This document shows, in pieces, positions 1 through 64,000 of a stretch of 64,000 nucleotides of DNA. Numbering within the stretch: position 1 is the first letter of the stretch; each line of letters begins with the position of its first letter. Source of the stretch: Anthoceros angustus (taxonomy: Eukaryota > Plantae > Anthocerotophyta); contig MU008155.1 of assembly GCA_010909165.1 (NCBI GenBank), forward strand, positions 744,001 through 808,000. Direction: 5' to 3'. The translations under genes were made by a program, and so were the position numbers. The notes beneath the pieces are model-generated. The model was not told the origin of the DNA, made no database searches, and saw only the letters and a program-made list of their open reading frames with translations.

Positions 1-970
1 AAATGCCAAAAATGTTAGCTCGCGCGGACTTGGCTATCAGTTAACCCCTCTTCTTCTAGGGGTTGGTTTGCCACTCTCCTCATCCGCTCCAATCTCTCCT
101 AGCGGCGACTCCTCCCCTGAGAGGGCACAACTTGTCGTTCCCTTTATTTTCTCCTCCTTCACTCACGTTCTGCTGCCGATTTCGACTGGTGACCTAGGTG
201 TGGCTGGGTTCCTCTTCTGCGTGTCCTTCCCTTCGACCCCGTTCGGCCGTCGCGCCCTCCTTCTTGCCCTTGGAAACCTCCCACCTTTAGAACCTTCTAG
301 GGGCGCATTCCCAAGCTACTTTGGAATCCTTGCCGAATCCTCCTTACCTCCTCCTCCTCTACCTTGAGTTCCACGGCCGGTTTCCAGCTGAAGGCGGACC
401 GACTTCAACTCCGTTAAACACGGAATGCGCGAACACATGAATTAGAAAAGGTGAAATCAAGGAGGGCCGAGGGAAGGAGAGCAATTCGCCTCTCCTCAGG
501 CTCTTTCAAGATCATCCTCCCCAATCAATTTGTGTACCTTTAACCACCTCGTGAAGAAAGACCAAGTGATGCCATATGATCAACTTCCGATTACGAAACA
601 CAAAATCCATTTGGCCAATCCCACAGTGCTTGAGACACGAGTTGGCGAGTCACCCATCCATTGTTCACTCTCACTTCCCGGGCTTCATGGCGCGGCTGCG
701 GCTCGGTCTTCTTTCTGGGGTCAATTACCAAGCTCCATCCTCGATGCTTCTCGCCCCTTTGCTCGAAAGAGTCCCAAATCCAGTTTGCGGCCTCTTCCTC
801 GCGTCACCCTCTTGCGACTTGGTTCTCAATTGGCGCACTCTTGCACCAATCGGTCGTAACACCATTTCTTCTCCATAACTTGGACCCGGCTCACACGGTG
901 CCGCTCTCACTTTCCGATGGTCCATGTTGTTGGCCGCATGAGTGAAATTTCGGCGCGGCTCGGGCGCCAT
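1..970 (-). pseudogene. LTR-borne accessory ORF of element A, 3' LTR copy (N-terminal part, frameshifted)
   Basis: ATG GCG CCC at 970; NMDHRKVR, NNGWVTRQL, GLAKWILC, HEVVKG and IDWG motifs in shifting frames. Confidence 0.7.
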
Positions 971-1565
971 CTCCTTTCTCGTTGTTTCAAAAAAAAACAC
1001 TCCTGCGGGTCGAGAAGGAAAAAATCGTCTCCTCCGCCTCGCTGGCGCTCTTCCGCCTCCTCCGAACTTGTGCCGGTTCTCTTTTCGCCCGCCGTGCGCA
1101 CTCGTCGCGCTCCTCACCTGCAGAGCGGAGCTCCGCGGCGGTTGCATGCGCCTTCTGCTGCGGCTCGCCCTCACGGAATGACCTCGCGGTCTTTGGGTGT
1201 GCCTCTCGATTGCGCTCCGTGGCGGCCACTCCGCCACTAGGGTTGTAAATTCCCACAGTGCATGCGTCCGTTTCTTGCCACCGTGGTGGAACTACCACCC
1301 CCCACTGGCTGTGGCATGTGAGCATCCCTAGCATATATAGACACCTTTTTATTCTAAAATTCCCAATACCCAAGGACTCTATCTACCACCCTATCAGGTC
1401 AAACCTAAGGTTCGAAAAAAAAATTATTATCTCCAAGGGCCAAGGACCATTCCGTATAAAAGACCTTACCAGGCGATTCTCAAAGCACTTTGCTATACAA
1501 ACACTCTCAAAAAAAAAATCGTTCATCCGACACTTGAGAGGGGTTAGTGTATATGTGGTCTTCCA
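1..1565 (-). repeat. Element A 3' LTR (partial)
   Basis: Begins immediately after PPT AAATGAGAAGGGGAGTA; homologous to both halves of the split 5' LTR. Confidence 0.9.
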
Positions 1566-1582
1566 TACTCCCCTTCTCATTT
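1566..1582 (-). other. Polypurine tract of element A
   Basis: AAATGAGAAGGGGAGTA on the minus strand, directly before the LTR. Confidence 0.85.
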
Positions 1583-1600
1583 GTTGGCGTCCTCGCCAAC

Positions 1601-4600
1601 TTATTGGTAATATTTTTAACTTGACCGTTGACCGTTGGCGGGCGATCCACTAAAATCGAGTTGAATTGATCCGTTGTCGAAAACTTACAAAACGAAGGGC
1701 CCCATCCACCTTAGATGTAATTTACGGAAAATGCATGTATCGGTTATCGTATAGTAAAGCGGATCCCGGGAACAACGTATTCTTGGCGCTTCAATCTCTT
1801 GTCGTGCCATTCCTTCCTCTCTTTGGACATCCGCATAACTTGGAGGCTTCTCTCTTCGTGTGTATCTGAAATCACCAACCTTTTCCAATGACTTTCCTCC
1901 GGCATTCGACTTTCTGTCTCGGTGGAACTTGAATTCTATTGGCATGGGTGAATGCCATAAGATAATCTGAGTCTGCTGCGTTGTCACCTTTTCCATGATC
2001 GGTATGCCCAGTCTTGAATCACGATTTCATATCGATCATATACATAGGCGGTGAGTTTGGTTAGGATCTTGCACAACAAGCCATTTGCCTTTTTTGTTGG
2101 CTTTTGGGTTATAGGGTGGTCTTCACTGTGACATTGAAGTGGTTGGTCATGTTGGAATTACGATTGTGAAATGTGTTCCTATCAGCGACCGGCTCGTGAG
2201 CCATATCGAGTGATGATTTGCTCGAGCAGGAATCGGCCACGGCGTTGAATCTACCGCGGTGCTTCTACCATCCGCGATGTCTGTGGCCACGGGATGTATT
2301 GGTTTTGGCGAGCCTTGGTTTTGGTGGATGGGCCGACAAAATCGATTCCCCATTTCTCGAATGGTGCGGTGCAAGTATGGGGACAAGGGGCCATTGGGTT
2401 GTTCGTTGGCTTGCCGACCCTTGGCGTCACGGCTTCGAACTCCTTGGCATCCTTGTACATTGTAGGCCACCAATAGGACCTCAAAATTTTCACGCATGTG
2501 ACATGCGGCGGCATAATGACCTCCGCCTCTTCTTCGTGTAAAGCTCGGGACTCGCTCACACTTGGCGTGCCCACTCGCTCCTGCCGGGATTCGGTATAAG
2601 TTCATATGTGTCTTAGATAGTGCGGAGTAGTGGACACGCTTTGTCTTGGAAGATGTGGAGAATTTGGCCCGTGCCAGATAATCGTATATCTCGATATGTT
2701 GGTCTTGTGAACCTCTCCTCCCTTCTCAATCGATCTTGGCTCCTCCACCCTTCAGGCCCGGCTTCCTGTTGGTTTCGACCTGCGAAACAATGTCTCGGGA
2801 AAATCGTCTTCTGGTTTTTTCCTGTTTCAATCGAGATATGAAGTCGGCATTGATATGCTTCCTCTCTCGTTTGTGACTCTGAGCGGTGATCCAGTGCTAT
2901 CGTCCGTCCAAAGGTCGAGTTTATTCACAAGGTGTTTCAAGGCAAAGTGGTCAACATGGAACACAAATTCATACGAGAGGAGGTAGTGTATGCGAATTTC
3001 CGGTAAATTCCATTTGGTCCCTGGTATACTTTTAGTTCGCGTCCGTTAGTTGTCTCGCATAGTAGATCGGAAAATCCTTCTTCTTCTCATCCTAGCTGGT
3101 GACCGATTGCAAATCTTTGAAACATCAGCAGCTGGAACTTCTTACTCGATCCGGTCCTTTAGCGTGGGGTAGTGTCGTGAGTCTGAAATGCTTCCTCCGT
3201 TCGTCGTCCACTCCGATCCTTCCTTAACAAGCTCGTTAGTGGGGCAGCCGGCGAAATTTGGAGCAAGCGTCTATAATGCATCCATTCGGGAACCCAGTTC
3301 CTTTAGCGTTATTGGTGCTCTAAGGGTGGCGATGACCTTTACCTTGTCGGATCTACTTCTATACCTCGGCTTGAAATTCGATGCCCCGAATTCCTTGACA
3401 TGTAGCACTTTTACGGATGCGAGGCATAATTGCGTGGTTTGCTCCGGCACCGGAGGTCGACGGATGGTCCTTGGCCGAATCGTCGTCGGAAAACTTCCAT
3501 AAAGTCGCGAAGGAAGTCCTTGAAAATTTTGACGATGGCTCGCATGAAGGACCGGTGCTCCGTCAACCAAATCTGGCGCTTGTAAGCATATGTCCCCAGT
3601 CCGGTTGTAAAAGCGGTCGGTGACGCTCTCCCTAAGGTGCGGTGATTATACCAGTACCATCTAGGAATGAATCGCCATTACACTGCGACGGATCGAGGAT
3701 ATTATCGATGAAGGTAGCGGAAAGTGATCCTTCTTGGTGACCTTATTCAACCTTCTCGATCTCGACAAATTTTTGCCTCTTAGGTACTACCACTATTGGA
3801 GCCACCCATTCGGTATTGACTATAGGATAGATCACATCCTTGAGTACATCTCAAGCGATCCTTTACCTTGAGGAGTACTTGGTTTAACTTGTCTTGTGGA
3901 ATCCTTCTGGGATTGCTCGGTTCCGAGTCAATCCTATGCTCCCATTCTTTGGGGATCCCTTCATGTGTTACCTCGAAAACATCGATGAATTACGCAGCGG
4001 TTGCTTCATTCCTTCCTCCAACGCGCATCCATTGTTCGGAGAATTTGAGCACCTTCCACGGAAGAACCTCAACGTCCTTGACTTCATGCTGTACCCTCGC
4101 TCAGTGCGGTGCTAACCGAATCCTTCTTACGGCTCCGGTTCCTCTTCTCTCATGCCCCATTCCAAACAAATCCTCCGGCGTGAAGCGCGCCTCCTGTTTC
4201 TCCACTCCTTGCTCCACGACCCCTTCGCCAGTTCGGGCGGTTACCACGACCCTCTGGGTTAATTGTATATGGATATCTGCGGTAGTCCACTCCTCATCGA
4301 GACCATGAGATGTGCGAGGAACCTATCTTCCTCTTTCATCTCCCACGTGTCCTCTGAGTGTACCTTTTTGATTGGAGTTTCACGCATACATGTCCTTACT
4401 CCGATAGGCACATCCTCCCTCCTTGGTCTTGGGATCCCATTCCAGTTTAAAACCGACTTCCTTCTTCCCCATTTGGCGTGCATTGCGATCGTACATCCAT
4501 GTTCGACCAATTAGGCGTCGTATACCGGCGATTTCTTTGGATGACTACATAATCCATCAAGTAGGGATGGTTCCAATGTCGTTAGCACCTGAGTTCCCCG

Positions 4601-7047
4601 GCACCATTACGGACATGTCGCCAGCATAAAACCTTGGTATGTCAATTTCCAATTTGTTTTTCATAATATTTACACGACCCGTGTCGAGAGGCACTCCTTT
4701 GATGCATCCGAAATTTCCACAGGTTGGTGGGCCTTGATCCACCATGGATACCAAGTTCATGGCTTTGTATAGGAACATTGCGCCTCTTTTTGGTTGCGCC
4801 TTTTAACGCCCTCGATCTGCTTGCCTACGCGGTTGTCTCGGAGGAGTTGTCGAATGTGATCATGAAATGTTGGTCCATGATGGCCTCGAGATTGAAAAGC
4901 GGTGGCCATCTTTTCGCCATCCGAGTTTGGTTTGTAGATTCATGGTGGCTTGGTACGGTGGGGTGGGGTGGTGGACTCCAGTGGTGGAAATCGACACGCC
5001 TTTTCCCACCTTGCCTTCCCTTCTCTTGTATCATAACTTCTCTTCGTCGGTGGAAACCCCTTCTTTTTCACGATCGGTAGCTTGTAAGTGTCTTGATTAT
5101 GTCCTTCATTCCTTTCCGCTTTGGAACCCTCGTCCTTGGAACACTCTTTGCTCTCATTCCATCACATATTGGTTCAACTTTTCGCTTGTTCCACCTGCGC
5201 GGTTGTTTTATATTCCCCAGGCGTGGCGCTCCTCATCGATCCCATGGTCGTATCCGCCTCCTTTCTTCTTTTTTCCCACGCCTCTCTTTGCTTTTGTGCT
5301 CCTTGTTCTATGACCATGGCGGCTTCCCCATAATAATCGCTTCTGGTCTAATCCCTCAAGCTCCTCGGGGTTCCAATCTCGGCATCCTCCCATACCGCCA
5401 TAAGTCGTCCTCAACATGCATGGCGGACCACGGACTTGGGGCGGTGAACTCCCGTTACGGGTGGTGCGATCACCGTCTTTCGGGGCTTTGGCGAGCACAC
5501 TTCGCCAAATGCCCTGCTGCAATCTTGACATAGTTTATCAAAATCTCCATTGCCTTGGAGTTGGATAAGGCGGTGCGCATAGTGTCAAGGTTGCGACAAT
5601 TATAGCACAAGGCGGTGCCCATTGGATTGTTACCCGGTGATTCTGAACCCACGGAATTCGTGGTTGGCGGGTACATGGTCTTTGGGTACACTTGGGTTGT
5701 TGAACCTCACGGATGTATGTATCTTCCAGGACCCTCTTCCTCCTTCCTCCTCATATCCGGCGTGTACCCTTGTCGTCGGACAATTAGCTTTGGAGTGTCC
5801 ACTGCTGCCCACGTTGAGCAGAGGTTGGCTCGTGGGTTCGTGTGACTCTCCCTCTCATGTTCCTTGACCGCATTAAGATGGAATTTCTCGAATTTTGCCA
5901 TCATCTCCTCCATCTTGTTCCCTGTTGTTCTACTTTCTTGGCTGCTACCTCGGCCTCCCTCCTTTTATTCGCGTCCTTTTTGCGTACATCGCCTCTGTTT
6001 TGCCCTTGACTCCTTGTTGTCCGTGCGACCCTTCATTTCTTTTTCCATTTGGCGCTCCTCATCGATGGCCTTCCTCAGGCTGTCACTCGTTTCCTCCTCA
6101 GGAACTTTACATGGAATCTTACATGGAGCTCTCTTCACGATGAACTTTCTTAGGAGGATGAGGATCCCTTCTTTTTCCATCCAGGCTTCTTCTTCTCCTT
6201 CTTAGCCTTCCTCCTCCCTTGCGGGTTGGATTCCTCATAGTTTAGCGCCGCCTTGATAGCCTTGCCCAAATTCTTCTCCGCTTGTAACCTTCGTGTCTCC
6301 CCATCTTAGAACCCGGGCCTTTAGCGAACCACCGTATTGCAGCAACTCGAGTGAGGGCCACTTGATCGCGTGGTATGAAACCTCTCCACATACGCAAGGT
6401 TTCCTTCTTTCCTCTGCGACTTTTCAAGCTTGGACAACACGTATCCCTCGTCAAGCCCCAGACCTCTCACAGGCGGTTTTAATTCTTCATAGGTTCTTTG
6501 GAGGTGTGGGTGACTTGAGGTATTCGCGCCTATACCACTTTTGGACCCCGAAGAACTCCATAGAAAGAATCTGTGTGCATCTCCGCTTCTGGTTTGCAAA
6601 TGTCATGCTCAAAGCGCTCAACAAATTCATCGGGTCTTCATACCCTTCCCTCTCCATCCCAGTGATAAGGTTGCTTGGTGGTGACCACCGGTGGTGGTGG
6701 TCATGACTATCGTTCTTGATTCGGTGGTTGGTCAACAACGGTTCTGCGAGTCGATTGATCTCCAACGATGCACACTTTTGGAAGGTGGGTGGATGGAATT
6801 GGTCGAGGTTCCTTGGCGGTGGTACCTCGTCCAAGTCGAGGTTGGGGATCTTGCTCCAACAAGATCGGACCCCGTCCACTGGTTGCTTCCTTACCTCCTT
6901 CTCCTCCCAGCAGTGCGTCTTGGTGGATCCTCCTCAACTCGCGGTTTGCAACCCTTTTCAACCTTTCCGATTGCTTGGCGTTGTCGCTTCTCTTGTGGCC
7001 TTCCGTCCGACTTGACTCTGAACCCTCGACTCAACCGTGGCATCCAT
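1601..7047 (-). pseudogene. Element A gag-pol (two zinc knuckles, protease, RT, RNase H, integrase), frameshifted
   Basis: Fragments include YEDPxxxLxxF (gag), SSGHSKANCP and CYNCRNL (knuckles), VPLDTG (protease), EWVAPIVVVPK (RT), APITLKEL, FEKWGIDFVGP and KLHLRWMGP (integrase GPY/F). Stop TAA at 1601-1603. Confidence 0.9.
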
Positions 7048-7120
7048 CTACCTAACTAGATACACTCCAAAACTAGACACCTAAGCTATGGTTAGTCCCC
7101 TATAACCTTGACAGTTTCAT

Positions 7121-7137
7121 TCCCGACAGCAGCGCCA
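7121..7137 (-). other. Primer binding site of element A (tRNA-Asp type)
   Basis: TGGCGCTGCTGTCGGGA, 3 nt after the LTR end ...TTCCACA; resembles the Athila PBS TGGCGCCGTTGCCGGGGA. Confidence 0.85.
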
Positions 7138-7539
7138 AAATGTGGAATGGGTTTTGCATCGAAGGCAAAAGAGGCCACATTTACCCTCTATGTCGTTATA
7201 GTCCTAGGATTCGATCCCAAGGGAATGGTGTTGTGTCAAGGTGTGCTAAATCTATGGATTCTAGACCTACCGTCGCTCACTACCCACCTTCTCCGGCTAC
7301 CTTACCCAAAACCCACCAGTGGTAGACTCGGCCACCATGGCGGTTGTTGTGGCGGTCCCACCAGCCGCCGCTTTCGCGTCTATTGTCACCGGCTCTCTCA
7401 CGGACCTAGGGGCTATGGGCATAACCTATATACACCTCACCTCTAAAATTTCGATTCCACCGCTTCCCTCCCTCGCATTTAGATTCCCTCACCCTCCGCA
7501 CTCATCTACCCCTTGAACCTTTCCTTCAATCTCCCTCCA

Positions 7540-7650
7540 CGGGCCACCACAGACCCCTCTCCCACACCCCTCCTTCACAGACCCCTCCTTGGGCCACCAC
7601 AGACCCCTCCTTGGGCCACAGACCCCTCAGGACCACAGACCCCTCCTTGG
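7540..7650. repeat. Short tandem repeat (~19-21 bp unit, GGCCAC(CA)CAGACCCCTCCTT-like, ~5 copies) in A LTR
   Basis: Repeated 'cacagacccctc' units visible in the sequence. Confidence 0.75.
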
Positions 7651-7954
7651 AATGAACACACAGTGGCGGCGGTTGGAAAGAGGATCGGGAAAACCCGGTC
7701 GGTGCTTGGGCGATTCGCCTTCGATTCCGCCTCGGCCTTCCGCGGCAATTCCTACCTCTTTTTCGGTGGCCTGCCTTCCGTCACCCAGTGGAGCTTGGCC
7801 ACTCCGCTCTCGACCATCCGAGGATCTTCCGGCCTTCTTGTGTGAGGCGGTGCATCGAGCAGTTTGATCTTGATCGAACGTCTCCAATCAACCTCGCGCA
7901 TAGCTTCAACACGGAAGTTCACACGAAATTATGCATTGGGAGACTCTCAAGGGT

Positions 7955-7962
7955 CTCTTATA
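7955..7962 (-). promoter_or_regulatory. Candidate TATA box (TATAAGAG) for A genomic RNA
   Basis: Same octamer downstream of the LTR ORF in all four families; ~0.8 kb from the LTR 3' end. Confidence 0.55.
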
Positions 7963-8306
7963 CATTGTTGTGGATTTCCACGACTCACTCCTACCGATGT
8001 CTGAAAATATGGCCCACTACCACGGCGCTCCTACCAATTCGAAACTACTGACCACGGGTCCTCAAAACATCCTATCCCTACCCCAAAAAGCCTCGGCCTA
8101 TGATGTCGCGCTCCTAAAATCGGTAGCGGCGCGTCATGATTCTTTGCCTAGCCACTATGCGGTGGGGTTCCGTCGCTCTCGCTCTCACCTGCGCCTGATC
8201 AGGCGATTCTCCCCAAAACCTCCACCTCGGCATCACTGCTGCGGTTTCTTGGCGTCTTCCATGGGCGTCGTTCGTCTATAGGCCCTAGGCATTATTCCGC
8301 TCCTCA

Positions 8307-10180
8307 TCATTTGACAGCCACCGTGTGCTCCTCCCTCACGCCACAGCTTGCCTCATTTCCTCGATCACCACTTGGGGGTAGGCCCCGCTCCCGTTCGGAA
8401 GAACCAGTGGCAGTGGCGGTCAAGATGTCGACCAATAGTTTACGCCCCTCTGTCCCAACAACCACATACACATTTAGAGTGAGCAGCTCACCATGCGAAG
8501 CCGAGGACATGAGCATCCTCATCCAGCGTAACTGTCGCTCTTGACTACGGAGGTTCTTACCCTCTCCTCCGTGGACAATCACAGGCAGGCGCCTTGGGAA
8601 TCCGGAGGATCGTATCCCACTGCGGCGCTCTTGTCGGTGACTTCCCCACCTCGGTTCCTCCTTCGGCGGTGGCGGTTTAGCCACCGTGGTGGTAGTTTCC
8701 CCAGTGGTGGCTTGCTCTGCGGTTCTTTGTGGCTCTGCCCTTCTTGGTTTGGCCACCTCTCTCTTGACTCGGCCTAGCTTCATCTCTCTCGCTTATATCT
8801 CTCTTGACTTCTTGAATTTCTCGGGCGCCATTGTTTCCATTTGTTCACAGGCTCATGAGACCTCATCTTGAAACTCCTCGATTGTGGCATCGCTTGACTG
8901 ATTCACTAAGGCCTCTGTTGGGTGGACATGGCCTTTGGCTCATGCCTTGCATAGGCGCCTCGCATTCCGTCTGCGCTCCTGCCACCTTGTTCTCGCCTTC
9001 GGGCTCTCCAACTTCTCCTTGAGCAACTTTTCTGTTGGCACACTCGGCCGGTGAGAGCCATGGCGGCTGAAGATCGCTGCGAGCCATGGCCAGAAGTCAA
9101 GAGACTGCAGATTCCAATTAGGGCTGTCCGTGCCCATTCCTTCCACAACAATTCTCGCCTTGGTGTCACTGCCTGATGGGGACGGGTCGGTGAAATGTCG
9201 CCAAAAATGTTCGGAGCTCGCGGACTTGGCTATAGTTAACCCCTCTTCTTCTAGGGGTTGGTTTGCCACAATCTCCTCATCGCTCCAATCTCTCCTAGCG
9301 GCGACTCCTCCCCTGCACAGGAGGGCACAACTTGTCGTTCCCTTTTATTTTCTCCTCCTTCACTCGCGTTCCTGCTGCCGATTTCGACTGGTGACCCTAG
9401 GTGTGGTACATGGGTTCCTCTTCTGCAGTGTCCTTCCCTTCTTGTGACCCCGTTCGGCCGTCGCGCCCTCAGCTTCTTGCCCTTGAAACCTCCCCACCTT
9501 GTCCAGATCTTCTAGGGCGCATTCCCAAGCTGGAATCCTTCCGGAATCTTCCACTCCTCCTCCTCTACCTTGAGTTCACACGGTTTCCGGCTATGAAGGC
9601 GGAACCGACTTCAACTCAGTTAGACAGGAATCTGCGAACACATGAATTAGAAGGTGAAATCAAGGAGGTCGAGGGAAGGGAGAGCAAGTCGCCCTCTCCT
9701 CAGGCTCTTTCAAGATCATCCGCCCCAATCGATTTGGTACCTTTAACCACCTCATGAAGAAAGACCGAGTAGTGCGCCATATGATCAACTTCCGATTACT
9801 GCGACACAAAATCCATGGCTAATCCCACGGTGCTTGAGAACCACGAGTTGGCGAGTCACCCATCCATTATTCACTCTCACTTCCCGGGCTTCATAGCGCG
9901 GCTCTCGGGGTCTTCTTTCTGGGGTCAATTACCAAGCTTCCATCCTCGATGCTTCTCGCCCGCCTGCTGCTCGAAGAGTCCCAAATCCCGTTTTGCGGCC
10001 TCTTCCTCGCGTCTCCCTCTTGCAACTTGGTTCTCAATTGCGGGCGCACTCTTGCACCAATCTTTGGTACACGTAACATTTCATCTCCATAAATTCCAGA
10101 CCCGGCTCACGCAGTGCCGCTCTCACCTTCCAGTGGTCCATGTTGGGCCCTTTGCATGATAACGGCCGCCTCGGCGCCAT
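8307..10180 (-). pseudogene. LTR-borne accessory ORF of element A, 5' LTR copy (~1.9 kb, frameshifted)
   Basis: MAPRRPLSCKGPNMDHWKVRAALREPGLEFME start (ORF 10034-10249), FLHEVVKG at ~9735-9760, then coiled-coil and Pro-rich segments (ORFs 8940-9269 and 8307-8783). Confidence 0.72.
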
Positions 10181-10744
10181 CTCTCTTTCTCCTTGTTTCT
10201 TGGAAAAGAACCCAACACTCCACCTGTGGAGTGGGAAAAGGAACACCACCCTCGCGTCTCCTGCATCGTTCTGTTGGCGCTCTTGCCTCGTCTCTTTTCC
10301 TCCTTAGCTACTCCCGGGCCTCAGTTCTCTTTTCCTTGGCCGCGTGTGGTGGGAGGTTCCGGGACCCCGGAACCCTCGACCTGTGGCAGCCACACTTATC
10401 CTGTCGGTTCGTGCAGTGGGTTTCGTTCCACGAAGGGTGGGGAGCCCTTCCCTTTCGATGGAGGTGCGCCCTCCACGGACCTCTCGACTCACGGCTCCGT
10501 CGGCGCCCGTGACTAGCGCCCCCTCCTGCAGTGACCCACCCTCGGTAAGTCACACTACCCTACGCGCGATGACTCGTCGGGCGGACCTCGTCGCGAGAGG
10601 CACCAATCTGCGGCGACCTTGGGACCCCAAATCACCGTCTGGTGGGCAATCCTCCACCAGCGTAGTTCCTACACTCCCTAAGACCCTTCTCGTGACAAAT
10701 TTGGGGCCGCCCCTCAAGCTCTTATCCACCCTTGAAATTTCACC

Positions 10745-10960
10745 TTCCCTCTCTTTTCTAGGTTTCTTCCTCCTCTCTTCTCTTTTTGTCTTTTCTCTTT
10801 TCTCTCTTGCTCCTTCCTTCTCCTCTCTTGCTCCCTATCCTCTCTAGCTCCTCTCTCTCTCGCTCTCCTCTCTCGCTCTCTCTCTCTCTTTTTCTTTTCT
10901 CTCTCTCCTCTCTTCTCCTCTCTTCTCTAATCTACCTCTTCCACTCTTCCTAGCTAACTT
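10745..10960. repeat. CT-rich low-complexity tract in D LTR (second copy ~39640-39875)
   Basis: Pyrimidine-only (CT)n-like stretch in both D LTRs. Confidence 0.8.
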
Positions 10961-11300
10961 CTCATTACAGGCGCCCTCACAGCCTCCCGGCCAGCGCCTC
11001 GAGATCATAGGCATTGCCCTCACGGACCTAGGCCGGACATTTGGCTACTGGCGGCGTCCGCGTCTTTGGATTTTGCTAGGGGTCTTCCCACGATGCAGCC
11101 GTCACTGCAACCACAATGCGCTCCTCACGCTCGACACTACCGGTGCTACCTCCGGAAAGAAAGGTTTGGGCCCGCCCTCACAGTCACGCACCTCAAGACC
11201 CTACGGACACCATGCACCCTCACACGGTGGCATGCGCTTGTGTAGCAAGACAAGCACACCGAGGAGGCAAGGCATGACATTTTATTATGGGGCTCCTCCC

Positions 11301-11308
11301 CTCTTATA
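11301..11308 (-). promoter_or_regulatory. Candidate TATA box TATAAGAG in D LTR (second copy ~40228-40235)
   Basis: Octamer and position conserved across families. Confidence 0.55.
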
Positions 11309-11461
11309 GGAGCTCCCCAAACCCTAGCATTAATTAATTAAGTGGGGTAGGTGGGGTTGCTTACGGTTTTAAGTAGGTGGCCTCTTAAAGGTTCTTAACC
11401 TACCTCCTAACAATCCCACTAACCCCTAGGGGTCTTAATGACCCATTCACTCCCCTACCAA

Positions 11462-13740
11462 CTATCGCCTACTTCTTCTTGGGTGTTGGCCCAACCACCA
11501 TCTTCCTCCTCTTGGCTTGGGGGTCCCGTCCAGGATCTCTTCACTCGTCGTCATGACGGGGAACCTCCACATCTCGGCGATGTTGTGAGGCTGGGCGCCC
11601 CCTCTTGCAGGCGCTCTTGTAGAGCACGGCCTCTCTATAATCTGTCTTGCCCGCGCAATTACCTCAGGCGGTTGGGTGTTGGTGCAACTCTGTCCTGGCG
11701 GACACCCCACCAACTCTACCGGCTGTGAAATCTCTTCCTCTTCCATTGGCTCCTCCACATTGAGCCTTGCATCCATTCACTCTCCAAGTCCCGAATCTCA
11801 GGCGGGGGTGCAATTCTTCAAAATCTCACATCGTCATCGTGGGGACCCAACAACTTCCTTGTCAACAAGGCAGCATCTCCTTGGCAAACTTGTTGACCCT
11901 AGCATGTAAGTGGACTGCATCTCCACGGCCCTTCAACAAATCTCATCAAATTCCTCGGGCCACTCTCCACGAGGCTATCTTACCATAGCGCATCCCTCTC
12001 AAGCGTCACCTCACTCAAAAGGCGTAGTGACATTTCGGCATCTCTCTTCCATGCCTCCGGTATCCCTTGCGCCATGCATAATCGGCTGGGCGTTGCTTCT
12101 GACGACCGACATCACGATGCATCATTTTCCTCCGGTGAGCTACCTCTTCCTTCCACCGTTGGGCCTCCGTTGCTTGCAGAGCTCCTCACTCCTTGCTCCA
12201 TGTGCTGTCCTTCCTCCGGCTCCTTGAGCTTGGCCTCGATTCTTCATTCTTGGCTTGGCGCCTCGGTCCCAGGGCAGTCTTGGCGTCCCTATTCTCTTTC
12301 TTCTCGGCTGAAGGGAGTCTTCTTGCCACTCCTTCCCATCGGGCGGTCTCCTCAATCTTACGGTTGAGGTAGCCACTTCCTTCATTCGCTCCCTACTTTC
12401 TTGTCTCGGCCTGTTCTTCAATCTTGCTTTGAGCCCCAACCTTCTCTCAGTCAACTAGGCCCTTTACTAGCGCCATCTCCTTGATAGCCTTGCTATCCTT
12501 CTCCCCACGGTAGGGCAATCGCTTGGTCATCACGGCGGCTCTCACCTCAACTCCTCTACTTCTGTAACTTGCTTCACTAATGGGTATCAATTAGGCGGCG
12601 GATGGTCGGTGAGATCCTTCAAAGCCTTTGTCTTCTCATTCCCCTCACAGGGGTCGACTCATGCCTTTCTCTTGGTGGCTCTCACTCCCCATATCGATGT
12701 TGGGTGGAACTCCTGACTCGGTCATCTCACAGGGTGGGGTTACCACCACTGCTCCATGGGGGTTGCCTCCTGTACACATGGTGGCACGCCACCTCTTCCT
12801 CTTGTGCTTGTCTCCCCACAGGGCGGGCACTCTCCTTCCTTGGCGTCGGGGCCAGGGGTGGTCTCATCATCCAAGATCACCACGGTGAAGCACTCCTTGC
12901 TCCACCTTGGGTTCCTCCTCTGCCTTCTTCACCTTCTTAGGAGGGACCCTGTCTCCCTCGGAGGGACCACTTCAAATGGTGGTAAGACTCCTCCGGCTCT
13001 TCTTGTCGATAACCCATGTGCCCCCACAGCACGGTAAGTACTCAAATGGTGTGCCTCGCCCCTCATTATCCACAATGTTTGGCCTCTGACTTGTCTCGGT
13101 GATGCTCATAGGCCCGACATGGTTGTCCCCGGTCGGTGAGCTCCTTGCTTGACTTCCACATGAAATGAAAGAATGCCTTTCTTTGAAGTAGGTGGTTTGT
13201 GGTCATTAAAACTATCCTTGTAAAAGCTTCCACTTGAGGTCAGCAATCTTATCATCCTCCGACCATTCAGCGTCTTGGCGTCTATCCCTCGATGAGCATC
13301 TTTGAGAGCTTCCTCGGGAAGGTCGACCACTGCTCTCTTTCCATCTTCATTCCTCTCGTGGAGCCACACCATCACTCGGTTTACGGCCTCCCATACACCT
13401 TACGAATGTCTTTGGTCCATCCCTTGGATCTGTCGCGTTCCTCTCAGTCCTCTGTTTCTCCCTCCGTCGATTCGTTTGCTGTGAAGACTCAACCAATTCC
13501 ACATTAGAATAGGCCCAATGCCTATCGTAAACCCAGGTACATTTTTCGTGACCTTGTCGAAAATCCCATAAGTCTCTGGAGGAGACTTGCAGCTACAAAA
13601 ATCCTGGCCCCTCCTTCTCGGATCCGTCCTTCGGGCTTCTCCTTCGCTTTTCTTCTTCTTCTCCTTGTGAGCTCGCTCCCTCCTTCTTTCTTTGGGCGCC
13701 GCACTCCTCCCGGAATTGCGCGTCTTCATCTCCACCACGC
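11462..13740 (-). pseudogene. LTR-borne accessory ORF of element D, 3' LTR copy (frameshifted; start uncertain)
   Basis: Chain of minus-strand fragments (13400-13738, 13106-13375, 12140-12454, 11462-11776) with a basic N-terminus, a DAKTLNG segment and a coiled coil. Confidence 0.62.
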
Positions 13741-13884
13741 CGACGGTCTCTTCTCCAAAATCCTTCCTGCTACGGTGGTCTTCTCCTCAAATTCTTCTAA
13801 GTGTTCTCCAGTGCATCCAGGCCTCCGTCGCTCGTCCTTGAGTCCTCGACCAACTCAAATGAGCTAAACACTCCCCTCTACTTA

Positions 13885-13894
13885 CATATATAGG
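13885..13894 (-). promoter_or_regulatory. Candidate TATA box CTATATATG upstream of the D accessory ORF (second copy 61099-61108)
   Basis: Same motif precedes the LTR ORF in A (1332-1341, 62138-62147) and B (14323-14332, ~25613-25622). Confidence 0.5.
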
Positions 13895-14740
13895 GTGAGG
13901 AGGATTTTCCACACCCAAAGGCCAGGACGAAATTTCCCTGTCCAAGGCCAAGGACCTTTTCCCCTTCAAGCGTTAGGAATTCCTCAACCACCGAGGCCAA
14001 GGAAGAATTTTCCAGCTGATGCCAATTGCAAAGCCAAGGAAGAAAAATCAGCGAGACATGCAAAAGAAATTGACCAAGCCCGTCATGACCCTAACCAGCC
14101 ATAAGCGATCTAGTCTGAAACCCCACATTAAAATGTGCCACAAGTGAATTTTTGTTTTTGGGCATGAGTGGTGTGAAAATAAGTCGGGGTTGGTAGTTAG
14201 GGATATTCATAGTAAAATGTCCTTGGCCTATGGAGTTCTTTTTGTTTTATTGCCTAGGTTAGAAAATAAATGGTCCGAATTTGGTGTTCCTTGGCCCATG
14301 GACTCGGAATGTTCCTAAAAAGTCTATATATGTGAGATAGGGGGTTTGGAATAATTAGAGTCTATAAGTTGGGGTCGAAGCCGGTGGCCGAATGAGTGTG
14401 GGGTTGTGGATTGGGATGTGGAAGCGGTCGAGAGGTCGAGCAGGAGTAGGGGAACACAGGAAACTTAACCCTAGGAAATGACAATCCCGTTCAAACAAAG
14501 CGCCGGGTGGAGCGGGGAGCGGGCGGGCCGGCGGGCGAGCGCGGCAAGTCGAGGAGGCACCGTGATCGGAGGCGCGAGGCGCAGCAGCGAAGGAAGGAGC
14601 TCGAACCCCGTCGACATCGCGAGGCGCGAGGAGGAGGAGGAAGGCGCGACAGCGCGCTCTTGGAGGTAGGAACCACAGAGACCCTCGTGAAATTCGCAGG
14701 TGGCGTTGGTTGTGGCGCGCGAGACCAGAAGAGTGAGAGG

Positions 14741-17700
14741 ATGGCGCCCAAGGTCACCACCGGTGCTTGCCCAATGGCCGAACATGGATCATTGGAAAGT
14801 TCGAGGAGGCTGGTGAAGGAGGCTGGGTTTCATGGAAGAGCGGTGGAATTACATGAACACAGGACAGTGCGGTGTGCGCGTCACCAAGGACAGACCGGGG
14901 GATTTAGAGCGAAGCCGATTGGGACCAGGTGGTTAGAAGGGTGTATGGGCGGAAGGAGGAGGCGGGCGGGTTGGTGATGGAGCCGTCCAGAAAAGAAAGC
15001 AGCGCAGCCCCGTTAAAGCGGGCGACCAACCCAAGGTGGTTGACGAGGATTTGCAGGATTGATGGTCGCCAGTGGCTCCTATGTTTCCTGCAGCACAAGA
15101 AGCGGATTATTTGTCCGACCACTTGCCTGTTCCTTCATGAAGTGGTCAAGGGGCGATCGATTGAGCGAATTCTCTTGACAAGTTGTGTGAAGAGAGGTTG
15201 AACTTGATTTCCTCGCCTCGGCCTCTCTAATCTCACCATTTCGTCCATCTTTATGTTTACGCTAACTGCGCGGAGGTGGAGATTGTAGCCTCCTCCACAT
15301 GTGGAAGCCGGTTAGGGAGGTGAAATGGAAGGCGGAGGAGCCCAAGGAGGAAAAATCGGATAGCGGGAGTCGGTGGCGGCAGGCGAGGAGGAGAAGGAAA
15401 TTCCCACCAGAAAAGGAGGAAGACCGGGGTGAAAGGCGGGCATCACGAAAAGGTGAAGGCGGGGCGTCACCGTCGGCGCCAGCTTCTGAAAATGAAATAA
15501 GCAGCTTGGAGGTGGCGAAGAGGAGGCGCGATCCGAGGACAATTTTTGTGACACGGATGCGGATGATGAATCAACTCCGGAGGGTTTAGGGGTGACCTCG
15601 AGGCGGACCCTCCTCGGCATGGAAGAGATTTTCAAGGGACTCCAGCAACGAGGTGGATGCAACCGAATTGGTGAGGGTGCGCACCTGGGAGGAAAGTTCT
15701 CGACGGAGGGATGGCGTCGGGCGGGCCGCCACAACAAGTGGACTTGCGGGGTGACCACGCCGATGATCCGGGCCCAAGCATTTGTTGGATCAAGCGGCTT
15801 TAGCTCTCACGCTCGGTGCGGCGACGGAGGAAGTGGTGAAGGCCGGGTTTGACAAGAGGAGGCCAAGCGCAAGCGGAGGAAGACAAGCGGAACTAGAGGA
15901 AATAAGGGCCAAGATTCAAGAAGATTTGTGCAGGCCTGTGAGAAGTTGCAAGCCATGACGAGCCAGGAAGCACTCATGGCTCAAATTAAGGATGCCCAGG
16001 CGAACCAGAGATGCGGGGAGTTGTTGCGAGCCAGAGGCGGAAGCGGCCTCGGTGGAAAAGGCCCATAAGCTAGCGGAGCGATATAAGCGAGCGGATGAGG
16101 CACGTGGCGGGCCGAAAGACAAAGGGAAGGGCGGGGTAGCGGGACCACGGTAGCGGAAGGCTACCGGCGGAAGGAAGCGACAACCGAGGTAGCCGAAACC
16201 TCACCTACCGCGGTTCGACGACGGCGGTGGAGTCCACTACCGAGTCGAAACCGCCACGACATTGGCGCAACCAACCCAGCAGGCGCCTTCTGAAAATGAA
16301 AGCCAAAGCAGCGGTTGGAGGTGAGAAGGCGCGATCCGAGGACAATTTTTGACTGGATGCGGATGATGAATCAACTCCGAGGGTTTAGGGGCGACCTCGA
16401 GGCGGACCCTCCTCGGCATGGAAGAGATTTTCAAGGGGACTCCACGCAACAGAGGTGGATGCAACCGAATTGGTGAGGGTGCGCACCTGGGAGGAAAGTT
16501 CTCGACGGAGGGATGGCGTCGGGCGGGCCGCCACAACAAGTGGACTTGCGGGGTGACCACGCCGATGATCCGGGCCCAAGCATTTGTTGGATCAAGCGGC
16601 TTTAGCTCTCACGCTCGGTGCGGCGACGGAGGAAGTGGTGAAGGCCGGGGTTTGACAAGAGGAGGCCAAGCGCAAGCGGAGGAAGACAAGCGGAACTAGA
16701 GGAAATAAGGGCCAAGATTCAAGAAGATTTGTGCAGGCCTGTGAGAAGTTGCAAGCCATGACGAGCCAGGAAGCACTCATGGCTCAAATTAAGGATGCCC
16801 AGGCGAACCAGAGATGCGGGGAGTTGTTGCGAGCCAGAGGCGGAAGCGGCCTCGGTGGAAAAGGCCCATAAGCTAGCGGAGCGATATAAGCGAGCGGATG
16901 AGGCACGTGGCGGGCCGAAAGACAAAGGGAAGGGCGGGGTAGCGGGACCACGGTAGCGGAAGGCTACCGGCGGAAGGAAGCGACAACCGAGGTAGCCGAA
17001 ACCTCACCTACCGCGGTTCGACGACGGCGGTGGAGTCCACTACCGAGTCGAAACCGCCACGACATTGGCGCAACCAACCCAGCAGGCGCCTTCTGAAAAT
17101 GAAAGCCAAAGCAGCGGTTGGAGGTGAGAAGGCGCGATCCGAGGACAATTTTTGACTGGATGCGGATGATGAATCAACTCCGAGGGTTTAGGGGCGACCT
17201 CGAGGCGGACCCTCCTCGGCATGGGAAGAGATTTTCAAGGGGACTCCACGCAACAGAGGTGGATGCAACCGAATTGGTGAGGGTGCGCACCTGGGAGGAA
17301 AGTTCTCGACAGAGGGATGGCGTGTCGCGGGCCGCCACAACAAGTGGACTTGCAGGAGCGACCACGCCGATGATCCGGGCCCAAGCATTTGTTGGATCAA
17401 GCGGCTTTAGCTCTCACCGCTCGGTGTGCAGGCGGCGGGAAGTGGTGAAGGCCAGTTTGAAGAGGAGGCCAAGCGCAAGCAAGCGGAGGAAGACAAGCGG
17501 AACCTAGAGGAAATAAGGGCCAAGATTCAAGAAGATTTGTGGCCTGTGAGAAGTTGCAAGCCATGACGAGCTGAGGAAGCACTCATGGCTCAAATTAAGG
17601 ATGCCACGAGGCGAACCAGAGATGCAGGGGAGTTGTTGCGAGCCCAGGCGAGGCGGCCTCGTGGAAAAGGCCCATAAGCTAGCGGAGCGATATAAGCGAG

Positions 17701-18430
17701 CGGATGAGGCACGTGGCGGGCCGAAAAGACAAAGGGAAGGAAGCGGGGTAGCAGGACCACGATCGAGTAGGAAGGCCTACCGAGCGGAAGGAAGCGAGGT
17801 AGCCGAAACCTCACCTACCGCGGTTCGAACGACACGTGGAGTCCACTACCATGAGTCGAAACCGCCGACATTGGCGCAACCAACCCAGGCGGGCGGCGGG
17901 CGGCTGCGTGGCGCCTCGCGAGGACATAGGCCGAGCAACTGTGTAGCCTACGGGAGGAGGGTAAGCACCTCTCGCAGCAGGGTCCTATTATATTACGGCA
18001 CATGGATGAGGAAACTTATGTGCTGGTCTATATGTGAATGGAGAACGCGTGCTTAACCTCACCATGTGCGTGTGGAAATAGGAGGGATCAGGCCTACCAC
18101 GCAAGTGAGGACCCGGTGCATACTTCTACCACGCCGGGTGTGGGGGTTGGCTCCCTATGCGGAGGCGACTTTGGAGGAGTTGAGCGAGGAGGAGGTCCAG
18201 CTTGGGTGGACGAGGCAGAATAATCCTCGGCAATAGGCGGCCGGAAGATGCGGAAGCCCAGTGGTACACCTCAAATTCGGACGTCCAGCGTGATGAGGTG
18301 GAAGTAGTGTGGGAGAACCTCACCAGTGGCGTGGCGGGAGAGCTCGTGGCGGCAGCAATGGAGGACGAGGGCGACGGCCAAGTCGAGGTAGGCGCAGATA
18401 GCGTGAGGCGAGGTGGTAGCAACCTAAAGA
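14741..18430 (+). pseudogene. LTR-borne accessory ORF of element B, 5' LTR copy (frameshifted, internally triplicated)
   Basis: MAPKVTT..AQWPNMDHWKVR, FMEERWNYMNTG, QWLLCFLQHKKR, LFLHEVVKG, coiled coil EEEAKRKxxEEDKR, and C-terminal YAEATLEELSEEEVQLGW. Confidence 0.75.
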
Positions 18431-18530
18431 TAATTTGGTTAGGATCGCTGGACCTAGGATCGCCCGAATTGTGGGCGCGTCTCTTGATAGCCATCTTAGG
18501 ACCTAAAATCCGGCGGTGCCCCGGCCGATG

Positions 18531-18538
18531 TATAAGAG
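18531..18538 (+). promoter_or_regulatory. Candidate TATA box TATAAGAG in B LTR
   Basis: Conserved octamer ~0.9 kb upstream of the LTR end. Confidence 0.55.
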
Positions 18539-19462
18539 GGGCGAATTAGGTCCCTCACGCGAGATAATTCTGGTTGAGATCCCCACGCCTGTGGCTGGTT
18601 GGAGACGTCCGATTGAGAGGCGGTGCGCGAGGCGCTCCTAGGGGTGGTCGAGAGCTTGCTCCGGGGGGAGGAGGGTGAGCAATCTTGGCCGACAAAGGAG
18701 GAGGAAACCAAGGGATTGGCGCGGGCGGGTGAGCTTGCTCGTGCCCGTGGACGCCTGGGGTTCTTCTTTCCTTCACACTTGTCCCCTAGTTGTGTTCAAG
18801 AGAGTGTTGAGTGGATGGTTGGAAGCTGCGGGCGAGTTGAGAGAGAGAGAGGAGAAGATTGGGTGAAGGAGTGACTAAACCTCACGCGCGAGGTGTGAGA
18901 GAGGGTTGAGAAGGGAACTAATTGAGAGGCTAGCGGTGGATGTGTGAATCCAAAAGAAACCAAACCGGTCCGGTGGAAGCGTGCGCAAGGCAGTTCCTTG
19001 TAAAAGTGTGAGTGTGGCGCCTTTGTGTGTGTGTGTGGAGCGGTGAGGATTTGTGGAATTTAGGTCCCTAGGAATCGGTGTGTGTGTGCATGAAGTGTGG
19101 AGTGCAGAAGCCGGATCCGTGCAGTGGGCGCCGTGGCGGATCCGCCGTCGCGGAAATAAGTCGCTAGGGTTTGGTGTGGGACCCACCTCGGTGGAAGCAA
19201 CCTAGGTGAGAGCACCGCGGCGTGGAATGAGATTTGTCGTGGAATAAGGTTGGTAGCTAGAGTCGGGGGGTAGTAGTGGTTGAGTAGATAGGTAAGAGGA
19301 GTAATAGCAAGTAAGTCTTGACTTAGGTGAAGGTCGAGTGATAGAAGTTAGCGTCTCTTGGCACAAACCATTCCCTTGGGAGCGAATCCTAAGCCTACAA
19401 CGACATTGAGGGTGAATGTGGACCTCACGGTGTCCCTGGACACGAATCCACACTCCACATTT

Positions 19463-19480
19463 TGGCGCCGCTGCCGGGGA
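19463..19480 (+). other. Primer binding site of element B (tRNA-Asp type)
   Basis: TGGCGCCGCTGCCGGGGA after ...CCACA-TTT. Confidence 0.9.
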
Positions 19481-19549
19481 ATGGAATCGCTGTCAAGGAC
19501 GTAGGAAGGACTAACCCTAGCTTACGTAGAGTCTAGCATTACTAGATTG

Positions 19550-22500
19550 ATGGATGCCTCGGGTGGAGACAAGCGATTCTGGATCTGACTGTGGGGAAAC
19601 GCTTCGGCAAGGCAGCAAGCGGAAAGATTGCGAGAGTTACGAGGAGAGCAGGCGGAGATCACACTTGCGGACGAGGAAGAGAGTCAACTCGGAACTAGGG
19701 ATCGGATCTTAACGGATTGATTCCCAACTCGACTGAGCGGTACAAGGGGCCGGTACCCGATTCCACCTTGTCTTTTGATCTGCTCCATTGCCTAGACCAC
19801 GCTCGGTCAAACTTCGTGAATGTAGAGGTCGGTCGCATTTAGTGGCCGTCAACTACGCATCGTTGAAAGTACTACCCGGTAGTTATGGCGATCTCGTGCT
19901 CGTTACTACTAAGCAATCTTACCGTTATGGAGAAAAGAAGGGCCATGAGGATCCCGACGAGTTTGTCGAGCGTTTTGAGCATTGACGCCACCGTGAGGAT
20001 GCGATCGTGCCCTTTATGGAGTCTTACGGGCGCGCCAAGTGGCCGGCGGGAGTACATAGCTTCCACACCCCGCCTACTTTTGGGGCCTTGAAGAGCTTTT
20101 GTGAAAGGTTGAGGGGTCGATGTGGAAGGATATGTCTTGTCCAAACTCGAGGGATTGCGGAGAGGGAAGAAGGAGACCTGCAGCTTATGTGGAAAGGTTC
20201 CACACCCACGGATCGGGCCGTCCGCACTCGAGCTAATGGCCATTTGGTTTGCAAGAGGATTGGGCGGAAATGGGAAGGCACGTCGTCTCGGTGAGAAAAG
20301 ATTTGGATCGGGCGATTAAAGCGCTCGAACTATGAGGAGTCCAACGCGGAGAAGAAGAACTCGAACAAGGGCGCCGCGGAAGGACAAAAAGAAATACAAA
20401 AGAAGAAGAAGTACTATTCGTCCTCCGATGGCCTGGAGGAGGATAGTTTTCAACCGACTCGGGTAGCTCCAAGAGGAGACCAGGATTCGGAGGAGAATTC
20501 GTCGGAAGGTGAGCGCAAAGGGATAGAAGGAAGAAGGGAAAAATGACTGGAAACAAGACGACGTGCAAAGGGAAGGAGCTGCTATATGCACGAAAGGACG
20601 CGGAGCAGTGAGAAGAGAGGTGGAAAGCAGCCAAAAAGTGGAGCAACAAGGGAACAAGATGGAGGAAATGATGGTCAAACCGAGAAACTCCATCTTAATG
20701 CCATCAAGGACCATGATAGAAGAAGGGTTGCTCGGAGCGCGGCGAATCTCTTCGCTCAACTTGTGGACAGCAGGGCACTCGAGGTCGAATCGTCCACAAA
20801 CAAAAGTGCAACTCGGGCTACGAGGAGAGGATGAGATGTGCTTGGAAGATACATACCAAATTCAAGAGGCACCGATCTCGGTACCAAAACTTTGTACTCG
20901 AGTTTGCGAAACCCCACGCATGGGCATTCGCAATCGATGGCAAGGAACCCGGGCAAATGAGTGCCTCGGTGTTACAATTGCCGAGGGTTCGCATCTTGCT
21001 GGATGCCCCTCCGCATCTCGCCAGGAATGGTGATTTTGAAAGGTCGTGTGTGGATGCAAGCAATCGAGTCACGTGGCCGGCGTCCTCTGCGCCGAAAAAG
21101 TGAGGATCGCTCAACCTCCCACGGCGACCCACCCCGCAGAAAGCCTGCCAATGCAAGTCGAAGATGCGCTCATGGCTGTATGGGAGGATTCCGAGGCCAG
21201 TGTACCGAGGAGCCTGGAAGGGTTGGGGGATGTGGATAGTGGGTATTACGGAACTCCTGCGATGGCTGTTCGGACACGGAGCGGCGAGAGGAAGGCGGAC
21301 ACCCTAAGAAGGGGGGCGAGGGAAAAAGGAAGAAGCGGAGTGGGAGCTTCCATAACGTCCAGTGAGGAGGAAGAGGCGTCTTCATCAAAGCGGGAAGGAA
21401 GAAGTCCAACCACAAAAAACGAGGGACTCGGTATGGAGTCGAAAAAGAAGGGCATGCGAATCCAGTGGACGGGAGCAAAACGCCACACATACGCGAGGTT
21501 GCGATTTGGATGGCATCAGTGTAACTCCCTTAGCCGAGACCGCGGATTCGAGGTGAAGTGCAAAACGAGGACAGACGGCGGTGGGACTCGAGTCGACACA
21601 TGGGGCGAAAAACCCGCAAGAGGAAAAAGGATGAGTCGCTTTCTGTCGAGGAAGGTTATGGATATGATCCGACAAGAACGAACAGACTCGACGGTCGTAC
21701 CTTTGTGACCCACCCACCTACCGGCCATTCTTCAACGACCGCATCAAAGCTACCGCGGATCTTGAAATGACGGTGGGGTTGGCAAGGAGAAAGCAAGCAG
21801 ACGTGTTCCTTTCAATTTGGCGGGCGCTATCATGGACCAAAAGTTCATGATAACGTTGGACGACTTCTCGGACAATCCAGACGCGCAAAGAAGTGGGGCA
21901 TTGAAGGCGGCACAACCCAAGAAGAGAACCTTTCCACCCCAAGGCCGAAACCCTTCTGTGAATATGGTGGCCATGATGGACCGATCTCTGAGCTGTGAGA
22001 TAGAAATTGCGGGATGTGTAATCAAGAAGGTGCCGCTAGATTCCGGGTCGAGTCAACATCATGTGAGAGACCTCGGAAGCTTGGGTTGCGATAGAACATA
22101 CATCAAAGGTGTTGCGTGGCGGACATGTCCAAAATGGCGGTAGGGGAGACGGAGTCCTAACCCATATTGGTACCATTCCGTACCTCATGGACTACGTGGT
22201 CATTAAACAAAAAGCGCCAGGTATGAGGTTCTCATTGGGAACATGGATGTATGGGGCACGTTGCACCTTCAAATGGGCGAGAAAGGAAGTGGGATTCAAA
22301 CCTCGGGGGACCCCAAAATTAAGGAGGAAGGATATGTTTGACTTGGAGCGGAGATACGTCGTGGGAGACACCAAACGGAGGGATACACCTCTGCAAGATA
22401 CCTGGGAGAGGATGAGAAGGAGAAATTCCCATTCGCACATATTTCGTGGTCGATGAAGAGGACGACACGGAGATATTCCCATTCCATCAACCTATTAGGG

Positions 22501-25349
22501 TGCTATGGAGTCACAATTGACAACCCGGTGGTCGGGGAGGAGACCGGGAGGTCGAGGAACAAGAAGTAGAGGTGGGCGAGCCGGGAGCGGCCTCCTGGAC
22601 AAACTTCGGAGGGTGCGAGGGTGTCTCACGTTTTACCTCGACGACCTATTCCGGAATGGGGAATGCGCAAGGAGAACCAAGATGGAGGAAGGGTTCGCAT
22701 CACATCCGCCGGTGGAGAGAGAGTGGTGACGGATGAGGTCAAGGATGTGGTGTTGCGCAAGGTCCTTAAGTTTTCGAGCAGGATGAATGCAGACTTGGAA
22801 AGGGGTATGAAACAAGTTGGCGGAATTTATCCACGTTTTGCTTTTGACGTTACGGACATGAAGGGTATACCGAGGGAGTGGGGAGCACAAGATTGATCTC
22901 GAGGGTGCCGTGCGGTCGGATACCGCAATACAAGCTAAATCCAAAGTATTCACAAGGTAAAGGAACAATTGGAGCTCTACTTGCGTGCACGTCATATATC
23001 CTATTGTGACATCGGAGTGGGTAGCCCCAATTGTGGTGGTTCCCAAAAGCGGAAGGGAAGATACGGTCCGCCGATTGGAGGAAGTTAAACAAGGTGACCA
23101 AAAAGACCATTACCCGCTTCCATTCATAGACAACATCGGACTTAGTTGCGGGGAGAATGGTCTACTCGTTCGGATGGGTATTCGGTATAACCACATCTCG
23201 TGGAGAGTGATTGGCCCCAACACCTTCACTGGTGGGAACCTATGCCTACAAACGGAGGCGCGTTCGGATTAACAGGGCACCGTGATCCTTCATGCGGGAT
23301 TGTCAAGATTTTCAAGGAATACCTTAGGGACTTCATGGAGGTCTTCCGGATGACTTCTGCGTGTTTGGGCAAAAGATCACCTCAACCACCTTCGCAAATG
23401 TGGAACGGCGTGTCAGACACAATTGTGTCTACATCCCGAGAAATGTTATTTCGGCATGCCGGAGGGTATTTTGTTGGGGCACCGCATTTTGCGGGATAGA
23501 GGTCGACCGGATAAGGTCAAAATCATTACCGCCTCAAGCCACCTACCACCAAGGAGCTTAGGGATTCCTCGGAATGGTAGGCTATTATCGAAGGTTTGTG
23601 AAGAATTTCTCCGGAAGGGCGCTCCACTGCGCAAGGACCGGGAGTGGAATGGACGCAAAACGAGAGGAGGCCTTCAATGATCTTCACCACCCCACTGCGG
23701 GCGGGGCGAACAAGAAGTTCCACGTGTTTGTAGACGCGTTTGGCCTATGCAATCGGTACCATTCTAAGCCAAAGGGATGACAAGAAGCACGATTATCCAA
23801 TCTATTATGCAGGGAGGCAGCTCGACGAGAAGAAAGTATACCACCAGAGGAGGCGCTAGGGATGGTGTACTCGGTTCGCAAGTTTCGTCACTATTTGCTA
23901 TCCACGAGTTCGTCTTCCATGTGGACCACTTCGCCTCAAACACCGTAAACAAACCGACTTGTCGGACGCATAGCAAGATGGATCCTACTCGCAAGAATTC
24001 ACGTTCACGGTGGAGACCAGAGGAGGAGTAAACATGTGAATGCAGATTACATTTCGAGGCTGAAAACAGAGGAGGTTACAGACCAAAACGACGATTTTCC
24101 GATGAAGCTCGTTGCACGAGTTAGAGGGGCGAACCATAAGGCGAGGGTAAATGGTGGCTCGGCAGAAATGAGAAGGGAGAACGGATACACAAGGCCCACT
24201 CACGAGGAGATGATGGAATTCTTGGAACGGGAAAATACCATCGGATCTTTCAAACCCCAGTAGCGGTTTGTGCACTATTTCCGTTGTATGACGCAAAGAC
24301 AAATCATCGGATCGGGACCGGATGGGCGGGGAGTTATGGGTAACAAGGAGCAGTTATCCGAGTCTTGTGAGATGCACGAGGGGAAGCGGAGGACATTTTC
24401 ACATATCACGTGCAAGAAGGTGCTTGAAACGGGTATCGGTGGCAAACCATGCATCGTGATGCTAGGAGTTTGTTAACGCTGCGATGCCGCCGAGGGTTGG
24501 GAAACCGTCGCAACCACTCAATGGCCAATGGTTCCAATATTGGCCGCGCCATTCGAGAAATGGGGAATAGACTTTGTTGGTCCCATACACCAAAACGAGG
24601 CGACAAAACCAATACATCCTCGTGGCCACAGACTATTGCACGCGTATGGTGGAAGCCCAAGCACCGCAGTAGACTCATGTAGTGGCCAGTTCCTCTATGA
24701 CATTATCACTCGATATGGTGTCCTTGGAGCTTGTCGTGACAGAGGGTCACATTTCAACGGTTATATCTCATATGACGATCTACTTCAACGTCGCCAGAAA
24801 ACGACTCCTTATAATCCCAAGGCAAATGGCTTAACGGAAAAGGCGAATGGGCTCTTGTGCAGGATCCTCAACAAACTAACGGTGGAATACGCGTACGATT
24901 GGGATCTTAAGCTTCACTCCGCCTGGGCATACAGGATCGCAGAGAAAATAACAACGCAACAAACACCGTACTACCTCACCTCACATTCTCCTAATGCCTA
25001 TTGAGTTTGAAATTCCCACCGCGTATCCAGAAACTAACCGCATGGCGAGAGGAAAGTCACCGAACGCCTGGTCGCCGCTAAACATACAGAGGATAGGGAG
25101 CAGGTTGAGCGTCATGCGAGATATTCAGCGAAAGGAAAATATGGCATGACAATCGGTTGCGGAAGCAAGAGTGGGTGATTGGTGACTTGGCCTGACAATA
25201 GGTACATGCACTTTCGGCAAGCTCCACCTTCGATGGATGGGGCCATATAGGTTCTCAAGTCTTGAATGGCTCAAGACAACCGCAAGAGTTAGCAGACCTC
25301 CACTACCACCCGAGTCAATGGGTGGAGGGTCAAGAAGTATTATACATAA
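19550..25349 (+). pseudogene. Element B gag-pol, frameshifted
   Basis: GHEDPDEFVERFEH (gag), CYNCRG (knuckle), VPLDSGS (protease), EWVAPIVVVPK and KDHYPLPFID (RT), HVFVDA and NADYISRL (RNase H), FEKWGIDFVGP, TTPYNPKANGLTEKANG and VNGWRVKKYYT* (integrase). Confidence 0.92.
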
Positions 25350-25366
25350 GTTGGCGGGACGCCAAC

Positions 25367-25381
25367 AAATGAGAAGGGGTA
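25367..25381 (+). other. Polypurine tract of element B
   Basis: AAATGAGAAGGGGTA followed by the LTR start TGTAACG. Confidence 0.85.
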
Positions 25382-28300
25382 TGTAACGATCTAGTCTCGA
25401 AACCCCTTAAAATGTGCCCTGAAGTGAATTTTTTGTTTTTTTGGCTGAGAGTGGTGTGAAAATAAGTCAGATTGACGGTAGTTGGGGATATTCATAGTAA
25501 AAATGTCCTTGGCCTATGGAGTTCTTTTTGTTTTATTGCCTAGGTTAGAAAATAAATGGTCCGGGAATTTGGTGTTCCTTGGCCCATGGACTCGGAATGT
25601 TCCCTAAAAAAGTCTATATATGTGAGATAGGGGGGGGGTTTGGAATAATTAGAGTCTATAAGTTGGGGTCGACGCGGAGCGAATGAGTGTGGGGTTGTGG
25701 ATTGGGATGTGGGAAGCGGTCGTGAGAGCAGAGTAGGGGAACCCGGGAAACTTAACCCTAGGAAATGACAATCCCGTTCAAACAACGGAGCGCAACGGCG
25801 GCGGGCGGCGGAGGAGGAGGCGCGAGGCGCGAGGCGCGAGGCGCGAGGCGCGAGGCGCGACGCAGAGGAGGAGGCGCGAGGCGCAGCACGGGAAGGAGCT
25901 CGAACCCCGCGACATCGCGAGGCGCGAAGGAGCTCGAACCCCGTCATATCGCGAGGCGCGACGCAGAGGAGGAAGGCGCGGCATGGCGCCTTGCCGAGGA
26001 GGTAGGAACCACAGACCGACCTCCGTGAAATTCGCAGCGAGGTGGCGTTGGTTGTGGCGCGAGACCAGAAGACGTGAGAGGGATGGCGCCCAAGGTCACC
26101 ACCGAAATTGTGCTTGCCCAATGGCCGAACATGGATCATTGGAAAGTTCGAGCTGGGAGGTGGTGAAGGAGGTGGGTTTCATGGAAGAGCGGTGGAATTA
26201 CATGAACACAGGATGGTGCAGTGTGCGCGCCACACAGGACAAACCAAAGGGGATTTAGAGCGAAGCCGGGATTGGGACCGGAGCTGGTTAGAAGGGTGTA
26301 TGGAAGCAAGGAGGAGGCGGGCGGGTTGGTGATGGAGCCGTCCAGAAAAGAAGCACGGCACGGCGCCTCGTTAAAGCGGGCGTAACCAACAACGGTTGAC
26401 GAGGGATTTGGCAGCTTGATGGGTGCCGTGGCTCCTATGTTTCCCAGACAAGAAGCGGGATTATTTGTCCGACCACTTGCTGCTCCTTCATGAAGTGGTC
26501 AAGGGGCGAAGATCGATTGAGGCGAATTCTCTTGACAAGTTGTGTGAAGAGAGGTTGAACTTGATTTCCTCGCCTCGGCCTCTCTAATCTCACCATTTCG
26601 TCCATCTTTATGTTTACGCTAACTGCCCCGCTGAGGTGGAGATTGTAGCCTCCCTCCACATGTGGAAGCCGGTTAGGGAGGTGAAATGGAAGGCGGAGGA
26701 GCCCAAGGAGGAAAAATCGGATAGCGGGAGTCGGTGGCGGCAGGCGGTTCGGAGGAGAAGGAAATTCCCACCAGAAAAGGAGGAAGACCGGGGTGAAAGG
26801 CGGGCATCGAAAAAGGTGAGCGGATGCGCGTCACTGTGTCGCAGGCGCATGAAAATGAAAGCCAAAGCGGTTGGAGGTGGCGAAGAGGAGGCGCGATCCG
26901 AGGACAATTTTTGACACGGATGCGATGATGAATCAACTCCGGAGGGTTTAGGGGCGACCTCGAGGCGGACCCTCCTCGGCATGGGAAGAGATTTTCAAGG
27001 GACTCCACCGGCAAGAGGTGGATGCAACCGAATTGGTGAGGTGCGCACCACGGGAGGAAAGTTCTCGACAGAGGATGGCGTCGGGCGGGCCGCCACAACA
27101 AGTGGACTTGCAGGAGCCGACGTCGATGATCCGGGCCCAAGCATTTGTTGGATCAAGCGGCTTTAGCTCTCACGCTCGGTGCGGGCGGCGGAGGAAGTGG
27201 TGAAGGCCAGTTTGAAGAGGAGGCCAAGCGCAAGCAACGGAGGAAGACAAGCGGAACCTAGAGGAAATAAGGGCCAAGATTCAAGAAGATTTGTGCAGGC
27301 CTGTGAGAAGTTGCAAGCCATGACGAGCAGGAAGCACTCATGGCTCAAATTAAGGATGCCCACGAGGCGAACCAGAGATGCAGGGGAGTTGTTGCGAGCC
27401 AGGCGAGCGGCCTCGGTGGAAAAGGCCCATAAGCTAGCGGAGCGATATAAGCGGGATGAGGCACGTGGCGGGCGAAAAGACAAAGGGAAGGGAAGGGTAG
27501 CAGGACCACGATCGAGTAGCGGAAGGGCCTACCGAGCGGAAGGAAGCGCAACCGAGGTGGCGAAACCTCACCTACATGATTCTTGAGCACACGTGGAGTC
27601 CACTACAGTAGTCGAAACCGCCGACATTGGCGCAACCAACCCGAGCGGGCGGGGGGCGGCGGCGACGTGGCGCCTCGCGAGGACATAGGCAACCGTGTAG
27701 CCTACGGGAGGAGGGGTAAGCACCTCACCGCAGAGGGGTCCTATTATATTACGGCACATGGATGAGGAAACTTATGTGCCCGGTCTATATGTGAATGGAG
27801 AACGCGTGCTTAACCTCCGTCCATGCGTGTGGAAATAGGAGGGATCGGGCCTACCTCGCAAGTGAGGACCCGGTGCATACTTCTACCAGCGCCGGTGTGG
27901 GGTTGGCTCCCTATTATGCGGAGGCGACTTTGGAGGAGTTGAGCGAGGAGGAGGTCCAGCTTGGGTGGACGAGGCCGATAATCCTCGGCAATAGGCGGCC
28001 GGAAGATGCGGAAGCCCAGGCGGTACACCTCAAATTCGACGGTGTGGGTGAGGTGGAAGTAGTGTGGGAGAACCTGGGCCAGTGTGGCGGGAGAGCTCGT
28101 GGCGGCAGGCGGTTCGGAGGAGGAGAAGGAAATTCCCACCAGAAAAGGAGGAAGACCGGGGTGAAAGGCGGGCATCGTGAAAAGGTGAAGAGGCGGATCA
28201 CGCGTCACGGCGGCATGAATGAAAGCCAAAGCAGCTTGGAGGTGGCGGAGGAGGCGCGATCCGAGGACAATTTTTGACACGGATGCGATGATGAATCAAC

Positions 28301-30890
28301 TCCGGAGGGTTTAGGGGCGACCTCGAGGCGGACCCTCCTCGGCATGGGAAGAGATTTTCAAGGGACTCCAGCAGCAGAGGTGGATGCAACCGAATTGGTG
28401 AGGGTGCGCACCTGGGAGGAAAGTTCGGCGAGGATGGCGTCGGGCGGGCCGCCACAAGTGGACTTGCGGGGGCGACCACGTCGATGATCCGGGCCCAAGC
28501 GGTTGTTGGATCAAGCGGCTTTAGCTCTCACGGCTCGTGCAGGGGCGGCGGAGGAAGTGGTGAAGGCCGGGTTTGACGAAGAGGAGGCCAAGCGCAAGCA
28601 AGCGGAGGAAGACAAGCGGAACCTAGAGGAAATAAGGGCCAAGATTCAAGAAGATTTGTGCAGGCCTGTGAGAAGTTGCAAGCCATGGCAGTGAGGAAGC
28701 ACTCATGGCTCAAATTAAGGATGCCCACGAACCAGAGATGCGGGGAGTTGTTGCGAGCCAGGCGAGCGGCCTCGGTGGAAAAGGCCCATAAGCTAGCGGA
28801 GCGATATAAGCGAGCGGGATGAGGCACGTGGCGGGCGAGAAAAGACAAAGGGAAGGAAGCGGGTAGCAGGACCACGGGAGTAGCGGAAGGGCCTAGCGGA
28901 AGGAAGCGACAACCGAGGTGGCGAAACCTCACCTACGCGTTCTTTGAGCGAACGACGTGGAGTCACTACGCAGTGAAACCGCCACCGACATTGGCGCAAC
29001 CAACCCGGAGCGAGGCGGGCGGCGGATGCGGCGTGGCGCCTCGCGAGACATAGGCGCAACGGTGTAGCCTACGGGAGGAGGGGTAAGCACCTCAGCTGGA
29101 GGTCCTATTATATTACGGCACATGGATGAGGAAACTTATGTGCCGGTCTATATGTGAATGGAGAACGCGTGCTTAACCTCACCGCCCATGTGCGTGTGGA
29201 AATAGGAGGGATCGGGCCTACCTCTCGCAAGTGAGGACCCGTGCATACTTCTACCATGCGCGGGTGTGGGGTTGGCTCCCTATTATGCGGAGGCGACTTT
29301 GGAGGAGTTGAGCGAGGAGGAGGTCCAGCTTGGGTGGACGAGGCCGATAATCCTCGGCAATAGGCGGCCGGAAGATGCGGAAGCCCAGGCGGTACACCTC
29401 AAATTCGGACGTCCAGGTGGCGGTGAGGTGGAAGTAGTGTGGGAGAACCTGGGCCAGTGTGGCGGGAGAGCTCGTGGCGGCAGCAATGGAGGACGTGGGC
29501 GACGGCCAAGTCGAGGTAGGGCGCGATAGCGTGGTGAGGTGGTAGCAACCTAAAGATAATTTGGTTAGGATCGACCTAGGATCGCTCCGAATTGTGGGCG
29601 CGTCTCTTGATAGCCATCTTAGGACCTAAAAATCCGGGCGGTGCCCGGCCGATGTATAAGAGGGGCGGTAGGTCCCTCACGCCGATAATTCTGGTTGAGA
29701 TCCCCACGCTGCTGTGGCTGGTTGGAGACGTCCGATTGAGGCGGTGTGCGAGACGCTCCTAGGGGTGGTCGAGCTTGCTCCCTGGGGAGGAGGGGTGATA
29801 AAGCAATCTTGACAAAGGAGGAGGAAACCAAGGGATTGGCGCGGGCGGGTGGAGCTTGCTCGTAACGCCTCATGGCCCGGGGTTCTTTCCTTCACACTTG
29901 TCCACACTAGTTGTGTTCCGAATTGTGGGCGCGTCCCTTCGTGATAGCCATCTTAGGACCTAAAAATCCGGCGGTGCCCGGCCGATGTATAAGAGGGGCG
30001 GTAGGTCCCTCACGCCGATAATTCTGGTTGAGATCCCCACTGTGGCTGGTTGGAGACGTCCGATTAAGGTGTGCGTGGGCAGCTCCTAGGGGTGGTCGAG
30101 AGCTTGCTCCATGGGGAGGAGGGGTGATAAAGCAATCTTGACAAAGGAGGAGGAAACCAAGGGATTGGCGGGCGAGCTTGCGCTTTTGTGGCCTTGGGGT
30201 TCTTCTTTCCTTCACACTTGTCCTAGTTGTGTTCGAATTAAGCGAGAAGTGTTGAGTGGATGGTTGGAAGCCTGCGCGAGTTGAGAGAGAGAGAGAGAGG
30301 AGAAGATTGGGTGAAGGGTGACTAAACCTTTGTACGCGATGCGTGTGAAGAGGTTGAGAAGGGAACTAATTGAGATCCAAAAACCAAATCGGTGTGTGTG
30401 CATGAAGTGTGGAGTGTGGCGCCTTTGTGTGTGTGTGAGTGTGGCGGTCTTTTGTGTGTGTGTGGAGCGGTGAGGATTTGTGGAATTTAGGTCCCTAGGA
30501 ATCGGTGTGTGTGTGTGTGCATGAAGTGTGGAGTGCAGAATAAAGCCGGATCCGTGCTGTGGACGTGCGGATCCATGCGCCGCCGGAAATAAGTCGCTAG
30601 GGTTTGGGTGTGGGACCCACCTCGGTGAAGCAACTACCGGTGAGAACACCATGATCGTGGAATAAGATTTGCGGTCGTGGAATAAGAGTGGCTAGACAAG
30701 TCGGGTAGTAGTGGTTGAGTAGATAGGTAAGAGGAGTAATAGCAAGTAAGTCTTGACTTAGGTGAAGGATGGCGATAGAAGTTAGCGTCTCTTGGCACAA
30801 ACCATTCCTTGGGAGGCGAATCCTAAGCCTACAACATTGAGGGTGAATGTGGACCTCACGGTGTCCCCGGACACGAATCCACACTCCACA
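25382..30890 (+). repeat. Element B 3' LTR
   Basis: TGTAACGATC...CACTCCACA; internal duplications of ~1.4 kb (~26735-28104 and ~28105-29480) and ~0.3 kb (~29590-30230). Confidence 0.88.
26083..29530 (+). pseudogene. LTR-borne accessory ORF of element B, 3' LTR copy
   Basis: MAPKVTTEIVLAQWPNMDHWKVR start and the same downstream motifs as the 5' copy. Confidence 0.72.
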
Positions 30891-31148
30891 CCTTGTGGGG
30901 TTCTTCCTCAGAAACCCTCAGAAGGCCAAGGGCCAGCGCTGATTTCCTCCTCCGGCGCCAGGATGATTTCTCTATGTAACTTGCATCGCTCCTCCTTGTC
31001 ATTCGCCTCTTCCTCCTCTCATGGCGCTTGATCGTCGCTCAGCATCTCCCACTTGGCCTTTGTCTGGCTCATGGGGGCCTCTCTACAGGCGAGCATTCGG
31101 TGGAGTAAGGACCTTACGGTGTCCCCGGACACGAATCCACACTCCACA

Positions 31149-32051
31149 CCCGCCCTGACCCGTCTTCTGTCAAAAGCTCCCTCAGAAGGCCAAGATGCGC
31201 TGATTTCCTCCTCCGGCCAAGGATGATTTCTCTATATATGCTTGCATCGCTCCTCCTTGAGTGTTATTCGCCTCTTCCTCCTCTCGTGCGCTGACCGTCG
31301 CTCGCTCGCTTCTCCCTTGCGCTGTCCACAACTCGAGGGGCCTCTCTCGGCAGCGTCTTCGGTGTAAGAACCTTACTCCCGGCTGCATGTCCGCGGTGGG
31401 AGTGACTGGCGCCGCCCGCCTGGGCCGGCACCAACCCTCCTTCTTGGCGGGTTCGGAACCTCCTCTCGCGTAAACTTTCCGGACCTCCTGTCCAGGACCT
31501 CATCCAGCAGGTGGACCCTTGAGCCCGTTTTCCTCCTTTGTCCCGAGTCCGATTCACAAATCTACTCCCGGCTTCTCCATGTCCTCCTTGTCTTTATTAG
31601 CCTCTTCCTCCTCTCATGGCGCTTTGTCGTCGCTCGCCGCACTCTCCACTCGCGCCTTTGTCCTGGCTTTCATGAGGCCTCTCTCGTGCGTCTTCAGTGG
31701 AGTAAGAACCTTACTCCCACATGTCCTCGGGCGGGAGTGACTGACGCGCCGCCACTGGGCCGGCACCAACCCTCCTTCTTGGCGGGTTCGGCCCGGAACC
31801 TCCTCTCGCGCGTAAACTTTCCGGACCTCCTGTCCAGGACCTCCGTCCTTTCGACCGTTGGACCCGTTTTGAATCCGTTTTCCTCCTTTACATCCGTCGA
31901 TTGTAAATCTGTCGCCCGCTTCTCCTGGTCACTCCTTGTTGTTGTCTTCCGTGGATTCTTGGTGAAAAAGAAAAATAAAACCTAACTAATATGAACAAAA
32001 CTAAGAGGCATCCGCCCCTCTTCTAGTGGACCCAAAATTTGGCGTTCCACA
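31149..32051 (-). repeat. Element D 3' LTR, 5' portion
   Basis: Matches ~61320-61882 (with a ~0.3 kb local duplication); starts TGTGGAACGCC on minus after the PPT. Confidence 0.85.
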
Positions 32052-32067
32052 TGCCCCCTTCCCACTT
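32052..32067 (-). other. Polypurine tract of element D
   Basis: AAGTGGGAAGGGGGCA on minus, directly before the LTR. Confidence 0.8.
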
Positions 32068-32092
32068 GTTTGCGTCCACCAAACAACGGGAC

Positions 32093-35000
32093 TCAAGTGA
32101 AAATACTTCTTGACCTTCCGGATTCACTCGCGTTGGCGGAGGTCTCCATCCAAGACTCGCGGTGGGCAGACCCATTCTCATACACCTCCTCAACCTTGTG
32201 GGTCCCATCCACCTCAATCTCAACTTTCTGGAAAATCTAAGTATCGGTCATACGGCAACACCAAATCTCCAGCCACAATCACTTCTCTCTTTGAAGCTTC
32301 CGTCATGTCGATGCTTCCGTTGTTCTTGGATCTTGTAGGTCTCCTCAAGTGCCTCTTCTCGGTCCTCCTCATAAGTCGCGAAAGCCTCAATCATTGTTTG
32401 GTATCCTCCACAGTCATCCTTACGTCCTCCATGATTCGATGTGTTGGAATCTCAAACTCAATTGGTAACAGTGACATCCGTAGGTCGGATAGTAGGGCGT
32501 TCGTTTCGTGGTTACCTTCGGTATCCGATATGCCCAAAGTCTTTGAATGAAGCTTCGTGTCCCGATCATACATGTGTGTGATCACCTTAGTCAAAATGGT
32601 ACAATCCGTTGGTCTTCTCGTGAGGCCATTTGCCTTGGGTTGTAAGGCGTTGTCTTGCGGTGTCGTATGTTGAAGTAGCTGGTCAACGACTCAATGGATG
32701 TTCAAGAAGTGAGTTCCGGTCACTCACCAACTCAAGGGACAACCATACCGTGTGATGATGTTCTCAAACAAAAATTTTGCGACTGTCGGTGCGTCATCCT
32801 TCCTTGTCGCCTCCGCCTCTACCATCTTGGTGCGATGTCGGTGGCCACCAATATGTATTGGAGTCCACAGTAGGTGGGCGAATCGCCCAACAAAGTCGAT
32901 TCCCACTTCTCAAAAGGAGCGAGTGGCGAATGTAGGTCGATGGCCCTTGTGTGGGCGATGTCGGCCTCCTACACGGCGACAGCGTCGCATCTCCTAATAG
33001 AATCCCAAACATCACGTTGCATGGTAGTCCACCAAAAGCTGTATCCAAAATCTTCTTAATCGTGACTGCAAGTGTGACCCCCTGCCTCCTCGCATGTAAA
33101 GCCTCAATCACCAAAAGCGCCTCTCAGCTCCGGACACCTTCGTATCTTCTCATCCGCCCCATCTTGTACAAGATTCCATTCCTCAAGCGATGAGGCTACC
33201 TTATGAAGAAAAAGCGCTCGTCCTTCCCTACTCAATCCATTGGGCATGATTCCTAACTCCGAGAATCTTGAACTTCTCCATTAGCAAGCGCCTTGCGCGG
33301 TGGCCTTCTCTATCCCTTGAAACGGCGACGTTGCGCCCTTGTGGAGCCACGGCTCCTTGCTGATCTTGGTTGAGGACTCATGGCACGTCCTCCCTGATTC
33401 TCGCATCTGCGCTATCTCGCCGTTAGGCGTCTCTCCGTCATTGTCCACGAAGTCGATCGAACTTCCCTCCCGCGGATTGATCCGGATGTGGACCAGCACC
33501 CCTCGTACTGGCCTGCTCTTCCTGGGCTCACTCGCCCTGTAACCTCTTCATCCTCACGGTGGGCATGACCAACTCCTCGTCGAAACCTATCGTCCGTCTC
33601 CGGACCTTTCCATTGTTCTCAACCTCGAGATGAAATCCGGCGTTGATGTGTCTCTTACCGCTCGCGTCTCAACATCAAAATCAAACTCTTGCGGCAAAAG
33701 AATCCATCGAGCAATTCTTCCCGACAAATCCGGCTTGTTCACTAGGTACTTAGCAAAATGATCAACGTGGAAGGTTACCTTGCAGGCCAAGAGGTAGTGG
33801 CGAAACTTCTTGCATGCGTAGATGATTCCCAACGCCTCCCTCTCAATCGTAGAGTAATTTCTCTCGCGTCTCAAGCGCACCGCGTAGAAGATAGGATGAT
33901 CCCTCTTCTCTTCGTCCTTCTGGCTCAGAATAGCCCCAAGCGCATACGCAGACACATCCACGTACACGTGAAATGGCTGTTCCCAATTTGGTGGTCTCAA
34001 GGTGGGTGCCTCCTCCGCATGTAAAGCCTCAATCACCAAAACTGCCTCTCCAAGCTCCAGACACCTTCGTATCTTCTCATCCGCCCCCATCTTGTACAAG
34101 ATTCCACTCCTCAAGCAGTAAGGGGCTACCTTATGAAGAAAAACTGCTCGTCCTTCCCTACTCAATCCATTGGGCATGATTCCTAACTGTGAATCTTGAA
34201 CTTCTCCATTAGCAAGCGCCTTGCGCAGTCGCCCTTCTCTATCCCTTGAAACCGGGCGCGACGTTTTGTGGAGCCACGGCTCCTTGCGATCTTGGTTGAG
34301 GACTCATGGCACGTCCTCACGATTCTCGCACCGCCGCTATCTCGCCGTTAGGCGTCTCTCCGTCATTGTCCACGAAGTCGATCGAACTTCCCTCCGCCGA
34401 TTAATCCGTGGGACCACTGCACCCTCGACAATCGCGCTGCTCGTCTGGGCTCACCGCTCCCCCTCCGTAACTTCCTCTTCATCCTCGTCGATGTCGCGAC
34501 CAACTCCTCGTCAGAAACCTATCGTCCTCCCGGACCTTTCCATTGTTCTCAACCTCGAGATGAAATCCGGCGTTGATGTGTCTCTTACCGCGTCTCAACA
34601 TCAAAATCAAACTCTTGCAAAGAAAAGAATCCATCGAGCAATTCTTCCCGACAAATCCGGCTTGTTCACTAGGTACTTCAGAAAATGATCGACGTGGAAG
34701 GTTACCTTGCAGGCCAAGAGGTAGTGGCGAAACTTCTTGCATGCGTAGATGATTCCCAACGCCTCCCTCTCAACAGAGTAATTTCTCTCGCGTACCAATC
34801 CTGCCCGTAGAAGATAGGATGATCCCTCTTCTCTTCGTCCTTACGGCGAATAGCCCCAAGCGAATAGACACATCCACGTACGTGAAATGGCTGTTCCCAA
34901 TTTGGTGGTCTCAAGGTGGGTGCCTCCACCAACTCCTCTTTAGTTGTTGAAACGCTTCTTCTCTTTCCATTGTCCACTCAAATGCTACGTCCTTCTTTGT

Positions 35001-38000
35001 GAGTGGGTTAGGACGGCTGCCTTCTTTGCAAAATCTTTGTGAATCTCCTGTAATAGCCGACTAACCCTATGAAAGCTCGACTGCTGTCAGGTGCATCCAT
35101 CTCTGCGATCACCTTGACTTTCTCCATGTCCACTTGGAGTCCTCGTCTTTGAAACTCGATGAGCGAGGAGAATCCCTCCGTCATCCGAAAAACACTTCCA
35201 CAGGTGAAGTTTTAGGTTGGTCTCACAGCGTTGAAAACACCGGCCGGATGTTCCCAATGTGAGTGTTGCCTCCCAAAGACACAAAAATCGTCAAGAAACA
35301 CTTCCATGAACTTGCAGAAAATCTCTAAAGATACTGTTTACCACTCGTTGGAAAGTTGCGGGGGCATTGTAGAGTCCGAATGGAAGCTTGGCGTAGGCAA
35401 ACGTCCCCCAATCCGTGGTGAAAGTGGTCTTGTCTTGATCCTCCTTGCGTAGCGTGATTTGATTGTAACCCGAATAGCCATCTAGGAAACTGTACATTTC
35501 ATGACCCGCCACCGTGTCCAAAACGCTATCCATGAAGGGTAGTGGATGGTGGTCCTTCTTCGTCGCTTCGTTGAGCCTCCTGAAATCTTGACAAACACGA
35601 ACCTTGCCTTGTTGCTTCTTGGGGACCACCACAATGGGCACCACCCATTCGCTTGTGAGAACCAGATAAATCACCCCCGCCTCTTACTGGTCCAGTTGGT
35701 CCTTCACGACCACGGAGTACTAGGGATTGAGACGGTATTGCTTCACTCGAACTGGCGTGCTTCCCTCCTTGAGGTCAATGTGATGAATTCCTAGCTCTTC
35801 AGGGATCCCAGTCATATCGGTGACCTTAAAGGCAAATACATCTATGTACTTCCTTAGTAAGGCCTTCAACTCCTCTTCTCTCGGTGAGATACTTGGAAAC
35901 TTTCACACTTTTGCGGCTTCAACTCCATGTCCTCCCTCGGGGTCTACATAAACTCCTACCTCTCGTGCCTGATCCTTCCTCCTCGGAAAGTCGTGATCGT
36001 GGCGTGACCCTTCAAAAGGCGGCACCCTCTCGGTGCTCCTCATCCTCCTGCAAAATCTTCTTCCTCCGATGCGTCGGTGTGAAAACATGGGATCCCGTCC
36101 CCCATACACCATCTCATTGCTTTGGCTGGTCCTTGGTAAGCCAAATTACTCCGGACGAACTTCGCCCGTGCTCCACAGTGTATCCCCGTCGTGACTCGGT
36201 CTCCCCCCGTAAGGTGATCGCTCCACGCGATCTGTCTTTCAGGACACTGCTCGACACAGTAACTCCACGCCTCCCAAAATCAAAGATGCAACTGTCCCAT
36301 ACACGGCCTCCCAAGAAGTACCTTGTACCCCAAGTCCGTGGTCTCATCACAATGTAGGTCGATTGAAGGTAATACCTCCAATCACCGTGGGGATGTTCGG
36401 CACCCCAAAGGCTTTCTCTTGTGCAGTCCGCCATTCGTGAAGACACGAATGGGATTGTAAACCCAAGTCGATGTCTTGTCTCTTGGTCATCAAATTCACT
36501 CCGGATCCGTGTCCAAAGGGACATCGGCACTAAACACCACCTATCTCAATCTCAATCTCGGGGCTCCACAATCAACCAGCTCCACGCGTTAACTTCCACT
36601 TGCATGCTCCTTACCTCTAGTGGCTCTGGTATCCCCGTATCGCCTCCTTCACGATCTTCCTCGATCTTGGACTCACCGCCAAGAGCTGTCTCAAGCTCAC
36701 TACAAACTCTTGATCAAGTAGCGCATCAGCAAAGCTAGAAATCTTTGATGCTAGAACCCCTCTTGCGGTCTCAATACTAGCGAATGGCGCAACAACGCCC
36801 TCTCTTGGTTGTTCCTCATTCGGCGCCTCTCCTCGCGCTTGCTCCTTGCCCTCCACCGGGTCACTCACTGCAGATTCAGCAAAAGAGACGATTTAGTCGC
36901 CTCCTCGATTCATCTTCCAACATCACGCAACTTCCTTGCGATGTCGTGGAAAGCGTAGGGTCTCCACCTCCTCCATGAGTGGTTCGATCTCCTCTCGCCT
37001 CGTAACCTCCTGGACTCTCCTTCGTCCAGTCATCCTCCTCCAACCGGATCGTGTCCCTTGTCTCGTCTCGGTGGCCAAGGTGAATCCTCGCGCACCTTCC
37101 TCTTCTTCTTATGCATCTTCTCCTTGAGTCGGTCTACCCTTCGTTCCTTCTCTCGCCTCGGATCGTGTGGTGACCCTAGCCACCAAGGGATCTTCTCCAT
37201 CACTTACTTCTCCTGCATATCCTCCTCCACAATCCACAGTAGACACCGCAAAGCCTCTTGTGGTTCTTCTTCTTCTTCCGCCTCCACCGTCAACACCGTG
37301 TTAGCTACGCGATGGCCGTCTCGTGTTGATGGGGATTGTCTCCGTTCTTTGGTTGGTGATTCGACTCCGGCCGTATAGGCGCGATCGTAACACTCCACAG
37401 GCACCTTGGATCTCCCACTTTGTGCCCCAATTCTTTGCATACAGCGGAAGGGCACATAGCCTACACCGTCGAGGTTCTGGGCGATGCAGCATAGTGACTG
37501 GCATTCCACGGTTAAAACAACATCCACGAGGCAGACATTGGGCGTTGTGAAGGATCCGGCCTCCACGGTCCTGGTGGCGGTCGTGAACTATAGCGCATCC
37601 CTGAAGGAACTGTCGGTTGGTAAGTTGGCCTCATTGGCTGCGGTGGTCGTCCTCCACATCGCTTGTACTTGGTAAGCTTCATCAACATACGGTAGTCACA
37701 CGGTGTAGGCTTCTACAGTTGTTGCATGTCTTGGCGCTTTGACACACTCTCGATTCGTATGGCCTGATTGGTGACAGATCGAACAATACACTAACTGTCT
37801 GCCAGGCGAAGGAGATCTCCTAGGCGCCTGGTTGCGAACTGCTTTGACCTCCAATTCAGTCAATCTCCTTGTCAAAGCCTCAATTTGGTTGTTTAGACCT
37901 CCACCACCTGTCGTGGCGTTGCTCCTCTCCATTCGGTGCGCTCCTTTACCCTTCTTGTCTTTCTCCGCTTGGCGCTCGGCCTCTTCTTGTCTTCGCTTCT

Positions 38001-39190
38001 GAATCTTCTCCAAATCCTTCTTCATTCTCCTTTCGTAGGCTCTGTCTGACTCCTCATCCGTGGGTGACTCTGATGCAGCACTTCCTTGTTCCGTGTCTGA
38101 CTGTGAAGAGGGCGAAGAATGAGAGGACGAGGGAGAGCTGGAGGATCTGCCTCCCTTATGCTTCCCATGCTCCCTCCGCTTCTTCCTTCGACGACCAAGC
38201 TCCGCTGCCTCGTAATCTTCAGCCAACTTCAATGCTCCTTGCAGCGTAGTCGTTCCTCTCCGACAGTAAACATCCATCTTAGTGGGCAAACCACTTACAA
38301 ACCAATCTAACGCCTGCTCATCTGAATAGCCCTCGTGGTAGGACCTCCTGGAACAAGCGGTCTACACCTTGGAGCGATCCAAGTAGCAGAACCTCTCCAC
38401 GTAATCATACGTTTCCTTCTTTCTCTGCGGAGAGTCCTCAATCTCGCCAATGTATGATGTCCAGTGACTCAACCCTCTAAACCTTGTTAGGAACTACGAT
38501 TTGAAGTCTTCCCAATCCGTCGGTGGTGCGGTCCCATCGTCCCTCTTGTAGCTTGTTGCGTGTCCTCTTAACAAACCCGGAAAAATTATAAACGGTCCGC
38601 TGAATCCTCTAAATTAGCATGAGAGACATGCTCAAACGTGCGAATAAAAGCCTCGCATCGTCTCCCTTCTTCTTGTCTCCAAACTTCACATCTGCCGACT
38701 ATGTGGCGCAATGAGCCACCTCCTCCTACCGTGGTGCCTCATGCCAACTCCACTCATGTTGGGCCTGTTGTCGGGGTGTTGCACCCCTTGCGGCTCCCAA
38801 CAGAGACAGGACACCACCCACAGGTGTCATCTTGGCAGTGGCGCCGCGACCTTCCGTTGGTACACCTCGCAATGTCGCCTCCACGGAGTGCTGCGTCTTG
38901 TTGTCTTGAGGACTTCCGTGTTGTCCTCTCAATGTGTCGCCTCCGTACTTCGGATCCTGTTTGTCCCTTCTTGGTTCTTCCAACTCTTCACCTTCACATG
39001 AAGTGCAAAATCTTCTTCTTCAAGTCGTCGGTGAAGGCACAAAATCCTCTTCCTCCCTCGGCGCGTCGTTCTCTCGGACTTCTTTCATGATTGATTCCTC
39101 CGTGTATCGCAACTCTCTTGGTGAAATATATGGAGATGACCTTCCTCCGGATGCTCTTCGTTCACCACGTCCTCCGGTCATCGGCGTACA
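32093..39190 (-). pseudogene. Element D gag-pol, frameshifted; RNase H/linker segment duplicated (~33092-34930); start approximate
   Basis: CSICHQSGHTNREC knuckle (ORF 37696-38289), RT EWVVPIVVVPKK..KDHHPLPFMD..YSFLDGYSGYNQI (35291-35674), RNase H FHVYVDVS..ERNYSTIEREAL (33587-34177), integrase GIDFVG and LRWMGP. Confidence 0.92.
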
Positions 39191-39227
39191 TCTTCACACT
39201 CTCCATTCGAACAAAGAAAAACACACA

Positions 39228-39242
39228 CTCCCGACAGCGCCA
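39228..39242 (-). other. Primer binding site of element D (tRNA-Asp type, apparently with a small deletion)
   Basis: TGGCGCTGTCGGGAG following the LTR end ...CCCACCACA-TTTT. Confidence 0.75.
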
Positions 39243-39246
39243 AAAA

Positions 39247-42200
39247 TGTGGTGGGAGGTTCCGGGACCCCGGAACCCTCAGCCTGCGGCCACACTTATCC
39301 CATCGGTTCGTCGGTGGGTTTCGTTCCACGAAGGGTGGGGAGCCCTTCCTTCGGATGGAGGTGCGCCCTCCCCGACCTCTCGACTCTCGGCTCCGTCAGG
39401 CGCCCGGTAACGCCCCTCCTACCGGCCACGGTGACCCACCCTCGGTAAGTCACACTACCCTCGCCCGCGATGACTCGTCGGCGCGGACCTCGTCGCGAGC
39501 CGCCCAATGCGGCGACCTTGGGACCCCAAATCACCGTCTGATGGGCAATCCTCCCACCAGCAGTTCCTACACTCCCTAAGACCCTTCTCATGACAAATTT
39601 GGGGCCGCCCCTCAAGCTCTTATCCACCCTTGAAATTTCACCTTCCCTCTCTTTTCTAGGTTTCTTCCTCCTCTCTTCTCTTTTTGTCTTTTCTCTTTTC
39701 TCTCTTGCTCCTTCCTTCTCCTCTCTTGCTCCCTATCCTCTCTAGCTCCTCTCTCGTCCTCTCTCGCTCTCACTCTCTCGCTCTCGCTCTCTCTTTTCTT
39801 TTCTCTTTTCTCTCTTTTCTCCTCTCTTCTCCTCTCTTCTCTAATCTACCTCTTCCACTCTTCCTAGCTAACTTCTCCTACAGGCCCTCACAGCCTCCCG
39901 GCAAGCGCCTCGGATCATAGGGCATTGCCCTCACGGACCTAGGCGGACATTGGGCTGCAAGTGGCGTCCGCGTCTTTGGATTTTGCTAGGGGTCTTCCCG
40001 ATGCAGCCCGCACCGTTCACGCAACCACAATGCCGCTCCCTCACGCTCGAGCGCTACCGGCTGCTACCTCCGGAAAGAAAGGTTTGGGCCCGCCCCTCAC
40101 CACAGTCACCGCACCTCAAGACCCTACCGGACACCATGCACCCTCACACGGTCGGCCGCGCTTGTGTAGCAAGACAAGCACACAGTCGGAGAGCAAGGCA
40201 TGACATTTTATTATGGGAGCTCCTCCCCTCTTATAGGAGCTCCCCAAACCCTAGCATTAATTAAGTCGGTGGGGTAGGTGGGGTTGCTTACGGTTTTAAG
40301 TAGGTGGCCTCTTAAAGGTTCTTAACCTACCTCCTAACAATCCCACTAACCCCTAGGGGTCTTAATGACCCATTCACTCCCCTACCAACTATCGCCTACT
40401 TCTTCTTGGGTGTTGGCCCAACCACCATCTTCCTCCTCTTGGCTTGGGCTCCCGTCAGGATCTCTTCACTCGTCGTCGCGGGAACCTCCACACTGTCTCG
40501 GCCGATCGCTGAGGCATTGAACGCCACCCCTCTTGCAGGCGCTCTTGTAGAGGCACGGCCTCTATAGCCATCTGCGCCGCATGCAATTACCTCCAGGCGG
40601 TTGGGTGTTGGTGCAACTCTCCACTTGACACCCCACCAACTCTACCGGCTGAAATCTCTTCCTCTTCCATTGGCTCCTCCCATTGAGCCTTACGCATCCA
40701 TTCACTCTCCAAGTCCCGAATCTCGAGGCGGGGTGCAATTCTTCCAAAATCTCCCCATCGTCATCGTGGGGACCCAACAACTTCCTTGTCAACAAGGCGC
40801 ATCTCCTTGGCAAACTTGTTGACCCTAGCATGTAAGTGGACACATCATCTCACGGCCCTTCAAACAAATCTCATCAAATTCCTCGGGCCACTCTCACGAG
40901 GCTATCTTACCATAGCATCCCTCTCAAGCGTCACCTCACTCAAGCAGGCTGTAAGTGACATTCTCGACATCTCTCTTCCATGCCTCCGGTATCCCTTCGC
41001 CATGCATAATCGGCTGGGCGTTGCTTCTGACGACCATGCGATGCATCATTTTCCTCGGTGGGCTACCTCTTCCTTCCACCGTTGGTCGACCTCCGTTGCT
41101 TGCTTTAGGAGCTCCTCACGCTCCTTGCTCCATGTGGCTGTCCTTCCTCCAGCTCCTTGAGCTTGGCCTCGATTCTTCATTCTTGGCTTGGCGGCCTCGG
41201 CCTCCAGGCAGTCTTGATCGTCCCTATTCTCTTTTCTTCTCGGCTGAAGAAATGAGTAGCTTGCCGCTCCTTCCACCGGGAGTCTCCTCAATTTTCTGAT
41301 TGAGGGTAGCCACTTCCTTCATTCGCTCCCTACTTTCTTGTCTCAGCCTCTGTTCTTCAATCTTGCTGAGCCCCAACCTTCTCTCCAGGTCAACTAGGCG
41401 CCCTTTTGCCAGCGCCATCTCCTTGATAGCCTTGCTATCCTTCTCCCCACCTGACTGTAGGGCAATCGCTTTGGCTGTCCTGACGACAGCTCTCACCTCC
41501 AACTCCTCTACTTCACCTGAGCTTGCTTCACTAATGGAGTGTCAATTAGGCGGCGGATGGTGAGATCCTTCAAAGCCTTTGTCTTCTCATTCCCCTCACA
41601 GGGTGACTCGGCGCCTTTCTCTTGGTGGCGGTCTCTCCACTCTGGCCGATGTTGGGTGGAACTCCAGACTCGGTCATCTCGGGGTGGGTTACATCCACCA
41701 CCACACTCCATGGGGTTGCCTCACAGACACATGGTGGCACCGCCACCTCTTCCTCTTGTGCCCTGTCTCCCCACAGACGGCACTTCTCCTTCCTTGGCGT
41801 CGGGGCCGGGGTGGTCTCATCATCCAGATCACCACACGAGGTGGAGCACTTCCTTGCTCCACCTTGGGTTCCTCCTCTGCCTTCTTCACCTTCTTAGGGA
41901 GGGACCCTGTCTCCCTCGGAGGGACCACTTCAAACGGCTGGTAAGACTCCTCCAGCTCTTCTTCCGTCAGTAACCCATGTGCCCCCCACAACTGCACAAG
42001 GTAAGTACTCAAATGGCTGTGCCTCGCCCCCTCATTGTCCACAATGTTTGGCCTCAGCAGCTTGTCTCGGTGATGCTCATAGGCCCAGCATGGTTGTCCC
42101 CCAGTCAGGCTGAGCTCCTTGCTTCAGCTTCCACATGAAATGAAAGAATGCACTGCTGAAGTAGGTGGTTCGCTGACAGCAGGTCAGCCCCAAAACTATC

Positions 42201-42762
42201 CTTGTAAAAAGCTTCCACTTGAGGTCAGCAATCTTATCTATCCTCCAGCCATTCCGCGTCTTCGCGTCTATCCCTCCGATGAGCATGCTGAGAGCTTCCT
42301 CAGGAAGGTCAGCCACCACTGCTCTCTTTCCATCTTCATTCCTCTCCGTGGGAGCCACACCATCACTCTCGGTTTCTGGCCTCCCATACACCTTACGAAT
42401 GTCTTTGGGCGGTCCATCCCTTGGATCATCCGCGTTCCTCTCCGTCAGTCTCTGTTTCTCCCTCTGGGTTCATTGCTGTGGCAAGACTCAACCAATTCCA
42501 CATTAGAATAGGCCCAATGCCTATCGTAAACCTGGAGCTGCACATTTTCGTGATTTGTCGAAAATCCCATAAGTCTCTGGAGGAGACTTGCGCTGGCTAC
42601 AAAATCTGGCCCCTCCTTCTCGGCTGATCCTTCTCGGGCTTCTCCTTCACTTTTTTCTTTCTTCTTCTCCTTTTGTGAGTCGCTCCCTCCTTGCTGGGCC
42701 TTGCGCCTCCTCCGGGGCATTGCAGCGTCTTCATCTTCCATACGCCTTAGACGGTCTAGCTT
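39247..42762 (-). repeat. Element D 5' LTR, 3' portion (rest at 60963-61882)
   Basis: Near-identical to 10345-13750; cut by element C. Confidence 0.9.
40390..42740 (-). pseudogene. LTR-borne accessory ORF of element D, 5' LTR copy
   Basis: ORF 42077-42391 reads NGWRIDKIADLKWKLFTRIVLGLT..TTYFSSAFFHFMWKLKQGAQPDWG; ORF 41224-41502 is a coiled coil. Confidence 0.68.
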
Positions 42763-43758
42763 TGTGGTGACCACATGGTACTCGAGACCCCCTCGGAAGG
42801 AGTGTTTTTTTTGTTTTGTGTTTAAGTTTAGAATCGTGTGGAGTGGGAATGTGAAGTAGGTTAGGAAATAAAGAAAAGTCTACTAGAGCCTAGTAGGAGG
42901 AAGAGAGTCTAGTCGATCACAGGGACAACCACGGAGGTTGGCTTGGTCGGCCGTTGCTAACGCAGTTGCTAGGGCCGTTGCTAGCAGGGGCTGTTGCTAT
43001 GACCACAACCGAGAGCCTGTTGCTATGGTAGCAACCAAGTTGGAGTTTCTTTCAATGACTTCGAAAATCCAATCGGATGGAATTACAAGGAATACCCAAA
43101 CGGAAGTAAGGGGGTCCTATTGGCAATTAAACGATTGGCGGGAAGAGGATTTGCATCGAATCCAAAGCGGATTGAAGACGGCGCGCCTCAAGCTCGAGCG
43201 TAATGTGTGACGGAGCGAGCGAGGAAGGACACAAGGGCGGTGGCACGCGGAGTCGCTGAATCAGACGGCCGGCCGAGAGGGAATCGATTGGTGGCAGTCC
43301 GGAGGATGCGTGAGGCGGAGGTGGGCGGCGAGCCAGGGCTGCCGAAGTTGGGAAGAGCACGGTGGGTTGGATAGGGCCAGTGAAGTGGCTGTAGGAAGGC
43401 TCATAAAATTGGTGGAAAAGCGGTGTGGTCGGAATGGTGCATCTGGAAGCAGTCCGAGGAATGTCACAGAAAACATAGGGATTCTTATAACCGAGGAAGC
43501 GGGGAGCATGGTCACGCCACAAGGTCGTTGGGCATGCCGGAGTAGCCGGGTGACAGGAGTAACACGAGGGCTGGAATAATCGACCGAGCGCGGTCACAGG
43601 CGGATAGGGGGGAGACAAGTGCATCAGGTCACGCTTAACCGTGATTGCAGGATTCCGAGTAAAATCGGTAGGACACTCCACCACCGTGATGGAAGCCGAC
43701 AGCGATGTTCCAGGATCCTCGGTCTTGCGTGTGGCTAAGCGGGAATTTCGGGACGAGC

Positions 43759-45806
43759 ATGGCGCCTAAGAAGAATACTCCACGCCATTGAGGCCATTAC
43801 GACGCCCAATGGCCCAATATGGGGCACCGGAGAGTGAAGGCGGGTCTTTGGTGGCTAAGCATCACCGTCCTTCATGGACAAAAGTGGTGCTACAATAGCT
43901 ACGTTGGTTTTGGAGTGTGCAGAGCGCATGAGGAGAAGGCCATAGGGAAGGCAACGTGAGGACCAACCCCGTGGAATATTCAATTGTTCGGCTGTTTATG
44001 AGAGACCAAGAGGAATGTGGCGGGATAATCATTGACCCTTTCAGAAACCATCTCCTCAAAAGCGCAGGAGGCACAAGCGTCATTGCTCCCACATTGTCTA
44101 GGGTGGAGAATGGTGGGTCACCAACAAGCTAGACCACAGTGGCGGATTAGCCAAGTGGATCCTGCTCTCACTCACTAAGAAGCTAGAGCACATTCGACCA
44201 TTTCCTTGTCTTTCTCTATGAGGTGGTGAGAGGGTCCAAGATAGATTGGGCCAGGATGTTCTATGACACAATGCGAGGAGAGGGACCACTTGACCCTACC
44301 ATCACCTAGCCCCTCAGCTCTATCTCCTTCTTAATCCACGTTTTGACCATGCCAAGTTCTTTGGAGGGAATGGAGATGGTCTCACCTTTCATGGAGGCCG
44401 GTGTTTGAAAGAAGGAAGCCCAAAGAGGAGTCGGAGGAAGAGGCCATCTCCGTGGCACCGGGAGTGAAGATGAGAAGTCCAAGTGTCCATGAAAAGGAAT
44501 GTGACTGCTAAGGTGGCGGCCATGTTGCTAACAAAGCAACTGGGTTGCTAAGGACAGTACCAAGAGGAGCCGGGGAGCAACGGGACTCCAACCACCTAGA
44601 GCCACAAGAGCACGGGAGCTCACACCGAGAGCAAGGCAAGGCCAGGCAGCACCAATATCCCGGGGAGCCGTGGGAAACCACAGTCAGGAGGAATCAGCCC
44701 AACCTTGGGCACACTGATCCGAAAGTCACTACTGCTCAAGGGTGACCCTCAAGTATACCCGGAAGTGTGGGGAGGTCGACAGATAGGAAGGAGGGAGCCC
44801 ATTCCCAGAAGGTTTGGGACCTAACATCACCCTCAGAGTTGGTTTCAGCTATGGCACGCACTAGGGCGAGATGGAAGATCGATAGCTCGTCCTCTCCTTG
44901 TTAGGTTTACAGCGCAAGGGAAGCAACAGGAGCTGAGGAGCTCCGGAGATGAAGAAGGAGAAGGAGGTTTTGGAGGGACGCCTTAGCATGGAAGTGGAAA
45001 TAGGAAGGTCCGAGAGAGTTGCGTGGAAGTCAAGGATCGAAACCCTCATGGCTCTCTCCGACACAGCACCATAGGAGGCTGCAGAATGTTATTTCGGATG
45101 CACAAGTGCGGTGAAACCTCGGATGCCTCGGCGCTACAAGAAGGAGAGGGACGAGGCTAGGAAAGGTGGAAGGAGGCCAAGAGGGCCGGGATTGCAAGGA
45201 GGGCCACCGTGGAAGAGGCGAGCTCCATGGAAGAATCACGTCAGTTAGCAAGGGGTTGCTAAGCAAGCAACCGCTAAAACAACGCACTGCTAGGAAGCAA
45301 ACCCCCGGCTCGGGAAGCAACAACAGCTCTCAAGACCAAAGCCACAACAAGGAAGAAGGAACAAGACCGGGAGGAGGACAACAGCTGGGGAGCGGGTAAG
45401 CACCGCCTAAGAAGTCTAACTTCCCAATGGTGCATTAGATTGAGGATGCTTATCAAGATAATCATGTGCCCGGATTCTCCTTGGCTGGAGAGAAGATTGT
45501 CTCCGAAAGTTTATGTTGTTGTGGGCACAGGGGGACATGGAGGTACTTGATCCATGCCTTGGCGGCACCGGATCCTACCTATGGGTTGGATTCTTGGAGG
45601 AGACTTTCACCGACCCATCCGATTCAAGAGCTCACCGAGGAGGAGTACTGGCTATGCGGCGAGCACAAGAGAGGGAGGAGTCCAGTCCGAGGAGGTGGAG
45701 ATTTGTGGAGAGATTGCCCAACCAGCCAAGAGGAGAAGAGCAAGAGGAGAACATGGGGCTAGGCCTAGGAGGCCCAGAGGTAATAGGGGTAAGTGGCCCG
45801 AAATAG
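43759..45806 (+). pseudogene. LTR-borne accessory ORF of element C, 5' LTR copy (~2 kb, frameshifted)
   Basis: MAPKKNTP..AQWPNMGHRRVK, GLAKWILLSLTKKL, FLVFLYEVVRGSKIDWARMFY, coiled coil, and C-terminal MCPDSPW..KFMLLWAQGDMEVLDPCL. Confidence 0.75.
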
Positions 45807-45933
45807 CTAAGGCCCATGTGTTATAGACTAATCTTCCCTCATAGTGGATAGAATTAAGAGATAGGCCTCTAGGATTGGTAGGCTAAGGGATTGGTATTTT
45901 GGCAGCCAAGCTGCTTTTTGGGGTGATCTTGGG

Positions 45934-45941
45934 TATAAGAG
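45934..45941 (+). promoter_or_regulatory. Candidate TATA box TATAAGAG in C LTR
   Basis: Conserved octamer ~130 bp after the accessory ORF end. Confidence 0.55.
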
Positions 45942-47344
45942 GCACCCTCTTGATGAAATGTAAGCAATGTTGGCCTAAAGTCTCGGTGTTTGGGTGAGCA
46001 CGGGGTTTGGGGGTACCGATCCAAAGGTCGTGAGTCTAGACACCGCTCTGAGGAGAGAAGACTACCAAGTTGCCCGGATCGTGGCCGGATCCGCAAGAGT
46101 GGTGGAAAGCAAGGGAGGAGCCTGTGGTCTCCTTGGAGGAGTTCCCAAGGTCAAGAGGAAGGGGTTGTGAAGCCGGGAGGCTGTCCATTCTCTTACTCAT
46201 TCTCTTGACTTGTCTAGTACTCACCTTGTGTTTGAGTTTTTCAGTGTCGAGGTCATGTGGGAAAAGGAGACAAGGCGGGAGCCTGTGGGTGGAAGAAGGA
46301 GAAGGAGGAGCCTGTGGGTTTGTATGTTTTGGAAAATGTGAGCGAAAAGTGAACGTGAGAGGAGTGGAGAATCTGACATGGAGAGTTCTTGATTGGCTGT
46401 GAGAGAAGTAAGAGGGATTGGGAGAGTCATGAGTGATGTTTGCCGAGAAAGTGGAGATTGAATGAGGCCGTGAGGTGTGAGAACAAGGAGGCGGAAGGGA
46501 GTTGCAGGAGAACTTGGGGAGTATGGAGAGAGAGAGAGAGGTACCTGGGGAGAGCACAGGAGGTGTGAGAACAAGGAGGCGGAAGGGGTTGCGAGGAAAC
46601 TTGGGGAGTATGGAGAGAGAGAGGTACCTCGGGAGGTGAGAGCCGGAGAGGACTGTATGAAGCTTGGGAGGAAAGCTGAAAGGTTGGAGGGAAGAAAGAG
46701 AGATCGGGAAGTGAGAGGAGGTGGGTTGTGTGATCGGCAACCACGATTGGTGGATCTAACTTTGTGGAAGGAGAGAGAGAGGTGTCAACCTTATCCACTT
46801 GGACCCCAAGTGGCCCCACCTTCTATTAATAGCGACTGATCCCAGATGGACCCACTGCTAAAATAGAGGGTGGTTGCTAAGATAGCGCCGGGTTGCTAAG
46901 GTAGCAGGTCGCGGCTAAGATAGCCACGAAGTGTTACCAGTAAGGAGGTGGGTTGTGTGATCGGCAACCACGATTGGTGGATCTAACTTTGTGGAAGGAT
47001 AAGAGAGGGTGTCAATCTTATCCACTTGGACCCCAAGTGGGCCCCACCTTCTATTAATAGCCCAACCCAGATGGACCCCACTAAAATAGAGGGTGGTTGC
47101 TAAGATAGCAACCGGTCGTCCGTGCTAAGGTAGCAAGTGGTGGCTAAGATAGCCATGTGTCCGAGTGTTAGGATAGTAGCACAGTCATCGCTAGATGTTT
47201 TGTATGTTGTTTGGTTGGATTGGCTATGTTTTGGTTGTCTTGACACGAAATCACTCCTTGGGTACGAATCTCAAGTCTACAACGATAAAGAGGGTAAATG
47301 TGGCCTCTTTGTGACCACTTGGTTTAGAAAATCACTCCACATTT

Positions 47345-47360
47345 TGGCGCCGTTGCGGGA
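47345..47360 (+). other. Primer binding site of element C (tRNA-Asp type)
   Basis: TGGCGCCGTTGCGGGA after ...CCACA-TTT. Confidence 0.9.
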
Positions 47361-47433
47361 GTGTCATTGTTGTCAAGACCTTAGAGTAGACTAACCTTGT
47401 CTAGTAGTGTATTGGGAGTCTTGAGTGTGATAC

Positions 47434-50400
47434 ATGGATGCTACCCATTGAGTCTCGAAAGTTCCGACTCCGTGAAGAGAAGACTCAAAGAAGACAACGC
47501 TGCCGTGGAGCGAGGGCGAAGGGCAGCAGAGCCGAGGAGAGCACAGAAACGCACTGCGGAGGAGCCAAGAAGCAAGCAACAGTGCCTAGGGTGACAGCCA
47601 TCCTTGTCTTCGACCTCCGTCGAACTTGTGCACTGTGAACTCAAGAACTTTTGACAGCTAATGAGATCCTGCTAGACCAACAATCGCGGTTCGGATAGTG
47701 ACGACCGTCATGGCGACTTGGCCTTTTGCAATAACTACTAGCGCCATACCCATGGAGAGAAGAAGGGTATGAAGATCCGACGAGTTTGTTGAACGCTTGA
47801 GCAACTAACCATTGCAAATCGTGAACTGGGATCGCGCATTCACTCTTCTACGGAGTTCTTCGCGGAGGGCCAGCCAAGTGGTACAAGAGGGAGTACCTCA
47901 AGGCATCGGCACCCCCAGCAACCTTCAACGAACTGAAGAAAGCCTTTTGTGAGAGGTTCAGGGGAATAGATGTAGAAGGCTACGTGTTGTCAAAGTTGGA
48001 GTTTTTGAGGAGAAGAAGGAAGGAGACCTTGCAAGCTTATGTTGAGAGGTTTCTTAACTTGCGTGATCGTAGTGGTCCTCACTCGATTCTGTGCCATTCG
48101 GTGGTTTGCTAAGGTTAGGTTAGATGGGCCGACATGTGAGGCTGCAAGCGGAGAAGGACGTAGACAAGGCCATCAAGGCGGCACTCAACTACGAAGAATC
48201 CAACTCCTTGGACAAGAAGAAGCACAAGAAGGAAAAGAGCAAGAAGAAGAAGTCCAAGCGAGGGAAGAAGGACAAGGGATCTTCGTCGTCGGAGGAAGAA
48301 TCTTCAGAGGAGAGTGACTCCTCTCAAGACTCAGACTCGGAGGACTCTTCCTCGGAGGATGGCAGCACGGAGGAAGAATCCTCGGAGACGAGAGACGCAG
48401 AAGAAGAAGAAGGTTGACATCGCTAAGAAGAAACCAGGCTCGAGGATCAAGGGAGCTGGCCAGCTAAACAAGAGGTCGCTAGTGCTAAGAAGGAAGTGGA
48501 ACAAGTCAAGAGGGAGGCTGAAGTCAAGAAGGTGCAACAAAGAAATGAAGATGGAGGAAATGATGAGCAAATTCGAGAAGTTTCACCTCAACGTGAAGGA
48601 GCATGAGAAGAGGAGAGCGCATCCACGTTCTCGGGCTAACTGCTTTGTTCCACTTGTGGCCAGCCAGCCACACCAAGTCCAACTCATGTGGCCAAGGTGC
48701 ACATGCTCGCCACGAGGAGGAGGAAGAGGATCGCCGGAGGATACCTACCGATCCGTGGAGGTTTCCTGGACAAGACAAGACTGCCCATCCATCGATGCTG
48801 CGAAATTCCATGGGGCATTCGTAACAACCAAGTGCCTGTGGTTGCTAACCAAGCAACGGTGTGGTTCGGTCTACTAGAGGCTTTGGTCATTATGCAAATA
48901 GCTCATCGCCAACAAGAAGCCAATGGTGACTACGAACGGCGTGCCAAGACCGCAAACAATGTGGTCATGTAGCGGAGTGTCACTTGCCCAAACCGAGGAA
49001 GACTGCTCAATTGCTCAACCACACCGAGTTCAACAAGCATCCCAAGGAGCCGCCATGCACGTGGAGGATGCCCTTATGGTCGCTTTGGGAGGATGCGAAG
49101 CCATGGTGTTGCGGGAGCTAGATGGACTGGGGGTGTGGAGAGACTACTACGGAGGCTGCAGCCATGGTCAGGCGCACTAGGAGTGAAAAGCTAGGAGGAA
49201 GTCATGAAGAAGAAAGAGACGGAGGTGGAATCACCACAAAGTCCAAGAGAGCACTCCAAGCCCGGAGGGAACGGATCTAGAGGAGACACTTGAGAAGGAG
49301 AACCCGAGAAGGAAGAATCAAGGAGTGAATCGCCTGGGGCCATGCTGGAAGAAGTTCCAAAGAAAAGGGAGAGGAAACCCGAGTTTCCACCGGACGTCGG
49401 GGAAGTCATGGAGATGATAGAGGAGGAATTGACCAAGACAAACCGCCGAGCTCGTGATCCCGAGACCGCAGAAGTCCTCCGAGTTAGCAACCGTTGCTAA
49501 GGCGGCCGTTATAAGCAAACGCCAACGTTGTTGCTAAGGGAGCAACCGCGATCGCTGGGAAGAAGGAGGGACCGATCGAGGACCATTTAACCTTGCCGAA
49601 GCCATCATGGATCGCAATTTGCCATCACGTTTGGTCAACTATTGAAGGACAACCAAGTACAGCAACAAGTTCGAGGGCCTTGCAAGAAGCGCAACCCAAG
49701 AGGAAGAGGCGATTGCCCAAGCCAGACCAAGGGTGACTCTGATCAACCTAGTGTCCATGATAGACCAAGGGCCAGCGGAGCTGCAAGTGGAGATCGCTGG
49801 CTGTGTCATCAAGCGGGTTCCCTTGGATACCGGATCCGGTGAACATCATGACGGAAGGGATAGCAAGGAAGCTTGGGTTGGACATTGAGCATACCACCAA
49901 GGTCGAGATTGGTGACATGTCAAAAATGCACTGGGAGAATCAAGGAGTAACCACCATCATAGGGACCATTCCCTATCTCATGGACTATGTGGTTATCCAA
50001 AGACAAGGCGCCAGTACGACATCCTATTGGGAAGGACCATGGCTCAAGATGCAAGATGACTTGGGGAGGAAGGAAGTGGCTTTTAAGCCAATGGATTGGG
50101 ACCCCAAGACAAGGAGGGCGAATTTGTTTGAGTTGGAGCAGGATACCCTCGTGGGGAGACTCCTACAAGAACGGAAGGATACACATCACCGGAGAAACAT
50201 CGACTGGAGGAAGAAGGAGGAAATTGGACAAATTTCCTTTTGCACATATCGCATGGTCGATGAGGAGGAAGAGTATAGGAGGGATATCCCTTACTCCCTC
50301 AATTTGGTGGACGCTTTGGTTCATGGAGGACGCACCAGGGAGGAGGCAGACAGCTGCTAACGAGGCGGTTGCTAAGGAAACCGATTTCGGCGGTTGCTAA

Positions 50401-53400
50401 GGAAGGACAACGAGAACAGGTGAAAGGGTGAGCCGAGATCATTCGATTCACCTCGAGGACCTATTTAGGAGTGGGGATGAGGGAAGAGGACCTCGTGAAC
50501 CGGAGGAAGGGTTTGGTGAGAGTTCAAGACCCGTGGAGCGAGAATGGGTACAAGCGGACGAGATTAAGGATGTGGAGGTATTGCCCGAAGGTGCTGAAGT
50601 TTGCACGAATGGAACCAGCGTTGGAAGAAGGAATGAAAAGCCGAGTTCATCGACGTGTTTGCCTTTGAGGTGAGATATGAAGGGATTCCCAAGAAGTGGG
50701 GAGCATAGGATCGATTTGGAGCCGTGGAGCGACTCCGTCAATTCCCAATACAAGCTGAACCCAAAGTACTCACTAAAGGTGAAGGAGCAGCTCGAATTGT
50801 ACTTGAAGGCAGACGTCATCTATCCAATTGTGAACACGGAGTGGGTGGCTCCAATTGTTGTGGTCCCTAAGAAGCAGCCTGGAAAGATTCGAGTATGTCA
50901 AGACTGGAGGAAGCTCAACAAAGCAACCAAGAAGGACCATTTCCCTCCGCCATTCATCGACAACATCCTCGGACTTGGTGGTGGAAGATGTGTGTACTGT
51001 TCTTGACGGGTACTGGGTACAATCACCGCACTTGAGGGAGAGTGACTGCCTCTAACAGCCTTCACGGATTGGGGACCTTGAGAGTGCGTTCGGATTGACG
51101 AGCGCCGTTCCTTCATGCGGAGCATGGTTGAGATCTTCAAGGAGTATCTCCACAAGTTCATGGAGGTATTCCTAGATGATTTTTGTGTGTTTGGGAGTGT
51201 GGAGGAGCACCGGATCACTTGCGGTGGCGAGGTGTCGTGAAACTCAACTTTGCCTACATCCCGAGAAATGCTACTTTGGCATGCGGAGGGATTTTGTTGC
51301 ACAATTTCAGACGAGGCATCAAGTTGATCCGATAAGGTGAAGATGATTGTTGCCCTGAAGCTCCAACAACTCTCAAGGAACTCCGGGGTTCCTTGGCATG
51401 GTGGGCTACTACCGCTTTGTGCCTAACTTTGCTAGGAGGGCTGCTCCTTTGACCAGCTTGTTGAGGAAGGACCAAGAGTGGGGACGGTGAGAGGAGGCAT
51501 TTCAAGATTTGAGGACCACGTTGGTATCAACCCTCAAGGGACCGGGAAGAAGGAGGGACCGATCGAGGACCATTTAACCTTCGCCATCATGGATCAGCTT
51601 TGCTATCACGTTTGGTCAACTATTGAAGGACAACCAATGCAACAAGTTCGGAGGGCCTTGCAAGAAGCGCAACCCAAGAGGAAGAGGCGATTGCCCAAGC
51701 CAGACCAAGGGTCGACCCCTACAACAACCTAGTGTCCATGATAGACCAAGGGCCGGAGTCGCAAGTGGAGATCGCGTGTCATCAAGCGGGTTCCCTTGGA
51801 TACCGGATCCGGTGAACATCATGACGGAAGGGATAGCAAGGAAGCTTGGGTTGGACATTGAGCATACCACCAGGTCGAGATTGGTGACATGTCAAAAATG
51901 CAGCACTGTGGGAGAATCAAGGAGTAACCACCATCATAGGGACCATTCCCTATCTCATGGACTATGTGGTTATCCGGCAAGGCGCCTGTGGTACGACATC
52001 CTATTGGGAGGACCCGTATGGCTCAAGATGCAAGATGACTTGGGGAGGAAGGAAGTGGCTTTTAAGCCAATGGATTGGGACCCCAAGACAAGGAGGGCGA
52101 ATTTGTTTGAGTTGGAGCAGGATACCTCGTGGGGAGACTCCTACACGAACGGAAGGATACACATCTGGAGAAACATCGACTGGAGGAAGAAGGAGAAATT
52201 GGACAAATTTCCTTTTGCACATATCGCATGGTCGGATGAGGAGGAAGAGTATAGGAGGGATATCCCTTACTCCCTCAATTTGGTGGACGCTTTGGTTTCA
52301 TGGAGGACCCCAGCGGAGGAGGTGGACCCGTTGCTAAGGTTGCTAAGGAAGCATCGATTCCGAGGCGGTTGCTAAGGAAGCAAGGAGACGGTCGACAACG
52401 GTGAGGGTGAGCCGTGGATCATTCGATTCACCTCGAGGACCTATTTAGGAGTGGGGATGAGGGAAGAGGACCCTCGTGAACCGGAGGAAGGGTTTGGTGA
52501 GAGTTCAGCACCGTGGAGCGAGAATGGGTACAAGCGGACGAGATTAAGGATGTGGAGGTATTGCCCGAAGGTGCTGAAGTTTGCACAGCTGGAACCAGCG
52601 TTGGAAGAAGGAATGAAAACGCTCCTTGAGTTCATCGACGTGTTTGCCTCGAGGTGAGATATGAAGGGATTCCCAAGAAGTGGGGAGCATAGGATCGATT
52701 TGGAGCCGTGAGCGACTCCGTCAATTCCCAATACAAGCTGAACCCAAAGTACTCACAAGGTGAAGGAGCAGCTTGAATTGTACTTGAAGGGCGTCATCTA
52801 TCCAATCGTGAACACGGAGTGGGTGGCTCCAATTGTTGTGGTTCCTAAGAAGCACCGGAAAGATTCGAGTATGCCAAGACGGAGGAAGCTCAACAAAGCA
52901 ACCAAGAAGGACCATTCCCTCGCCATTCATCGACAACATCCTGGACTTGGTGGTCGGAAGATGTGTGTACTGTTCTTGTACTGGGTACAATCACCGCACT
53001 TGAGGGAGAGTGACTGCCTCTAACAGCCTTCACGGATTGGGGACCTTCGCACAAGAGGAGTGCGTTGATTGACGGGGGTTCCTTCATGCGGAGCATGGTT
53101 GAGATCTTCAAGGAGTATCTCCACAAGTTCATGGAGGTATTCCTAGATGATTTTTGTGTGTTTGGGAGTGTGGAGGAGCACCGGATCACTTGCGGTGGCG
53201 AGGTGTCGTGAAACTCAACTTTGCCTACATCCCGAAAAATGCTACTTTGGCATGCGGGAGGGGATTTTGTTGGGGCACAGAATTTCAGCACGAGGCATCG
53301 AAGTTGATCCAGACAAGGTGAAGATGATTGTTGCCCTGAAGCCTCCAACAACTCTCAAGGAACTCCGGGGGTTCCTTGGCATGGTGGGCTACTACCGACG

Positions 53401-55188
53401 TTTTGTGCCTAACTTTGCTAGGAGGGCTGCTCCTTTGACCAGCTTGTTGAGGAAGGACCAAGAGTGGGACTGGACAGCTGAGAGGGAGGCAGCATTTCAA
53501 GATTTGAGGACCACGTTGGTACAACCCTCAAGGGACCGGATGGAGCAAGAAGTTCCATGTGTACGTGATGTTTCCGCCGCCATTGGTACGCCTTGAGCCG
53601 GTGGATGACAAGAAGAGGGACTACCCAATCTACTACGGGACGGCAACTCACCGATGCGGAGCGCAAGTACACAACAACGAAAGGGAAGCCCTTGGGATGG
53701 TGTATTCAAGAAGGAAGTTTCGCCATTATCTCCTCTCCTATGAGTTTGTGTTCCATGTTGACCATTTTGCTCTCAAGCATCTTGTCAACAAGGCGGATCT
53801 TCGTCGCATAGCTCGTTGGATCTTCTAAGAGTTCACATTCACGGTGGAGACACGTGAGGGAAGAAGCATGTGAATGCCGACTACTTGTCTCGCTTGAAGA
53901 CGGAGAAGGTGGAGCGTGATCAAGAAGATCATTTTCCGGATGAAGCTTTCTTCGGAGGAGGATGAGAGTGCTAGGCCCAATGCCAAGTTGATCGAAACGG
54001 AGGTACAGACCAAATGAGAAGGGAGGAGAGAAGTTTTGCAGCCACCTATGAGGAGGTCTTTCGCTTTTAGCAAGATACCGGGACTGTCTACACAACAGAG
54101 GTTGTTCTATACTTCTCGCACTGTTAAGCGAGACAAGCCGCATGGTAGGGCCGATGGAGTTGAGAGGTTGTGGGTCAAGGATGGTCAAAAGGACCGGGTT
54201 CTCGCCTTGCATGAGGAGGAGGCCGGAGGTCACTACGCCAACGTGACTGTAAGAAGATCTTGGAGGCGGGGTATTGGTGGCCAACCTTGCACATAGATGC
54301 TAGGGAGTTCATCAAGCGTTGTGATGCATGTCAAAGGGTTGAAAGCCAACCAGACCACAAGGCCATTGGTCCCTATCCTAGCCTTGGCGCCTTTGAGAAG
54401 TGGGGATTGACTTCGTTGGGCGATTCAACCCCAAGACCAAGGGAGCCAATCAATATATTCGGTAGCAACGGACTCATGCCGCATGGTGGAAGCTCAAGCC
54501 TTGCCGTGGACACAAATGTGGTGGCAGTTCTTGTTTGAGTACATCATTACAAGGTACGGTGCCCGTTGGAAGTTAGCTGGGTACCCATTTCATCAACGAG
54601 GTGATCTCACACATGGTGAAGTACTTCAACATCAGCCACAGGAAGACCACCCCTACAACCCCAAGGCGAATGGACTCACGGAGAAAGCTAATGGATTGCT
54701 TTGCAGATCCTCAACAAGTTGACCATCACCTACACCTACGATTGGGACCGGAAGCTTCACTGCGTTGTGCGCTAGGACAATGGAGAAGGTGACCACACAC
54801 AGACTCCCTACTACCTCACCTATGGGCACTCACCACCATGCCCATTGAGTTTGAAGTGCCAACGTTGAGAGTCCAAGAGCATAAGAGGATGACGGTGGAG
54901 GAGAGCCGCTTGGAGAGGCTCATAGGCTTTGTTCAAAGACATGGAGAATAGGAACAAGCCTTGGCGCCTGAACGTCCAAGAGAAGAGGAAGGAATGGCAT
55001 GACCGGGCGCAAAAACAAGAGTACGTTGTTCGGGACTTGGCGTTTGTGTATGCGTACATGCACTTCCACGAAGCGCATCTTAGATGGATGGGTCCCTGGG
55101 TCAAGTCGACAATGGATCCATACAAGCGGCAACTTGATGGATTCGCCAACCGGGGTCAATGGTTGGCGTGAAGAAGTATTACCAATAA
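47434..55188 (+). pseudogene. Element C gag-pol, frameshifted; protease-RT block duplicated (~49555-51541 and ~51542-53533)
   Basis: KAIKAALNYEE plus K/S/D-rich gag, VPLDTGS protease, RT EWVAPIVVVPKK and FMEVFLDDFCVFG, LRGFLGMVGYYRRF, RNase H EREALGMVY, integrase GYWWPTL..CDACQR and YNPKANG, ending KKYYQ*. Confidence 0.92.
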
Positions 55189-55206
55189 GTTGGCGGGGGC
55201 GCCAAC

Positions 55207-55223
55207 AAATGAGAAGGGGAGTA
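55207..55223 (+). other. Polypurine tract of element C
   Basis: AAATGAGAAGGGGAGTA followed by TGTGGTGACC. Confidence 0.88.
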
Positions 55224-58200
55224 TGTGGTGACCACATGGGTACTCGGACCCCTGAAAGGAGTGTTTTTTGTTTTGTGTTTAAGTTAGAATCGTGTGGAGT
55301 TGGAATGTGAAGTAGGTTAGGAAATAAAGAAAAGTCTACTAGAGCCTAGTAGGAGGAAGAGAGTCTAGTCCCGATCCCGGATGTAACCTCGGAGGGTTGG
55401 CTGCTCGACCGTTGCTACAGTTGCTAGGGCCGTTGCTAGGCTTGCTATGACCACAAACTCGAGCTGTTGCTATGGTAGCAACCAAGTTGGAGTTTCTTTC
55501 AATGACTTGGAAAATCCAATCGATGGAATCAAGGAATACCCAAACGGAAGTAAGGGGTCCTATTGGCAATTAAAGTGCGGGAAGAGTATTTGCATCGAAT
55601 CCAGCGGATTGAAGACGGCGCGCCTCAAGCTCGGGCGTAATTGTGGGCGGAGGCGGGCCGGCGGAGAAGGACACAAGGGCGGTGTCGAGTCGCTGAAGGC
55701 ATCAGCCGCAGCCAGATCGGGATTGGTGGCGGTCAGGAGGATCGGAGGAGGCAGGCGGAGCGAGCGCGCGGTGCAAAGTTGGAGAAACACGTGGGTTGAT
55801 AGGGGCCTGAAGTGGGCTGTAGCTCACGCAAAATTGGTGGAAGCGGGGTGTGGTGGCAGCGCACTGGAAGCTGAGAATGTCACGGAAAACATAGGGATTC
55901 TTATAACCGAGGCGGGAGCATGGTCACGCCACAAGGGTCGGGCATGCCGGAGTAGCCGGGTGGAGGAGTAACACGAGGGCACGGAATAATCGGCCAGCGC
56001 GGTCACCAACTGCGGATAGGGGAGGACGAAGTGCATCAACCGTGCGTGATTGCGATTCACCGGAGTAAAATCAGGCGGGACACTCCACCGTGGCTGAGCC
56101 GGCGTGTGTTCCCACAGGGGATCCTCCGGTCTTGTGGGGCTAATTTCGGGAGGAGCATGGCGCTAAGAAGAATACTCCGCCATTGAGGCCATTACGACGC
56201 CCAATGGCCCAATATGGGGCCGGAGAGTGAAGGCGGGTCTTTGGTGGCTAAGCATCACCGTCCTTCATGGACAAAAAGTGGTGCTACAATAGCCCCTCGT
56301 TGGTTTTGGAGTGTCAGAGCGCATGAGGGAGAAGGCCATGGGGAAGGCAACGTGAGGACCAACCCCGCACTGGAATATTCACTCCGGGTCATGAGAGACC
56401 AAGAGGAATGTGGATAATCATTGACCCTTTCAGAAACCATCTCCTCAAAAGCCGCAGGAGGCACAAGCGGTCATTGCTCCCACATTGTCTAGAGTGGAGA
56501 ATGGCTGGGTCACCAACAAGCTAGACCACAGGCCGGATTAGCCAGTGGATCCTGCTCTCACTCACTAAGAAGCCGGAGCACATTCTTGACCATTTCCTTG
56601 TCTTTCTCTATGAGGTGGTGAGAGGGTCCAAGATAGATTGGGCCAGATGTTCTATGACACAGCGTGGAGAGGGACCACTTGACCCTACCATCACCTAGCC
56701 CCACTCTATCTCCCTTCTTAATCCACGTTTTGACCATGCCAGTTCTTTGGAGGGAATGGAGATGGTCTCACCTTTCATTTACGAGGCCGGTGTTTGAAAG
56801 AAGGAAGCCCAAAGAGGAGTCGGAGGAAGAGGCCATCTCCGGTGCGGGAGTGAAGATGAGAAGTCCAAGTGTCCATGAAAGGAATGTGACCGTGGCTAAG
56901 GTAGCACCATGTTGCTAACAAGGCAACGCATTGCTAAGGCCCCAACAGTACCAAGAGGGAGGGGAGCAACGGGACTCCAACAACACCTAGAGCCACAAGA
57001 GCGCACGGGAGCTCACACCGAGCAAGACAAGGGCAAGGCCAGGCAGCACCAATATCCCGAGCCTGGGGGGAAACCACAGTCAAGGAGGAATCACCAACCC
57101 TTGGGCACGCCGAGCGGTCCGAGAAAGTGACCACTGCTCAACGGTGGCTTTCAAGTATACCGGAAGTTGTGGCGGCATGACGGATAGGAAGGAGGGAGCC
57201 CATTCCCGAAGGTCCGGGACCTAACATCACCCCTGAGTTGGTTTCAGCTATGGCACGCACTAGGCGAGATGGAAGATCGAGCTCGTCCTCTCCTTGTTAG
57301 GTTCTGGTAGCAAGGGAAGCAACAGGGAGCTGGAGGAGCTCCAAGATGAAGAAGGAGAAGGAGGTTTTGGAGGGACGCCTAGCGCTTGGAAGTGGAAATA
57401 GGGAAGGTCCGAGGAGTTGCAGAGTCTAAGGACCAGAAGCCCTCATGGCTCGGCTCTCCGACACAGCACCATAGGAGAGCTGCAGAATGTTATTTCGGAT
57501 GCACAAGTGCGAACCTCGGATGCCTCACGAGCGCCACAGAAGGAGAGGGACGAGGCTAGGAAAGGTGGAAGGAGGCCAAGAGGGCCGGGATTGCAAGGAG
57601 GGCCACCGTGGAAGAGGCGAGGCTCCTATGGAAGAATCTGCCGAGTTAGCACCGAGGAGGTTGCTAAGCAAGCAACCGCCGGGTTGCTAAGCAAGCAACC
57701 GCCGTTGCTAGGAAGCAACAACGTAAAGCTCCAAGACCAAAGCCACAAGGAAGAAAGGGGCAGAAGACCGGAGGAGGACAACAGGCCGGGGGGCGGGTAA
57801 GCACCTCTAAGAAGTCTAACTTCCCAATGGTGCATTAGATTGAGGATGCTTATCAAGATAATCATGTGCCCGGATTCTCCTTGGCTGAGAGAAGATTGTC
57901 TCCGAAAGTTTATGTTGTTGTGGGCACAGGGGGACATGGAGGTACTTGATCCATGCCTTGACGGCACCGGATCCTACCTATGGGTTGGACTCTTACGGAG
58001 GAGACTTTCACCGACCCATCCAGATTCAAGAGCTCACCGAGGAGGAGTACGGACTGTCTGCGGCGAGCACAAGAGAGGAGTCCAGCTCGAGGAGGTGGAG
58101 ATTTGTGGGAGAGATTGCCCAACCAGCCAAGAGGAGAGCAAGAGGAGAACATGGGGCTAGGCGGCCTAGGAGGCCTGTGGAGGGATAATAGGGGTAAGTG

Positions 58201-60957
58201 GCCTGAAATAGATGAAGGCCCATGTGTTATAGACTAATCTTCCCTCATAGTGGATAGAATTAAGAGATAGGCCTCTAGGCTTGGTAGGCTAAGGATTGGT
58301 ATTTTTGGCAAGCTACTTTGTGGGTGATCTTGGGTATAAGAGGCAGCCCTCTTGATGAAATGTAAGCAATGTTGGCCTAAAGTCTCGGTGTTTGGGGTGA
58401 GCACGGGGTTTGGGGGTACGGATCCAGTCTTTGTGAGTCTAGACACTTCTCTCAGAGGAGCCGGGAGCAACGGGACTCCAACACCTAGAGCCACAAGAGC
58501 GCACGGGAGCTCACCGATGGCAAGACAAGGGCAAGGCTGTGGCAGCACCAATATCCTGAGAGCCTGGGGCTGGGAAACCACAGTCAACAGGAGGAATCAC
58601 CAACCCTTGGGCACGGCCGATCCGAGAAAGTGACTACCTCAACGGTGGCCTCAAGTATACCGGAAGTTGTGACAGGCCATGCAGATAGGAAGGAGGGAGC
58701 CCATTCCCAAGAAGGTTTTGGGACCTAACATCACCCTACTGGAGTTGGTTTCAGCTATGGCACGCACTGTGGAGATGGAAGATCGATAGCTCGTCCTCCT
58801 TGTTAGGTTTACAGCGCAGAGGGAAGCAACAGGGAGCAATGGAGGAGCTCCAAGATGAAGAAGGAGAAGGAGGTTTTGGAGGGACGCCAAGCTGGAAGTG
58901 GAAATAGGGAAGGTCCGAGGAGTTGCAAGTCTAAGGACCGTGAAGCCCTCATGGCTCGCCTCCGACACAGCACCATAGGAGAGCTGCAATGTTATTTCGG
59001 ATGCACAAGTGCAGCGAAACTCGGATGCCTCACGAGCGCCACAGAAGGAGAGGGACGAGGCTAGGAAAGGTGGAAGGAGGCCAAGAGGGCTGTGGATTGC
59101 AAGGAGGGCCACCGTGGAAGATGCGAGCTCCTATGGAAGAATCTGCCGAGTTAGCATGAGGAGGTTGCAAGCAACCGCCGGGTTGCTAGGAAGCAACTGC
59201 ACTGCTAAGGGAAGCAACAATAAGCTCCAAGACCAAAGCCACAAGGAAGAAGGGGCAACAAGACCGTGAGGAGGACAAACAGCTGGGGAGCGGGTAAGCA
59301 CCGCCTAAGAAGTCTAACTTCCCAATGGTGCATTAGATTGAGGGATGCTTATCAAGATAATCATGTGCCCGGATTCTCCTTGGCGGAGAGAAGATTGTCT
59401 CCGAAAGTTTATGTTGTTGTGGGCACAGGGGGACATGGAGGTACTTGATCCATGCCTTGACGGCACCGGATCCTACCTATGGGTTGGACTCTTACGGAGG
59501 AGACTTTCACCGACCCATCCAGATTCAAGAGCTCACCGAGGAGGAGTACGGACTGTCTGCGGCGAGCACAAGAGAGGGAGTCCAGCTCGAGGAGGTGGAG
59601 ATTTGTGGGAGAGATTGCCCAACCAGCCAAGAGGAGAGCAAGAGGAGAACATGGGGCTAGGCGGCCTAGGAGGCCTGTGGAGGGATAATAGGGGTAAGTG
59701 GCCTGAAATAGATGAAGGCCCATGTGTTATAGACTAATCTTCCCCTCATAGTGGATAGAATTAAGAGATAGGCCTCTAGGCTTGGTAGGCTAAGGATTGG
59801 TATTTTTGGCAAGCTACTTTGTGGGTGATCTTGGGTATAAGAGGCAGCCCTCTTGATGAAATGTAAGCAATGTTGGCCTAAAGTCTCGGTGTTTGGGGTG
59901 AGCACGGGGTTTGGGGGTACGGATCCAGTCTTTGTGAGTCTAGACACTTCTCTCAGAGGAGCCGAGAAGACTACCAAGTTGCCCAGATCTGTGTGACCAG
60001 ATCCGCAAGAGTGGTGGAAAGCAAGGGGAGGAGAACTGGTGATCTCCTTGGAGGAGTTCCCAAGGATAAGAGGAAGGGGTTGTGAAGGAGGCTGTCCATT
60101 CTCTTACTCATTCTCTTGACTTGTCTAGTACTCACCTTGTGTTTGAGTTTTCAGGTGTCGAGGTCATGTGGGAAAAGGAGACAAGGCGGGAGCCTGTGGG
60201 TGGAAGAGAAGGTCAAGTGAGACGGAGTCCGTGGGTTTGTATGCTTGGAAAATGTGAGCGAAAAGTGAACTGTGAGAGGAGTGGAAAATGAACATGGGAG
60301 TTCTTGATTGGGAGGGAAGTAAGAGGGATTGGAGAAGTCTGAGTGATGTTTCTGAGAAAGTGGGATTGAATGAGGCCGTGAGGTGTGAGAACAAGGAGCG
60401 GAAGGGAGTTGCAGAGGAACTTGGGGAGTATGGAGAGAGATGCAAGAGGTACCTCGTGAGCACAGGGAGGACTGTATGAAGCTTGGGAGGAAAGCTGAAA
60501 GGTTGGAGGGAAGAAAGAGAGATCCGGGAAGTGTTACAGTAAGGAGGTGGGTTGTGTGATCGGCAACCACATTGGTGGATCGACTTTGTGGAAGGATAAG
60601 AGAGAGGTGTCCAATCTTATCCACTTGGACCCCAAGTGGGCCCACCCTTCTATTAATAGCCAGCTGAACCCGAGATGGGTCCCACTGCTAAAATAGAGGG
60701 TGGTTGCTAAGATAGCAAGATCGTCCGTTGCTAAGGTAGCAACAGGTCGTGGCTAAGATAGCCGCAGTGCAGTGTTGTTAGGATAGTAGCACAGTCAGAG
60801 CTGCTAGATGTTTTGTATGTCCGTGTTTGGTTGGATTGGCTATGTTTTGGTTGTCTTGACACGAAATCACTCCCTTGGGTACGAATCTCAAGTCTACAAC
60901 GATAAGAGGGTAAATGTGGCCTCTTTGTGACCACTTAGTTTAGAAAATCACTCCACA
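55224..60957 (+). repeat. Element C 3' LTR
   Basis: Same termini as the 5' LTR; ~1.5 kb internal duplication (~56960-58455 and ~58456-59955). Confidence 0.92.
56157..58237 (+). pseudogene. LTR-borne accessory ORF of element C, 3' LTR copy (C-terminal part repeated to ~59737)
   Basis: Same motifs as 43759-45806; ORFs 57840-58160 and 59345-59737. Confidence 0.72.
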
Positions 60958-60962
60958 AGCTT

Positions 60963-61882
60963 CCAAAATCCTCCTAACATGCCGGTCTTCCCCTCGAGAA
61001 TTCTTCTAAGTGTTCTCGTGCCTCCTCAGACCGCCTCCGCCTCCGTCCCTTCACCCTCCTCGACCAACTGAAATGAGCTAAACGCTCCCCTCTACTTACA
61101 TATATAGGGTGAGGAGGGATTTTCCACACCCCAAAGGCCAAGGACGAAAATTTCCCTGTCCGAAGGCCAAGGACCTTTTCCCCTTCAGCGAACGTTAGGA
61201 ATTCCTCAACCACCGAAGGCCAAGGAAGAAATTTTCCGCTGTTCACCAATTGCCAAAGTCCAAGGAAGAAAAATCAGCAGACATGCAAAAGGGTCAGCCC
61301 GCCGCCACGCTTGACCCTAACCCGCCCGGTCCGTCTTCCGCACGTCAAACCCTCCGGCGGCGCGATGCCGATTCTCCAGCGCCAAGGATGATTTCTCTAT
61401 ATATGCTTGCATGCGCTCCCTCCTTGGTGCTGTTACGCCTCTTCCTCCTCTCGCTTGATCGCTCGCCGCCACCGCTCCACTTCGCTGTCCACAACTCGCG
61501 AGGGGCCTCTCTGGCGTCTTCCATTGGAGTAAGAACCTTACTCCCTGCATGTCCGGCCGTTCGGGTGGGAGTGACTGGCGCCGCCACTAGGCCGGCACCA
61601 ACCTCCTTCTTGGCGGGTTCGGCCCTTGCGAACCTCCCTCTCACAGAAACTTTCCCGGACCTCTGTCCAGGACCTCAAATCCTTCCGGCCGTTGGACCCG
61701 TTTTGGGCCTCCCGGCCCGCCCCGGGACCCAGAAATCTGTCCGCTTCTCCACCTGGTCACTCCTTGTTGTTGTCTTCCGTCGTGTTACATTGGTGAAAAA
61801 AGAAAAATAAAACCTAACTAATATGAACAAAACTAAGAGGCATCCGCCCATCTTCTAAAGTGGACCCAAAATTTGGCCCACA
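60963..61882 (-). repeat. Element D 5' LTR, 5' portion
   Basis: Matches 13755-14100 joined to 31149-32051, so it shows the empty site of the B insertion. Confidence 0.88.
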
Positions 61883-62397
61883 CTGCCGGTGACGCGCGCC
61901 GTCCAACCCGCATGCCAAATGATAGGCGCTCCGGCAGCGTTGCGCGCGCCACCTGCGCAGCCCGCCTCGACGCCCGGCCCGACTGCAGCCTCGCGGTCTT
62001 TGGGTGTGTCCGTCTCGATTGCGCTTGATTGTCTGGCACTCCGCCACTAGGGTTGTAAACTCCCCAGACGCCCCTGCTTCGCCACAGAACTGCTACCTCC
62101 CGCTGATCGCGCTTTGTGGCGGTGTAGGCATCCCTAACATATATAGACACTTTCTTATTTCTAAAATCACCAAAACCCAAGGACTCTATCTCCGACCTAC
62201 CTATCCGGGGTCGAAAAACCTAAGGTTCAAAAAAAACAAATTATTATCCCAAGGGCCAAGGACCATTCTCGTATAAAAGACCTTACCCAGGCGATTCTCA
62301 AAGCACTCTGCTATACAAACACTCTTAAAACAAAAAAAAAAAAAATCGTGCATCTCGACACTTCAGAGAGGGGCTAGTGTATATGTGGTCTTCCACA
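61883..62397 (-). repeat. Element A 5' LTR, 5' portion
   Basis: Matches ~1090-1565; terminates TTCCACA (TGTGGAA on minus) next to unique AT-richer DNA. Confidence 0.88.
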
Positions 62398-63559
62398 CGT
62401 GTATTCCATTTCTACCAGTATATATGGCAAAAGCCATAAACAATTAGTATACAAGCCAATAATAGCTATGGTAAAGAAAAAAGGTTGATAAAGGAATTAT
62501 GACCTTGTGAGGTGGAAGAAGGTGACAGTTAATGGGCATGTTACTGTGATATTCAGGTCTGGGCACCACTAACAAATAGTTGTGAAGAGAGAGTGCAATG
62601 AAGAGCGCTAGGAAAAACCTTAACTAATTGTACTCCCAATGGGGAGTAATAAAGAGGGGGACTGAGAGAGAAGAGAGAGAGGGGTCCTTGTTACAGTCAT
62701 GTTGCAATTGCATGAGGGAATTGATAAACAATGCGTATGAGAGAGGGGATGTAGTTAAGAGGGTGAGGAGAGAGAGCCAGGTTCGTGTTAAGATTGTAGG
62801 CCCACTTGGGGAAAGAAATGACAAACTTAATACCAAGCCTCCAAATGATGTTGCAAGTTAGAAGTGTAACATAAAATTGCAACAACGACTATAACATAGG
62901 CTGCCCTTTCTAGTAGGGCAAGAAGCTGCCGTGATCTATGAGAAAACATATATGGAAATAGTTGTTGATGCAGTCGAGCCCGCCTTCATCTTAGTGTTGC
63001 TGTACATCATAATCTTCAATGCTGCTTATTCGTGTAAGCATGTCTCTCGGATCTTTGACATGGAGTTTAAGCATCCACTCCCTAATTTAGACTCGAATGG
63101 TGAGGCTTCTCCATAGAAAGTTCATGTAGTCCTTGTCCTCTAGACTGTGTTTATTACAAAGGGCAGAACCTTGTCCTCCCTTGACTACTTTTACTCCCAC
63201 TTAGTTCACATGTAGTCCATGGAATAACGATTCAGATTCAGTATTTAAACTGCGCAATATTTAAACTGCAAAGGAAGTAATGGCACATGCTTTAAACAAC
63301 TTCAAGCATTCCTGGATACAAGATTCAACATTGTTTGTACCTTAGAAAGCAGTTTGGAGAGACCGGTGGCCCGAGATGGTGACACTGAAGATAATAATTA
63401 GGCAGCCGGAGTCCCTTGAGCGAGTTCTTCAATGCAAGACGTTAATAAAACCTTTAACCTCTACCATGCCTTCTTAGTTTCCTAGCGTTCAAGTTTTGCG
63501 ATCCGCTGGGAATTCAGACCATGCTTGTTTAGAAGGTGTCTAGATTGCAATGGGGTTGC

Positions 63560-64000
63560 TTACTTGCTTGCAAGGAGAGCTGCGTGTCGGTTGTTGTATT
63601 GGCTCACGAGTTTGGTGGCTTCTGCAAGGAACTTACCGAGCCATAGTGGCAGGGCATTCAATATGGCCCTGACAGTATTTGTGCCTTGAAACAAAGTTGG
63701 CAAGCATCAATGGCTGGGCAGCATAGGAGGAAATGTGCTTCATCCTCCACTAGCCCGGTTCTGGTAGCCCGGTTCTGGAGCATTGGCAGGTGCACCCTAG
63801 GCAATTGTTTTGGGCAAGGACCATCCTGAGTTGATGTGCCTTGGTGCGGAATCGAACAATTAACCTGGTGAGATCGGAAAGAAAGGGCTGTTGGAAATAT
63901 CGTTGGATCTGGTAGGTAGTGCTTTGGTGGACATGTTGAAGGTAGTGCAGCTTACTTGGCCCTGGCAAGGTTGGAGGCCATACCTTTCTAAGGAAAACAT
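63560..64000 (-). mobile_element. 3' end of a non-LTR retrotransposon (LINE) ORF2, degenerate
   Basis: Minus strand encodes SKLHYLQ..YQIQRYF..LIVRFRTKAHQL..CTCQC and, in another frame, GLVEDEAHFLLCCP, typical of the C-terminal Cys/His region of LINE ORF2. Left boundary approximate. Confidence 0.72.

Follow-up and report, generated by a model that had tools for sequence, protein, structure and literature searches.

Can the long terminal repeats (LTRs) of plant retrotransposons hold a protein gene? To our knowledge, plant LTRs are regarded as non-coding and surveys place extra open reading frames (ORFs) internally, so genes within LTRs could be systematically missed. In the window analysed here, a single stretch of 64 kb, we found four Ty3/gypsy elements in a nested arrangement (A to D) with LTRs of 3.7 to 4.5 kb, and a sense coding region of ~2 kb (1.9 to 2.3 kb) inside the LTRs of every family.

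Element B sits in the D 3' LTR, C in the D 5' LTR, and D in the A 5' LTR, and these nested insertions split the A 5' LTR and both D LTRs. On the minus strand, the first piece of the A 5' LTR (61889..62398) starts TGTGG and has the TATA-like motif CTATATATG at 62146; the second piece (7141..10344), beyond the inserted D and next to the PBS at 7137, contains a gene copy of ~1.9 kb (8307..10180), with a conserved domain at ~10180-9590 and a frame broken by read-type indels, and also the candidate main TATA box TATAAGAG (7955..7962). The A internal region (1580..7140, minus) comprises PBS, gag-pol, and PPT, and the 3' LTR (1..1579, minus), whose gene copy starts at 970, is clipped by the window edge, which ends the ORF after ~970 nt. 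Element B, on the plus strand, has a 5' LTR (14106..19459) with two additional ~0.8-kb tandem copies within it and a gene (14741..18420, 3' end approximate) of ~2.1 kb without the duplications, with TATAAGAG at 18531; its internal region (19460..25382) runs from the PBS at 19463 through gag-pol to the PPT, and its 3' LTR (25383..30891) carries the gene from an ATG at 26083 to ~29540 and TATAAGAG at 29655 and 29988, in a duplicated stretch. For C, also plus, the 5' LTR (42763..47341; TSD AGCTT) holds a gene of ~2.05 kb (43759..45805) with TATAAGAG at 45934, the internal region (47342..55224; PBS at 47345, gag-pol, PPT) includes a 2-kb tandem duplication in gag-pol, and the gene in the 3' LTR (55225..60957) begins with an ATG at 56157 and has its 3' part duplicated to ~59712, with TATAAGAG at 58335 and 59836. 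The minus-strand element D has a 5' LTR in two pieces, 60958..61888 (CTATATATG at 61107) and 39247..42762 (PBS next at 39242), the latter with a coding region of ~2.3 kb (40390..42741; start approximate, TATAAGAG at 40235) of marginal homology to the others; its internal region (32052..39246) contains gag-pol with RVT_1 and RT_RNaseH matches and a 0.9-kb tandem duplication, and its 3' LTR is likewise in two pieces, 30892..32051 and 10345..14105, with the coding region at ~13730-11460 and TATAAGAG at 11308. The A 5' LTR and both D LTRs reach past the range 8307..59737 given in an earlier, sequence-only reading of this DNA, up to 62398.

The start codons named in that reading (10180 minus, 14741 plus, and 43759 plus) proved correct, and all six A, B, and C copies begin ATGGCG. 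These three families share an N-terminal domain of ~190 aa in which we recovered the reported motifs PNM[DG]H..V, W.Y, NGW, W[IL]L, and FL[HY]EVV[KR]G, save that NGW is illegible in the B copies. With a frameshift-aware alignment, the 12 cross-family pairs of A, B, and C all scored above shuffled sequence (66 to 151 compared to shuffle maxima of 43 to 52, with 12 shuffles each), and sense exceeded antisense in each pair (mean of 108 versus 68); as controls, integrase gave 327 versus 159 and score-matched, neutrally mutated DNA gave 98 versus 114. The C-terminus, described as family specific, is not wholly so, as five of six B-C and two of three A-C pairs scored above 40/40 shuffles, although the margins were small and some of the frames were of low complexity. 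Most flanking LTR DNA is indeed unalignable between families, but a block of ~70 nt near the LTR 3' end aligns at 79 to 87% and the DNA of the ORF core at 72 to 76% over 85 to 135 nt. In agreement with the earlier reading, no transmembrane segment was seen in three sense frames of all eight copies, where the best Kyte-Doolittle 19-mers reached 1.04 to 1.32, values behind which an indel could hide one. A sense coding region in all eight LTR copies is clear for A, B, and C, while D is marginal, the A 3' copy is partial, and no frame is intact. We conclude that a real protein gene very probably lies inside these LTRs.

Whether D carries a divergent version of the same gene is less clear. Its coding region has the position, strand, and downstream TATAAGAG seen in A, B, and C, but we grade the homology itself as marginal. 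When 354 non-training windows were scanned with a profile of A, B, and C, D5 came first with 32.4 bits, just 0.1 bit over the background maximum of 32.3; only 4 of the 12 pairs of D with A, B, or C exceeded the shuffle maximum, antisense equaled or exceeded sense in 9 of the 12, and none of the 12 showed C-terminal similarity above all shuffles. These results, together with the position of D outside the A/B/C clade in the integrase tree, would fit a different gene in D that was captured independently, with only A, B, and C sharing one. This alternative, which is compatible with our preferred explanation for A, B, and C, seems to us somewhat unlikely. The D3 and D5 copies were the two best of 2,015 non-training fragments (E of 0.0017 and 0.2; best reversed control, 0.31), 0/300 and 2/300 shuffles reached the D5 and D3 scores, respectively, and hhalign of D against A, B, and C gave an E of 0.02, with four motif blocks colinear over 89 columns.

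We found no relatives of the LTR protein among 5.8 billion proteins using short, noisy fragments as queries. A D fragment matched 0/201 longer candidate proteins, and with alignment A2 of the LTR protein 0/7,996 scored. Among 1.84 billion representatives there were two matches, both to unrelated repeat proteins, and the best ESM Atlas score, 0.78, was to an unnamed protein and gave no usable match. A profile search of the PDB had a best E of 0.5, to the CERT START domain, which we rejected as chance, and the weak scores of the A2 profile against 104 proteins (best single domain E of 0.018) were spread over many pol proteins and were not taken as homology. In four partly overlapping sets of short, noisy fragments (core pieces of 31 to 130 aa), from which HMMER filters drop weak matches, 0/18, 0/8, 0/10, and 0/9 fragments matched any of ATHILA ORF-1 (PF03078), Transposase_32 (PF20167), PMD (PF10536), or Transposase_28 (PF04195); the kinship with the first two that was raised in the earlier reading was not confirmed by these searches. 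AlphaFold models had pLDDT values of 51 and 47 and disagreed with each other, and Foldseek, run with the D model, returned no PDB match and no viral match below an E of 1.6.

In each of the four families, the TATA-like motif TATAAGAG follows the ORF. All nine of its occurrences in the window are on the element strand and come ~120 to 350 nt after the ORF or a duplicated version of this stretch; shuffled sequence had a mean of 1.4 occurrences and a maximum of 7. A second TATA-like motif, CTATATATG, is found upstream in A, B, and D, and we found no such upstream motif in the C LTR. Placement of the ORF on the PPT side is observed, and its placement relative to the promoter rests on the conserved TATAAGAG; because this motif follows the ORF in four families, the gene probably lies in U3. 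Genomic RNA would start just past TATAAGAG, which would leave the ORF missing from the RNA 5' end and place it after pol at the 3' end, the usual location of Athila ORF2. Such a layout could have originated by a shift of plus-strand priming to the purine tract right behind pol, so that reverse transcription would copy the gene into both LTRs. Transcription of the gene may begin at the upstream TATA-like motif of any LTR copy, even a solo LTR; alternatively, the gene may be read from a spliced RNA, like Athila ORF2.

The predicted protein would begin with a folded N-domain and end in a small C-domain; between them, as judged by eye, are a basic/charged linker and a helical, charged part that resembles a coiled coil. 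The accessory ORF (aORF) proteins of Grande, Retand, and Athila are nuclear, and by analogy this one might act in the nucleus on element chromatin or transcription, and we tentatively suggest a nuclear regulator as one possible role. A real gene could instead encode a protein with a structural role or one in RNA handling (a chaperone of particles, an RNA-binding protein, or a silencing suppressor in the cytoplasm), which we consider unlikely. For env-like aORFs, functions as chaperones and at plasmodesmata have been put forward (PMC7264820), a part in RNA silencing has been suggested for those of Tekay (PMC11728184, excerpt), and the Arg/Lys-rich linker suits RNA as well as DNA; however, clusters of basic residues can be seen in each of the four families, the transmembrane search was negative, Grande GENE23 is nuclear (PMC7264820), and an NLS is predicted in the sense Athila aORF that has Transposase_32 (PMC11728184, excerpt). 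On balance, we lean toward capture of an Athila-type accessory gene by U3, with a product that may regulate the element in the nucleus.

The sequence is error-prone long-read DNA. None of the eight LTR gene copies has an intact open frame, the LTR pairs of one element differ by 7 to 14% gap columns and 2 to 8% mismatches, and integrase needs 11 to 15 frame breaks per kb, which makes it as broken as the LTR gene; one gene of ~2 kb is thus inferred through noise, and its intactness and the protein-level selection proposed earlier are putative. When short-read contigs from DNA run X1 (share 0.21) were compared with 801 nt of a C copy, there were 70 indel rows (12 shown) and 11 substitution rows, and several of the indels lie near inferred frame switches. 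Stops that are shared by both LTRs and that indels cannot bypass numbered 2 in 8,655 columns of the ORF (shuffle means sum to 9.4), compared to 13 in 6,062 columns of the LTR flanks (shuffle means, 8.6); the same class numbered 3 in 3,015 columns of pol (shuffle means, 9.0), with no single region clearly significant (best p, 0.045). Codon-position mismatches were equivocal (sense, 0.49/0.39/0.62; antisense, 0.45/0.42/0.61), and we do not count this test as strong evidence: alignments of antisense and of simulated neutral sequence were biased alike, the bias being created by the method itself. The lack of an open frame in every copy, the equivocal codon-position result, and the still alignable core DNA could be read as decay, an old accessory gene having entered the LTR a single time and its remnant now being non-coding with traces of homology. 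This we judge improbable, since the density of breaks is that of integrase, shared stops are depleted in the ORF relative to the flanks, most other LTR DNA is unalignable across families, and the start motif, domain motifs, and ORF length have been kept across families whose integrases are only 51 to 56% identical.

The window also has several head-to-tail duplications of 0.3 to 2 kb at read-error divergence, pol included. An assembly artefact that doubled an ordinary internal env-like region, leaving the true LTRs short, is nevertheless extremely unlikely and is largely refuted by the junction anatomy, in which the repeats border gag-pol on either side, TG directly follows the PPT and CA directly precedes the PBS in 4/4 elements, and the outer ends of C have an exact TSD. 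Direct terminal repeats with TG..CA ends, PBS, and PPT are present in all four elements, although the outer 3' end of A is off the window and the outer 5' TG of B is garbled. In each, the 5' LTR ends in C(A)CA, followed by three or four T residues and a PBS of the form TGGCG(C/T).. that starts at 7137 (A, minus), 19463 (B, plus), 47345 (C, plus), or 39242 (D, minus). The TSD is an exact 5 bp (AGCTT) in C and matches at 4/5 positions in B; the A site lies off the window, and a 5-bp TSD is not legible at the outer ends of D. A purine tract precedes each 3' LTR, and the pol stop is 35, 32, 35, and 41 nt from the LTR in A, B, C, and D, respectively, in line with the ~35 to 40 nt and the absence of an internal env-like region reported earlier. 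The proposal that an accessory gene was absorbed into the LTR is accordingly borne out insofar as an accessory-type coding region lies in true LTRs, with two copies per insertion, but the D copy is marginal. Searches with the junction motifs gave no match in a viral collection, one metagenome locus (L001) with surroundings unlike a pol-PPT-LTR junction, and one locus in GTDB (L002, a bacterial MAG) that was taken as chance; an Rfam search gave no matches.

We also asked to which lineage the elements belong. Riccia polyproteins were colinear by tblastn with all four elements in the order gag-PR-RT-RH-INT, with RVT_1 and RT_RNaseH matches in D. We found neither an additional RNase H (aRH) nor a chromodomain, in that the elements are colinear with aRH-less Riccia polyproteins and the pol stop comes right after the integrase C-terminus. 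The motif TGGCGCCGTTGCC (tRNA-Asp/Asn) after a short AT-rich spacer is the Athila PBS (10.64898/2026.03.20.713144), and C is within one base of it, with one to three differences in the noisy sequence of A, B, and D. The space between pol and PPT contains no accessory ORF, and such an ORF is not universal in Athila, where PF03078 occurs in 16% (PMC6317226, excerpt). The PBS and missing aRH fit Athila, but aRH-less Tat Z1/Z2 clades exist in liverworts (PMC10508981 and PMC13468544, excerpts), and we use the Athila label provisionally. In an integrase tree with long branches, A, B, and C group together (99/98) with D outside, the same pattern as for the LTR protein. The closest integrases are from Riccia and Marchantia, the named ones being 48 to 54% identical to a noisy B fragment and 50 to 60% in a second comparison. 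Ty3/gypsy polyproteins of Riccia sorocarpa and Marchantia polymorpha (e.g., R1sor_012684 and R1sor_025070) form one clade with A to D and have the same domain order, without aRH or chromodomain; 0/13 tested Riccia/Marchantia polyproteins matched the window LTRs.

If our reading is right, a conserved 2-kb U3 gene would account for the ~4-kb length of these LTRs. Solo-LTR formation is the usual route of element removal, and here it would leave a protein gene behind. With such close relatives in Marchantia and Riccia, a haploid model plant would be available for work on the function of Athila-type accessory proteins. A more speculative extension, which we regard as doubtful, is that a whole liverwort clade of Athila/Tat type, older than its divergence from the relatives in Riccia and Marchantia, moved into U3 a gene that belongs to an undescribed family and has its own promoter. 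Each LTR, solo ones too, would then be a self-contained cassette for a factor that acts in trans, against silencing or as an activator, and that survives LTR recombination.

We found no plant retrotransposon with an LTR gene in the literature covered, mostly titles and the starts of abstracts. The aORFs described so far are internal to the element, located ahead of gag or in the stretch from pol to the 3' LTR (PMC7264820). The Athila ORF2/env-like 3' aORFs (PF03078 and PF20167; Athila4, Bagy2, and sunflower Athila 14) are also in sense orientation and downstream of pol on genomic RNA, and their hosts, like A to D, are non-chromovirus elements with an Asp/Asn-type PBS. The sunflower Athila protein, at 487 aa with an NLS, is in a similar size class (PMC11728184, excerpt), and in Arabidopsis, Athila ORF2 is expressed through a subgenomic RNA that is spliced and has been detected on polysomes (PMC7197481, excerpt). 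In contrast to these aORFs, the ORF of A to D lies behind the PPT, and thus inside both LTRs, and its fragments have no Pfam match and no transmembrane segment. The aORFs of Retand, Grande, and RIRE2 (Transposase_28, PF04195, plus an Smc-like coiled coil) are likewise large, with a conserved domain and Smc-like parts, and the Grande accessory protein is nuclear with its own promoter, but they are antisense, internal, and carried by aRH-bearing Tat elements, and TRP28 is reported only from flowering plants. Retrosat2, RIRE3, RIRE8, and Ogre combine LTRs of 3 to 5 kb with an extra ORF, as do A to D (PMC3485330 and PMC6317226, excerpts). MMTV sag, and in part HIV-1 nef, are whole ORFs that sit within U3 ahead of the main promoter and are duplicated in the two LTRs; in MMTV, additional promoters further upstream in U3 can also drive sag (PMC12789967, excerpt). 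MMTV and HIV-1 are animal retroviruses and Sag is a membrane superantigen, whereas the ORF described here is ~2 kb long, in a plant retrotransposon, and without a membrane segment; with no sequence relation claimed, the gene would, if our reading holds, be a plant parallel to MMTV sag.

By comparing the window with itself and reading the junctions, we found four nested elements. A, on the minus strand, is the outermost; its 5' LTR is in two pieces, 62398-61889 and 10344-7141, and its 3' LTR begins at 1579 and continues beyond the window. D (minus) has inserted into the A 5' LTR, B (plus) into the D 3' LTR, and C (plus) into the D 5' LTR. In all four elements, the 5' LTR ends in CA followed by 3 to 4 T and the PBS, and a purine tract 32 to 41 nt behind the pol stop precedes the 3' LTR start. 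The TSD is exact for C (AGCTT) and matches at 4 of 5 bases for B. With tandem duplications subtracted, the LTRs are ~3.7 to 4.5 kb long, and Riccia polyproteins align colinearly with the elements in the order gag-PR-RT-RH-INT. All three nested insertions (10345-61888) are inside LTRs, within or near the segment that leads from the LTR start to the opening codons of the gene, that of C ~20 nt ahead of the likely D ORF start and that of D 164 nt ahead of the A start; accessible chromatin around a U3 promoter could account for this clustering (n = 3). The flank beyond A (62399-64000) is AT-richer (GC 0.44), has no ORF of at least 100 aa, and is likely host intergenic DNA. After the pol stop and before the PPT, A, B, and C have a 7-bp hairpin, GTTGGCG..CGCCAAC (1600-1583 minus, 25350-25367 plus, and 55189-55205 plus), and D has one of different sequence in the same location (about 32088-32060 minus). 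Folding gave z-scores of only -1.4 to -2.5. The hairpin may have a role in defining the plus-strand primer or in terminating translation.

The sequence-only reading had placed a sense coding region in every LTR copy, and for A, B, and C the evidence largely bears this out. All six copies begin ATGGCG, 635 to 996 nt into the LTR. In frameshift-aware codon alignments of the first ~700 nt of the ORF, the 12 cross-family pairs scored 66 to 151, each above its shuffle maximum (43 to 52), and sense exceeded antisense in all 12 (means, 108 versus 68). The integrase control gave 327 in sense and 159 in antisense (6 pairs), and neutrally mutated DNA of matched score gave 98 in sense versus 114 in antisense. 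Indel-proof stops shared by both LTR copies were few in the ORF (2 in 8,655 columns; null sum, 9.4), compared with 13 in 6,062 columns of LTR flank (null sum, 8.6) and 3 in 3,015 columns of pol (null sum, 9.0); these column totals are sums over regions, and no single region was clearly significant (best p, 0.045). The codon-position mismatches, however, add little, since the third-position excess in sense (0.49/0.39/0.62 over 1,412 non-independent codon pairs) is seen in antisense as well (0.45/0.42/0.61). The domain common to A, B, and C spans ~190 residues, its ORF core is alignable between families as DNA (72 to 76% over 85 to 135 nt), and the C-terminal part in family C shows a weaker similarity to those in A and B. 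The ORF start, ATGGCGCC (10180 minus, 14741 plus, and 43759 plus), includes TGGCGCC, which matches the PBS motif of the elements over its first seven bases, possibly by chance.

Integrase, a certain gene, requires 11 to 15 frame breaks per kb, and paired LTRs diverge by 7 to 14% gap columns and 2 to 8% mismatches. At this level of sequence error, broken LTR frames are expected and do not count against the gene, and we treat the coding region as a candidate ORF. Contigs from X1, a short-read DNA run, covered the C gene core with 221 alignments, 97 of them at 99% or better, and differed from the window there mostly by indels (70 indel rows, 12 of them listed, versus 11 substitution rows). Several of these indels are close to frame switches inferred from other families, e.g., near 56430, 56525, and 56746, which alone is weak evidence because indel density is so high. 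Self-comparison also revealed head-to-tail duplications of 0.2 to 2 kb and 82 to 94% identity (15483-17888, 26734-29483, 29586-30239, 30851-31303, 33083-34930, 49557-53539, and 56962-59967), some inside pol or spanning the right-hand junction of B, that look like unpolished long-read assembly artefacts rather than biology.

D had been read as carrying a divergent version of the gene. Pairwise support was poor, with 4 of 12 pairs above the shuffle maximum and antisense at least equal to sense in 9 of 12. A profile trained on A, B, and C was run against 2,015 fragments; with the training fragments set aside, the coding-region fragments of the D 3' LTR (D3; E, 0.0017) and 5' LTR (D5; E, 0.2) ranked first and second, and the best reversed control had an E of 0.31. 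D5 scored 32.4 bits, the top of 354 non-training windows, but an integrase window came close at 32.3; the D5 score was attained by 0 of 300 shuffles and the D3 score by 2 of 300. In hhalign, D and A/B/C shared 89 colinear columns (E, 0.02; probability, 2%). From these comparisons, the D region is probably homologous to the A/B/C gene.

The motif TATAAGAG occurs nine times in the window, always on the element strand (shuffled mean, 1.4; maximum, 7 in 200), although copies within a family are non-independent and amount to effectively four observations. In all four families it lies ~120 to 350 nt behind the ORF end, or in a duplicate of that stretch, and 0.8 to 1.4 kb from the LTR end. As a putative main TATA box downstream of the ORF, it would place the ORF in U3. 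CTATATATG occurs eight times (shuffled mean, 0.2). Six of these precede the ORF on the element strand, in families A, B, and D; the other two, both in D, are antisense, and none was found in C in the window. This motif is a candidate promoter of the LTR gene. On the 3' side of the TATA-like motif, D and C have tracts that are GA-rich when read on the element strand and CT-rich on the other (39663-39842, 10765-10928, and 46040-46900); these could serve an antisense promoter. Flanking LTR DNA is mostly unalignable between families, as had been claimed. The exception is a block of ~70 nt close to the 3' end of the LTR, which cross-family DNA alignment placed at 7240-7170 minus and at 19351-19420, 47238-47310, and 60854-60926 plus. 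The block is 79 to 87% identical in A, B, and C, has no Rfam match, and is likely a U5 cis element.

Single-frame fragments of the LTR protein had no relative in Pfam, protein collections, Atlas, or PDB, and their structure models were unreliable. Re-examination agreed that the protein has no transmembrane segment; judged by eye, it has clusters of basic residues and a charged middle part of helical appearance. Its NGW..L..G..IDW..ISPFL spacing plausibly resembles, we presume, that of Athila-type accessory domains. A nuclear regulatory role is the function we tentatively place first, by analogy with the accessory ORFs of Grande, Retand, and sunflower Athila, as far as the available text of PMC7264820, PMC11963269, and PMC11728184 describes them.

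The PBS agrees with the Athila motif in the accessible part of 10.64898/2026.03.20.713144. A B integrase fragment matched 102 proteins among 326 candidates, and the named eukaryotic matches were all from liverworts (Riccia sorocarpa, R. fluitans, Marchantia polymorpha, and Calypogeia fissa). In a 48-row integrase tree of the four window copies (X at breaks) and 44 of 45 matches chosen from the 102, A, B, and C group together (99/98) with D outside, and Riccia and Marchantia proteins join all four in a clade of 19 rows (98/94); read errors make the window branches long. The host is therefore likely a liverwort. Neither an additional RNase H (aRH) nor a chromodomain is present in the elements. 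"Athila-like" is a fair label, rather than "Athila," because aRH-less Tat Z1/Z2 elements also occur in liverworts, according to the text available from PMC10508981 and PMC13468544.

In the genomic RNA, the gene follows pol, like Athila ORF2, and the position of the PPT alone differs. Plus-strand priming may have shifted, in the ancestor of A, B, and C and perhaps also of D, to the purine tract directly behind pol, which would have turned an accessory gene into U3 and duplicated it in each cycle. Any LTR copy could then be expressed from the upstream TATA-like motif; alternatively, expression could be through splicing, as reported for Arabidopsis ATHILA ORF2 in the portion of PMC7197481 consulted. 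We conclude that the gene-in-LTR layout is real and unusual among LTR retrotransposons bearing accessory genes. We found no plant retrotransposon with a gene in its LTR in the literature searched; the sections of PMC12885004 available report Athila and Phygy in a liverwort and describe no LTR genes. Extra ORFs in plants are put in the internal region by reviews, in the parts seen, and elements with 3- to 5-kb LTRs are known, with the extra ORF described apart from the LTR in the excerpt of PMC3485330. A complete ORF in U3 is known from MMTV sag (PMC12789967, in part).
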